Origin: an uncultured Candidatus Rokubacteria bacterium
Lineage (GTDB): Bacteria > Methylomirabilota > Methylomirabilia > Rokubacteriales > DASRDR01
Length of the DNA stretch: 64,000 nucleotides
Assembly (NCBI GenBank): GCA_963708025.1
Contig: CAVPSB010000032.1
Span: forward strand, 96,001-160,000
Direction: 5' to 3'
Made by a program: the position numbers and the translations under genes. Shown here one piece after another: positions 1 through 64,000 of this stretch; the first letter of the stretch is position 1; the number at the start of each line of letters is the position of its first letter. Under the pieces are notes generated by a model. It was not told the DNA's origin, ran no database searches, and worked only from the letters and a program-made list of their open reading frames with translations.

Positions 1-117
1 GCGGACAACCGCCCGGTGGACGAGTCCAACGTTGACGGGCGCCGCGAACACCTTCGCATCGAGCTCGAGCGTTTCACGAGTCTTCCCGGTCTGATCGATG
101 ACGGTCACGCTCGGCAT
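1..117 (-). CDS. rplD: 50S ribosomal protein L4, N-terminal part (runs off window start)
   Basis: Manual translation from ATG at 117: MPSVTVIDQTGKTRETLELDAKVFAAPVNVGLVHRAVVR; directly downstream of rplC as in the S10 operon. Confidence 0.9.
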   Translation of the reverse strand, partial: MPSVTVIDQTGKTRETLELDAKVFAAPVNVGLVHRAVVR

Positions 118-121
118 GGTC

Positions 122-793
122 TCAGGCCTTCTTGGTGGCTTTCTGCTGGCTCTTCGACAGCTTGACGCTCTTGCGAACGAGGACCAGCCCGCCGGTCGCC
201 CCGGGGACCGCGCCCCTGACCAGGAGCAGGTTCTGTTCCGCCATCACGCGCACGACCTCCAGGTGGGCGACGGTCCGCCGGACGGCGCCCATCCGCCCCG
301 GGAGCCGGTGACCCGGGAAGACCCGCGAGGGATCCGACGAGGCGCCGATCGAGCCGGGCGCTCGGTGGAACATCGAGCCGTGGGTGGCGTCGCCGCCGGA
401 CCAGCCGTGGCGCTTGACACCGCCCTGAAAGCCCTGGCCCTTGGTCACGCCGCTCACGTCCACCAGCTCGCCCGGGTTGAAGACGTCCACCGTCACCGCC
501 TGCCCGACCTGGTAGCCCTCGGTCGTCTTCAGGCGCACCTCCCGCAGCGTCCGGGTTGCCCCGACGTTGGCCTTCTTGAAGTGCCCGGCCATCGGCTTGT
601 TGACGTTCTTCTTCTTCGGCTCGAACCCGATCTGGAGCGCCTCGTAGCCGTCGCTGGCCTGGGTCTTCACCTGCACCACCGTGCACGGGCCCGCCTCCAG
701 GACCGTGACCGGGATGATGTTCCCGTCGTCACCGAATACCTGGGTCATGCCGCGCTTCCGCGCGACGAGCCCCAAGGTCATCGCCTTACCCAT
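122..793 (-). CDS. rplC: 50S ribosomal protein L3
   Basis: KRGMTQVF, GVTKGQGFQGGVKRH, HRAPGSIG motifs. Confidence 0.98.
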   Translation of the reverse strand: MGKAMTLGLVARKRGMTQVFGDDGNIIPVTVLEAGPCTVVQVKTQASDGYEALQIGFEPKKKNVNKPMAGHFKKANVGATRTLREVRLKTTEGYQVGQAVTVDVFNPGELVDVSGVTKGQGFQGGVKRHGWSGGDATHGSMFHRAPGSIGASSDPSRVFPGHRLPGRMGAVRRTVAHLEVVRVMAEQNLLLVRGAVPGATGGLVLVRKSVKLSKSQQKATKKA

Positions 794-828
794 GGTGCGG
801 CTTCCTCCTAGCGGGCACCGTCGTGCCA

Positions 829-921
829 GGCCGAGAACCGAGCAGCCCTAGGACGCAGGGAGGAGGCCAGCCGAGACGTACGCCCGGGTACGTTGAGGCT
901 GGCCGACGACCGAGGACGACC
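829..921. repeat. Family B structured repeat (GTAC-hairpin), diverged copy lacking the 21-nt micro-module
   Basis: GACGCAGGGAG-stem-GAGACGTAC-loop-GTACGTTGAG-stem-GACGACC; same scaffold as copies at 29984-30185 and 54531-54711. Confidence 0.7.
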
Positions 922-1000
922 ATAGGCCGGGACGGCCGCGAGGCCGCCGGCCGAGCGCGTCCCGGCCGAGGTAGAGGTCGCGAAGGTTATCGGCATGGCA

Positions 1001-1312
1001 CTACAGCTTGATCTCGACGTCGACGCCCGACGGCAAGTCCAGCTTCATCAGCGCGTCCACCGTCTGTGGCGTCGGGTCGAGGATGTCCAGCAGTCGCTTG
1101 TGCGTCCGGATCTCGAACTGCTCGCGGGACTTCTTGTCCACGTGCGGGGAACGGAGGACGGTCCAGCGGTTGATCGCGGTCGGCAGCAGGACGGGGCCCG
1201 CCACGCGGGCGCCGGTCCGGCGCACGGTCTCCACGATCTCCTTGACCGACCGGTCCAGCAGGCGATGGTCGTACGCACGGAGCCGGATCCGGATCTTCTG
1301 GTCGACGATCAT
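1001..1312 (-). CDS. rpsJ: 30S ribosomal protein S10
   Basis: [35 protein letters not shown]; start trimmed to ATG at 1312. Confidence 0.98.
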
Positions 1313-1349
1313 TGCCACGGAAGGTCCCTCCGCCTCGGGGCTGCGCCGT

Positions 1350-2546
<1,197 letters not shown>

Positions 2547-2693
2547 CCCTCACGTCCTCCATCCCGGCCACGACGCGCTCGGCCTCCCGGCCGTCGCGGC
2601 TCTGGGCATCCGGCCGGTGCGCGCTCGGCCCCGACCGTTCGTGCGACCTTCGGCTCGGGGGCGCCCCTCCCGACCTCGGGCTCGACCCGGGTC

Positions 2694-4799
2694 TCAGCGG
2701 TATCCCGCCCGGGCCGGGGCCCGGCCGGCGACCTTGGCCATGATCTCCTCGGCCAGGGCGGCGGGGATCTCCTCGTAGCGCGCGAACTGCATGGTGTACG
2801 TGGCGCGTCCTTGCGTCATCGAGCGGAGGTCGGTCGAGTAGCCGAACATCGAGGACAGGGGCACCGTCGCCCGGATGACCTGCGAGGAGCCCCGCGCCTC
2901 CATCGAGACGATGCGGCCTCGCCGGGCGGCCAGGTCCCCGTGCACCGCGCCCATGTACTCTTCCGGGGTCACGACCTCGACCTGCATGATCGGCTCGAGC
3001 AGCACCGGGGCCGCCCTCCGGACGGCTTCCTTGAACGCCATGGAGCCGGCGATCTTGAACGCCATCTCGGACGAGTCCACCTCGTGGTAGGAGCCGTCGA
3101 GCAGCGACACCTGGATGTCCACCATCGGGTAGCCCGCCAGGACGCCACTCTCCATCGCTTCCCGGATCCCTTTCTCCACCGCCGGGATGTACTCCCGGGG
3201 AATGGAGCCGCCCACGATCTTGTTCTCGAAGATGAACCCGGTCCCGGCCTCGACCGGCTCGATCTCGATCTCGACGTCGCCGTACTGACCGCGGCCCCCG
3301 GTCTGCCGGACGAACCGGCCCCGGGCTTCGGCCTTCCGCCGGATCGTCTCGCGGTACGCGACCTGGGGCCGGCCCACGTTGGCCTCGACCTTGAACTCCC
3401 GCTGGAGCCGATCGACGATGATCTCCAGGTGCAGCTCGCCCATGCCCGAGATCAGGGTCTGGTTCGTCTCCGGGTCCACCGCGACCTTGAAGGTCGGATC
3501 CTCGAGCGCCAGCCGGCCCAGCGACAGGCCGAGCCGCTCCTCGTCGGCCTTCGTCTTCGGCTCGATGGCGACCGAGATCACCGGCGCGGGGAAGTCCATC
3601 GACTCCAGCACGATCGGATGATCCTCGTCGCAGAGGGTGTCGCCGGTCCGGGCGAACTTGAGCCCGATCGCGGCCGCGATGTCGCCGGCCGCCACCGCCT
3701 CGATGTCCTCGCTCTTCCTGGCGTGCATGCGGAGAAGCCGTCCCACCCGCTCCTTCTTCTGCTGGGACGAGTTGTAGACGTGCGAGCCCGCCTGGAGCGT
3801 GCCGGAGTAGACCCGGACGAAGACCAGCTGCCCGACGAAGGGGTCGTTCATCAGCTTGAAGGCCAGCGCGGCGAACGGCGCGTCGTCGGACGCCGGCCGG
3901 ACCTCGGGCTCGCGGGTCTCCGGATTGAGGCCTTGAATCGGGGGAATGTCGAGCGGCGACGGGAGGTAATCCACGACCCCGTCGAGGAGAGGCTGCACGC
4001 CCTTGTTCTTGAACGAAGCCCCGCAGAACACGGGCACGATCTTCATGGAGAGCGTCCCGGCCCGGATCGCAGCCTGCATCTCCTCGCGGGAGATCTTCTC
4101 GTCGCCGAGGTACTTCTCCATGAGCCGCTCGTCGATCTCGGAGAGCGCGGCGACCATGTGCTCGCGGTACTCCTTCACGATCGGCGCCTGGTCGGCCGGG
4201 ATCGGGAGGCGCTCGAAGCTCTGGCCCTGGCCGTCCTCCGGCCACACCAGCGCGACCTCGTCCACCAGATCGAGGACACCCCGGAAGCCGTCCTCCTTGC
4301 CGAACGGGAGCTGGACCGTCACCGGGGTCGCGCCGAGCCGGCTCTTGATCATCTCGACCGACCGGTAGAAGTCGGCGCCGGTCCGGTCCATCTTGTTGAC
4401 GTAGGCGATCCGCGGCACCCGGTACTTGTCGGCCTGGCGCCAGACGGTCTCCGTCTGCGGCTCGACCCCGGCCACCGCATCCAGGATCGCCACCGCCCCG
4501 TCCAGGACCCGGAGCGAGCGCTCGACTTCCATCGTGAAGTCAACGTGGCCCGGCGTGTCGATGATGTTGATGCGGCAGTCCCCCCAGAAGCAGGTGGTGG
4601 CGGCGGAGGTGATGGTGATGCCCCGCTCCTGCTCCTGCACCATCCAGTCCATCGTCGCCGTCCCCTCGTCCACCTCGCCGATCTTGTAGGACCGGCCGGT
4701 GTAGTAGAGGATGCGCTCGGTGGTCGTGGTCTTCCCGGCATCGATGTGCGCCATGATGCCGATGTTCCGTGTCTTGTCCAGCGGGTACTGCCGTTCCAT
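2694..4799 (-). CDS. fusA: Elongation factor G
   Basis: [30 protein letters not shown]. Confidence 0.99.
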
Positions 4800-4894
4800 C
4801 GAACTTTCCGTTCCTTCCCTTCGTCAGACGCTCCGGCCCCGGGGACAGAGCCACGCGGGGCGCGGTCGGGGTACCGAGGTACCGGTTCTCTGGT

Positions 4895-5365
4895 CTACCA
4901 GCGATAGTGCGCGAAGGCCTTGTTGGCCTCCGCCATCCGGTGGGTGTCCTCCCGCTTCTTCACGGAGGTCCCCCGGTTGTTGGCCGCGTCCAGGAGCTCC
5001 GCGGCCAGGCGTTCCTGCATCGTCTTCTCGGGGCGCTTGCGGGCGAACCCGACGATCCAGCGCATCGATAGGGACGTCCGCCGCTCGGGGCGCACCTCGA
5101 CCGGCACCTGGTAGGTCGAGCCGCCGACCCGCCGCGACTTCACCTCGAGCGCCGGCTTCACGTTGTCCACCGCCTGCTTGAAGAGCTTCAGCGGATCCTG
5201 CTTCGCCCGATCGCCCATCATGTCCAGCGCCCGGTACATCATCCGCTCGGACACGCTCCGCTTGCCGGCCTTCATCATCGAGTTGATGAACTTCGCCACC
5301 AGCCGGCTCCCGTACTTGGGATCCGGCGTCACTTCCCGTTTCCGAATGATCGCCCTGCGCGGCAT
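4895..5365 (-). CDS. rpsG: 30S ribosomal protein S7
   Basis: [24 protein letters not shown]. Confidence 0.99.
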
Positions 5366-5376
5366 CTTGGAACTCC

Positions 5377-5763
<387 letters not shown>

Positions 5764-5819
5764 TCAGGTCCCTCGAGGCTAGTGCCGTGGTGGCGGCAAG
5801 CCCAGTGCAAAACTCACCA

Positions 5820-5848
5820 TTTATAGCAGCCATGGCCTTCTCAGTCAA
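5820..5848 (-). promoter_or_regulatory. Sigma70-type promoter of the rpsL (str) operon
   Basis: Minus strand TTGACT-17 nt-TATAAA with TG extended -10. Confidence 0.8.
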
Positions 5849-5869
5849 CCCCTCCACGGCACCGCGCCC

Positions 5870-10117
<4,248 letters not shown>

Positions 10118-10198
10118 TCGCTCTCCTCCTTGGCATCGGGCCGATGTCGAGCGTCTCGCCTCTGGGCGTCCTCGATCTGCTTGGTTCTCGACCCGACA

Positions 10199-14218
<4,020 letters not shown>

Positions 14219-14272
14219 CTATTCCCTCATCAGCGCCGGTCCGACAACCGTCGCCTCCCGTCGTCCATCTTC

Positions 14273-14302
14273 CAGCCGTCGGCAGCCGTCGGCAGCCGTC
14301 GG
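14273..14302. repeat. 10-bp tandem repeat (CAGCCGTCGG)x3 in the rplL-rpoB spacer
   Basis: Three exact copies read directly. Confidence 0.85.
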
Positions 14303-14391
14303 ACTGCCCTTCGGCCGGCGGGAGCGACTCGACTCTCGGCCCGACGCGGGTCGGCGGTTCACGCACACTCCAACGACGTGACTCGCCTTCC

Positions 14392-14784
14392 CTATCGGAT
14401 CTCCACGCTGGCGCCGACTTCCTCCAGCTTTTTCTTCATGTCTTCCGCCTCCGCCTTGGACACCTTCTCCTTCACCGGCTTGGGCGCCTCGTCGACGACC
14501 GCCTTGGCCTCCTTGAGGCCCAGCCCGGTCAGCTCCCGGACGACCTTGATCACCTGGATCTTCTTCTCGCCGGCCGCGTTCAGGACCAGGTCGAACTCGG
14601 TCTTCTCCTCTTCGACGGCCGCCGGCGCCGCCCCGTGGCCTCCGGCCCCCGGCATCGCCGCCATCGCCATCGGCGCCGCGGCCGACACGCCCCACTTCTC
14701 CTGCAAGAGCTTGGAGAGCTGGGCCGCCTCCAGTAGCGTCAGGCCGTCCAGCTGCTCCGCGATCTGCTCGACCTTCGTTGCCAT
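14392..14784 (-). CDS. rplL: 50S ribosomal protein L7/L12
   Basis: [30 protein letters not shown]. Confidence 0.98.
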
Positions 14785-15363
14785 CTATCCCTCCTGGGAG
14801 GTTATGTGGACTTCCGTTGCATCCGCGGCGCCGTCGCCGGCCCCGTTCGTGGGCGCCGCCTTGCCACGCTCGGCCAGGATGTACACCAGCTCCCGGTGGG
14901 GCGCGTTGAGGAGCCCCACCAGCTGGGCCAGCGGTCCTTGGACGGCACCCACGATCTGGCCGCGCAGCGCCTCGCGGCTCGGCATGTCGGCCACCGCCCG
15001 CAGCTCCTTCGGCTCCAGGAGCTGGCCGTCGATGACGCCCATCTTGACCGAGAGCGCCGGGTGCGTCCGGGCGAACGCCGTCAGCGCCTTGGCCACCGCC
15101 ACCGGGTCCTTCCGCACGATCACCAGGCCGATGGGCCCCGTGAGGTGCTTCTGGAGGGGCGCCAGCGGCGATCCCTCCATCGCGATGCGGGCCAGCCGGT
15201 TCTTCACGACGCGGTACTCGGCCGCCGCCACCTTGAGCTGCTTGCGCAGCTCCGAGAGCTGCTGCACGGTGAGCCCACGGTACTCGGTCAGCACCGCCGC
15301 CTGGGCGCCGGCCAGCCGCCCTTTCAGCTCGTCGATCATGTCCGCCTTCGCCTGGGTCGGCAC
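14785..15363 (-). CDS. rplJ: 50S ribosomal protein L10
   Basis: [20 protein letters not shown]; position between rplA and rplL. Confidence 0.97.
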
Positions 15364-15375
15364 GGGGTCCCCTTT

Positions 15376-16083
15376 CTACGTCTTCTTGTACAGGTTCGCG
15401 ACACGCTGGACGTCCACGGAGACGCCGGGACCCATCGTCGTCGACAGGGTGATGCTCCGGAGGTACTGGCCCTTGGCGCCGGGCGGCTTCGCCTTCACCA
15501 GCGCCTCCAGCACCGCGTTCGCATTCTCGGTGAGCCGCTCGGCCGGGAACGACTTCTTGCCGATCGGCACGTGGATGTTGCCGGCCTTGTCCACCTTGAA
15601 CTCGACCTTCCCGGCCTTGACCTCCCGCACCGCCCGGGTGATGTCGAAGGTGACGGTCCCGACCTTCGGGTTCGGCATCAGGCCACGCGGCCCGAGGATC
15701 TTGCCCAGCCGCCCCACCTGCCCCATGAGATCGGGCGTGGCGACGGCGGTGTCGAAGTCGAGCCAGCCGCCCTGGATCTTCTCGACCATGTCCTCGGCCC
15801 CGACGAAGTCGGCGCCGGCGTCCCGGGCCTCCCGCTCCTTCTCGCCCTTGGCGAAGACCAGGACCCGCACCGACTTGCCGGTGCCGTGCGGCAGCACCAC
15901 CGCGCCCCGGACCATCTGATCCGCGTACTTCGGATTGACGCCCAGCCGCACCGCCACCTCGACGGTCTCGTCGAACTTGGCGTAGGCGACCTTTCGCGTC
16001 AGCTCGACCGCGTCCTCGACCGGATACTCCTTCGTCTGGTCGATCTGCTCGAGGGCCTTCGCGAACCGCTTTCCGACGGCCAT
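15376..16083 (-). CDS. rplA: 50S ribosomal protein L1
   Basis: [28 protein letters not shown]. Confidence 0.98.
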
Positions 16084-16092
16084 GGTTCCTCC

Positions 16093-16518
16093 CTACCCGA
16101 CCACTTCGATGCCCATGCTCCGGGCCGTCCCCTCGACGATCCGCATGGCCTGCTCGACGTTGTCGGTGTTCAGATCCGGCAGCTTGGTCTGCGCGATCTC
16201 CCGGACCTGGGTTCGGCTCACCTTCCCGATCTTGTCCTTGAGCGGGTTGGCCGACGCCTTCGCGATGCCGGCCGCCCGCTTGAGCAGGATCGAGGCCGGC
16301 GGCGTCTTCACCACGAAGGTGAAGGACCGGTCGGCGTAGATCGTGACGACCACGGGGAGGATCAGACCCTCCTGGGAGTTCGTCTGGGCGTTGAAGCCCT
16401 TGCAGAACTCCATGATGTTCACGCCGTGCTGGCCCAGCGCCGGCCCCACCGGGGGCGCCGGGTTGGCCTTGCCGGCCGGGATCTGGAGCTTGACCATCGC
16501 CTGGACTTTTTTCGCCAC
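16093..16518 (-). CDS. rplK: 50S ribosomal protein L11
   Basis: [30 protein letters not shown]. Confidence 0.98.
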
Positions 16519-16692
16519 TAGAGTCGCTCCACCTTGGACTCGTCGAGCTCGAGCCGCGTCGGGCGCCCGAACACCCGCACGACGACGCTCACCCGAGCGT
16601 GCTCGGAATCCGCGTCCTGAACCTGTCCCCGGAACCCACGGTACGGACCGGTGATGATGCGGGCCTCGTCGCCACGCTGGAGGGCGACCACC

Positions 16693-17223
16693 CTAGATCC
16701 GCTCCACCTGGTAGTACTCGAGCTCGACGGGGGTCAGCCGCCCGAAGATCGCCACCATGACCTTGAGCTTCCCCCGCTCGGGATTCATGTCCTCGATGAT
16801 CCCGGTGAAGTTCACGAACGGGCCTTCGACCACCCGCACCTTGTCGCTCTTCTGGAAGATGGACTTCGGCTTGGGCTTCTCGGCGCCCGCCTCCATCTGG
16901 CGCAGGATCTCGTCCACCTCTTCGCGCGGGATCGGGGTCGGCCGGGTGCCGGAGCCGACGAAGCCGGTCACTTTGGGCGTGGACTTCACCAGGTGCCAGG
17001 AGTCGTCGGTCATCTCCATCTCGACCAGCACGTAGCCCGGGAAGAACTTCTGCGGGGTGATCCGCTTCTGCCCCTTCCGGACCTCGACGACCTCCTCGGT
17101 CGGGATGACCACCTGGCTGATCTGCTCCTCCTGGCCGAAGATCTTCGCCCGCTGACGGATGGCCTCGGCGACCTTGTTCTCGAACCCGGAGTAAGTGTGC
17201 ACCACGTACCACTGCTTCGGCAT
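16693..17223 (-). CDS. nusG: Transcription termination/antitermination factor NusG
   Basis: [24 protein letters not shown] motif VRVVEGPF. Confidence 0.98.
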
Positions 17224-17232
17224 GATCACGTC

Positions 17233-17439
17233 CTATGCCCGCCCGACGAACCGGAAGAGTTGATACACGATGGCGGACAGCGCCTGATCCACCGCGAACA
17301 GGAACACCGCCAGCACCAGGACCACGATGATGACGACCGTCGTCGAGCCCATGACCTCGCGACGGCTGGGCCAGCTCACCTTCTTGAACTCGACCAGCAC
17401 GTCGTGAAAGAACTCGCGGACCTTGTTCAGCCACTCCAT
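17233..17439 (-). CDS. secE: Preprotein translocase subunit SecE
   Basis: [12 protein letters not shown] followed by one TM helix; between tRNA-Trp and nusG. Confidence 0.95.
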
Positions 17440-17445
17440 AGATGT

Positions 17446-17520
17446 CTTCGGAGGGGGTCTCGGAAGACCCCCTCCGAGGCCTCCCCCCCGGATTCGGTTG
17501 CGCGGGCGAAGCCCGCGGCC
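17446..17520. repeat. Family C hairpin repeat
   Basis: CTTCGGAGGGGGTCTCGGAAGACCCCCTCCGA stem-loop plus second hairpin GCGGGCGAAGCCCGC; matches 40074-40153 and 50971-51058 in opposite orientation. Confidence 0.75.
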
Positions 17521-17559
17521 TCGCTCGCCTTACTGCTCCGCCCCACTCCGTCTCGCGTC

Positions 17560-17636
17560 TGGCAGGCCAGGAGGGATTCGAACCCCCATCCCCCGGATTT
17601 GGAGTCCGGTGCTCTAGCCGTTAGAGCTACTGGCCT
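17560..17636 (-). tRNA. tRNA-Trp (CCA)
   Basis: Cloverleaf AGGCCAG...CTGGCCTGCCA, anticodon CCA, GTTCGAATC T-loop. Confidence 0.97.
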
Positions 17637-17715
17637 GATGCCCGTGCCGGAAGGGGTGTCGGAACACCCGCTCCGAGACCTCCATTCGGTCACGGCGACT
17701 CTGCCGCCGCTCCGC

Positions 17716-17868
17716 CTATTTGGTTTCCTTGTGGGCCGTGTGCTTCCGGCACCAGCGACAGAATTTCTTGAGCTCGAGCCGGTCGGGATGCGTCCGCCGG
17801 TTCTTGGTCTGGGTATAGTTCCGCCGCTGACAATCGCCGCACGCCAGGGTGATGATCTCGCGTGGCAT
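17716..17868 (-). CDS. rpmG: 50S ribosomal protein L33 (zinc-binding type)
   Basis: Not in ORF track; manual translation [50 protein letters not shown]. Confidence 0.96.
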
Positions 17869-17874
17869 GGTCGG

Positions 17875-19070
<1,196 letters not shown>

Positions 19071-19150
19071 CCTGTCCTCCTAGCGCGGGGCCGGCCCACT
19101 TCGTCCGGCGCCGGCCTCGGTGGTGTCGGCGCGGGGGAGCGCCGAAAAGC

Positions 19151-19226
19151 TGGAGCCCATGACCGGACTTGAACCGGTGACCCCGTCCTTACCAAGGACG
19201 TGCTCTACCGACTGAGCTACATGGGC
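19151..19226 (-). tRNA. tRNA-Thr (GGT)
   Basis: GCCCATG...CATGGGCTCCA cloverleaf, anticodon GGT. Confidence 0.96.
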
Positions 19227-19287
19227 GCCCGACATCCGTCTGTCCCTGGCATGTGCCCGACCGCGATCGGGCGCTCTCAACCCGATA

Positions 19288-19362
19288 TGGAGCGGGAAAC
19301 GGGATTTGAACCCGCGACCCCCAGCTTGGAAGGCTGGCGCTCTACCCCTGAGCTATTCCCGC
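19288..19362 (-). tRNA. tRNA-Gly (TCC)
   Basis: GCGGGAA...TTCCCGCTCCA, anticodon TCC. Confidence 0.96.
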
Positions 19363-19401
19363 CCGCGTGTTCCATTCGTCTCACCCACGTCAGCCGACGG
19401 G

Positions 19402-19487
19402 TGGTGGCGAGGGGAGGATTTGAACCCCCGAAGGCGTTCGCCAGCAGATTTACAGTCTGCCCCCTTTGGCCACTTGGGTACCTCGCC
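19402..19487 (-). tRNA. tRNA-Tyr (GTA)
   Basis: GGCGAGG...CCTCGCCACCA, anticodon GTA, long variable arm. Confidence 0.96.
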
Positions 19488-19571
19488 GTCGATCCGTCTG
19501 CTCGCAGGGTCGGCCTTCTGAGGATCGAGCCGGACTCCGTCTCCGCCGGGGCCCGCCCGTCCCGCAACCGG

Positions 19572-19646
19572 TGGAGCTGGCGAAGGGATTTGAACCCCCG
19601 GCCTGCTGCTTACAAGGCAGCCGCTCTACCCCTGAGCTACGCCAGC
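19572..19646 (-). tRNA. tRNA-Thr (TGT)
   Basis: GCTGGCG...CGCCAGCTCCA, anticodon TGT; completes the canonical Thr-Tyr-Gly-Thr-tuf cluster. Confidence 0.96.
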
Positions 19647-19661
19647 AAGCGACAAAACTTC

Positions 19662-19690
19662 ATCCTATGTGTCGGGTCCGCCTCTGTCAA
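19662..19690 (-). promoter_or_regulatory. Sigma70-type promoter of the tRNA-tuf operon
   Basis: TTGACA-17 nt-TAGGAT just upstream of tRNA-Thr; overlaps the 3' end of rlmB. Confidence 0.8.
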
Positions 19691-20482
19691 CCGATTTCTC
19701 GCCAACCCCAGCCCCTGGGGCCGGCCGGCCGGCTCCCTTGCTCCCGGCCCCCGACCCGGCCCGCTGCCGGACCACCTCGTAAAGGAGCGCGGCGCCGGCG
19801 GCCGCGACGTTGAGGGAGGCCACCCGACCGGCGAGCGGAATCCGGGTCAGGGCGTCGCAGCGCCGGGCGACGAGCGGCCGGAGTCCCCGCCCCTCGCTGC
19901 CCAGAACCAGCGCCACCGGGCCCCGGAAGTCGATCCGCCAGGGTGGCGGCAGCTCGGCCGGGGTCGCGGAGGCCCCGACCACCCAGCACCGCTCGATCTG
20001 TAAGATCTCGATTGCCTGCACGAGGTTTCCGACTCGGGCGACGGGGAGATATTCGACCGCCCCGGCCGCCGCCTTGACGGCATGTCCGGTCAGCCCCACC
20101 GCCTGGTGGCGCAGCACGATCACCCCGTGCACCCCCAGCGCCTCCGCCGTCCGGAGCAGGTTGCCGAGGTTCCCGGGGTCCTGCACCTGGTCCAGGAGCA
20201 CGAAGAGGCTCGCCTCTCCCCTGGCCCGGGGCACCGCCAGCAGCTCCTCGAGCTCGGCGTAGGGCCGGGCCGCGACGCGGGCCACCACCCCCTGGTGGTG
20301 GGGGGTCCCGGCCAGGGCCGTGAGGGTGCCACGGGGCACCCGGGCCAGGCGGACCCCCGCCTGGCGGGCCAGGGCGACTACGTCGGCGCCCCGCCCCTCC
20401 GCCTCCGCGTCGATCAGGACCTCGTCCACCCTCCGGGCGCCGCCCCGGAGCGCTTCCAGGACGGGGTGGCGACCGTGGAGGA

Positions 20483-20510
<28 letters not shown>
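19665..20510 (-). CDS. rlmB: 23S rRNA (G2251-2'-O)-methyltransferase RlmB (SPOUT/TrmH family)
   Basis: HQGVVA, LDQVQDPGNLGNLLRTA, GSEGRGL, SLNVAAA; start trimmed to ATG 20510. Confidence 0.93.
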
Positions 20511-21901
<1,391 letters not shown>

Positions 21902-21952
21902 CGGCCGCCGCCCAGCGTGTCCATCAGGGTGGCGCCATCCGCGAGCGTCAGG

Positions 21953-22441
21953 CTAGGCACGAGCGACCTCGACCAGCGCCACGGCCATCGCCGCGACCCC
22001 CTCCTGTCGGCCCAGGGCGCCGAGCCGCTCGGCGTGCTTGGCCTTGATACTGATCCGGTCCACGGCCAGATCCAGGGTCTCGCCCAGCCGCTTCCGCATG
22101 GGCTCCAGGTACTCGGCCAGCCGGGGCGCCTCGGCCACCACGGTCGCGTCGACGTTCACGATCCGCCCTCCTTGGGCCCGGACCCGGGCCGCGACCTCGG
22201 CCAGCAGCGCCTGGCTCGAGATCCCCCGATAGCGCGGATCGCTGTCGGGAAAGTGCTGACCCAGGTCCCCCAGCGCGAGCGCGCCCAGGAGCGCGTCCGC
22301 GACCGCGTGGGTGAGGGCGTCGGCGTCGGAGTGCCCCCCGAGCCCACGCTCGGCCGGCACTTCCACTCCGCCCAGGATCAGTGGCCGGCCCCCGATGAAC
22401 GGGTGGACGTCGAAGCCGAAGCCCACCCGCGTCTCCGTCAC
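21953..22441 (-). CDS. ispF: 2-C-methyl-D-erythritol 2,4-cyclodiphosphate synthase
   Basis: RVGFGFDVH, HSDAD, GDLGQHFPD. Confidence 0.97.
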   Translation of the reverse strand: MTETRVGFGFDVHPFIGGRPLILGGVEVPAERGLGGHSDADALTHAVADALLGALALGDLGQHFPDSDPRYRGISSQALLAEVAARVRAQGGRIVNVDATVVAEAPRLAEYLEPMRKRLGETLDLAVDRISIKAKHAERLGALGRQEGVAAMAVALVEVARA

Positions 22442-23115
22442 CGCGGGCCTCTCCTCGCCAGGAGCGCCTCGGCGAGCGGCAGGTCGTCGGGCCGCGTGAT
22501 CTTCAGGTTGTCCGACCGCCCCGGGACCAGGCGGACCGGAACGCCGAGCCGCTCGACGAGCACGGCGTCGTCGGTCCCGGCGATGCCCTCGGCGACCGCC
22601 CGGCGGTGCGCCTCGCGCAGGACCTCGGCCCGGAACACCTGGGGCGTCTGGACGGCCCAGAGCCCGTCACGCTCCACGGTTTCCTTCACCCAGCCGCCGA
22701 CGCCACGCTTGATCGTCTCGCTGACCGGGAGGGCCGCGATGGCGGCGCCGTGCTGGCTGGCTTCGCCGACCACCCGCTCCACCAGTTCCGCGGTGACGCA
22801 GGGCCGGACCCCGTCGTGGACGAGGACCCACTCCACCTCGTCGGGCACCGCGGCAAGCCCGAGCCGGACCGACTCCTGGCGCTCCGCCCCGCCCGCCAGC
22901 ACCGCCCTGACCTTCGAGCACTCCGCCAGCCGGCGCCGCCAGTCGGCGACGTCCTCCGCCGGCACCGTGACCACGACCGCGTGCACGATCGGCGCGGCTT
23001 CCAGCACCTCGAGGGTCCAGCGCAGGACGGGCTGCCCGGCCAGGAGGAGGGCCTGCTTCTTCTGCCCCATGCGAAGGCCCTGGCCACCCGCCGGCACGAC
23101 CGCCCACACGCTCAG
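22438..23115 (-). CDS. ispD: 2-C-methyl-D-erythritol 4-phosphate cytidylyltransferase (start CTG 23115 or GTG 23109)
   Basis: VPAGGQGLRM, GGAERQESV, VHDGVRP, QTPQVF, NLKIT. Confidence 0.96.
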   Translation of the reverse strand: MSVWAVVPAGGQGLRMGQKKQALLLAGQPVLRWTLEVLEAAPIVHAVVVTVPAEDVADWRRRLAECSKVRAVLAGGAERQESVRLGLAAVPDEVEWVLVHDGVRPCVTAELVERVVGEASQHGAAIAALPVSETIKRGVGGWVKETVERDGLWAVQTPQVFRAEVLREAHRRAVAEGIAGTDDAVLVERLGVPVRLVPGRSDNLKITRPDDLPLAEALLARRGPR

Positions 23116-23245
23116 TTTGGAACCTCCCGCCCACCCGATCTTTCGACGGCCTTCGGCCTTTGGCCCCCCTCCCCCACCGATGGACGGCCTTCGGCCTGTG
23201 GCTGGGGGGAGGGGGGGGCCGGAGCGACCATTCCTTCCCGTGTTC
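23115..23245. mobile_element. Family A MITE-like element flanked by TGA on both sides
   Basis: TCA at 23112-23114 and 23246-23248 flank the element; homologous copies at 47413, 50756 and 60018. Confidence 0.65.
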
Positions 23246-24322
23246 TCACCGGCGGCCTCCGTTGTCGTCGGCCGGACGCGTGAAGATCATCCGGCCGGCC
23301 GCGGTCTGGAGCACGGAGGTGACCGCGACGGTCACCGTCTGACCCAGGAACTTCTTGCCCTGGTCGATGACGACCATGGTGCCGTCCTCCAGGTAGCCGA
23401 CCCCCTGCCCGGCCTCCTTCCCTTCCCGAAGCACGTGGACGGACATGAGCTCGCCGGGGAGCACCACCGGCCGCAGCGCGTTCGCCAGCTCGTTGACGTT
23501 CAGGACGCGGACTCCGTGCAGCTCCGCCACCTTGTTCAGGTTGTAGTCGTTGGTGACGATCGTGCCGGATACCGCCCGGGCGGTCTCGATGAGGCGGCGG
23601 TCCACCTCCCGGATGTGGGGGAAATCCAGGTCGTGCAGCTCGACCCGGGCGTTCGGCATCCGCTGGAGCTTCTTCAGCACGTCGAGACCCCGGCGGCCAC
23701 GGTTCCGCTTCAGCGCGTCCGAGGAGTCCGCGATCTGGTGTAGCTCGCGCAGCACGTATTGAGGGATGAGCAACGTGCCCTCCAGGAAGCCCGTCTCGCA
23801 GACGTCCGCGATCCGCCCGTCGATGATGACGCTGGTGTCGAGGACCTTGTACTGCCGCTCGGGGGAGGGGGCCGATCTCGGGAAGATCGCCCGGGTCAGC
23901 CCACCCAGCTCCTCCTCGCGGCGGAGTGCGAAGACGACGCCCAGATAGGCGAGGAGCAGGGCCAGGAAGCCGCGTCCGGCCGTCGTGTCCACTTCCGGGA
24001 TGACGACGACCAGGGCCGGGCCCAGGATCTGGGCCAGCAGCATGCCGGCCACCGCGCCGAGGGCGCCCACGAACAGCCGCGGGAGCGGGATCTGCCGGGC
24101 CGCCTGCTCGAGCGCGAGGACGCCGAAGCCGGTGGCGACCCCGGCGACGAACCCGCCCAGTGCCCACGCCAGCCACGGCCCGCGCGGGTTCAGCGAGGCG
24201 ACGAGGAGATAGCCCCCGTACCCGACCAGCGTGACGAAGATCACGCTCCCGTGGGCGAAGCTCGGCTTCGGCCGCCGCTCGGGCGACTCTGGACGCTCGG
24301 GAGTCCCGGCTTCGGCCGTCAT
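23246..24322 (-). CDS. PIN and TRAM domain membrane protein (YacL-like)
   Basis: TM helices then LDTSVIIDGRI, TNDYNLNK, GYLEDGTMVV; ATG overlaps the radA stop. Confidence 0.92.
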   Translation of the reverse strand: MTAEAGTPERPESPERRPKPSFAHGSVIFVTLVGYGGYLLVASLNPRGPWLAWALGGFVAGVATGFGVLALEQAARQIPLPRLFVGALGAVAGMLLAQILGPALVVVIPEVDTTAGRGFLALLLAYLGVVFALRREEELGGLTRAIFPRSAPSPERQYKVLDTSVIIDGRIADVCETGFLEGTLLIPQYVLRELHQIADSSDALKRNRGRRGLDVLKKLQRMPNARVELHDLDFPHIREVDRRLIETARAVSGTIVTNDYNLNKVAELHGVRVLNVNELANALRPVVLPGELMSVHVLREGKEAGQGVGYLEDGTMVVIDQGKKFLGQTVTVAVTSVLQTAAGRMIFTRPADDNGGRR

Positions 24323-25705
24323 CCGACCACCAGCCCCAGGGCTTCCTCGAGCGTCGCCACGCCCCGCACCTCCAGCGGGTATCGGGTCCCCGCGACCAGG
24401 CTCGAGCGCGGCACCACCGCGCTCGTGAAGCCGAGCGCCGCCGCCTCGCCGAGACGGGGCTCCAGCCCGCCGATGCCCCGGACCTCGCCGGTCAGCCCGA
24501 CCTCGCCGAGGAGCACCAGGTCGGTCGCCACCGGCCGCTCGGTGTAGCTGGAGGCCGCGGCGACGACGATGCCCAGGTCCGCCGCCGGCTCCTGGCAGCG
24601 CGCGCCGCCCGCCACGTTGACGAAGACGTCCTGGTTCTGGAGCGGGAAGCCGGCCCGCTTCTCCAGGACGGCCAGCAGGAGACAGACCCGGTTGTAGTCG
24701 GCGCCGAGCACGGTTCGCCGGGGGGTCCCGAAGTGGGCCGGACTCACCAGGGCCTGCAGCTCCAGGAGGAGCGGCCGCGTCCCCTCCAGCGCCGCCACGA
24801 TCACGGAGCCCGGCGCCCCCCGGGGGCGCTCGGCCAGGAAGACCGCGGACGGGTTGGCAACCTGGGCCAGGCCCCGACCGGTCATCTCGAAGACGCCGAT
24901 CTCGTTCGTCGAACCGAAGCGGTTCTTCACCGCCCGCAGCACCCGATAGGTCGCGTGCCGCTCGCCCTCGAAGTAGAGCACCGTGTTGAACGAGGTGCTC
25001 GAGCACGCGGGGCCCCGCCAGCGCGCCCTCCTTCGTCACGTGGCCGACCAGGAAGACGGCGAGGCCGCGGGATTTCGCCAGCATCATGAGCCGCGCACCC
25101 GACTCCCGCACCTGGCTCACGCTGCCCGGAGCGGACTCGAGCGTCTCGAGGTAGACAGTCTGGATCGAGTCCACCATCAGGACGCGCGGCGCGAGGGCGT
25201 CCACCTGGGCCTCGATCGCCTCCACCGCCGTCTCGGCCAGGAGGAAGAGGTTCTTCGTTCCCGGCGCCCCGACGCCGAGCCGGTCGGCCCGCAGCTTCAC
25301 CTGCGCCACCGATTCCTCGCCGGAGACGTAGAGCACGGGGCCGGCGACCTCGGCGAGCGCATGGCAGGCCTGTGTGAGCAATGTGCTCTTGCCGATGCCG
25401 GGATCTCCGCCGATGAGGACCAGCGAGCCGGGGACGAGGCCGCCGCCCAGGACGCGGTCCAGCTCGGCGATCCCGGTCCGGATCCGCTCGGCGTCCCCCG
25501 ACGAGACCTCCCCGAGGGGGACCGGGCGGCTGCCGGCCGCGACCCCGCCGGCGGCGCGGGCGCCGCCCCGCCGGAACCCACCTGGCGCGGGCGCGCTCCG
25601 CTCCTCCACCATCGTGTTGAACTCGCCGCAATCGGGGCAGCGACCGTACCACTTCTGGGCCTGAGAGCCGCAGGCCTGGCAGCGGAAGACCGACGTCGCC
25701 TTCAC
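24319..25705 (-). CDS. radA: DNA repair protein RadA/Sms (one extra base near 24990, probable sequencing indel)
   Basis: C4 zinc finger, GDPGIGKST, KNRFG, Lon-like C-terminus; span 1387 nt = 3n+1. Confidence 0.93.
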
Positions 25706-27399
25706 TTCGGGCTCTCGCCGCGGCCGATGGCGGCCCGGATCAGGGCGCGGAGCAGAACGCTTCGCTGCGCCCCCTCCAGGAACGCCGCCAGGTTCTCGTA
25801 GACCGTCGGATCCTGGATGAGCCCCCCGATCGTCCCCTCGCCCGCCTCGACCTTCCCGGTGATCTCCTTCAGGTTCGCCATCGCCGCCCGGAGGTCGGCA
25901 AGCGCCTCGCCGAGCCGGGCGTCTCCCGCCAGGGAGTCGGCCAGCCGGCCGAGCCCGGCCATCCCCTCGGCGAGCTGTCGGGCCGCCCCTTCGGTGCCGG
26001 GCTGGGTCAGGCCCCCGATGAGCCCCTCGCCGCGCGCCACCCGGCCCGTCACCTCGCGGAAGTGGCGCGCCGTCTCCGCGAGGTCGGCGACGATCTGCTT
26101 GCCGGCCGGGTCGTAGAGGAGCGCCTGGAGAAGGCCGTCCGCGTCGCGCGCCCGCTCCACGGCCTGGGCCAGGCCCTCGGCCGCCGTGGCGACCCGCTTG
26201 ACGGCCCGTGCCGCGTCCGGATCGCGAAGGAGCACGCCCAGCGCCCCGTCTCCGCGCTCGACGGCGGCGAACAGCGAGCCGGCCCGGCCGAGCAGCCCGT
26301 CGAGGTTCTGGACGAGCTTGCTCTCCCCGTAGATCAAGGAGTGGAGCAGGCCCTGCCCCTCCTCCACCTGGCGCACCACCCGGTTCACGCGCTCCATGGC
26401 GCCCCGGGCCTCGGCCGCGGCCTGGCGAGTCTCGTCGACCAGCCCGGCGGTCTTCGGGTCCGCCAGCAGGCCGTCGAAGCGCTTGACGGTCTCGGTCACC
26501 TGGCGGAGAGCCCCGGCCGCATCGGCGACGGCCTCGCCGAGTCGCGGGTCGTAGATCAGCCGGTGCAGGAGGCCCTGCCCCTCCTCCACCTGGCGCACCA
26601 CCCGGTTCACGCGTTCCACGGCGCCCCGAGCCTCGGTCACCGCCTGGCGGGCCTCGTCGACCAGCCCGGCGGTCTTCGGGTCCGCCAACAGGCCGTCGAA
26701 GCGCTTGACGGTCTCGGTCACCTGGCGGAGAGCCCCGGCCGCATCGGCGACGGCCTCGCCGAGTCGCGGGTCGTAGATCAGCCGGTGCAGGAGGCCCTGG
26801 CCCTTCTCGATCTCCGCCGTCAGCGTCCGGACCGACCGGACGGTCTCGACCAGGTCGGGGCCGGCCGTGGTCTCGGTCACCTTGGCAACCGTCGTCTTCA
26901 GCTCGTTCGAGAGATCGACCAAGTTTCGCACGAGCTCCGTACCCTGCTTCATGAGCCGGTTGGTGTCGAACGGCTCCTCGGTCCGGATCTGGGCGCCCTC
27001 CCCGAGCACCCGGGCCTCGGGGCCGCCGAGGGTGACCTCGACGATCTTGTCACCCAGGAGCCCGAGGGTCTCGATCCGGGCCACGGAGTCCTCGCGGACC
27101 CGGTTCTGGACGCGGCGGACGAGGGTCAGCTCGACCTGGACGTTCCGGTCGATGGACTCGGGCAGCCGGATGGCGGTGACGCGCCCGACGGGGACGCCGG
27201 CCAGCCGGACCGTCGCCCCCTCGATCAGCCCGCCGACCTGGGTGAACCCGGCGAGGAGCCGGTACTGGCGCTCGAACATCCCGGACTGGCGGCCAAGGAA
27301 GTAGATGAGGCCGACCAGCACGGCGAGGCCGGCGAGGATGAAGGCCCCGACCCGGAGCTGCAGGAGCGTGCGGCTCGTACCCGACTGGGTCGGCTCCAT
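25702..27399 (-). CDS. MCE/MlaD-family protein with long repetitive helical C-terminal region
   Basis: N-terminal TM, MCE motifs GLIEGATVRLAGVPVGRV and GLLGDKIV; start trimmed to ATG 27399. Confidence 0.9.
   Translation of the reverse strand: MEPTQSGTSRTLLQLRVGAFILAGLAVLVGLIYFLGRQSGMFERQYRLLAGFTQVGGLIEGATVRLAGVPVGRVTAIRLPESIDRNVQVELTLVRRVQNRVREDSVARIETLGLLGDKIVEVTLGGPEARVLGEGAQIRTEEPFDTNRLMKQGTELVRNLVDLSNELKTTVAKVTETTAGPDLVETVRSVRTLTAEIEKGQGLLHRLIYDPRLGEAVADAAGALRQVTETVKRFDGLLADPKTAGLVDEARQAVTEARGAVERVNRVVRQVEEGQGLLHRLIYDPRLGEAVADAAGALRQVTETVKRFDGLLADPKTAGLVDETRQAAAEARGAMERVNRVVRQVEEGQGLLHSLIYGESKLVQNLDGLLGRAGSLFAAVERGDGALGVLLRDPDAARAVKRVATAAEGLAQAVERARDADGLLQALLYDPAGKQIVADLAETARHFREVTGRVARGEGLIGGLTQPGTEGAARQLAEGMAGLGRLADSLAGDARLGEALADLRAAMANLKEITGKVEAGEGTIGGLIQDPTVYENLAAFLEGAQRSVLLRALIRAAIGRGESPK
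26329..26800. repeat. In-frame 222-bp (74-aa) tandem duplication inside the MCE gene
   Basis: GTAGATC anchor recurs at 26329, 26551 and 26773; protein segment GQGLLHRLIYDP...RQVEE occurs twice. Confidence 0.9.
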
Positions 27400-27403
27400 T
27401 AAT

Positions 27404-27636
27404 CGGAACCCCCCCCACCCCCGTCCCCTCCCCACCTGCCGGGGGGAGGGGGGCCGGCCCCTGCGGTCTCCCGGCTTCCCGCGCCAGGCGACTCTATCGC
27501 GGTCCTACGCCCGCCCTCGGAACCCCCACCCCCGTCCCCTCCCGTCTGCTGGACGGCCTCCGGCCTGTGGCCGGGGGGAGGGGGGCCGGCCCCTGCGACT
27601 TCCCAGCTACCCACGCCAGGCGATTGCATCACGGTG
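27404..27636. repeat. Two diverged tandem units of a CCCCTCCCC/GGGGAGGGG hairpin repeat
   Basis: Both units start GGAACCCC..ACCCCCGTCCCCTCCC and end TACGCC; first half shared with the array at 35814-36372. Confidence 0.8.
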
Positions 27637-28383
27637 TTACGCCTGCTGGCGCCCGGCGAGGAAGGCCTGCACCTCGCTCTGGCGGGACTCGAAGATGGCC
27701 TCGGGTGAGCCGACCTGGACGATCCGACCTTGGACCAGGATGGCGATCAGGTCGGAGACGCTCCGGGCGAACTCGAGGTCGTGGGTCACGATCATCGAGG
27801 TCTCGGTGACGCCCCGCGCCTTCAGCCCCTCCACCAGCTCCGTGATGAGCCGGGCGTTCGTCGGGTCCAGCCCCGCCGTCGGCTCGTCGTAGAGGACCAG
27901 CTCGGGCTCCAGCACGATGGCCCGGGCGATCCCCACCCGCTTCCGCATCCCGCCCGACAGCTCGGCGGGCAGCTTCCGGTCGATGTCCCGCAGCCCGACC
28001 AGGGCCAGCTTCGCATGGACCCGCTCGGCCATCTCGGTCTCCGCGAGCCGGGTGTGCTCCCGGAGCGGGAAGGCCACGTTCTCGTACACCGTCAGGGAAT
28101 CGAAGAGGGCCGCGCCCTGGAACACGAAGCCCATGCGCCGCCGAAGCGGGAGCAGCGCCTCCTCCCGCAACGGCGTCGTGTCCACGCCGAGCGTCTCGAT
28201 CCGCCCCCGGTCCGGCTTGATGAGGCCAGCGGTCAGCCGCAGTGTCACCGTCTTGCCGGAGCCACTCCCCCCCATGATGGTCAGCGTCGTCCCCCGCGGG
28301 ACCTCGAGGTCGAGGCCCCGTAGCACGGGATGCCCGTCGAACGACTTCCCGACCTGCTCGAACCGGACGGCGGCGTCACCCAT
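27637..28383 (-). CDS. mlaF: MlaF/Mkl-family ABC ATP-binding protein
   Basis: GGSGSGKT, FQGAALFDSL, LSGGMRKRV, YDEPTAGLDP. Confidence 0.9.
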   Translation of the reverse strand: MGDAAVRFEQVGKSFDGHPVLRGLDLEVPRGTTLTIMGGSGSGKTVTLRLTAGLIKPDRGRIETLGVDTTPLREEALLPLRRRMGFVFQGAALFDSLTVYENVAFPLREHTRLAETEMAERVHAKLALVGLRDIDRKLPAELSGGMRKRVGIARAIVLEPELVLYDEPTAGLDPTNARLITELVEGLKARGVTETSMIVTHDLEFARSVSDLIAILVQGRIVQVGSPEAIFESRQSEVQAFLAGRQQA

Positions 28384-28405
28384 GCGCCTCCCACCCGATG
28401 CCCAG

Positions 28406-29183
28406 TCAGAGCAGCAAGAAGATCTTCGTCAGGAAGAAGTCGGCGATGATGACCGCGACCGAGACCTGGACCACGGTCGCGGTCGTGGCCCGCCCGAGCC
28501 CCTCGGTTCCCCCGGTCATGTCCAGGCCGTTGTAGGAGCCGATCAAGGTCACCAGGAGCCCGAAGAAGACGCTCTTCGCGATGCCCGTCATCAGGTCCCG
28601 GATCACCACCCAGTAGAAGATGGTGTTCCAGTAGAGATACATGTCGATCTGGCGCTCGTAGACGGCGATGAGCATGCCGCCGACCAGGCCCACGAAGTCG
28701 GCCAGCGCGGTCAGGAGCGGGAAGGCCAGGAGCGCGGCCCAGACGCGGGGGACGATGAGGCGCTTCACGTAGTTGACGCCGATCGCCCGCAGGGCGTCGA
28801 TCTGCTCGGTCACCTTCATCGAGCCCAGCTCGGCCGTGATTCCCGAGGCCACCTTGCCGCCGACCAGGATCGCGGTCAGCACCGGTCCCAGCTCCCGCAC
28901 GATCGAGAGCGCGACCAGGGGACCGACGTAGAGGTCGGCACCGAACCGGGAGAGGTAGACCGCCGCCTGGAGGGCGAAGACCATCCCGGTGAACATGGCG
29001 GCGGTATTGGCCACCAGGAGCGAGCGGACTCCGATGCTGTCGAACCCGGAGACGACGAGCGGGAGGTACCGGCGCGGGAGCCACGCGTTCCGGCCGACGT
29101 CCCAGGCCAGGAGCCCGAGGCCCCCGTAGTAGGACGCCAGCCGGCGGCCGCGCGCCCCCAGCAGGTCCCAGAGCCTCCGTCAT
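28406..29183 (-). CDS. mlaE: MlaE-family ABC permease (probable 1-bp insertion just after ATG 29183)
   Basis: RELGPVLTA, AELGSMKVTEQIDAL, GRATT; GGAG 5 nt before ATG 29183; span is 3n+1. Confidence 0.88.
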
Positions 29184-29307
29184 GGATTCTCCGGCAGGGG
29201 GGGAGTGCCAAACATCCATCTCGCCGGGACGCCTCGCGCCTGCGGCGCTCGGGACGTCCCTTCCTTCCGGCGGCCCCCCCTGGACCCCCCCACTTGGCTT
29301 GCTCGTT

Positions 29308-29464
29308 GCGCGTGGTGCGGGCACTCCATGGGCGGTTCAGCGGTTGCCGCACTCACCGGTGTCCTCCGGTCGGCGCGAAGCGCCGCTTGGCGTGCGCCGG
29401 GCGCGTGGGGTGGGCCGTCCATCGGCGGTTCAGCCGTTGTCGCCTTCACCGGTGTTCCTCGGTC
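29308..29464. repeat. Diverged direct repeat, ~64-bp units with 93-bp period, covering the lipoprotein stop
   Basis: GCGCGTGG..TCCAT.GGCGGTTCAGC.GTTG..TCACCGGTGT..CGGTC at 29308-29371 and 29401-29464. Confidence 0.75.
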
Positions 29465-29964
29465 AGCTGGAAGCTCGCCGTGAAGCGCTCGAAGTCTTCG
29501 GCCACCACCGGCAGCCGCTCCGGTGGCGCCACGACGACCAGGTCGTAGACGCAGCCGCGGCCCTGGAGCGTCACCGCCCCCACCCCGACCGGCAACCCGT
29601 CGAGCCGCGCGGTGAAGCGGCTCCGGACGCCGCGCAGCCCCGCGATCTCGACCGGCGCCTCGTCCACCTTCTGCACCTCGCGGAGCCCGAATCGCAAATG
29701 CCGCGCCAGGACCGGGAGGGTTCGCTGAGGGACCTTTCCCCCGCAGGTGCCGTGGGCCATCAGCCCCGCCTCGGTCGCCGGCTGGCGCAGCGCCACGTCG
29801 GCGTCCGTGTCGATCCGCTCCCAGCCGGGGGGAGGGACCACGCGGTACGCCTTGCCCGAAACCACGATGGGCCGTCCCTCGGTCCCCGGGCGCCCCGCCG
29901 CGCAGCCGATCACGAGGCCGGCCACTCCCGCCACCGCGACCATTCGCCCGAATCCCCCTGCCAT
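29446..29964 (-). CDS. Putative lipoprotein of unknown function
   Basis: Hydrophobic leader with lipobox-like LVIGC; longer ORF-track start runs through a repeat. Confidence 0.7.
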   Translation of the reverse strand: MAGGFGRMVAVAGVAGLVIGCAAGRPGTEGRPIVVSGKAYRVVPPPGWERIDTDADVALRQPATEAGLMAHGTCGGKVPQRTLPVLARHLRFGLREVQKVDEAPVEIAGLRGVRSRFTARLDGLPVGVGAVTLQGRGCVYDLVVVAPPERLPVVAEDFERFTASFQLTEEHR

Positions 29965-29983
29965 CCGCCCAGGACCAGCGGCG

Positions 29984-30185
29984 GGGCCGATGAGCGTCGC
30001 ATCGCGTCGTCGTTCGGACGGCCTTCGGCCTGTGGGGTCGTCGCCGATCCTCGGCGTACTCGGAGTACGCCTGCGGTCGGCGACTCCCTGCGTCGATTGG
30101 ACGGCCTTCGGCCTGGGGCGGACGGCCTTCGGCCTTTGGGCGCTGCTCGCTCCTCGGCCCCATCCCCGAAGACCTGACTCATCTG
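29984..30185. repeat. Family B structured repeat (minus orientation) with three micro-modules
   Basis: Reverse complement is near-identical to 54531-54711. Confidence 0.9.
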
Positions 30186-30300
30186 CCATGAACTGGCGGT
30201 TCCAAGGAACTCGGTCGGGCCGCGGGAGCACAGCGCTCGGCCCCCGGACCCCTCCGGCTCTTCCGTTGCCACTGGTTTCCGGACGCCCGTTCACAGGCTC

Positions 30301-30936
30301 TCACGAGGCGTCGGGCCGGTGGCGCCGCGCCAGCTCGGCGAAGACGCGGCGAACCGGGATGCCGCGCGCGCCCAGCAGGACCAGGGTGTGGAACCAGAGG
30401 TCCGCCACCTCCGCCACCAGCCGGTCCGGGGACTCGGTCGTGGCGGCGACGATGACCTCCGCAGACTCCTCGCCGATCTTCTTCAGAAGGCCGGGGTCGC
30501 CGGCCCCCAGGAGCTTCGAGACATACGAGCCCTCCCGGGGCTCGGCCCGACGTGATTCGATCACCCGCTCCACCGTCTCCAGGATCGCCGGCCCGGCCGT
30601 GGGGGCCGCGGGATCGGGGCCCGTCCCGCCCACCCGGGTGAAGAAGCACGTCCGGCTCCCGGTGTGGCACGCCACGCCCTCCTGGTGGACCAGGACGAGC
30701 AGGGTGTCCCGATCGCAGTCGGCGTAGACCGCCGTCACGTGCTGCCGGTGGCCCGACGTCTCCCCCTTTTCCCAGGGCGCCTGACGGGAGCGTGACCAGA
30801 AGTGCGTGCGCCCGCTCTCCAGCGTCTTCCGCAGGGCCTCCTCGTTCATCCAGGCGACCATCAGCACCTCGCCGGTCTCGGCCTCCTGGACCACGGCCGG
30901 GACGAGGCCGTCGAACCCGAAGGCGACCTGGGTCAC
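30301..30936 (-). CDS. hisIE: Bifunctional phosphoribosyl-AMP cyclohydrolase / phosphoribosyl-ATP pyrophosphatase
   Basis: [38 protein letters not shown]. Confidence 0.96.
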
Positions 30937-31703
30937 GCCGCCCGCTCCTCCAGCCGGATCGGGACCCCGCGCTCACGCAGGTACGCCTTCGCCTCGGCGA
31001 TCCGGTGCTCACCGAAGTGGAAGATCGAGGCGGCCAGCGCCGCATCGGCCCGACCTGCGGTCAGAACCTCGTGGAGGTGCGCCAGGGTCCCAGCCCCGCC
31101 CGACGCGACGACCGGCACCGGAACCTCCGTCGAGACGGCGGCCGTCAGCTCGAGGTCGTAGCCGTCCCGCGTCCCGTCCCGGTCCATGCTCGTGAGCAGG
31201 ATCTCGCCGGCGCCGAGCGCCGCGGCCTCCCGCGCCCAGGCCACGGCGTCGCGCGCCGCCGGCCGCCGGCCGCCGTGGGTGTAGACCTCGAAGCGCGCGC
31301 CGTGTCGCTTGGCGTCGATCGCCACCACGATGCACTGGCTGCCGAAGCGCTCGGCCGCCTCCCGGATGAGGTCCGGCCGGGCGAGCGCGGCGGTGTTGAC
31401 CGACACCTTGTCGGCTCCGGCGCGGAGCAGCGTGCGGATGTCGTCCAGGCTCCGGACCCCGCCGCCGACGGTCAGGGGCATATAGATGGCCTCCGCCGTC
31501 CGGCGGACGACATCGAGCATGGTGGCCCGCTCCTCGTGGGAGGCGGTGATGTCGAGGAAGACCAGCTCGTCGGCACCCTGCCGGTCGTAGGCGACCGCCG
31601 CCTCCACGGGATCCCCCGCGTCGGCGAGGTCCACGAAGCGGACGCCCTTGACGACGCGGCCCTCCCTGACGTCGAGGCAGGGGATCACGCGCTTGGCCAG
31701 CAT
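30933..31703 (-). CDS. hisF: Imidazole glycerol phosphate synthase cyclase subunit
   Basis: [31 protein letters not shown]. Confidence 0.98.
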
Positions 31704-31713
31704 GACCGCGCCC

Positions 31714-32430
31714 TCAGCTCGCCACCGCGGCCAGCGCCGCTCGCAAGTCCACCGCTCCCGTGTAGAGCGCGCGGCCGACGATGGCGCCGGCGATCCCCGG
31801 GATGGCGGCCAGCCGGACCAGGTCCTCCACCGCCGCCACGCCGCCCGAGGCGATGACGGGCAGCCCAGCGCTCGCCGCGAGCGCCGCGGTCGCCGCGAGA
31901 TTCGGCCCCCGCCCGGTCCCGTCCCGGCGCACGTCGGTGTAGATGACGCCGACCGCCCCCGCCCCCTCTGCGCGGCGGGCGAGGTCGAGGGCAGTCAGCG
32001 GCAAGGTCCGGGTCCAGCCGTCGACCGCCACCTGGCCGTCCACCGCGTCCACGCCGACGAGGATCCGACCCGGGAAGCGGGCGCAGGCGGCGTCCAGGAA
32101 GGCCGGATCGAGGGCGGCGCCAGTGCCGAGGATGGCCCAGCGGGCGCCGGTGGCGAGGGCGGCGGCGGCGGTCTCCAGGTCCCGCAGGCCACCCCCCACC
32201 TCGACGGGCACGGGGACGGCGGCGACGAGGGCGGCGATGAGCGGCGCCTGGCGCGGTCCACCGGCGAACGCGCCGTCCAGGTCCACGACGTGGAGGCGAA
32301 GGGCACCCTCCGCGGCGAAGCGTCGCGCCATGGCCACCGGGTCGTCGCCGAAGACGGTCGCCGTGTCGGCGCGACCCTCGACCAGGCGGACGCAGCGCCC
32401 CCCCTGGAGGTCGATTGCCGGAATGATCAT
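31714..32430 (-). CDS. hisA: ProFAR isomerase
   Basis: [33 protein letters not shown]. Confidence 0.96.
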
Positions 32431-33083
32431 CACGCGCGCGGGCCCAGAGTGGTAACGCCAGCCAGCCGGGCGAAGTTCTCGAGGAGCCGGAGCCCCCACC
32501 CCTGGCTCTTCTCGGGATGGAACTGCGTCCCGTAGAGACGGCCGCGGGCGACCAGCGCCGGGAACCGCACGCCGTACTCGCAGCTCGCCACCGCGAACCC
32601 CGCGACATCGCGCGGCTCCGGGTAGTAGGAGTGGACGAAGTAGAAATAGGCGCCGGGCGGCACGCCGTCGAGGATGGCCAACTCGGCGGACCCCGGCTCG
32701 AACGCGAGCTGGTTCCAGCCCATGTGCGGCACCTTGAGTCCGGCAGGAAAGCGCCGGACGACGCCGGGCAGGATGTCGAGCCCCTTGGCGTGACCGAACT
32801 CCTCGCTCTCGGTGAAGAGCAGCTGGTAGCCGAGGCAGATGCCGAGATACGGCCGCCCGGCCTCGACGTGGGCGCGGATCGACTCGACGAGCCCGAGACT
32901 CTCCAGGGTCTGCATGGCGTCCGCGAAGGCGCCATCCCCGGGAACAACCAGGGCGTCGGCGCGTTCCACGATCGCGCGGTCGTCGGTGATCACGGCGGCG
33001 TCCGCTGGACCCCCAACCCGGGCCAGCGCCTTCTGGACGCTGCCCAGGTTCCCGCGGCCGTAATCCACGACCGCGATCATCAC
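32430..33083 (-). CDS. hisH: Imidazole glycerol phosphate synthase glutaminase subunit
   Basis: DYGRGNLGSV, GICLG, PHMGWN, QFHPEKS. Confidence 0.97.
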   Translation of the reverse strand: MMIAVVDYGRGNLGSVQKALARVGGPADAAVITDDRAIVERADALVVPGDGAFADAMQTLESLGLVESIRAHVEAGRPYLGICLGYQLLFTESEEFGHAKGLDILPGVVRRFPAGLKVPHMGWNQLAFEPGSAELAILDGVPPGAYFYFVHSYYPEPRDVAGFAVASCEYGVRFPALVARGRLYGTQFHPEKSQGWGLRLLENFARLAGVTTLGPRA

Positions 33084-33157
33084 GGGGTCAGGCCTTTCAT
33101 TCTTTCACTCTTTCGTTCTCTGTTCGCCGGATTGTCAAGAATGAAAGGCCTGACCCC
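33084..33157. repeat. Perfect 21-bp inverted repeat filling the hisB-hisH spacer (REP-like)
   Basis: GGGGTCAGGCCTTTCATTCTT (33084-33104) and its exact reverse complement (33137-33157). Confidence 0.9.
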
Positions 33158-33158
33158 A

Positions 33159-33858
33159 CTACAGCGATCCTTTGGTCGAGAGGACGCCCTGGATGCGCGG
33201 ATTGAGTCGCGACGCCTCGGCCAGCGCCCGGCCGAAGCTCTTGAAGATCGCCTCCGCGATGTGGTGGACGTTCTCGCCGTAGTGGAGGTTCACGTGGAGG
33301 TTCACCAGCGCGTTCATGGCGAACGCGCGGAAGAAGTCCTTCAGGAGGTCGAGGTCGAAATTCCCGACCTTGGTCTTGGCCAGCGGCACGTTGTACGAGA
33401 AGTACGGCCGGCCCGAGATGTCGATGTGCACCGCCGCCAGGGCCTCGTCCATCGGCACGTACGACGTCCCGAAGCGGACGATCCCACGCTTCTCGCCGAG
33501 CGCCTCGTGGAACGCCTTGCCGAGGCAGATCCCGACATCCTCCACCGTGTGGTGGAGGTCCACGTCGGTGTCGCCCCGGGCGTCCACCTTCAGGTCGAGG
33601 AGCCCGTGCTTGCCCATCGCCTCCAGCATGTGGTTCAGGAACGGGATGGTCGTCTGCGCCGACGACTCACCGATCCCGTCGACGTTGAGCTGAAGCAGGA
33701 TCTCCGTCTCCCGGGTCTTCCGCTCGATCCGGGCCACCCGGCCCACGGCCGGCACGGCGCCGTTGCCGCCGCCACCGGGCCGTTGCCGCCGCCCCGGCGC
33801 CGCCGGCCGCCCCCGGACCCCCGCCCCCCCCGCCACGTCGCCGCCGTCGCCGTGCCAT
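33159..33858 (-). CDS. hisB: Imidazoleglycerol-phosphate dehydratase (start uncertain; ATG 33858 needs a 1-bp fix in a G8 run)
   Basis: RKTRETEI, DLHHTVED, PMDEAL, HHIAEAIFK, STKGSL; GGAGG upstream of ATG 33858. Confidence 0.93.
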
Positions 33859-33859
33859 G

Positions 33860-35164
33860 TCAGTGGTCCTCCTCCCGCGGCTCCACGCGCCGGCGGGCCG
33901 CCTCGCTGTGCGCCTGAAGCCCCTCGGCCGCCGCCAGCCGCGCCAGGTGCGGCCAGGCGGCCCGGAGTCCGGCCGGAGTGTAGTGGACGAGGTTCGAGCG
34001 CTTGACGAAGTCCTCCACCGAGAGCCCCGAGGCGAACCGGGCGGTGGCGCCGGTGGGCAGGACGTGGTTGGGTCCCGCCAGGTAGTCCCCGACGACCTCG
34101 GGGGTGTGCGGGCCCAGAAAGATCGCGCCCGCGTGGCGGACGGCCGCGAGCCACCCGAAGGGGTCGGCCACCGCCAGCTCGAGGTGCTCGGGGGCGAGGC
34201 GGTTGGCGATCTCCACCGCCTCCGCCAGATCGCGGGTCACGACCACCGCGCCGTGGTCCCGGACGGCGGCCGAGGCGATCTCGGCGCGCAGGAGGCGCGG
34301 GCACTGGCGGGCCACCTCCGCCCGCACCGCCTCCGCGACCGCCGGGGCATCGGTCAGGCACACCACGCGCGCCAGCGCGTCGTGCTCGGCCTGGGCGAGG
34401 AGGTCGGCGGCGACGTGGCCCGGATCCGCCGTCCGGTCGGCCACCACGACGACCTCGCTGGGGCCGGCGATCGTGTCGATGCCGACCTCGCCGAAGACCA
34501 GCCGCTTGGCCAGGGCCACGTAGATGTTGCCCGGGCCGACGATCTTGTCCACCCGCCGGATGCTGGCGGTGCCGTACGCGAGGGCGGCGATGGCCTGGGC
34601 CCCGCCGGCCTTGTAGGCCTCGGTGGCGCCGGCCAGCCGGGCCGCCGCCAGCACGACCGGGTTCAGCCGGCCGTCGGGCCCGGGCGGGGAGACGACCACG
34701 AGCTCGCGAACGCCCGCCACCCGGGCCGGGATCAGATTCATGAGGACGGTTGACGGGTAGGCCGCGCTCCCGCCCGGCACGTAACAGCCGACGCGGTCGA
34801 GCGGCGTCACCTGCTGGCCGAGGAGCGAGCCGTGCTCGTCCCGGACCCACCAGGAGCGTGGGAGCTGGTGACGGTGAAACGCTTCGATCCGCCGGGCCGC
34901 CTCGACCAGCGCCCCCTCGAGGTCGGCCGGCACCGCCGCCGCGTCCCACTCAGCCTCCGAGACGCGCAGCTCCTCGACGGAAAGCTCGACGCCGTCGAAG
35001 CGCTTGGTCAGCTCGACGAGCGCGGCATCGCCCTGGCGACGGACGTCGTCCACGATCGCCGCCACCCGGGCCAGCAGGTCGGGCGCCGCCGCGCCGTGCG
35101 GTCGCGCCAGCGCCGCCACCACGCCCTCGAGCCCGAGGTCCCCGGTCGCCAGCAGGCGGATCAC
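33860..35164 (-). CDS. hisD: Histidinol dehydrogenase
   Basis: [39 protein letters not shown] overlaps the hisG stop. Confidence 0.97.
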
Positions 35165-35811
35165 CGGGCCGCCCCCGCGCGGAGCTCCTCCAGGACCCGG
35201 CCCACGGCCCGGTAGGCGGTCTTCTGCGACGCCCGGTTCACGATCAGCCGGGCGGTGGACTGCATGATCTCCGCCACCTCGACGAGGCCATTGGCCCGCA
35301 GCGTCTCCCCCGACTGGACGAGGTCCACGATGCGCTCGGCCAGCCCGACCAGCGGCGCCAGCTCGATGGAGCCGTCCAGACGGACGACCTCGACCTGGAT
35401 CCCGCGGTCCGCGAAGTACCGGCGCGCGAGGTTCGGGTACTTGGTCGCCACGCGCACCCAGGACCACTTGCTCGGGTCGTCCCGCTCCCACAGGGCGCGC
35501 GGCTCCGCGACGACCAGCCGGCAGTGCCCGAAGCCCAGGTCGAGCGGCTCGTAGACGTCGGGCTCCTGCTCCTCGAGCACGTCCTTGCCGACGATGCCCA
35601 GGTCGGCGGCGCCGTACTCGACGTAGGTCGGCACGTCCATGGGCTTGAGGATGAGGAACCGGAGCCCCCGCGCCGCGTCGGCGAAGATCAGCTTGCGGGA
35701 CTCGTCGGGCAGGATCCCGTCGAGGCCCGCCCGCCCGAGGAGCTCCAGGGCGGGCCGGAGGAGCCGGCCCTTCGGGAGCGCCAGGGTCAGTGGCCGGGCC
35801 GGGTCGGTCAT
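35161..35811 (-). CDS. hisG: ATP phosphoribosyltransferase, short form (216 aa)
   Basis: LALPKGRL, DLGIVGKD, ATKYP, IVDLVQSGETLRANGL; no C-terminal regulatory domain. Confidence 0.96.
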   Translation of the reverse strand: MTDPARPLTLALPKGRLLRPALELLGRAGLDGILPDESRKLIFADAARGLRFLILKPMDVPTYVEYGAADLGIVGKDVLEEQEPDVYEPLDLGFGHCRLVVAEPRALWERDDPSKWSWVRVATKYPNLARRYFADRGIQVEVVRLDGSIELAPLVGLAERIVDLVQSGETLRANGLVEVAEIMQSTARLIVNRASQKTAYRAVGRVLEELRAGAAR

Positions 35812-35813
35812 TC

Positions 35814-36372
35814 GAGTCCACCCCCACCCCCGACCCCTCCCCACCCGCCGGGGGGAGGGGGGGCGCCCCGCCACCCCAACACGGTACGCGATCGGCGATG
35901 CGAGCGGGTTGCCACAGGGTGCCTCATCTGGAGCCCACCCCCGACCCCTCCCCACCCGCCGGGGGAGGGGGGGCGCCCCGCCACCCCAACACGGTACGCG
36001 ATCGGCGATGCGAGCGGGTTGCCACAGGGTGCCTCATCTGGAGCCCACCCCCGACCCCTCCCCACCCGCCGGGGGGAGGGGGGGCGCCCCGCCACCCCAA
36101 CGCGGTACGCGATCGGCGGTGCGAGCGGGTTGCCACAGGGTGCCTCATCTGGAGCCCACCCCCGACCCCTCCCCACCCGCCGGGGGGAGGGGGGGCGCCC
36201 CGCCACCCCAACGCGGTACGCGATCGGCGGTGCGAGCGGGTTGCCACAGGGTGCCTCATCTGGAGTCCACCCCCACCCCCGACCCCTCCCCACCCGCCGG
36301 GGGGAGGGGGGGCGCCCCGCGTTTCCGACGCGGTACGAGGCCGGGGAAGCCAGAGGGCTGGCACGTCGTGTC
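35814..36372. repeat. Tandem array: four near-identical ~111-bp units plus one diverged unit
   Basis: CGGTACG anchor at ~35882, 35992, 36103, 36214 and 36331; each unit carries a CCCCTCCCC/GGGGAGGGG hairpin. Confidence 0.95.
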
Positions 36373-37626
<1,254 letters not shown>

Positions 37627-38514
37627 CTACCGCACCCCCACGTCCAGCACGCGCTCGTATCCCGCCAGATCCCGGTGGAATCCGGGGGGGCGGTACCGCG
37701 GGTCCGCCGACAGTCGCGCCCGGAGCCGCTCGGCCTGGTCGTGGCCGATCTCCAGCAGGACGCGTCCCTCGGGGACGGTGAACCCGGGTGCCTCGTCGAG
37801 GATACGCGTCGCGACCGCCAGCCCGTCGGGTCCGCCGTCGAGCGCCGGCGCCGGCTCCCAGTCGCGGACCTCCGCCGGCAGCGTGGCCAGCGTCGGCCGG
37901 GCGAGGTAGGGCGGGTTGGCGACCACCAGATCGCAGCGTCCGGCCAGGTCGAGTCCGGCCAGGGGGGCGAACAGATCTCCCTCCAGGACGCGGACGCGGC
38001 CGGCCAGCCCGAGGCATTCCACGTTGGCCCGGGCGAAGCGCGCGGCCAGGGGCGACAGCTCGACGGCCCACACGGTGAGGTCGGGGCGCCGAGCCGCGAG
38101 GGCGCACGCCACGACACCGGAGCCCGCGCAGAGGTCGAGGGCCACGCCCGGCGCCCGGGGCGCGACGGCCAGCGCGCGCTCCACGAGCAACTCGGTCTCG
38201 GGCCGCGGGATGAAGACACCGGGGCCGACCGCGATCCGGAGCCCCAGGAACTCTTCGGCGCCCAGGAGGTATTGGAGAGGCTCGTGGCCCGCCCGCCGCG
38301 CCAGCAGCGCCTCGAATCCGGCGATCGCCGACGGCTCGATCTCGCGATCGGGCTCGACGTGGAGCGCCAGGCGGGTGGTGCCGAGCACGTGAGCCAGCAG
38401 CAGCTCCGCGTCCTGGCGCGCGGTGGCGATGCTCGCGTCGCGGAGGCGACGCTCCGCCTCCCGGAGCAGTCCCCCGACCCGCGCGCCGGCGCGGCAGAGC
38501 GTCGGGGCTGTCAC
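37627..38514 (-). CDS. prmC: Release factor glutamine methyltransferase
   Basis: [27 protein letters not shown] overlaps the prfA stop. Confidence 0.95.
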
Positions 38515-39591
38515 GGAACCACCGACTCGAGCTGGGCCGCCCGCTCCGATTCGGCGAGCGCGGCGATCAGCTCGTCGAGGTCGCCCTCCAGGACGTCCGG
38601 CAGCCGGTGCAGTGTGACGCCGATCCGGTGATCGGTGACCCGGCCCTGGGGGAAGTTGTAGGTGCGGATCCGTTCGCTGCCGCTCCCCGGTGCCGACCTG
38701 GCTCTTGCGATCGGCCGCGATCTGGCAGCGTTGCTCCTCCTGGGCTCGCTCGAGGAGGCGGGCGCGCAGGACGCGCAGCGCCTTCGCCCGGTTCTTGATC
38801 TGGGAGCGCTCGTCCTGGCAGGTCACGACCAGTCCGGTCGGCAGGTGGGTGATGCGCACCGCGGAGTCGGTCGTGTTGACGCCCTGCCCGCCCGGGACCG
38901 GAGGAGCGGTAGACGTTGACCTTGAGGTCCTTCTCCTCGACCTGGATGTCCACGTCCTCGGCCTCGGGGAGAACGGCCACGGTGACGGTCGACGTGTGGA
39001 TGCGCCCGGCCGACTCGGTGACCGGGACGCGCTGCACGCGGTGGACGCCGCCGCTCGAACTTCAGCCGGCTCCAGGCCCCTTTGCCGTGGATGGCGAAGA
39101 TGATCTCCTTGAAGCCGCCCTGCCCCGTCGGGTGGCTGTCGATCACCTCGACCCGCCAGCCCTTGGCGCTCGGCGTACTTCGTGTACATCCGGGCCAGCT
39201 CGGCGGCGAACAGGGCGGCCTCGTCGCCCCCGGCACCGGCGCGGATCTCGACGAAGACGCTCTTCTCGTCGGCGGGATCCTTGGGGAGGAGCAGGTCCCG
39301 CAGGCGCCGCTCGAGGGTCGTCTCGCGGTCGCGGAGGACGAGCAATTCGCCTTCGGCGAGCTCGCGCAGCTCCGGATCGGCGTCCTCGGAGAGGATCTGG
39401 TTGGCCTGCTCGATCATCTCGAGGTAGCGCTTGTACTCGCGGAACGCCGAGACGGTCTCTTCCAAGTCGGCCCGAGCCTTGGCGAGCTTCGCGTACTCGG
39501 TCCGCGCACCCCCCGGCTGGCCAGCCGTCTCGGCGAGCTGCTGGCCCAGCTCTTCGTACCGATTCTCGATCGCCCGCAGCTTGTCGAACAC
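38511..39591 (-). CDS. prfA: Peptide chain release factor 1 (about four 1-bp insertions, probable read errors)
   Basis: Reconstructed across frames: [17 protein letters not shown] (PxT), [23 protein letters not shown]. Confidence 0.93.
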
Positions 39592-39714
39592 GCTCAGGGC
39601 CTCGCCGGGGTCACCGGACGTGACGGTCGGGTCGCATTCGAGACGGGGGTACGCGGAGACATCCCGGCCGCGCCCAGGTGCGCCCCGCGCCCGCAGCCGA
39701 GCGCGGGGTCGCCG

Positions 39715-39930
39715 TTACGGCTGCGCCTGCGGCTTCCGACCGTATTTCCGCTGGAAGCGCTCGATCCGCCCCGCGGTGTCCACCAGCTTCTGCTTGCCCG
39801 TGTAGAAGGGGTGGCACTTCGAGCAGATCTCGACCCGGACGCCGGGGCGCGTGGATCGGGTCTGGATGATCTCACCGCAGGCGCAGGTGATGGTGGTCTC
39901 GACATACTCAGGATGGATGGCCGCCTTCAC
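39715..39930 (-). CDS. rpmE: 50S ribosomal protein L31 (zinc-binding type)
   Basis: [28 protein letters not shown] start after GGAGGA. Confidence 0.96.
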
Positions 39931-39967
39931 GTAAGTCCTCCCGAAAAAGGAGAATGAGAACGCGCCC

Positions 39968-39996
39968 ATGATACCACAGGGCCCGTCACCCGGCAA
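39968..39996 (-). promoter_or_regulatory. Sigma70-type promoter of rpmE-prfA
   Basis: TTGCCG-17 nt-TATCAT with TG extended -10. Confidence 0.65.
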
Positions 39997-40073
39997 GGAA
40001 CCGCGCCCGGCCAATCGCGATCTTCGCTCCCGGGCTGGCCGACACCAGGTGCGCGGCCTGCGAGCGACCCGTC

Positions 40074-40153
40074 CGAGCGGCGGCTTCGCCGCCGGCCCAC
40101 CGCCCGACCCGAAAAAGGGGGCATCGGGAGGGGCTTCCGAGACCCCCCCGAAG
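40074..40153. repeat. Family C hairpin repeat immediately after the rho stop
   Basis: GGGGGCATCGGGAGGGGCTTCCGAGACCCCCCCGAAG, nearly identical to 51020-51058. Confidence 0.8.
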
Positions 40154-40156
40154 AAG

Positions 40157-41536
<1,380 letters not shown>

Positions 41537-41621
41537 GGTTGAGAATCGCTCCTTTGAGATACCGCGTGGCGAGGACCGTCAGGGGATTGCGCTTCAGGCG
41601 GCGTCACACTCAGCCTGGCCA

Positions 41622-41651
41622 TGTATAGCATTCGGCCGGGAGCCTTGTCAA
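41622..41651 (-). promoter_or_regulatory. Sigma70-type promoter of rho
   Basis: TTGACA-18 nt-TATACA with TG extended -10. Confidence 0.7.
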
Positions 41652-41767
41652 GGAGTTGGCGCGAGGATCGGCCTCCCGCGGCGACGTCCCCCGAGTCGGA
41701 AGCGCGTCCGGATGGCGGCGGCCGGACCGCGGCGGTCGGCGGTCGGACCGCTGCGACCAGACCCCGG

Positions 41768-42820
41768 TCACAGCCGCTCCGCGATCAGCGCGCGCTGGCG
41801 GAGCCCCTGGAGCCACTCCTCCAGCCGCTCCTGCGCTTTCTTCTGGACCAGGATGTCCCGGGCCTGCTGGCGGAACTGACCCAGCATCTCGGGAGTCAGC
41901 TCCTCGCGCTCCTCGATCTGAAACAGGTGGAAGCCGTTCTCCGACTTGATGGGCGCGGTCACCTCGCCCTTCCGGAGCTTCAGCATCGGCTCCTCGAAGA
42001 CGCTGGCCAGCTCCCCGCGGGCCAGCCAGCCGAGGTCCCCTCCGGCGGCGGCCGACCCGTCCTGCGAGTACTGCCGGGCCAGGTCGGCGAAGTCCCCCCC
42101 CTGCTGCAGCTTCGCGACGATCTGGTTGACCTCGGTCTTGGCCTTCTCCCAGGCCGCCGGCGAGTTGGGCGGCTGGGCGAGCACCGCGATGTGGCGTGGG
42201 TGGATCTTCAGATCGGCCTCGAACTTGCCCCGGTTCTCGGCGACGTAGGCCTCGACCTCGCCGGGTGTCACGGTGGCCTTGCGCCCGATACGGCGGGCGC
42301 GGATCCGCTGGGCCAGCATCGAGTCGCGCATGTCGCGCTTGATGATGTCCCAGCTCAGGCCCTGGGCGCGCAGCTGCTCCTCGATGTGGGCGCGGTCCCC
42401 GCCGTTTCGCTTCACGAAGTCGTCCATGACCGCCGTTAGCTCCTCCTCCGGCACCTCGACCTTGTCGCGCCGGGCCTCCTGCACCTGCAGCCGGTGGTTG
42501 ACCATGCGGGCCAGGACCCTCTGGATGAACCGGTCGCGCTCGACGCCGGCCGCCGGCACCACTTCCTTGTTCTCCCGGACGTACAGGACCACGGCTTCCT
42601 GCAGCTCCGACATCGTGATGACTTCCTCGTTCACCACGGCGACCACGCGCTCGACCACCGCCTGGTCGTCGGGCACCTTCGGGGCGGCACCGGGAGGCAG
42701 CATGACGGAGCCGGCATCGGCCGGAATCGGCGGCAGCTTCGGCGGGGCGCCCTTGCAGCCGGCGAGGCCGGGCACCACCAGCAGGCAGGTGATCGCGAGG
42801 CGTCCGAGTCGTCCCATCAT
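41768..42820 (-). CDS. SurA-like parvulin peptidyl-prolyl isomerase, lipoprotein
   Basis: LAGC lipobox, VVAVVNEEVIT (SurA N-term), FADLARQYSQD, GGDLGW, GFHL. Confidence 0.88.
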   Translation of the reverse strand: MMGRLGRLAITCLLVVPGLAGCKGAPPKLPPIPADAGSVMLPPGAAPKVPDDQAVVERVVAVVNEEVITMSELQEAVVLYVRENKEVVPAAGVERDRFIQRVLARMVNHRLQVQEARRDKVEVPEEELTAVMDDFVKRNGGDRAHIEEQLRAQGLSWDIIKRDMRDSMLAQRIRARRIGRKATVTPGEVEAYVAENRGKFEADLKIHPRHIAVLAQPPNSPAAWEKAKTEVNQIVAKLQQGGDFADLARQYSQDGSAAAGGDLGWLARGELASVFEEPMLKLRKGEVTAPIKSENGFHLFQIEEREELTPEMLGQFRQQARDILVQKKAQERLEEWLQGLRQRALIAERL

Positions 42821-42950
42821 GGCGGCCCTCCCAGAAAGCCCAGTCAACTCGGCAGGTTCATCCGACAGCCCGCTCGTCGAAGCGTTTTCCACCCGGCGCC
42901 CGGCGCGACCGGTCGGGCCGGGCCCTCCCCGGTCCCGCGCTCGACCGCAT

Positions 42951-45900
42951 TCACCCCGCCAGTTCCCTCAGGAGCTTCGCGAGGGCCGCGTGCACCTCCC
43001 GCCAGGCCGCCGCCGGGATGGTGGCCTGGAGGACGAACTCCCGCACGAGCTTGAGGCGCTTGGGCTGCGTCCGGAGCAGGCTCAGCAGCCGGTCCGGCGC
43101 GACCGGTGTCCCGGTCGCGAAGGTGATGAGCGCCCGGCCCCCGCGCGCCTCCAGCTTCTCGATGCGCAAGGCTCGGGCCGTGACACGAAGGCCGACCACG
43201 TCGAGGAGCTGGGTGGCGGCGTCGGGCAGCGGACCGAAGCGGTCGGCCAGCTCCGCCCGCGCCTCCTCGATCTCGGCGAACGACCGGAGGCCGGCCAGGC
43301 GCTTGTAGAGCGCGAGGCGCTGCCCGGGCTCCTCCACGTACGCCTCCGGCAGGTACGCGGCGACCTCCACCGTCACCACCGGATCCAGCTCCTCCTCGAC
43401 TGGCTCGCCCTTCTGCTCGCGCACGGCCTGATCGAGGAGCTTCATGTACAGGTCGAACCCGACCGCCTCGATCTGCCCGTGCTGCTCGGCCCCGAGCAGG
43501 TTGCCCGCCCCCCGGATCTCCAGGTCGCGCAGGGCGACCTTCAGCCCGGAGCCGAGCTCGGTCAGCTCCTGGACCACCCGCAGGCGCTTGGCAGCCGTGT
43601 CGTCCACGCGCCCATCGGCCGGGATCAGGAGGTACGCATAGGCCTGCAGCCGATCGCGGCCGACCCGGCCGCGGAGCTGGTAGAGCTGGGCCAGCCCGAG
43701 CCGATCCGCCCGATTGATGATGATCGTGTTCGAGGCCGGAATGTCGAGCCCCGACTCCACGATCGCGGTGGAGACCAGCACGTCGTACTCGCCCGCGACG
43801 TACTTCGTCATCGTCCGCTCGAGCGCCACCTCGGGCATCTGGCCGTGGGCCATCGCGATGCGGGCCCGGGGGACGAGGCGCTGGATCAGCCGGGCCAGGG
43901 CCGGCAGCGACTGGATCCGGTTGTGAACCACGAACACCTGGCCGCCGCGGGCCAGCTCCCGCTCCACCGCGTCCTTGATCACGTTGGCGTCGAACCGGCA
44001 CACGACGGTCTCGACGGCGCGCCGGTCGGCGGGCGGCGTCTCGATGACCGACAGGTCGCGGATCCCCGACAGCGCCATCGACAGCGTGCGGGGGATCGGC
44101 GTCGCGGTCAGGGTGACCACGTGCACCGTCTTCCGGAGCTGCTTGAGCCGTTCCTTGTGGGTGACGCCGAAGCGGTGCTCCTCGTCCACGATCAGGAGGC
44201 CGAGGTCCTTGAAGGCGACATCCTTCGAGAGGAGCCGGTGGGTCCCGATGACCACGTCGACCGTCCCGTTCGCCAGCCCGGCCAGCACGGCCTTCTGCTC
44301 CTTGGGGGTGCGGAACCGCGAGAGCATCTCCACTCGGACCGGGTAGGAAACGAGGCGATCCCGGAAGGTCGTCCAGTGCTGCTGGGCCAGGATGGTCGTC
44401 GGCACCAGCATGGCCACCTGGCGGCCGTCGAGGGCGACCTTGAGGGCGGCGCGCATGGCCACCTCGGTCTTCCCGTAGCCCACGTCGCCGCAGACGAGGC
44501 GGTCCATCGGCCGCGGTCGCTCCAGGTCGGCCTTGACCTGGGTGATGGCCTCGAGCTGGTCCGGCGTCTCCTCGTACGGGAAGGCCGCCTCGAACTCGTG
44601 CTGCCACGGGGTGTCGGAGCCGACGGCGAAGCCGGAGAGGACCTGGCGGGCGGCGTAGAGCTGCAGCAGGTCGCCGGCGATCTGGCGCACGGCGGCCCGG
44701 ACCGACTCCTTGGTCTTCTGCCAGCTCGTGCCCCCGAGCCTGTCGAGGCGGCCGGCGCCGTCGCCCGCGCCCACGTACTTCGAGATCGCCGCCATCCGCT
44801 GGACGGGCAGGTAGAGGCGGTCGCCCTCGGTGTAGTCGAGCAGCAGGTAGTCGCCCGGCTGGCCGTCGACTGTCAGGGTCACCAGCCCGCCGTAGCGGCC
44901 GATGCCGTGCTCGACGTGAACGACGAGATCGCCGGGAGCGAGGTCGGTGAACGCGCTCAGTCCCGAGCCGCGCTGGTAGGCCGGGCGGCGCCGCCCCGCC
45001 CGCCGCGTGCCGAACAGCTCGGTCTCGGTCAGGCAGACCAGCCCGAGCGCCGGGCACTCGAAGCCCGCGTGGGCGCCGCCCACCACGACGGCCAGGAGCT
45101 CGGGGCCCAGCAGCGTCGGGACGATCGGCCCCTCCAGCTCGTGGTCCTGGAGGATCTCCCGCAGTCGCCCGGCGGTGTGAGGGTCGCCGGCCATGAGCCG
45201 GACGCGGAACCCCTCCGCCCGGTACTCGGCCAGGCGGGCGGCCAGTCGGCGGAACTGGCCACGGAAGCCCTCGACCGAGCGCGTGTCGAGGCGGAACGCC
45301 GCGCTGCCGGCCGGCGCCCCGGCCACCAGGAGGCCGCACTCGACCCGCGGTCGGCCGGCGATCGCGGCGCCGAGGTCGGGCTCGTCGCCGTCGGGCTCCA
45401 GCAGGCTCGGCTCGGTCACCACGACCGGCGCGCCGGCCGGCAGGAAGCCGAGCAGCGTCGCCGAGCCGGCACCCGCCGCCACCATGGGCAGGACGGCGAT
45501 CGATTCCAGGGCCTCCGTCGAGCGCTGGCTGCCCGGGTCGAAGGCGCGGATCGACTCCACCTCGTCGCCGAGGAGCTCGAGCCGCACCGGCGTCGAGCGG
45601 GCGGGCGAGAAGACGTCGACGATCCCGCCCCGGACGCTCCACTGCCCGACCTCGCTCACGGTGGCGACGCGCTCGTAGCCACCCGCGGCCAGGTGCTCCA
45701 CCAGCGCGTCGCGGTCGATGACGTCGCCGACCGCGATCGCGAGGAGCTGCCGGCGCACCGCCTCCGGCGGCGGCAGGGCGCCGGTGGCGCCCCGCGGGCT
45801 CGTGACCAGCCACAGCGGTTCGCCTCGGAGGAGCCGGCCGAGGAGCGCGGCCCGCTCGGCGTCCTCCTCGCGCTCGGCCCCGCCCCGCCAGAGGGCCGCG

Positions 45901-46214
45901 TGAGGCGCGGGGAAGGCGACGATCTGATCGGCGGGCTTGGCCCCGGTCAGGCTGGCGAAGGCGCGGAGGTCGTCAACGGCCTGGGCCGCGGCCGGGCCGG
46001 GCGGCACGACGAGGCAGACCGGGGCGTCCGGCCGGAGCACCCCGACGACGGCGAGCGCCCGGGCGGAGCCCCAGAGGCCTTCGAGCAGGACCCGCCCGGC
46101 CCCCCGGTCGAGGGCCTCCCGGGCACGCGCGAGCTCATCCCACTCGACCAGGGACGACAACGGGGAAGTCAGCAGTGCGGACACAGGCTGGGGTTGGGCG
46201 GGCGACGCCGCCAC
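42951..46214 (-). CDS. mfd: Transcription-repair coupling factor
   Basis: VHVEHGIGRY, GDVGYGKTEV, DEEH, QLRGRVGR; start moved to GTG 46214 because the ORF-track TTG start is a -35 box. Confidence 0.97.
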   Translation of the reverse strand: MAASPAQPQPVSALLTSPLSSLVEWDELARAREALDRGAGRVLLEGLWGSARALAVVGVLRPDAPVCLVVPPGPAAAQAVDDLRAFASLTGAKPADQIVAFPAPHAALWRGGAEREEDAERAALLGRLLRGEPLWLVTSPRGATGALPPPEAVRRQLLAIAVGDVIDRDALVEHLAAGGYERVATVSEVGQWSVRGGIVDVFSPARSTPVRLELLGDEVESIRAFDPGSQRSTEALESIAVLPMVAAGAGSATLLGFLPAGAPVVVTEPSLLEPDGDEPDLGAAIAGRPRVECGLLVAGAPAGSAAFRLDTRSVEGFRGQFRRLAARLAEYRAEGFRVRLMAGDPHTAGRLREILQDHELEGPIVPTLLGPELLAVVVGGAHAGFECPALGLVCLTETELFGTRRAGRRRPAYQRGSGLSAFTDLAPGDLVVHVEHGIGRYGGLVTLTVDGQPGDYLLLDYTEGDRLYLPVQRMAAISKYVGAGDGAGRLDRLGGTSWQKTKESVRAAVRQIAGDLLQLYAARQVLSGFAVGSDTPWQHEFEAAFPYEETPDQLEAITQVKADLERPRPMDRLVCGDVGYGKTEVAMRAALKVALDGRQVAMLVPTTILAQQHWTTFRDRLVSYPVRVEMLSRFRTPKEQKAVLAGLANGTVDVVIGTHRLLSKDVAFKDLGLLIVDEEHRFGVTHKERLKQLRKTVHVVTLTATPIPRTLSMALSGIRDLSVIETPPADRRAVETVVCRFDANVIKDAVERELARGGQVFVVHNRIQSLPALARLIQRLVPRARIAMAHGQMPEVALERTMTKYVAGEYDVLVSTAIVESGLDIPASNTIIINRADRLGLAQLYQLRGRVGRDRLQAYAYLLIPADGRVDDTAAKRLRVVQELTELGSGLKVALRDLEIRGAGNLLGAEQHGQIEAVGFDLYMKLLDQAVREQKGEPVEEELDPVVTVEVAAYLPEAYVEEPGQRLALYKRLAGLRSFAEIEEARAELADRFGPLPDAATQLLDVVGLRVTARALRIEKLEARGGRALITFATGTPVAPDRLLSLLRTQPKRLKLVREFVLQATIPAAAWREVHAALAKLLRELAG

Positions 46215-46221
46215 GCGTTCA

Positions 46222-46250
46222 TGTATACCATCGACACCCGGCACGGTCAA
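46222..46250 (-). promoter_or_regulatory. Sigma70-type promoter of mfd
   Basis: TTGACC-17 nt-TATACA with TG extended -10. Confidence 0.7.
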
Positions 46251-46343
46251 ACGAGCCGGGCGGACCGGTGCTCGCCGATGCCGCGGCTCACGACCGTTGC
46301 GCCGCCGGGCCGGGCCGATCGCGTCGCCACGCCCCGCCTCCGG

Positions 46344-46991
46344 CTACCGGGGTTGCTGGGCAAGGTGAAACGAGAGGTTCTCCAGCTCGATCGAGAAGTC
46401 CACGTTCTGCAGGCGCACGTCCCTGGGGACCTTCAGGCGGGCCGGGGCGAAGTTCAGGATCGACCGGACCCCGGCCGCGACCAGCCGGTCGGCGACCGTC
46501 TGCGCGGCCTCGGCCGGAACCGCGATCACGCCGATGTGGATGCCCTGCTGCTTGACCAGCCGGGGCAGCTCGCCGAGCGGCTGGATCTCGAGGCTGTCCA
46601 CGCGGCGCCCGCTCTTGCCCGGGTCATCGTCGACGATCGCCGCCACCCGGAACCCCTGCCGGGCGAACCCCCGGTAGTGGAACAACGCCGAGCCGAGGTT
46701 CCCGAAGCCGACCAGCACCACCCGCCACTCGCGGTCCAGGCCCAGCAGGCGCTGCAGCTCGGCCCGGAGGTTCGCGACGTAGTAGCCGATGCCACGGATC
46801 CCGAACTCGCCGAAGTAGGCGAGGTCCTTACGGACCTGAGCCGAGTTGAGATGGAAGCGCTCGGCCAGCTCCTGCGAGGAGATCGTCTTCACGCCGTCCT
46901 CGTCGAGCTGGGCCAGGCAGCGCGAGTAGATGGAGAGTCGGCGGATCGTCATCTCGGGAATCTTGGGGATCCGGGACGCGGGACGTGGCAT
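46344..46991 (-). CDS. rex: Redox-sensing transcriptional repressor Rex
   Basis: TIRRLSIY, QVRKDLAYFG.FG.RG.GY, Rossmann VGFGNLG, ILNFAP. Confidence 0.96.
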   Translation of the reverse strand: MPRPASRIPKIPEMTIRRLSIYSRCLAQLDEDGVKTISSQELAERFHLNSAQVRKDLAYFGEFGIRGIGYYVANLRAELQRLLGLDREWRVVLVGFGNLGSALFHYRGFARQGFRVAAIVDDDPGKSGRRVDSLEIQPLGELPRLVKQQGIHIGVIAVPAEAAQTVADRLVAAGVRSILNFAPARLKVPRDVRLQNVDFSIELENLSFHLAQQPR

Positions 46992-47043
46992 GAGGCAGCA
47001 GCGGAGGGCGGGCGACCCGGGAGTCACCCGCCCCGATCCGCGG

Positions 47044-47373
47044 TTACTTGAACGGGTTGGCGAAGAGCAAGATGATCGCGATGACCAGCGTGTAGATCGC
47101 GAGCGACTCGATCAGGGCCAGACCGATGATCATCGCGGTCTGGATCCGGGCCGCGGCGCCGGGCTGGCGCGCCATCCCCTCCAGCGCGGCCGCGATGGCC
47201 CGCGCCTGCCCCAGGCCGCAGAGGCCGGCAGCCAGGGCCATGCCGATCCCGGCGGCGATCACCGTGAAGGGCCCGAGCCACGGCGCCCGCGCTTCGGCGG
47301 CCGCCTGCTGGGCGGAAGCGACCCCCCCGAAGAGCCCGACGGCCACCAGCAGCAGGATCAGGATGATTCGCAC
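47044..47373 (-). CDS. atpE: ATP synthase Fo subunit c with N-terminal extension
   Basis: GLGQ, ARQP loop, ALIESLAIY. Confidence 0.96.
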
Positions 47374-47412
47374 CGTCCTCCTCCTTTCCGGCGTGAACGC
47401 ACGCCCCGGTCA

Positions 47413-47504
47413 GTTTGGAACCTCCCGCCTACCCCCCCCGACCCCCCTCCCCCACCCACCGGGGGGGACGGGGGAGCCGGAGGGGCCGATTGCTTCACAA
47501 GCTC
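47413..47504. mobile_element. Family A MITE-like element flanked by TGA on both sides
   Basis: TCA at 47410-47412 and 47505-47507 (atpB stop); GTTTGGAACCTCCCGCC ... TTCACAAGCTC. Confidence 0.65.
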
Positions 47505-48299
47505 TCAGATTCCGTGCGGAGCCTCGGCGCCGCCGGCCGCGTGGCTCGGCTCGTGGTCGTGCTCGCCTTCGAGGGCGCCCGCGATGTACAGCATCGAGAG
47601 CATGCAGAAGATGAAGGCCTGCAGGAACGCGACGAGCATCTTCAGCGGGTACAGGAACCCGACGGTGAACGCGACGGTCGTGACGGCGCCGACGCTGCCG
47701 ATCAGCCAGCCGAGCCATCCGGCGACGCCGGACAGGGCCCAGGACACGAGCCCGGCCGTCATGAAGAAGACGATCGACAGCAGGATGTGCCCGCCCAGCA
47801 TGTTGCCGAACAGCCGCAGGGTGAGCGACAGGGGCCGCGCGAAGTGGCTGATCAGCTCGATGGGGATCATGAGCGGCGCCAGCGCGGGCATCGGCCCCAT
47901 GAAGTGGCGGAGGTACGGCCCCAGGCCGTTCTTCCGGATGCCGATCCAGTGATAGGAGAAGAACACGACGATGGCGCAGGCGGCGGTCGTGTTCACGTTG
48001 TCGGTGGGGGCGGTGAACCCCGGCACCAGCCCCAGCAGGTTCGCCGAGAAGATGTAGAGGCCCAGCGTCGCGATCAGCGGGAGGAAGCGGCGGCCCTCGG
48101 GGCCGATGACATCGTCGATCAGGGCGAGGACGAACTCGAGGACGGCTTCCATCGCGTTCTGCAGCCCGGTCGGGACCAGGGACGGCCGCCGGGCCGCCGC
48201 GACCCCGACCAGGACCAGCGCCAGCATCACCACCCAGCTGAAGACGACGTGGTGCGGCAGCCCGAAGGTGTTGAAGACCGGCGGCTCGAGGGCCTGCAT
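47505..48299 (-). CDS. atpB: ATP synthase Fo subunit a
   Basis: NLLGLVPG, RPLSLTLRLFGN, LQAFIFCML. Confidence 0.97.
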   Translation of the reverse strand: MQALEPPVFNTFGLPHHVVFSWVVMLALVLVGVAAARRPSLVPTGLQNAMEAVLEFVLALIDDVIGPEGRRFLPLIATLGLYIFSANLLGLVPGFTAPTDNVNTTAACAIVVFFSYHWIGIRKNGLGPYLRHFMGPMPALAPLMIPIELISHFARPLSLTLRLFGNMLGGHILLSIVFFMTAGLVSWALSGVAGWLGWLIGSVGAVTTVAFTVGFLYPLKMLVAFLQAFIFCMLSMLYIAGALEGEHDHEPSHAAGGAEAPHGI

Positions 48300-48308
48300 C
48301 CGCGCGCC

Positions 48309-48686
48309 TCAGGAAACCCGGGCCGCCCGGAGACCCGCGACGATCACCGTGCACGGCAGCGCGGTCAGCGCCACCAGGAGCCCGACCAGGCCCAGCCGCC
48401 CCTGCACCGCGGCGAGACCCAGCGCGAGCGCCACCACCCCGAAGCGCACCCCGCTCGCCCCGACCCACAGGGCCCGCATGATCGCGCCGCCCGTCGGTCC
48501 CCGCCGGAGGGCCAGGTCGGCCGTCCAGCGGAGCCAGAGGAAGTTGGCGATGGTGATGGCGCCTCCGACGACGGCCCCGGCCGCCTGCGCGGGCCCCGAG
48601 AGGGACCAGGCGGCACCCGCGATGAGGCCGACGAGGCCGGCGGTCAGCCAGGTGATCCGGTACGCCAGGTCCCGATCCTCACTCAC
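48309..48686 (-). CDS. atpI: ATP synthase subunit I-like membrane protein
   Basis: Four hydrophobic segments, immediately upstream of atpB. Confidence 0.75.
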   Translation of the reverse strand: MSEDRDLAYRITWLTAGLVGLIAGAAWSLSGPAQAAGAVVGGAITIANFLWLRWTADLALRRGPTGGAIMRALWVGASGVRFGVVALALGLAAVQGRLGLVGLLVALTALPCTVIVAGLRAARVS

Positions 48687-48927
48687 TCTCGCGCTCTCCG
48701 TCGAACAGGCCCACCGCGCGGAACAGGTTGAGAAACCCGGCGGCGATCCCCAGCAGGAGCCCGACCAGCATCAGCCACGGCGAGGTCCCGAGCCACCGGT
48801 CCAGGTAGTGGCCCCCCACGAAGCCCAGCATGGTGCAGATCACCAGGGTGAGCCCCACTCCACTGAGGACGCCGACTTGCCGGATCCAGCGCCGGTTCGG
48901 CCGCGGCCGATCGTCGATCACACCCAT
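48679..48927 (-). CDS. AtpZ/AtpI-family (ATPase gene 1) protein
   Basis: GHYLDRWLGTSPWLMLVGLLLGIAAGF motif; first gene of the Fo cluster. Confidence 0.85.
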   Translation of the reverse strand: MGVIDDRPRPNRRWIRQVGVLSGVGLTLVICTMLGFVGGHYLDRWLGTSPWLMLVGLLLGIAAGFLNLFRAVGLFDGERESE

Positions 48928-49085
48928 ATCTCCGGCAAGGAAAGGGAGGCTTGTGAACGGAAACACTAGCACAGGCTCCGGGGGGAGGCAACCCCGGGGC
49001 AGCCGCGGGGCCCCGAAGCGCGAACGCGACTGCCGTCATCGGCCACGGTCGCTCGGCGCGATGCGACGCTCACTGGCCCCGCCCC

Positions 49086-50850
49086 CTACCCAAACATCCC
49101 GCCCATCCGCGTTCCCGCCACCCGAGTTGATCACCACGAGGCAGACGGCGGCCACCAGGATCAGCACGACGCCGAGGGCGGCGGCCTCGCTGGCGCTGCC
49201 CGCGATGTAGAAGTTGAAGATCCCGACCGTGATGGTCTCCCAGCCGCCGAGGGAGAGGAAGAGCAGCGCCGAGGCCTCCTGGAGCGAGGTCATGAAGGAG
49301 AAGAGCCCGCCGATCAGCACGCCCTTCCAGATGAGCGGGAGCGTGATGTCCCGGAAGGTTCGCAGCCGCGAGGCGCCCACGCTGCCGGCCGCTTCCTCGA
49401 GCGAGCGGTGGACGAGGAGCAGCGAGGCGTAGCTGCCTCGCACCGTGTACGGCAGCCGCCGGACGGCGAGGACGAGGGGCAGGATGAGCCACAGGCTGGT
49501 GAGCGGGAGGCCGAGACCGGGGATGTCGTGGTGGAAGGCCCGCACGTACGCAATGCCGATGGCCGTACCGGGGATGGCCAGGATCAGGGTATTGAGGCCG
49601 TCGAGGAGACCGTTCCCGGGGAGGCGGGTCCGGGCGAGGAGCCAGGCGATCGGGACGCCGACCGCGACGCAGATGGCCACCGCCAGCGCCGAGTACAGGA
49701 GGCTGTTGACGATGTACTTGGGGGTCTCGACGAGCACGCGCTCGAAGAACTGGAGCGTGTAAGCGGTCGGGAGGGGCGTCAGGGACCAGCCCCGCCCGAA
49801 GGCGGCCAGCGCCACGCCCAGGTAGGGCACGAAGGAGAGGAGCATGACGAACGACAGGGCGGCCACCACCAGCGCCTGGACCGGTCCCGGCAGCCGCCGC
49901 CGCTCCACCCGGGAATAGGCCAGCGAGGAGTAGTCCTTGATCGCGACGTAGTGCCGGGCGACGAGCAGGAAGAGGACGGCGAGCCCGACCAGGAGCGCCG
50001 AGATCACGATGCCCATCCGGAAGAGGCGGCGGTCCACGAACTGGACGATGTTGAGGTAGGCCTGGCAGGCCAGCAGGTCGTGGACGCCGACCACGAGCGG
50101 CGTGACGAAGTCGGCGAAGGTCCAGATGAAGACCAGGAGCGCGCCCGCGACGTAGCCGGGTGTGGTGAGCGGCAGCGTGATCGTCCACAGCTTGCGCCAA
50201 CCGCGCGCCCCGACGCTCTCGGCCGCCTCCTCCAGCGCCGGATCGACCTTCGACAAGGCATCCACCACGTTGAGCGTGATCATGGGAAAGAGGTGGAGCG
50301 TCTCGACCAAGAGCACGCCGTGGAGCCCGTACATGAAGTTGACGGGCGTGACCAGGTCGAAGTGGTCCATGAGCAGCACGTTGACGGTGCCGGCCCGCCC
50401 CAGGATGAAGACGAAGCCCAGCACGCCCACCAGCGGTGGCGAGATGATCGGGATCAGCGTCAGGTACGAAAAGAGGCCCCGGCCCCGGAACTCGTAGCGG
50501 ACCAGCAGGTAGGCGATCCCGACCCCAAGCACCGAGGTGCCGGCGACCACCCCGAGACCGAGGAGGATCGAGTTCCACAACGAGCGCAGGTAGAAGCCGT
50601 CGGTGAGGAAGGCCGCGAAGTGCGCGAGGGTCAGCGCACCGGCGTCGTCCGTCACCGCGTCGTAGAAGATCCGGGCCAGAGGGAAGAGGAGGAACACGAG
50701 CAGGAAGGCCCAGATCCCAAGGACGGCGAGGACGCCCAGTAGCTGGCTGGCGGACTTTCGGGACCTCCCGCCCTCCTCCCCAACCCCCCCTCCCCCACCC
50801 ACTGGGGGGAGGGGGGAGTCGGAATGCCCCATTCCTTCACACGCTCTCAC
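49086..50850 (-). CDS. ABC transporter permease, FbpB/AfuB-like with two TM domains (probable extra base near 49125)
   Basis: Two EAA motifs (LEEAAESVGA, LEEAAGSVGA); corrected C-terminus reads NRVAGTRMGGMFG*; GGAGGT 6 nt before GTG 50850. Confidence 0.88.
50756..50846. mobile_element. Family A element lying in frame within the permease 5' end
   Basis: GACCTCCCGCCC ... CCCCCTCCCCC/GGGGGAGGGGG hairpin ... TTCACACGCTC followed by TCA. Confidence 0.65.
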
Positions 50851-50970
50851 CTCAGAACCTCCCGTCGGCTCCCAACTCAGAGCCCATACCGGAATCCCGG
50901 GGGCTCCCCATCCCGCGCATCGGCCTCTCGCAGCCCCCAAGCTCCGGCTGCGCGGCCGTGGTGTTCCGCT

Positions 50971-51058
50971 TCGAGCCGCGGCCCAAGGCCGAAGGCCGTC
51001 CAACAGTCGCGGCCTCCGAAGGGGGGGCATCGGGGGGGCTTCCGAGACCCCCCCGAAG
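50971..51058. repeat. Family C hairpin repeat with a micro-module in its loop
   Basis: Matches 40074-40153; lies just after the ABC ATPase stop. Confidence 0.8.
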
Positions 51059-51061
51059 CTA

Positions 51062-52132
51062 TCACGCGCTCTCGTCGGGCAGGGCCAGCGTGACCGACGA
51101 CGGGAACGACAGGGTGACGCTGGTGCCGACGGGCAGCGCCTCGTGATGCCAGGCATCCCGGATGTCCGCCTTCAGCGTCATCCCGCCGGCCTCCACGTCG
51201 TAGCGGAGCGTGTTCCCGAGATAGGCGGTGAGCGCCACTCGGCCCGGCACCCGGTTGCCGTCGCCGCCGCCGGCGCCGATCGTCACGTTCTCCGGCCGGA
51301 TGGCCAGCACGCACGTCCGGCCGGCTCCCACCGGACCCACCGCCCGGGCCATGATCGGCCCCAGCGCGGTCTCGACGAACAGTACCTCGCCGGCCTGTCC
51401 CTTCACGGTGCCCGGGATCAGGTTGTTCGTCCCCACGAAGTCGGCGACGAAGCGCGTCCGCGGTCGCTCGTACAGCTCCCGCGGTGCGCCGAGCTGGAGC
51501 ACCCGCCCGTCACGCATCACGGCGACCCGGTCGGACAGCGACAGCGCCTCCTCCTGGTCGTGGGTCACGTAGACGGTGGTGATGCCCAGCTCCTGCTGAA
51601 GCGTCCGGATCTCCGCCCGCACCTGCATCCGGATCTTGGCGTCGAGGTTCGACAGCGGCTCGTCGAGCAGCAGGATGTCGGGGTTGAGGACCAGCGCCCG
51701 GGCCAGGGCCACCCGTTGCTGCTGCCCGCCAGAGAGCTGGCCCGGGTAGCGCGACTCGAGCCCGGCCAGGTTCACCTTGCGGAGACCCCCGGCCACGCGC
51801 TCGCGCAGGGCGTCACCCGACAGGCGACGGAGCCGGAGCCCGTACGCCACATTCTGGAACACGGTCATGTGCGGCCACAGCGCGTAGTTCTGGAATACCA
51901 TCCCGATGTTGCGCGCGTGGGGCGGGACGTCGTTGACGATCCGGTCGCCGAAGACGATGGCGCCCGCGTCCGGCCTGTAGAAGCCCGCGATCAGCCGGAG
52001 CAGGGTGGTCTTGCCGCAGCCCGACGGGCCCAGCAGCGTGAAGAGCTCGCCGTCGGCGATCTCGAGCGAGACGCCGTTGACGGCGGCGACGGCGCCGAAG
52101 CGCTTGATGACCTCGCGGACGGCGACTTTCAT
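51062..52132 (-). CDS. ABC transporter ATP-binding protein (FbpC/PotA-like, TOBE domain)
   Basis: [25 protein letters not shown]; start trimmed to ATG 52132. Confidence 0.93.
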
Positions 52133-52217
52133 GCGGTCCTCGCCTCGCCCGCGGCCCTTCGGCACGACCCGCCGAGCGTCCCGGGCTGTCCGGGGAGCCC
52201 CGACGCCGCGCGGCGGG

Positions 52218-53339
52218 CTACTTCTTCTTGAGCTCCTCCCAGGCGGCCTCGATGTCCTTGCGGAAGCGCTCGTTGACCTCCTGGTAGCGCTTCTGGGCCA
52301 CGTCCTCGTCGTAGTTGCCGACGACCTCGTACTCGAAGTAGGAGCGGACGCCGCCGGTGAACTCGACGGCCTTCTCGGCAACCGAGCCCGGGGGGCCCTG
52401 CACCTTGTACCGGGGCGTGATCGGGAACAGGCCGCGCTCCATGAACACCCGCTGGCCGCGCTCGGTCAGCAGGAACTCGATGAAGGCCTTGGCCGCCCGG
52501 GGATGCCGGGCCCCGGTCAGGACGGCCATGGGCTCCGGGGTGACGAAGGCGTTCCTCGGGGCGACGTACTTGATGTCGAAGCCGGCCAGGACCTCCTCGA
52601 ACGCCATGTAGGACGGCACCGCGAAGCCGGCGGCGAACTCGCCCTTGGCCACGACCGACGGCACGTCCCGGCTGCGGGCGGTGAAGATGCCAGTGCTGGC
52701 CCCGAGCCGCTTGAGCCACTCCCAGCCCGCCTGGTCTCCCTTCACCTGGAGGATGATCTCGTAGGTGGCGTGGCTCGAGGACGACCGGCTGGGGGCGCAC
52801 TGGGCGACGTTCCCCTTGAGCTTCGGGTGGAGGAGGTCCTCCCAGTCCTTCGGCTCCGGGACACCCAGGCGCTTGAGGAGCCGCGGGTGGTAGACGATGC
52901 CGTACGGCTCCAGCGCCGTCCCGATCCAGAAGCCCTGCGGGTCCTTCAGCGGGATCGGCTTGGGCTTGCCGATCGAGGGCGGGATCGACTCGGCCAGCTC
53001 CCGGCCGATCTCGTGTTTGACCAGGAGCTTCTGCTCGGCGAGCTTGTCGAAGAGCGCCGACTCGCCGCCCCAGAAGATGTCGGCCTCGGGCTTCCCCTTC
53101 CACTCGACGATCCGCCCATAGGAGACCGGGGTGCCGGCGTACTGCGCGTTGGTCTTCACCGTCACGCCCCACTTCTCCTTGGCGTAGTCGGCGAAGGCCT
53201 TCAGGGCGGCGTCCACGATGAACTTCGAGACGGGGGTCTGGAGGACCAGCTCGTCCTCGATGGGTGGCGTCTGGGCCACGACTGGGCCGGCGCCGGCGAG
53301 GACGGCGACCAGCCACAGCGTGACGAGTGCGATTTGCAC
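52218..53339 (-). CDS. ABC transporter substrate-binding protein (AfuA/FbpA-like fold, substrate unknown)
   Basis: Signal peptide, ADIFWGG, PKDWEDLLHP, AKAFIEFLLTERGQ. Confidence 0.88.
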   Translation of the reverse strand: MQIALVTLWLVAVLAGAGPVVAQTPPIEDELVLQTPVSKFIVDAALKAFADYAKEKWGVTVKTNAQYAGTPVSYGRIVEWKGKPEADIFWGGESALFDKLAEQKLLVKHEIGRELAESIPPSIGKPKPIPLKDPQGFWIGTALEPYGIVYHPRLLKRLGVPEPKDWEDLLHPKLKGNVAQCAPSRSSSSHATYEIILQVKGDQAGWEWLKRLGASTGIFTARSRDVPSVVAKGEFAAGFAVPSYMAFEEVLAGFDIKYVAPRNAFVTPEPMAVLTGARHPRAAKAFIEFLLTERGQRVFMERGLFPITPRYKVQGPPGSVAEKAVEFTGGVRSYFEYEVVGNYDEDVAQKRYQEVNERFRKDIEAAWEELKKK

Positions 53340-53412
53340 GGATGACCTCCTTGTCAGCGGGCCATCGCTGACCCTGTCGGGAAGCGGCGCTCCCGGCCGC
53401 CGATCCGAAGGC

Positions 53413-54492
53413 CTACTCGGGCGCGGTCGCGGGCGCGTCCAGCACGAGCACGGCCTCCCGGGGAAACGTCACGGTCACCGCCTGCCCCGGCTGCGGCAGG
53501 GTCAGGGTGGGGTTGTTGAACGTGTCCAGCGAGATCGCGTTCTCCTTGAAGCGCACCCGGATGCGCACGATGGGGCCGAGGAAGTTGACGTCCTCGACGG
53601 TGCCGCGCATCCGGTTGCCGCCCGTCGCCCCCCCGTCGATCGACACCGTCTCCGGGCGCAGCGCGACCGAGCGCGCGTCGCCGACGCTCGCCCGCTCCAG
53701 GCCCTGGGCGGCGGCGATCTCCTGCCCGTCGACGCGGAGGGCGCCGCGGGCCGGGTCGGCCACCTCCCCCCGCAGGATGTTGAGGGTGCCCACGAACGAG
53801 GCGACGAACGGCGTCTTCGGGAAGTTGTAGATCTCGAACGGCGCGCCGATCTGCTCGACCCGACCCTCGCTCATCACCACGATCCGGTCCGACAGGGAGA
53901 GCGCTTCCTCCTGGTCGTGCGTCACGTAGATCGTGGTGATGCCCAGCTCCCGCTGGATGCTGCGGATCTCGTTCCGCAGCGACACCCGGATCTTGGCGTC
54001 GAGGGCGGAGAGCGGCTCGTCCAGCAGGAGGACCTGGGGCTGGATCGCCAGCGCCCGGGCCAGGGCCACCCGCTGCTGCTGTCCGCCGGAGAGCTGATAG
54101 GGATAGCGGGTGCCCAGCGCCGGCAGCTTGATGAGCTCGAGCATCTCGGCCACCCGGCGCTGGATCTCCACCGCCGGCTTCTTCGCCACCTTCAGCCCGA
54201 AGCCCACGTTCTCGGCCACCGTCATGTTCGGAAACAGCGCGTAGGCCTGGAACACCATGCCGACGTTGCGCTGGTTCGGCGGGCGCCGGGTGATGTCCAC
54301 GCCGTCGACGCGGATCGTGCCCGCCGACGGCGTCTCGAACCCCGCGATCATGCGGAGCGTCGTCGTCTTGCCGCACCCGCTGGGGCCGAGAAACGAGACG
54401 AACTCGCCCCGCCCCACGTCCAGGTGGAAGTGCTCCACCGCGGTGCTGTGCGCGAACCGCTTCTGGACGTCGTGGATCTCGAGGAACGCCAT
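53413..54492 (-). CDS. ABC transporter ATP-binding protein (PotA-like)
   Basis: [25 protein letters not shown]. Confidence 0.93.
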   Translation of the reverse strand: MAFLEIHDVQKRFAHSTAVEHFHLDVGRGEFVSFLGPSGCGKTTTLRMIAGFETPSAGTIRVDGVDITRRPPNQRNVGMVFQAYALFPNMTVAENVGFGLKVAKKPAVEIQRRVAEMLELIKLPALGTRYPYQLSGGQQQRVALARALAIQPQVLLLDEPLSALDAKIRVSLRNEIRSIQRELGITTIYVTHDQEEALSLSDRIVVMSEGRVEQIGAPFEIYNFPKTPFVASFVGTLNILRGEVADPARGALRVDGQEIAAAQGLERASVGDARSVALRPETVSIDGGATGGNRMRGTVEDVNFLGPIVRIRVRFKENAISLDTFNNPTLTLPQPGQAVTVTFPREAVLVLDAPATAPE

Positions 54493-54530
54493 GGCTTCTC
54501 GCTAGATCCCTCGAGATGCCAAAACCATCA

Positions 54531-54711
54531 CAGACGAGTCACGTTCTTGGGGGCGGGGCCGAGGAGCGAGCAGCGCCCACAGGCCGAAGGCCGTCCGACA
54601 GACGCAGGGAGTCGCCGACCGCAGGCGTACTCCTAGTACGCCGAGGATCGGCGACGACCCCAAAGGCCGAGGGCCGTCCGAGCGACGACGCGATGCGACG
54701 CTCATCGGCCC
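54531..54711. repeat. Family B structured repeat with two micro-modules
   Basis: GCAGGCGTAC-TCCTA-GTACGCCGAGG core; near-identical to the reverse complement of 29984-30185. Confidence 0.9.
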
Positions 54712-54717
54712 TGCCCG

Positions 54718-55509
54718 TTACCGGGCTCCGGCGACCTGGCCCGGCACCCTGCGGGCAAAGAGCTGGATGAACCCCATGCAGGCCCAGGTGATCGCCAGCG
54801 TGATGATCGCCAGCGCCGCCGGCTCGTAGGCGCGATTGGCGCCGATCAGCTGCAGGTAGGGCCCGAAGGCGGGACGATCCAGCAGGCTGGCCATCGTGAA
54901 CTCGCCGATCACGATCGCGAAGGTCAGGAACGCGCCGCTCAGGATGGCGACACGCACGTTGGGGAAGATCACGCGGAAGAGGATGGTGCTCCAGCCGGCC
55001 CCCAGGCTCTGGGCGGCTTCCGTCAGCGTGCGCACGTCGATCGCGCGCAGCCCGGTATCGACCGCCCGATACATGTACGGCAGCGCCAGCGCGACGTAGC
55101 TGCACGTCAACAGCAGGTCGGTGGTCGTCTCGGAGCCGGTCAGCGGCAGCACCGAGGCGCTATTGTAGATGCGCAGATACCCGAACACCAGCACGATGGC
55201 GGGAATGACCAGCGGCAGCAGCGTGATGAACTCCACGACCGGCCGCAGCCCCGGCAGGCGCATCTGGATCCAGTAGGCGGTCGGCACCACCAGGAGCACG
55301 CCGGCGAGGATGGTGGCGAAGGCCAGGGCCGTCGAATAGCCGAAGGTCGCCCGAAAGGCCGGATCGTTGAGCACGATCTGGTACGCCTCGAAGCTGTAGG
55401 TGCCCCGGCGATAGCGCAGCGAGAACTCGAAGGTGCCGAGGAGCGGAACCACGAAGTAGAGCGCCCCCAGCAGGACGAGCAACCAGGACACCAGCCGGTT
55501 GGGCTTCAC
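54718..55509 (-). CDS. ABC transporter permease (PotC-like)
   Basis: LTEAAQSLGA EAA motif; GTG overlaps the upstream permease stop. Confidence 0.9.
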   Translation of the reverse strand: MKPNRLVSWLLVLLGALYFVVPLLGTFEFSLRYRRGTYSFEAYQIVLNDPAFRATFGYSTALAFATILAGVLLVVPTAYWIQMRLPGLRPVVEFITLLPLVIPAIVLVFGYLRIYNSASVLPLTGSETTTDLLLTCSYVALALPYMYRAVDTGLRAIDVRTLTEAAQSLGAGWSTILFRVIFPNVRVAILSGAFLTFAIVIGEFTMASLLDRPAFGPYLQLIGANRAYEPAALAIITLAITWACMGFIQLFARRVPGQVAGAR

Positions 55510-56408
55510 CGCAGCCAGCGCTCGCTGCGCGCCCGCAGCCAGATGTACCCGGCGTTCGACAGCCCCGTGATGAGGATCATGCCGAGCGCCAACGCGTAGC
55601 CGAGGTTCTGGTTGTGGAGCACGTCCCCGCGGATCTGCGCGTACAGCACGATGGTGACGATGTTCAGCGAGCTGCCGGTCAGCGCATAGGCGGTGGCGAC
55701 GGCGCCGAAGGCGTTGGCGAAGAGCAGGAGCGAGGCGCCGAGCAGCGGCGGCCACAGGACGGGCAGGCCGATGTAGCGCCAGTACTCCCAGGCGCTGGCG
55801 CCGAGGTTCGCCGACGCCTCCCGCCACTCGCGCTTGAGACCGTCGATGGCCGGCGCCATGATGAGCACCATGAGCGGGATCTGGAAGTACATGTAGGTGA
55901 GCGTGAGGCCCCAGAAGCTGAGGAGGTTGAAGCCGGCCGCGTAGATGTTGAACCCCAGGTAGTTGACGAGGAGGGCGGTCACCAGGCCCGTCCGCCCCAG
56001 CGTGGCCAGGAACGCGAACGCCAGCGGCACACCCGCGAAGTTGGACGCGACGCCCGAGAACGTCATGAGGGTCGGCCGCACCAGCCGGGGCAGGCCGCCC
56101 GCGATGGCGGCGTAGGCGAGGACGAAGCCGATGACCGCGCCGCCGATGGCCGAGGCCGCGCTGATCTTGATGCTGATGAGATAGGCGGCGACGATCGTGG
56201 GCTGGAACAGGTCGGCGATGTTCTGGAGCGTGAAGCGTCCCTGGCTGTCCTGAAAGCCGCCGACCGCCAGGAAGCTGGTGGGCAGGATGAGGAACATGAT
56301 CGCGAACGCGAAGAAGGGGACGACACCCACCCAGGCCCACGAGAGCCGGCCGAGCCGGGACGCCGCGGCGGCGGGGGAAGGCCGAGCCGGAGCGACTACC
56401 GTGGACAT
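55506..56408 (-). CDS. ABC transporter permease (PotB-like)
   Basis: WREASANLGA EAA motif, multiple TM helices. Confidence 0.9.
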   Translation of the reverse strand: MSTVVAPARPSPAAAASRLGRLSWAWVGVVPFFAFAIMFLILPTSFLAVGGFQDSQGRFTLQNIADLFQPTIVAAYLISIKISAASAIGGAVIGFVLAYAAIAGGLPRLVRPTLMTFSGVASNFAGVPLAFAFLATLGRTGLVTALLVNYLGFNIYAAGFNLLSFWGLTLTYMYFQIPLMVLIMAPAIDGLKREWREASANLGASAWEYWRYIGLPVLWPPLLGASLLLFANAFGAVATAYALTGSSLNIVTIVLYAQIRGDVLHNQNLGYALALGMILITGLSNAGYIWLRARSERWLR

Positions 56409-56427
56409 GGCAGCCGTGCGCGACGAT

Positions 56428-56465
56428 GCCCCCCTCCCCCGGGGGTCCGGGGGAGGGGATGGGGC
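56428..56465. repeat. Single CCCCTCCCC/GGGGAGGGG hairpin downstream of the binding-protein gene
   Basis: CCCCTCCCCC-GGGGGTCC-GGGGGAGGGG stem-loop; related to the 27404 and 35814 repeats. Confidence 0.65.
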
Positions 56466-56489
56466 CAGCGGGTCACTCCGAGAGAGGGA

Positions 56490-57596
56490 TCACTTCACGT
56501 TGGCGCCGACGACCGCGTCCCACTGCTTGGTGATGACCTGCTTCGCCTGGTCCTGCTGCTCGAGCGTCGGGAACACCGCCTTGGCGTAGGCCTCGGCCGG
56601 CGGGAGCTTGGCCAGCACGTCGGCGGGCACCTTCTTGCTCTTCACGAGGTCCTGGAAGCGGATCGGGTGGCAGTAGCCCTTGAGCCAGCCGAGCTGGCCC
56701 TCGTCGGAATAGAGGTACTCCATCCAGAGCTTGGCGGCGTTGGGGTGCGGCGCAAACGCGCTGATGGCCTGCACGTAGACCCCGGCCACCACGCCGCTCT
56801 TGGGCACGACCACCTCGACCTTGGGGTTGCCCTTGAGCGTGTCGCGATCGGACAGCGCGTTGTAGTCCCAGCGGATCATGATCGGGGTGGCGCCCTGGGC
56901 GAGCGACGCCACCTTGCCGATGACCGGCACGAAGTTGCCGGCCTTGTTCAGCTCGGCGAAGAACTTGAGGCCCGCGTCGGCCGCGCCGCCGACGCTCCCC
57001 TTCGCCGCCGACAGGCCGGCCGCGAAGACGGCCTGGATCGCCTGGTTCGACGCCCGCGGGTCGCCGGCCAGGGCCACCGAGTTCTTGTACTCGGGCTTGA
57101 GCAGGTCCGACCAATCCTGGGGGATGGTCTTGACGATGTCGGCGTTGATCTCGAACGCCAGCACCCCGTAGTAGTCGCCGTACCAGTACCCCTCGGCGTC
57201 CTTCTGGTCGTTCGGGATCGTCTCCCAGGTGGCCACCTTGTACGGCTGGAGCAACCCGTCCTTCTTGGCCGAGGGGCCGAACGACAGCCCGACGTCGATC
57301 ACGTCCGGCGCCTGCGGGCCCTTGTTGCCCTTGTTGGCCTTGATGGCCTCGATCTCGTCGCCCGAGCCGGCGTCCGGGTTCAGCTCGTTCACTTTCAGGC
57401 CGTACTTCTTCTTGAAGCCGTCGATAACCGCGCCGTACCCGCACCAGTCGTGGGGCAGCGCAATCACGGTGAGCTGGCCTTCCTGCTTGGCGGCGGCGAT
57501 GAGCTGGTCCATTTTCCCTTGCCCGGGGGCCACCCCGATGAGGGCCAGGACGACGAGCGCAGCAAGGGTGCCGGTCCAGATCCAGGTGCGGTTCAT
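56490..57596 (-). CDS. ABC transporter substrate-binding protein (PotD/AfuA-like superfamily, substrate unknown)
   Basis: Signal peptide after GGAGG, AAKQEGQL, APDVIDVG, APHPNAAKLWMEYL. Confidence 0.9.
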   Translation of the reverse strand: MNRTWIWTGTLAALVVLALIGVAPGQGKMDQLIAAAKQEGQLTVIALPHDWCGYGAVIDGFKKKYGLKVNELNPDAGSGDEIEAIKANKGNKGPQAPDVIDVGLSFGPSAKKDGLLQPYKVATWETIPNDQKDAEGYWYGDYYGVLAFEINADIVKTIPQDWSDLLKPEYKNSVALAGDPRASNQAIQAVFAAGLSAAKGSVGGAADAGLKFFAELNKAGNFVPVIGKVASLAQGATPIMIRWDYNALSDRDTLKGNPKVEVVVPKSGVVAGVYVQAISAFAPHPNAAKLWMEYLYSDEGQLGWLKGYCHPIRFQDLVKSKKVPADVLAKLPPAEAYAKAVFPTLEQQDQAKQVITKQWDAVVGANVK

Positions 57597-57690
57597 GATT
57601 GTGCCTCCCTCGAAGATCGTGCGGACGGTTCGGTCCACTCGTCCCGCAACGGTCCTCCATTCCCATGATGTTGTCAAGAGCGGCCGCCGC

Positions 57691-59208
57691 CTACTCGCGG
57701 GCCCAGTCGCGGGCCCGGGCGACCGCGCGCTGCCAGCCGGCGTAGAGCGCCTCCCGCCGCGCCGCCGGCATCGCCGGCCGGAAGGCGCGGTCGAGCTGCC
57801 AGAGCTCGCGGAGCGCTCGGGGATCGCGCCAGAGGCCCACGCCGAGGCCCGCCAGGTACGCCGCCCCGAGGGCGGTGGTCTCCCGCACGCGCGGCCGGAG
57901 AACCGGCAGGTCCAGCAGGTCGGCCTGGAACTGGCAGAGGAAGTCGTTCTCGGTGGCGCCGCCGTCCACCCGGAGGTCGGCCGGGCGGCGATCGGCCTCC
58001 GCCGCCATCACGTCCAGCACGTCACGGGTCTGGTAGGCGATCGCCTCCAGCGCGGCCCGGACGACGTGGGCCCGGGTGGTGCCGCGCGTCAGCCCGACCA
58101 GCGCGCCGCGCGCGTACATGTCCCAGTACGGGGCGCCGAGGCCGACGAAGGCCGGGACCAGGTAGACCCCGCCGGTGTCCGGCACGGAGGTGGCCAGCCC
58201 CTCCGAGTCGGCGGCGGTGGCGACTAGCCCGAGGCCGTCCCGCAGCCACTGGACGGCGGCGCCGGCGACGAAGATCGCGCCCTCCAGGGCGTAGGTGACC
58301 TCGGGGGGCCCGCCGCCGGGGGCCGGCATGGACCACGCGACCGTCGTCAGGAGCCCCCGGCTGGATCGAACCGGCTTGCCCCCGGTGTTGAGGAGGAGGA
58401 AGCAGCCGGTGCCGTACGTGTTCTTGGCGTCCCCGGGGTGGATCGCGCCCTGGCCGAAGAGCGCGGCCTGCTGGTCGCCCGCGATGCCGGCCACCGGGAT
58501 GCCGGCCGGGAGGACGCCCAGGTCCGCCGTCTCGCCAAACAGTCCGGAGGACGGGCGGACCGCCGGGAAGACCTCGCGCGGGATGCGGAGGTAGCCGGTC
58601 AGCTCCGCGTCCCAGTCGAGGCGGTGGATGTCGAGGCAGAGCGTCCGGGAAGCATTGGACGGATCGGTCGCGTGGACGCGGCCGCCCGTCAGGTTCCAGA
58701 GGAGCCAGCTGTCCACGGTGCCGAAGGCCAGCTCACCCCGGGCGGCCCGGGGCCGCAGCGCCGGCTCCGCGTCCAGCAGCCAGGCGATCTTCGTCCCCGA
58801 GAAATAGGCGTCGCAGACGAGGCCGGTCCGCTCGCGGACCAGCGACTCCAGCCCGTCGGCCCGCATCCGCTCGCAGAGCGGGGCCGAGCGCCGGCACTGC
58901 CAGACGATGGCCCGGTGCACCGGCCGGCCCGTCGCCCGCTCCCAGAGAATGGTCGTCTCCCGCTGGTTCGTGATCCCGATCGCGGCCAGCTCCCGCGGGG
59001 CGACGCCGGCCGCGGTCAGCGCCGCCGCGGCGGCGTCGAGCTGGGTCTGCCAGATCTCCCCGGGGTCGTGCTCCACCCAGCCGGGCTGCGGGAAGTACTG
59101 CGGCAGCTCCCGGTAGCCGCGGGCGCGGACCGCCCCCTCGGCGTCGACGACCAGCGCCGTGGAGCCCGTCGTCCCCTGATCGAGCGCGAGCACGTAACGC
59201 CCGCGCAT
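57691..59208 (-). CDS. glpK: Glycerol kinase
   Basis: [47 protein letters not shown]. Confidence 0.97.
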
Positions 59209-60014
59209 CAGGGGGTCCCCCGGAGCCGGAGGGCCAGGTCCGGGCGATCCGTGGTCACGTAGTCCACGCCGGCCGCCAGCGCCGCCCGCAGCTCGTCCGG
59301 ATCGTTCACGGTCCACACGCCGATCGTCAGGCCCGCCACCCGGGCCGCCGCGACGGCCCCGGGCGCGAGCAGGGTCCGCTCGATCCCCAGGTCGTTCGCC
59401 TTCGTCGCGGCCAGGCGGACCGCCGGCACGATGCCGCCCAGCCGCTCGGCCCCGCGCCGGCTCAGCAGCGCGGTCAGCCGCAACGTCGGGGCCAGGGCCC
59501 GCACGCGCTCGAGGGTGTCCCACTCGAAGGCCATGACGGTGGTTCGCCCCGCCAGGCCGGTCTCGCTCAAGAGCCGCACGATCTTCTCCTCGATGCCGGG
59601 ATAGCGCGCACCGTTCGCGTCGACCTTGATCTCGAGAAGGAGCCCCGGGGCCCGGGGCGACCTCAGGAGATCGAGGACGTCCCGCAGCCGCGGAACCCCC
59701 TCGTCCGGCGCTCCCTTCAGCGTGACCGTCGTGAGCTCGGCCCAGGTCCGCTCGGCCACCAGTCCCCGGCCCGTGGTGGTCCGGTCGAGCGTGGGGTCGT
59801 GGAGCACCACGACCTCGCCGTCCCGGGTCAGGTGGACGTCCAGCTCGACCAGGTTGACGCCGAGCGTCAGCGCGCCGCGAAACGCCGCGAGGCCGTTCTC
59901 CGGCCAGAGCGTCGCCCCGCCGCGGTGGGCCGCGATCCGGGGCCGAGCCGGGCCGGCGGTCGCCGTCACGACCAGGAGCAGCGCGAGCGCGGCCGCGAGC
60001 CGGGCGACGCCCAT
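59208..60014 (-). CDS. Exported glycerophosphodiester phosphodiesterase (GlpQ/UgpQ family)
   Basis: Signal peptide, [28 protein letters not shown]. Confidence 0.92.
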
Positions 60015-60017
60015 GCT

Positions 60018-60149
60018 GTTCTAGACCTCCCGCCCACCCCGATCCTTCGACGGCCTTCGGCCTTTTCGGCCCCCTCCCCCACCGTTGGACGGCCTTCGGC
60101 CTGTGGCCGGGGGGAGGGGGAGTGGGAGGCCCTCATGGGTCCCACGTTC
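60018..60149. mobile_element. Family A element abutting the TGA stop of the upstream gene
   Basis: Highly similar to 23115-23245, including both micro-modules. Confidence 0.7.
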
Positions 60150-60764
60150 TCACTGAGACATTTCGGCCAGCTCTTCCATGTAGTGGCGTGCGTAGTCCTC
60201 GAAGCGCACCCAGTACCGGACCGGCGGCGAGTACCAGTAGCTGTCGAGCCGCTCGCCGGCACCCCCGAGCCGGTCGACCCGCACCGCCAGGAACACGCCG
60301 GCCAGCACGTCCACGCGGGCCAGCTGCGGGGCCACCTGCCAGGTGTTGGCGTACCGGCCGTCGCTCTTGCCGTCGCGATACTCGAACTCCTGGCTCCAGC
60401 TCTTGCCGGGCATGAGCGGCCAGTCGAAGTACCGGGCGGCCGGCTCGAACCGGTTGATCGGGCGACCCCGCGACTCCTGGCGGCTCAGGTGGAGCTCCCG
60501 CGTCCAGTAGCGCGTGAACTCCTCGTTGAGCCGGGTGATCCGCATGGTGTAGCCCTCGGGCGTCGCCTCGACCACGTCGTGGGTCACGAGGCTGGCCACC
60601 CCGCCGAGCGAGCTCGTCGGGTTCCGCCGGAACACCCAGCGGTCGCCGACCTTCCACTCCGGCCGTCTGCAGGTCGGCCTCGGGCGGCTTGGGCGGGGTC
60701 GTCGCGCAGCCGGCGACCAGGGCCAGGAGCCCGAGGACGGCGACGAGCCCGCCTGCCCCCTCAT
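60150..60764 (-). CDS. Putative lipoprotein of unknown function (two apparent compensating indels in the leader)
   Basis: Alternate frame gives LVAVLGLLALVAGC lipobox; body RPEWKVGDRWVF...YWYSPPVRYWV. Confidence 0.65.
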   Translation of the reverse strand: MRGQAGSSPSSGSWPWSPAARRPRPSRPRPTCRRPEWKVGDRWVFRRNPTSSLGGVASLVTHDVVEATPEGYTMRITRLNEEFTRYWTRELHLSRQESRGRPINRFEPAARYFDWPLMPGKSWSQEFEYRDGKSDGRYANTWQVAPQLARVDVLAGVFLAVRVDRLGGAGERLDSYWYSPPVRYWVRFEDYARHYMEELAEMSQ

Positions 60765-60826
60765 TCCGGGACCTCCGGCCACCCCCGGAGGGACCGATGC
60801 TTCTCGGGCCCTCACCCCCCGGGTTT

Positions 60827-61688
60827 TCATTTCTCGCTCTCGATCAGGCCCTTCACGAACCAGCGCTGCATGAAGACGACGACGGCCACCGGGGGCACGA
60901 GCGCCATCATCGCCGTCGCCATGATCAGGTTCCACTCCGGGATCTCGCCAGCGTCCCCGGGGCCGATCAGCTTGGTCGATCCCGATGACGACCGTGTCGC
61001 ATCTCCTCGGAGTTCGTGATCATGAGCGGCCACAGGTACTGGTTCCAGCCGTAGATGAACAGGATGACGAAGAGCGCCGCGATGTTGGTCCACGACAGCG
61101 GCAACAGGATGGACCACAGGAACCGCAGCGGGCCGGCGCCGTCGATCTGGGCCGCCTCGACCAGCTCGTCCGGCACCGTCAGGAAGAACTGCCGGAAGAG
61201 GAAGGTGGCGGTGGCCGAGGCGATGAGCGGCACCGTCAGGCCCCAGGAAGTGTCGATCCAGCCGAGCGTCGAGATGACCTCGTAGGTCGACATGATCCGG
61301 ACCTCGACCGGCAGCATCAGCGTGATGAAGATCATCCAGAAGAAGAACATGCGCGCCGGAAGTCGAAGAAGACGATGGCGAAGGCCGACAGGATCGGAGA
61401 TCGGCGATCTTCCCGACGGCGATGACCAGTCGCCATCACGAGGCTGTTGGCCATCATCCGAGCGACCGGCGTGCCGGGCGCCGCTGGCCGCTCCCCTGCG
61501 TCCAGGCTGGCGGGAGTTCTCGGCCGCGAGGGCCGCCCGGGTACAGCGGCCAGGCGCCCGCGGCCGATGGTGCCGACGTCGTGGGTCGATCCGATGAGGG
61601 CCATGTAGATCGGCAGCGCGAACACCGCCACGCCGAAGATGAGGACCAGGTGGGTCAACCAGCGGCCGCGGCCCCCGACCTCGACCAT
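60827..61688 (-). CDS. ugpE: sn-glycerol-3-phosphate ABC permease UgpE-like (several indels)
   Basis: [56 protein letters not shown] across frames. Confidence 0.85.
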
Positions 61689-61689
61689 T

Positions 61690-62572
61690 CTAGTAGTGGA
61701 CCCGCCCCTCGATGTAGCGGAACTGGATGGCGGTCAGCGCCATGACCACCGCCATCAGAATCACCGACTGGGCCGACGAGCCGCCGAGGTCCAGGTTGAC
61801 GACGCCGTCGACGCACAGCCTTGTAGATGAGGGTCTCGGTGGCCTTTCCGGGGCCCCCGGCCGTCAGCGCGTGGATGATGCCGAACGTGTCGAAGAACGC
61901 GTAGACCAGGTTGACCACCAGGAGGAAGAACGTCGTCGGCGAGAGCAGCGGGAACACGATGCTCCAGAAGCGCCGGTGGGGGCCGGCGCCGTCGATCGAC
62001 GCCGCCTCGATCACGGATTTCTGGATCGCCTGGAGCCCGGCCAGGAAGAAGAGGAAGTTGTAGCTCACCTGCTTCCAGGAGGCGGCCAGGATCACCAGCA
62101 GCATGGCCTGGCTCCCGTCGATCTTGTAGTCCCAGGCGATGCCCGCGGCCCGCAGCGTCCGGCCCAGCCACCCCACCGACGGATGGAAGATGAAGAGCCA
62201 GAGCACCGCCGAGACGGCAGGGGCGACGGCGTAGGGCCAGATGAGCAGGGTCCGGTAGGCGGCGGCGCCCCGGATGTGGCGATCGGCCATGACCGCCAGG
62301 GCCAGCGCGGCGCTCATCGACAGCCCCGTCACCGCACTGCTGAACAGCACCGTCCGGCCCGCCGACTGGAGATACAGGGGGTTCGTGAGCAGCACGGTGA
62401 AGTTGTCGAACCAGACGAAGGTCTGCCGCAGACCGAAGGCGTCCTGGAGCAGGAACGAGTAGTAGACGGCCTGCCCGGCCGGCCAGAAGAAGAAGACGAG
62501 GGTGATCGCGATCTGCGGGACGAGGAGGAGGTACGGGAGGAGCTTCGCCTCGAAGACGACACGCCGGGTCAT
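61690..62572 (-). CDS. ugpA: sn-glycerol-3-phosphate ABC permease UgpA-like (indel near 3' end)
   Basis: [43 protein letters not shown]. Confidence 0.88.
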
Positions 62573-62606
62573 CGGCCCTCATCTCGCCGATTCGCCGGCC
62601 GACCCT

Positions 62607-62634
62607 CCCGGGCCCCGCACTCCCGGGGCCCGGG
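62607..62634. other. 11-bp GC stem-loop after ugpB (possible mRNA-stabilising hairpin)
   Basis: CCCGGGCCCCG / CGGGGCCCGGG; no U-tract. Confidence 0.5.
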
Positions 62635-62651
62635 CGTGGACCGCCCGGTCA

Positions 62652-63990
62652 CTACTTGTTGGCCCGCTCGAAGTTCCGCAGCACCACGTTGCCGCGCTTC
62701 ACGGCGTTGTCGAGCGCCTGCTGGGCGGTCTGCTGGCCCTGGAGCGCCTTCTCCATCTCCTCGTAGATGATGGTGCGGATCTCCGGCATGTTGCCGAGGC
62801 GGAGCCCCCGGGAGTTGTCGGTCGGCGGCGTGCGGGTGAGCTGGAGGATCGGGATCTCGGTCGCCCGCGTTCTTCTGGTAGTAGCCCGACGCCTTGGTCC
62901 GCTCGTAGGCCGCGAAGGTGATCGGGCAGGAAGCCGGTGTCCATGTGCCACTTGGCGATGACGTCGGGCTGGCTGAGGTAGCGGAAGAACTCGGCCACCG
63001 CCTTGTACTCCTCCGGCCGTCGGTTCGGCGCCGTCATGACCCAGAAGCTCGCCCCGCCGATGATGGAGTTCTTCGGCGCGTTCGGCGCGTCCGGATAGTA
63101 CGGCAGCGGGGCCGCGCCCCACTCGAACTTCGCCTCGCGGACGACCCGCCCACGGAGCCCGGACGAGCCGTGGAGGATCGCGCACTCGCCCGAGGGGAAG
63201 AGCGGCGTCGCCCGCGGCGTCCCGCCCACCGTACTTGAAGGTGCCCTCCTTCTGCATGTCGATCAGGGTCTGGAGGTGACGGACGTGGAGCGGGCTGTTG
63301 ATCGTGAGCTCGGCGTCGAAGCCCTGGCCAGCCCGTTGGCCTTCGTGGCCAGCGGCACGTCGTGGAGCGCGCTGAACTGCTCGACCTGGATCCAGGTCGG
63401 CCAGGCGGTGCTGAAGGCGCAGGCGCCGCGTTGGCGGCCTTGATCTTGCTGCGCCGCCTCGTGCATCTCGGCCCAGGTCTGGGGCGGCTTGTTCGGGTCG
63501 AGCCCGGCCTTCCGGAAGGCGTCCTTGTTGTAGAACATGATGGCGGTCGAGCTGTTGAACGGCATCGACATCATGCTGGCCGTCGAGCAGGCTGTAGTAG
63601 CCCTTGCACCGCCGGCAGGTAGATGTTCGGGTCGAGGGCGACGCCCGTCTCCTTCATGCAGCTCGTGAGACGGGCTTGATGGCACCCTTCGCGGCCATCA
63701 TCGTCGGCGGTGCCGACCTCGAACATCTGGACGATGTGCGGCGCGCTTGCCGGCGCGGAACGCGGCGATGGCGGCGACCATCGTCTCGGGGTAGGCGCCC
63801 TTGAACGTGGCGTTGACCTGGTAGTGGGTCTGGGCGTCGTTGAAGTCGGTGGCGATCTGCTCCGAGCAGGCCGCCGGCCGGCTGGTTGAGGCCGTGCCAG
63901 AACTCGACTGGACGCGCTGCTGGGCGGCGACCGGGACGGCGGCCAGACGAGCGCGACCAGCACGAGCACGAGGAGACGTCGACCCGTCAT
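62652..63990 (-). CDS. ugpB: sn-glycerol-3-phosphate-binding protein UgpB-like (many indels)
   Basis: Fragments across frames: PHIVQMFEVGT, SMPFNSST..FYNKDAF, NSIIGGASFW, RGLRLGN. Confidence 0.85.
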
Positions 63991-64000
63991 GGCGAGATCC

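Follow-up and report, generated by a model that had tools for sequence, protein, structure and literature searches.

Sequence and edges of the 21-nt unit

How does one 21-nt sequence come to lie inside several unrelated intergenic hairpin repeats, with versions of these repeats that carry it and versions that lack it occurring side by side? The question is raised by a 64,000-nt stretch from an uncultured Candidatus Rokubacteria bacterium (contig CAVPSB010000032.1, positions 96,001 to 160,000), referred to below as the window. The sequence, with the consensus TGGACGGCCTTCGGCCT(G/T)TGG, resembles a portable DNA element in its behaviour and would be among the smallest known. It consists of a 4-bp GGCC stem and a T-N-C loop (G-N-A on the other strand), preceded by T-Y-S-G-A-C and followed by T-K-T-G-G, with a partly conserved CG(T/A)C located 6-9 nt upstream. 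The loop varies at its middle base alone (T > C > G), a pattern that appears compatible with the GNA-type triloop initially proposed for this core.

Matches to the 21-mer with up to three mismatches number 11 in the window, against 0.05 expected from 100 shuffles, and exact GGCCTTCGGCC occurs nine times against 0.17 expected. Genome-wide, the 15-nt core GACGGCCTTCGGCCT is found 627 times with at most one mismatch (501 exact, 126 with one mismatch) and three times in the reversed-genome control (0 and 3, respectively); 592 of the 627 copies are intergenic. Aligned over 626 copies, the core is conserved at 0.93-1.00 across all 15 nt, and background is reached at -4 and +19. The unit is thus a discrete entity with sharp edges. 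Tandem doubles and triples with a period of 20-21 occur across the genome, and units neighbouring each other within 400 nt lie on the same strand in 192 cases and on opposite strands in 2.

Nearest-neighbour folding of the unit alone gives z values of -1.1 to -1.4 relative to shuffles and hence no extra stability, under an energy model that contains no GNA-triloop term. The host hairpins fold as expected, with weak z values (-0.03 to -2.2, and one of +0.95), and folding places slots B1 and B2 outside the apical loops. At the gathering score, Rfam returns five tRNAs and no other match in the window. The GC-rich stem followed by a T run that marks an intrinsic terminator is absent, the stem being followed by T-K-T-G-G and the unit lying in both orientations relative to transcription. 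A full-text literature query with an 11-mer of the unit returned no bacterial paper among its matches; the query covered article text, and a similar sequence could occur in the supplementary REP tables of PMC3733652 and PMC2817692.

Arrangement in the window

The host elements and units of the window are collected in Table 1. All 11 copies claimed in the original prediction were recovered, two of them (23143 and 60047) starting 2 nt to the left of the claimed positions. Their proposed absence from coding sequence agrees with the placement of 11 of 11 copies in gaps between gene calls, which come from a crude codon-usage caller and not from an annotation. The tandem doubling is real, and so is the contrast between empty and filled loops in family A, ACCCACT near 50795 versus ACCGA-unit-CT near 23175. 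The paired hairpins near 27430 and 27545 likewise hold an empty ACCTGCC loop and a filled one. Two other pairings fared less well. The element at 829-921, put forward as an empty family B, does carry both empty-slot sequences; it belongs to a related subfamily and aligns only partially with filled B. The sequence near 40083, taken for an empty family C, has no more than weak similarity to the filled C element at 50982; true empty C elements, 31 with a 19-nt slot, lie elsewhere in the genome.

Table 1. Host elements and copies of the 21-nt unit in the window
Feature	Positions	Strand	Remarks
B-like element	815..964	-	empty slots GTCGTCCTCGGTCGTCG and TGCGTCCTAGGGCTGCTCGG; related subfamily, distinct from the family of 29990-30163
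Family A host element	23118..23218	+	both slots filled; fills the gap from the PIN-TRAM gene to ispD
Unit, slot A1	23143..23163	+	variant TCGAC...TTTGG
Unit, slot A2	23181..23201	+	apical loop of the CCCCCCTCCCCC/GGGGGGAGGGGG hairpin
CCCCTCCCC-type hairpin	27425..27453	+	empty 7-nt loop ACCTGCC
Unit in hairpin loop	27550..27570	+	loop variant TCC; carried by the adjacent CCCCTCCC hairpin (27534-27585)
Family B host element	29990..30163	+	B1 filled; B2 with a tandem double
Unit, slot B1	30015..30035	+	
Unit, slot B2	30098..30118	+	tandem pair, member 1
Unit, slot B2	30119..30139	+	tandem pair, member 2
Family A host element	50759..50816	+	both slots empty; loop ACCCACT
Family C host element	50959..51027	-	filled
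Unit, slot C	50982..51002	-	tip of the family C hairpin
Family B host element	54553..54705	-	each slot filled once
Unit, slot B2	54577..54597	-	
Unit, slot B1	54660..54680	-	loop variant CTC
Family A host element	60021..60120	+	both slots filled; immediately upstream of the start of the GDPD gene
Unit, slot A1	60047..60067	+	degenerate 3' tail, three mismatches
Unit, slot A2	60086..60106	+	hairpin loop

Empty and filled slots across the genome

Families A, B, B' and C together have seven slots that were defined genome-wide, and at each the filled form exceeds the empty one by exactly 21 nt, or by 42 nt for doubles, in agreement with the proposal of a discrete unit at fixed positions of several unrelated hosts. 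In family B, slot B1 measures 19 nt in 39 copies and 40 nt in 33, and B2 measures 19 nt in 60, 40 nt in 64 and 61 nt in 4. The corresponding 19- and 40-nt counts are 42 and 28 for Bp1, 46 and 18 for Bp2, and 31 and 21 for C. Slot A1 is 9 nt long in 118 copies and 30 nt in 43, and among 312 oriented A elements the A2 loop measures 7 nt in 203 and 27-30 nt in 86. Empty copies form the majority, and those of B2 are highly uniform, 57 of 60 being identical. One site in this genome, ACCCA^CC, shows a clean 21-nt insertion without any other change; at five of the seven slots 1-5 nt of the empty form are replaced in the filled one, so that the insert is not clean. A target-site duplication was sought at all seven slots and found at none.

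The slot states are mosaic and combine freely. In family B, the states of B1 and B2, given as copies per slot, are 00 in 53 elements, 01 in 23, 10 in 21, 11 in 44 and 12 in 4; in family A, those of A1 and A2 are 00 in 205, 01 in 54, 10 in 17, 11 in 31, 21 in 4 and 20 in 1. The unit lies the same way round in 89 of 90 long A2 loops. Its 3' junction is exact and its 5' junction fuzzy by 2-3 nt. At B2, in a host whose positions are all conserved to 90% or more, the dinucleotide preceding the unit is CT (27), CA (20), GA (12), GG (7), GT (6) or TG (5), and the A2 loops hold several unit variants at lengths of 27-30 nt. This variety of 5' bases, variants and lengths points to several separate fill events. 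At each of the slots A1, B1, Bp2 and C a single unit variant and a single junction predominate, the outcome to be expected of one fill event followed by copying along with the host, while Bp1 combines a shared junction (GA in 32 of 42) with mixed variants (TCG..GGGG in 16 of 42). Given the single-variant slots, the number of primary fill events may be small.

The 54-nt unit that converts B to B' occurs in one context only, so that nesting in multiple hosts is special to the 21-mer. The original statement that the unit is found only nested holds for the window and nearly, although not strictly, for the genome, where 15 of 626 copies have unique, non-clustering flanks on both sides; roughly five of these fall in ORFs and resemble the unit by chance, and the remainder are mostly degenerate host copies. 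No flank homology that could guide conversion was detected between the host families. Filled and empty copies show no difference in host diversity (permutation p 0.12-0.91; the diversity values themselves are inflated, since the host windows reach unique flanks), and gains and losses consequently cannot be polarised by this measure. Some A elements lack the C-rich arm.

Orientation relative to genes

The host repeats have a fixed orientation with respect to transcription (86 versus 5 for family A, 65 versus 4 for B2). The unit itself runs antisense to transcription in family A but in the sense direction in B and C. Operon spacers and 5' leaders that contain it number in the hundreds, and divergent gaps are avoided, with 30 of 626 copies there. 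In the family A element between the PIN-TRAM gene and ispD (23118..23218), a GGAGG lies on the transcribed (-) strand.

Related genomes and orthologous loci

The exact core is present in 14 of 15 genomes of the sister genus, at 7-68 copies each, and in 0-1 copies in 25 other relatives. Core identity across the two genera is 98-100%, against 68-71% for their IspD proteins. The host B centre, with 132 copies in this genome, is essentially missing from 40 relatives, which yield two single matches with three mismatches. In the sister genus the unit sits in a different, 56-nt host that is absent from this genome; it forms the 3' end of that host, which also has an internal slot, either empty or filled, and a clean 21-nt insertion is seen there at CTACCCT^GGCTCC. 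Arrays of half-units occur beside the unit in relatives. Since the unit is shared by two genera and its hosts are lineage-specific, the sequence comparison indicates that the unit predates its host repeats and has a wider distribution than they do. The possibility raised at the outset, that all hosts descend from a single ancestral composite already holding the unit, is contradicted by the confinement of host B to this genome and the use of other hosts in the sister genus.

The predicted presence/absence differences between orthologous spacers were found at two loci. Within the assembly, the near-duplicate contig pairs C13/C40 and C17/C41 have near-identical coding flanks around family A elements that are empty at both slots in one contig and filled at both in the other. 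Both loci differ at the two slots simultaneously, and at C13/C40 the whole element has diverged, which looks like replacement of the element rather than hopping of the unit. Two further apparently one-sided units in the duplicate-contig alignments were rejected as chance two-mismatch matches inside genes. Part of window 22400-30400 is present in 20 public soil runs, which point to strains or close relatives at roughly 95-97% identity; the contigs of four of these runs (window 22000-41900) break at every repeat, and none spans a slot. Neither the unit nor the family A hairpin was detected at 19 metagenome-contig loci retrieved through the MlaD-like protein (best match 83% identity over a part) or at 20 ispD loci of relatives, both sets being too distant for comparison.

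Search for a mobilising enzyme

An HUH/RAYT transposase, a DUF559 nuclease or a reverse transcriptase had been suggested as the mover, and this suggestion is not supported by the assembly, which is 99.67% complete. PF01797 (Y1/RAYT), PF00078 (RVT_1), PF04480 (DUF559) and PF07282 (TnpB) gave no match each. PF02371 (IS110) gave 10, none with a unit within 2.5 kb, and PF04986 (Y2_Tnp) gave three weak fragments of 27-33 bits, all more than 6 kb from any unit. Unit pairs that flank a single gene number 33, of which 13 are inverted and 20 direct; a Pfam scan assigned the 13 inverted-flanked genes to 13 unrelated housekeeping families, with no RAYT-like arrangement. Y1 genes are present in 9 of 15 sister-genus genomes. 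The one examined is flanked by unrelated 42-nt inverted repeats without the unit, and neither its protein (tblastn) nor these repeats have a match in this genome. With no Y1 transposase, reverse transcriptase, DUF559 or TnpB gene and with neighbouring units direct in 192 cases against 2, a REP/RAYT reading was rejected.

Possible history of the nested copies

The reading favoured here, held tentatively and at slightly below an even chance, is that of a portable 21-nt unit copied into fixed slots of hairpin repeats and then spread, doubled and shuffled together with its hosts. The unit would enter at least seven fixed slots of lineage-specific intergenic hairpin repeats (A, B, B' and C here, the 56-nt host in the sister genus) through a precise, orientation-specific copy-in at apical loops or junctions of hairpins. 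Once in place, copies would spread passively as the host repeats are amplified, double locally by slippage with a period of 20-21, and be shuffled among hundreds of near-identical hosts by recombination or gene conversion. The direction of change would have been gain rather than loss, entry would be targeted to single-stranded or hairpin DNA, and a trans-acting protein presumably exists that, in this genome, is not a RAYT/Y1 transposase. Several observations run counter to this reading: no enzyme was found, nearly no copies lie in unique DNA, target duplications are absent and most slots lack a clean insert, several slots have one dominant variant, the two polymorphic loci look like swaps of the whole element, filled and empty hosts are equally diverse, and folding rates the unit no more stable than shuffles. 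A bolder form is doubtful: the 21-mer would be a true mobile unit of the smallest class of mobile DNA, copied one way into unpaired hairpin tips and junctions by a conserved, non-HUH, unrecognised protein common to both unit-carrying genera of Rokubacteria and absent from unit-free relatives.

The reverse order of events is rather unlikely, although several observations agree with it. The 21-mer would then be a primordial palindrome around which the hosts were built, as BIMEs are around REPs, with no insertion at all and with empty slots representing secondary losses that were later amplified. A unit common to two genera with lineage-specific hosts fits this history, as do the sister-genus units that form the 3' end of their host rather than an internal insert and the several slots with one dominant variant; recombination between direct units deletes the intervening segment, as seen in A elements without the C-rich arm. 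However, seven independent net losses of exactly 21 nt would be required without flanking direct repeats to guide them, and clean empty sites equal filled sites base for base around the gap, both of which count against this order. The majority share and uniformity of the empty copies, and the internal empty or filled slot in the sister-genus host too, are equally difficult to accommodate.

It is unlikely, too, that the unit lacks dedicated mobility altogether and is a selected motif moved by ordinary recombination, gene conversion and slippage, for instance a site recognised by an abundant protein that binds DNA or RNA, or a transcript-stabilising hairpin. Such a role would account for a core far more conserved than IspD, which is unusual for selfish REPs, for the fixed orientation of the hosts to transcription, the avoidance of divergent gaps, the whole-element replacement at orthologous loci and the half-unit arrays adjoining the unit in relatives. 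The antisense placement in family A and sense placement in B and C make a single RNA-level role improbable, the host families share no flank homology to guide conversion between them, and the window has no Rfam match beyond its tRNAs. Very unlikely is an origin as a by-product of palindrome repair, in which extruded hairpin tips are cut and repaired by a template switch onto an ectopic unit, with an exact start junction and a ragged rejoin. The exact 3' and variable 5' junctions and the 27-30-nt loops have the expected form, and the B2 dinucleotides include the types of other slots (GA of Bp1, GT of B1, TG of C), which would fit the copying of two additional bases. Such repair leaves unexplained why this 21-mer alone is copied and why its orientation is fixed, and B1 and B2 are not apical loops.

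Should the unit be moved by a protein, that protein would recognise a 21-nt hairpin and, lacking any known transposase fold, place it with base precision in structured DNA; such an activity would be new and might serve as a tool. Should the unit not be moved, it would represent a structural or binding motif whose conservation within an uncultured soil phylum is unusually deep. In either case, the slot states (0, 1, 2 or 3 copies) provide fast-changing markers for strain typing in Rokubacteria.

Comparison with known systems

The small dispersed repeats SDR1-8 of Nostoc punctiforme and other Nostocaceae, reportedly described by Elhai et al. in 2008, are said to be 21-27 nt long, to form hairpins and often to be nested in other repeats. 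To our knowledge, no transposase has been assigned to them. By analogy, these repeats appear to be the closest known system. The 21-nt unit with its sharp edges falls within the size range given for them and resembles them in its precise insertion into other repeats, with empty counterparts at seven slots and clean inserts. It differs in its occurrence in Rokubacteria rather than Nostocaceae and in its hosts, which are long hairpin repeats, rich in G and C, whose orientation is linked to that of the genes, one unit serving at least seven slots. Passages of PMC2884548 describe the SDRs as dispersed sequences of about 20 nt that may be mobile and that also occur in tandem, and passages of PMC4390886 place SDR5 precisely between bases 3 and 4 of HIP1, another repeated motif. 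The relevant part of PMC5861425 reports SDRs only in Nostocaceae, and the present unit would extend such very small nested repeats to a second phylum.

The original view that nothing of this kind had been described was too strong, given these repeats of the same size class and the REPs that, according to sections of Di Nocera, De Gregorio and Rocco 2013 (PMC3733652), are regularly lodged within other palindromic repeats (T. roseum GTAG-23, A. variabilis GTAG-15, H. neapolitanus CGTC-1). REPs, BIMEs and REPINs are mobilised by RAYT Y1 transposases, as stated in parts of Nunvar et al. 2010 (PMC2817692) and Bertels and Rainey 2011 (PMC3116915); the former also describes selfish REPs as species-specific and RAYT-associated REPs as carrying a conserved 5' GT(A/G)G head adjoining the stem. 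The unit resembles these elements as a short GC-rich imperfect palindrome with hundreds of extragenic copies (627, where more than 100 are expected of a REP), located mostly between co-directional or convergent genes in mosaic blocks with other motifs. In contrast to them, it has no GT(A/G)G head and a stem of only 4 bp, it occurs in a genome with neither a RAYT nor a RAYT-style inverted-flanked gene, and its neighbours are direct, without inverted doublets. With MITEs it shares a short, non-coding, repeated and possibly non-autonomous nature, whereas it has no terminal inverted repeats beyond the 4-bp stem and no target-site duplication and is several times shorter. CGTC REPs have no dedicated transposase; their stems of 8-9 bp begin with A/T pairs and close loops of 4-5 nt, they carry a CCA tail, and they form head-to-head dimers, as set out in parts of PMC3733652. 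The CG(T/A)C upstream of the unit recalls them, while its own 4-bp GGCC stem closes a 3-nt loop, its tail reads TGG on the GACG strand, and its copies are direct.

Sequence and Abundance of the Unit

The 21-nt sequence of the original prediction occurs 11 times in the window against 0.05 expected (up to 3 mismatches), and its 11-base core 9 times against 0.17, which confirms the reported recurrence. All 11 units fall between genes, as called by a codon-usage scorer that is crude (7201 calls, 79% of the genome covered). Across the whole assembly (8.17 Mb, 71% G+C, 49 contigs; completeness 99.67%, contamination 8.18%), the 15-base core GACGGCCTTCGGCCT is present in 501 exact and 126 one-mismatch copies, compared with 0 and 3 in the reversed-genome control, and 592 of these 627 copies are intergenic. 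Two-mismatch matches blur into noise (231 vs 111 in the reversed genome), 161 of the 231 lying inside ORFs.

The edges of the unit were profiled on the 626 copies with a full 70-nt flank. Per-position conservation is 0.93-1.00 in the core and 0.82-0.97 in the tail (+16 to +18); T occupies position -3 in 0.78 of the copies, positions -2 (T/C), -1 (G/C) and +15 (T/G) are two-state, and conservation is near background at -4 and beyond +19. The unit thus reads T-(T/C)-(G/C)-GACGGCCTTCGGCCT-(G/T)-TGG; tandem units repeat with a period of 20-21 nt. Within the core, the middle loop base varies most (T 0.93, C 0.05, G 0.02): changes there explain 41 of the 126 copies with one mismatch, and on the opposite strand the loop reads G-N-A. 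Triloops of the d(C-GNA-G) type are unusually stable in single-stranded DNA; the unit is rated ordinary by the folding program, which has no model for them. A second context, GGCATCCGGCCTTCGGCCTCTGGCAT, with 13 copies genome-wide, has the GGCCTTCGGCC core in common and different shoulders.

Host Repeats and Slot Occupancy

Upon clustering of the 24 nt on either side of the 626 copies, only 15 have flanks that are unique on both sides; some five of these 15 are near-matches that fall in ORFs by chance, and the others are mostly decayed host copies. The proposal that the unit is found only nested thus holds with few exceptions. The main hosts are the intergenic hairpin families A, B, B' and C, whose slots are listed below with lengths taken between anchors set in host sequence only.

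Slots of the unit, with copy numbers and anchor distances (nt) when empty or carrying one or two units
Slot	Location	Unit copies	Empty	One unit	Two units
A1	16 nt upstream of the CCCCCCTCCCCC/GGGGGGAGGGGG hairpin	49	9 (n=118)	30 (n=43)	
A2	apical loop, CCCCCCTCCCCC/GGGGGGAGGGGG hairpin (loop lengths; 312 family A elements with orientation set by the GGAGG side)	115	7 (n=203)	27-30 (n=86)	
B1	one side of the long central hairpin, family B	36	19 (n=39)	40 (n=33)	
B2	other side of the long central hairpin, family B	87	19 (n=60)	40 (n=64)	61 (n=4)
Bp1	first spot in the B' variant	42	19 (n=42)	40 (n=28)	60-61 (n=4)
Bp2	second spot in the B' variant	19	19 (n=46)	40 (n=18)	
C	tip of the family C hairpin	29	19 (n=31)	40 (n=21)	

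The step from empty to filled is 21 nt at every slot measured, and 42 nt for doubles, in agreement with the noted coexistence of empty and filled hosts. Some filled loops gain exactly 21 nt over the empty loop (e.g., ACCCA + unit + CC), but in most slots 1-5 host bases are replaced on the 5' side; the 3' junction is exact in all cases, and no target duplication was seen at filled slots. Slots combine freely: the numbers of units in (B1,B2) are 00 in 53 elements, 01 in 23, 10 in 21, 11 in 44 and 12 in 4, and those in (A1,A2) are 00 in 205, 01 in 54, 10 in 17, 11 in 31, 21 in 4 and 20 in 1. The 26 tandem arrays comprise 24 doubles and 2 triples, and the unit has one and the same orientation in 89 of 90 long A2 loops.

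Family B is converted to B' by a 54-nt hairpin unit (e.g., the region of window positions 916-964), whose 47 near-full copies lie nearly all in a single B context, unlike the 21-mer. Separately, at window positions 35823-36320 a 111-nt unit is repeated 4.4 times in tandem (97% matches), and each copy has an empty CCCCTCCCC-arm hairpin of loop ACCCGCC. This array follows a gene called at 35161-35811; positions 35812-36372 are uncalled by the crude caller, yet ORFs are listed there.

Origin and Turnover of Filled Slots

In each of slots A1, B1, Bp2 and C, one unit variant and one junction dominate, as if each had been filled once and later copied along with its host. At Bp1 the junction is GA in 32 of 42 copies and the unit variants are mixed (TCG..GGGG in 16 of 42). 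Slots A2 and B2 are mixed; at B2, there are at least six junction dinucleotides, namely CT (27), CA (20), GA (12), GG (7), GT (6) and TG (5), while the host apart from the junction is at least 90% conserved per position. Since several of these dinucleotides are typical of other slots, units were presumably copied from slot to slot together with two extra bases. Host diversity is equal in filled and empty copies, and age consequently gives no direction, either of gain or of loss.

Six small contigs (C33, C36, C39, C40, C41 and C46) are collinear with parts of large contigs at 88-99% identity; they probably represent a co-binned second strain, the simplest reading and one in line with the contamination estimate. 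In 182 kb of these alignments, three unit sites are shared and four differ, the four at two loci. Between contigs C17 and C41, a family A element is empty/empty on one contig and filled/filled on the other, with identical host ends and coding flanks. The same difference in state is found between C13 and C40, but there the whole element has diverged, between coding flanks that are 100% identical. These differences show fast turnover, and they resemble the exchange of one element copy for another no less than a move of the unit by itself.

That the unit is discrete and portable is the part of the original interpretation that stands; the enzymes proposed to move it were not found, this genome having no match to PF01797 (Y1_Tnp, RAYT type), PF00078 (RVT_1), PF04480 (DUF559) or PF07282 (TnpB). 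Ten IS110 genes and three weak Y2 fragments are present, none near units. Y1 genes occur in 9 of the 15 genomes of the sister genus; one that was examined is flanked by 42-nt inverted repeats unrelated to the unit, and neither this gene nor its repeats were found in this genome. A REP/RAYT system is ruled out by the lack of a PF01797 match, by the orientation of neighbouring units (192 direct vs 2 inverted) and by the head of the unit, which is not the GT(A/G)G that forms part of the REP definition in PMC2817692. Genes between inverted units number 13 and are unrelated housekeeping genes.

Precedents for small nested repeats exist. According to PMC3733652, REPs regularly lodge within other palindromic repeats in three species, and CGTC REPs lack a dedicated transposase; the unit does not conform to the CGTC type described there. 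The small dispersed repeats of Nostocaceae, as described in the citing papers PMC2884548 and PMC4390886, are dispersed sequences of about 20 nt that may be mobile and that insert precisely into HIP1, and PMC5861425 states that they are unknown outside Nostocaceae.

Distribution among Relatives

The exact core is present in 14 of the 15 sister-genus genomes (7-68 copies; the core-free one is 71% complete), compared with 0-1 occurrences both in the family's five remaining genera and in 20 genomes from elsewhere in the order. IspD identity between this genome and family relatives, including the sister genus, is 68-71%. The centre of family B, found 132 times here, has only two single 3-mismatch matches in 40 relatives. 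In the sister genus the unit lies at the end of a separate element of about 56 nt, absent from this genome, whose internal slot is either empty or holds a clean 21-nt insert (CTACCCT^GGCTCC). Because the core is common to the sister genus while the hosts differ, and an internal slot exists there too, the unit must predate every host and is more widely distributed than any of them, and nesting came about in two lineages. Half-unit arrays, (CGGCCTGTGG)n and (GATCGGACGG....)n, adjoin the unit in the sister genus. The 56-nt element is bordered on both sides by GCTCA(C/T) (L005, L015, L017, L082, L114 and other sister-genus loci), which on the opposite strand is (A/G)TGAGC; this hexamer resembles a start codon and also opens the adjoining gene.

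Among the matches listed from the public genome collection, 48 of the 60 stretches with a match carry record titles that name Candidatus Rokubacteria or Methylomirabilota, 9 carry titles with other taxa (mostly lone matches within genes) and 3 read only "uncultured bacterium". The unit appears on contigs labelled as an Actinomycetota MAG (L104) and a Myxococcaceae MAG (L072), labels that possibly reflect mis-binning; at L104, a Rokubacteria-type host surrounds it.

Relation to Genes and Transcription

The hosts have a strong orientation bias with respect to genes. In gaps between co-directional genes, the A2 unit is antisense in 86 cases vs 5 and the B2 unit sense in 65 vs 4. Since its strand depends on the host (antisense in A, sense in B and C), the unit itself is unlikely to have one common role at the RNA level. 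Divergent gaps hold 30 of 626 units, though they make up 21% of intergenic length.

Family A elements carry GGAGG on the transcribed strand (e.g., window positions 23118-23130 and 60021-60035). In 138 of 301 family A elements, a start codon that opens a frame of 80 codons or more lies 3-21 nt downstream, whereas the control side gives 62 of 312; many copies may thus supply a ribosome-binding site. In most family relatives (loci L022-L032), the PIN-TRAM gene and ispD share a single open frame of some 600 aa; in this genome a family A element fills a 136-nt gap between the two (window positions 23110-23245). Elsewhere in the window, five tRNA genes cluster on the minus strand (17563-19646), downstream of a ribosomal-protein/rpoBC-sized gene block.
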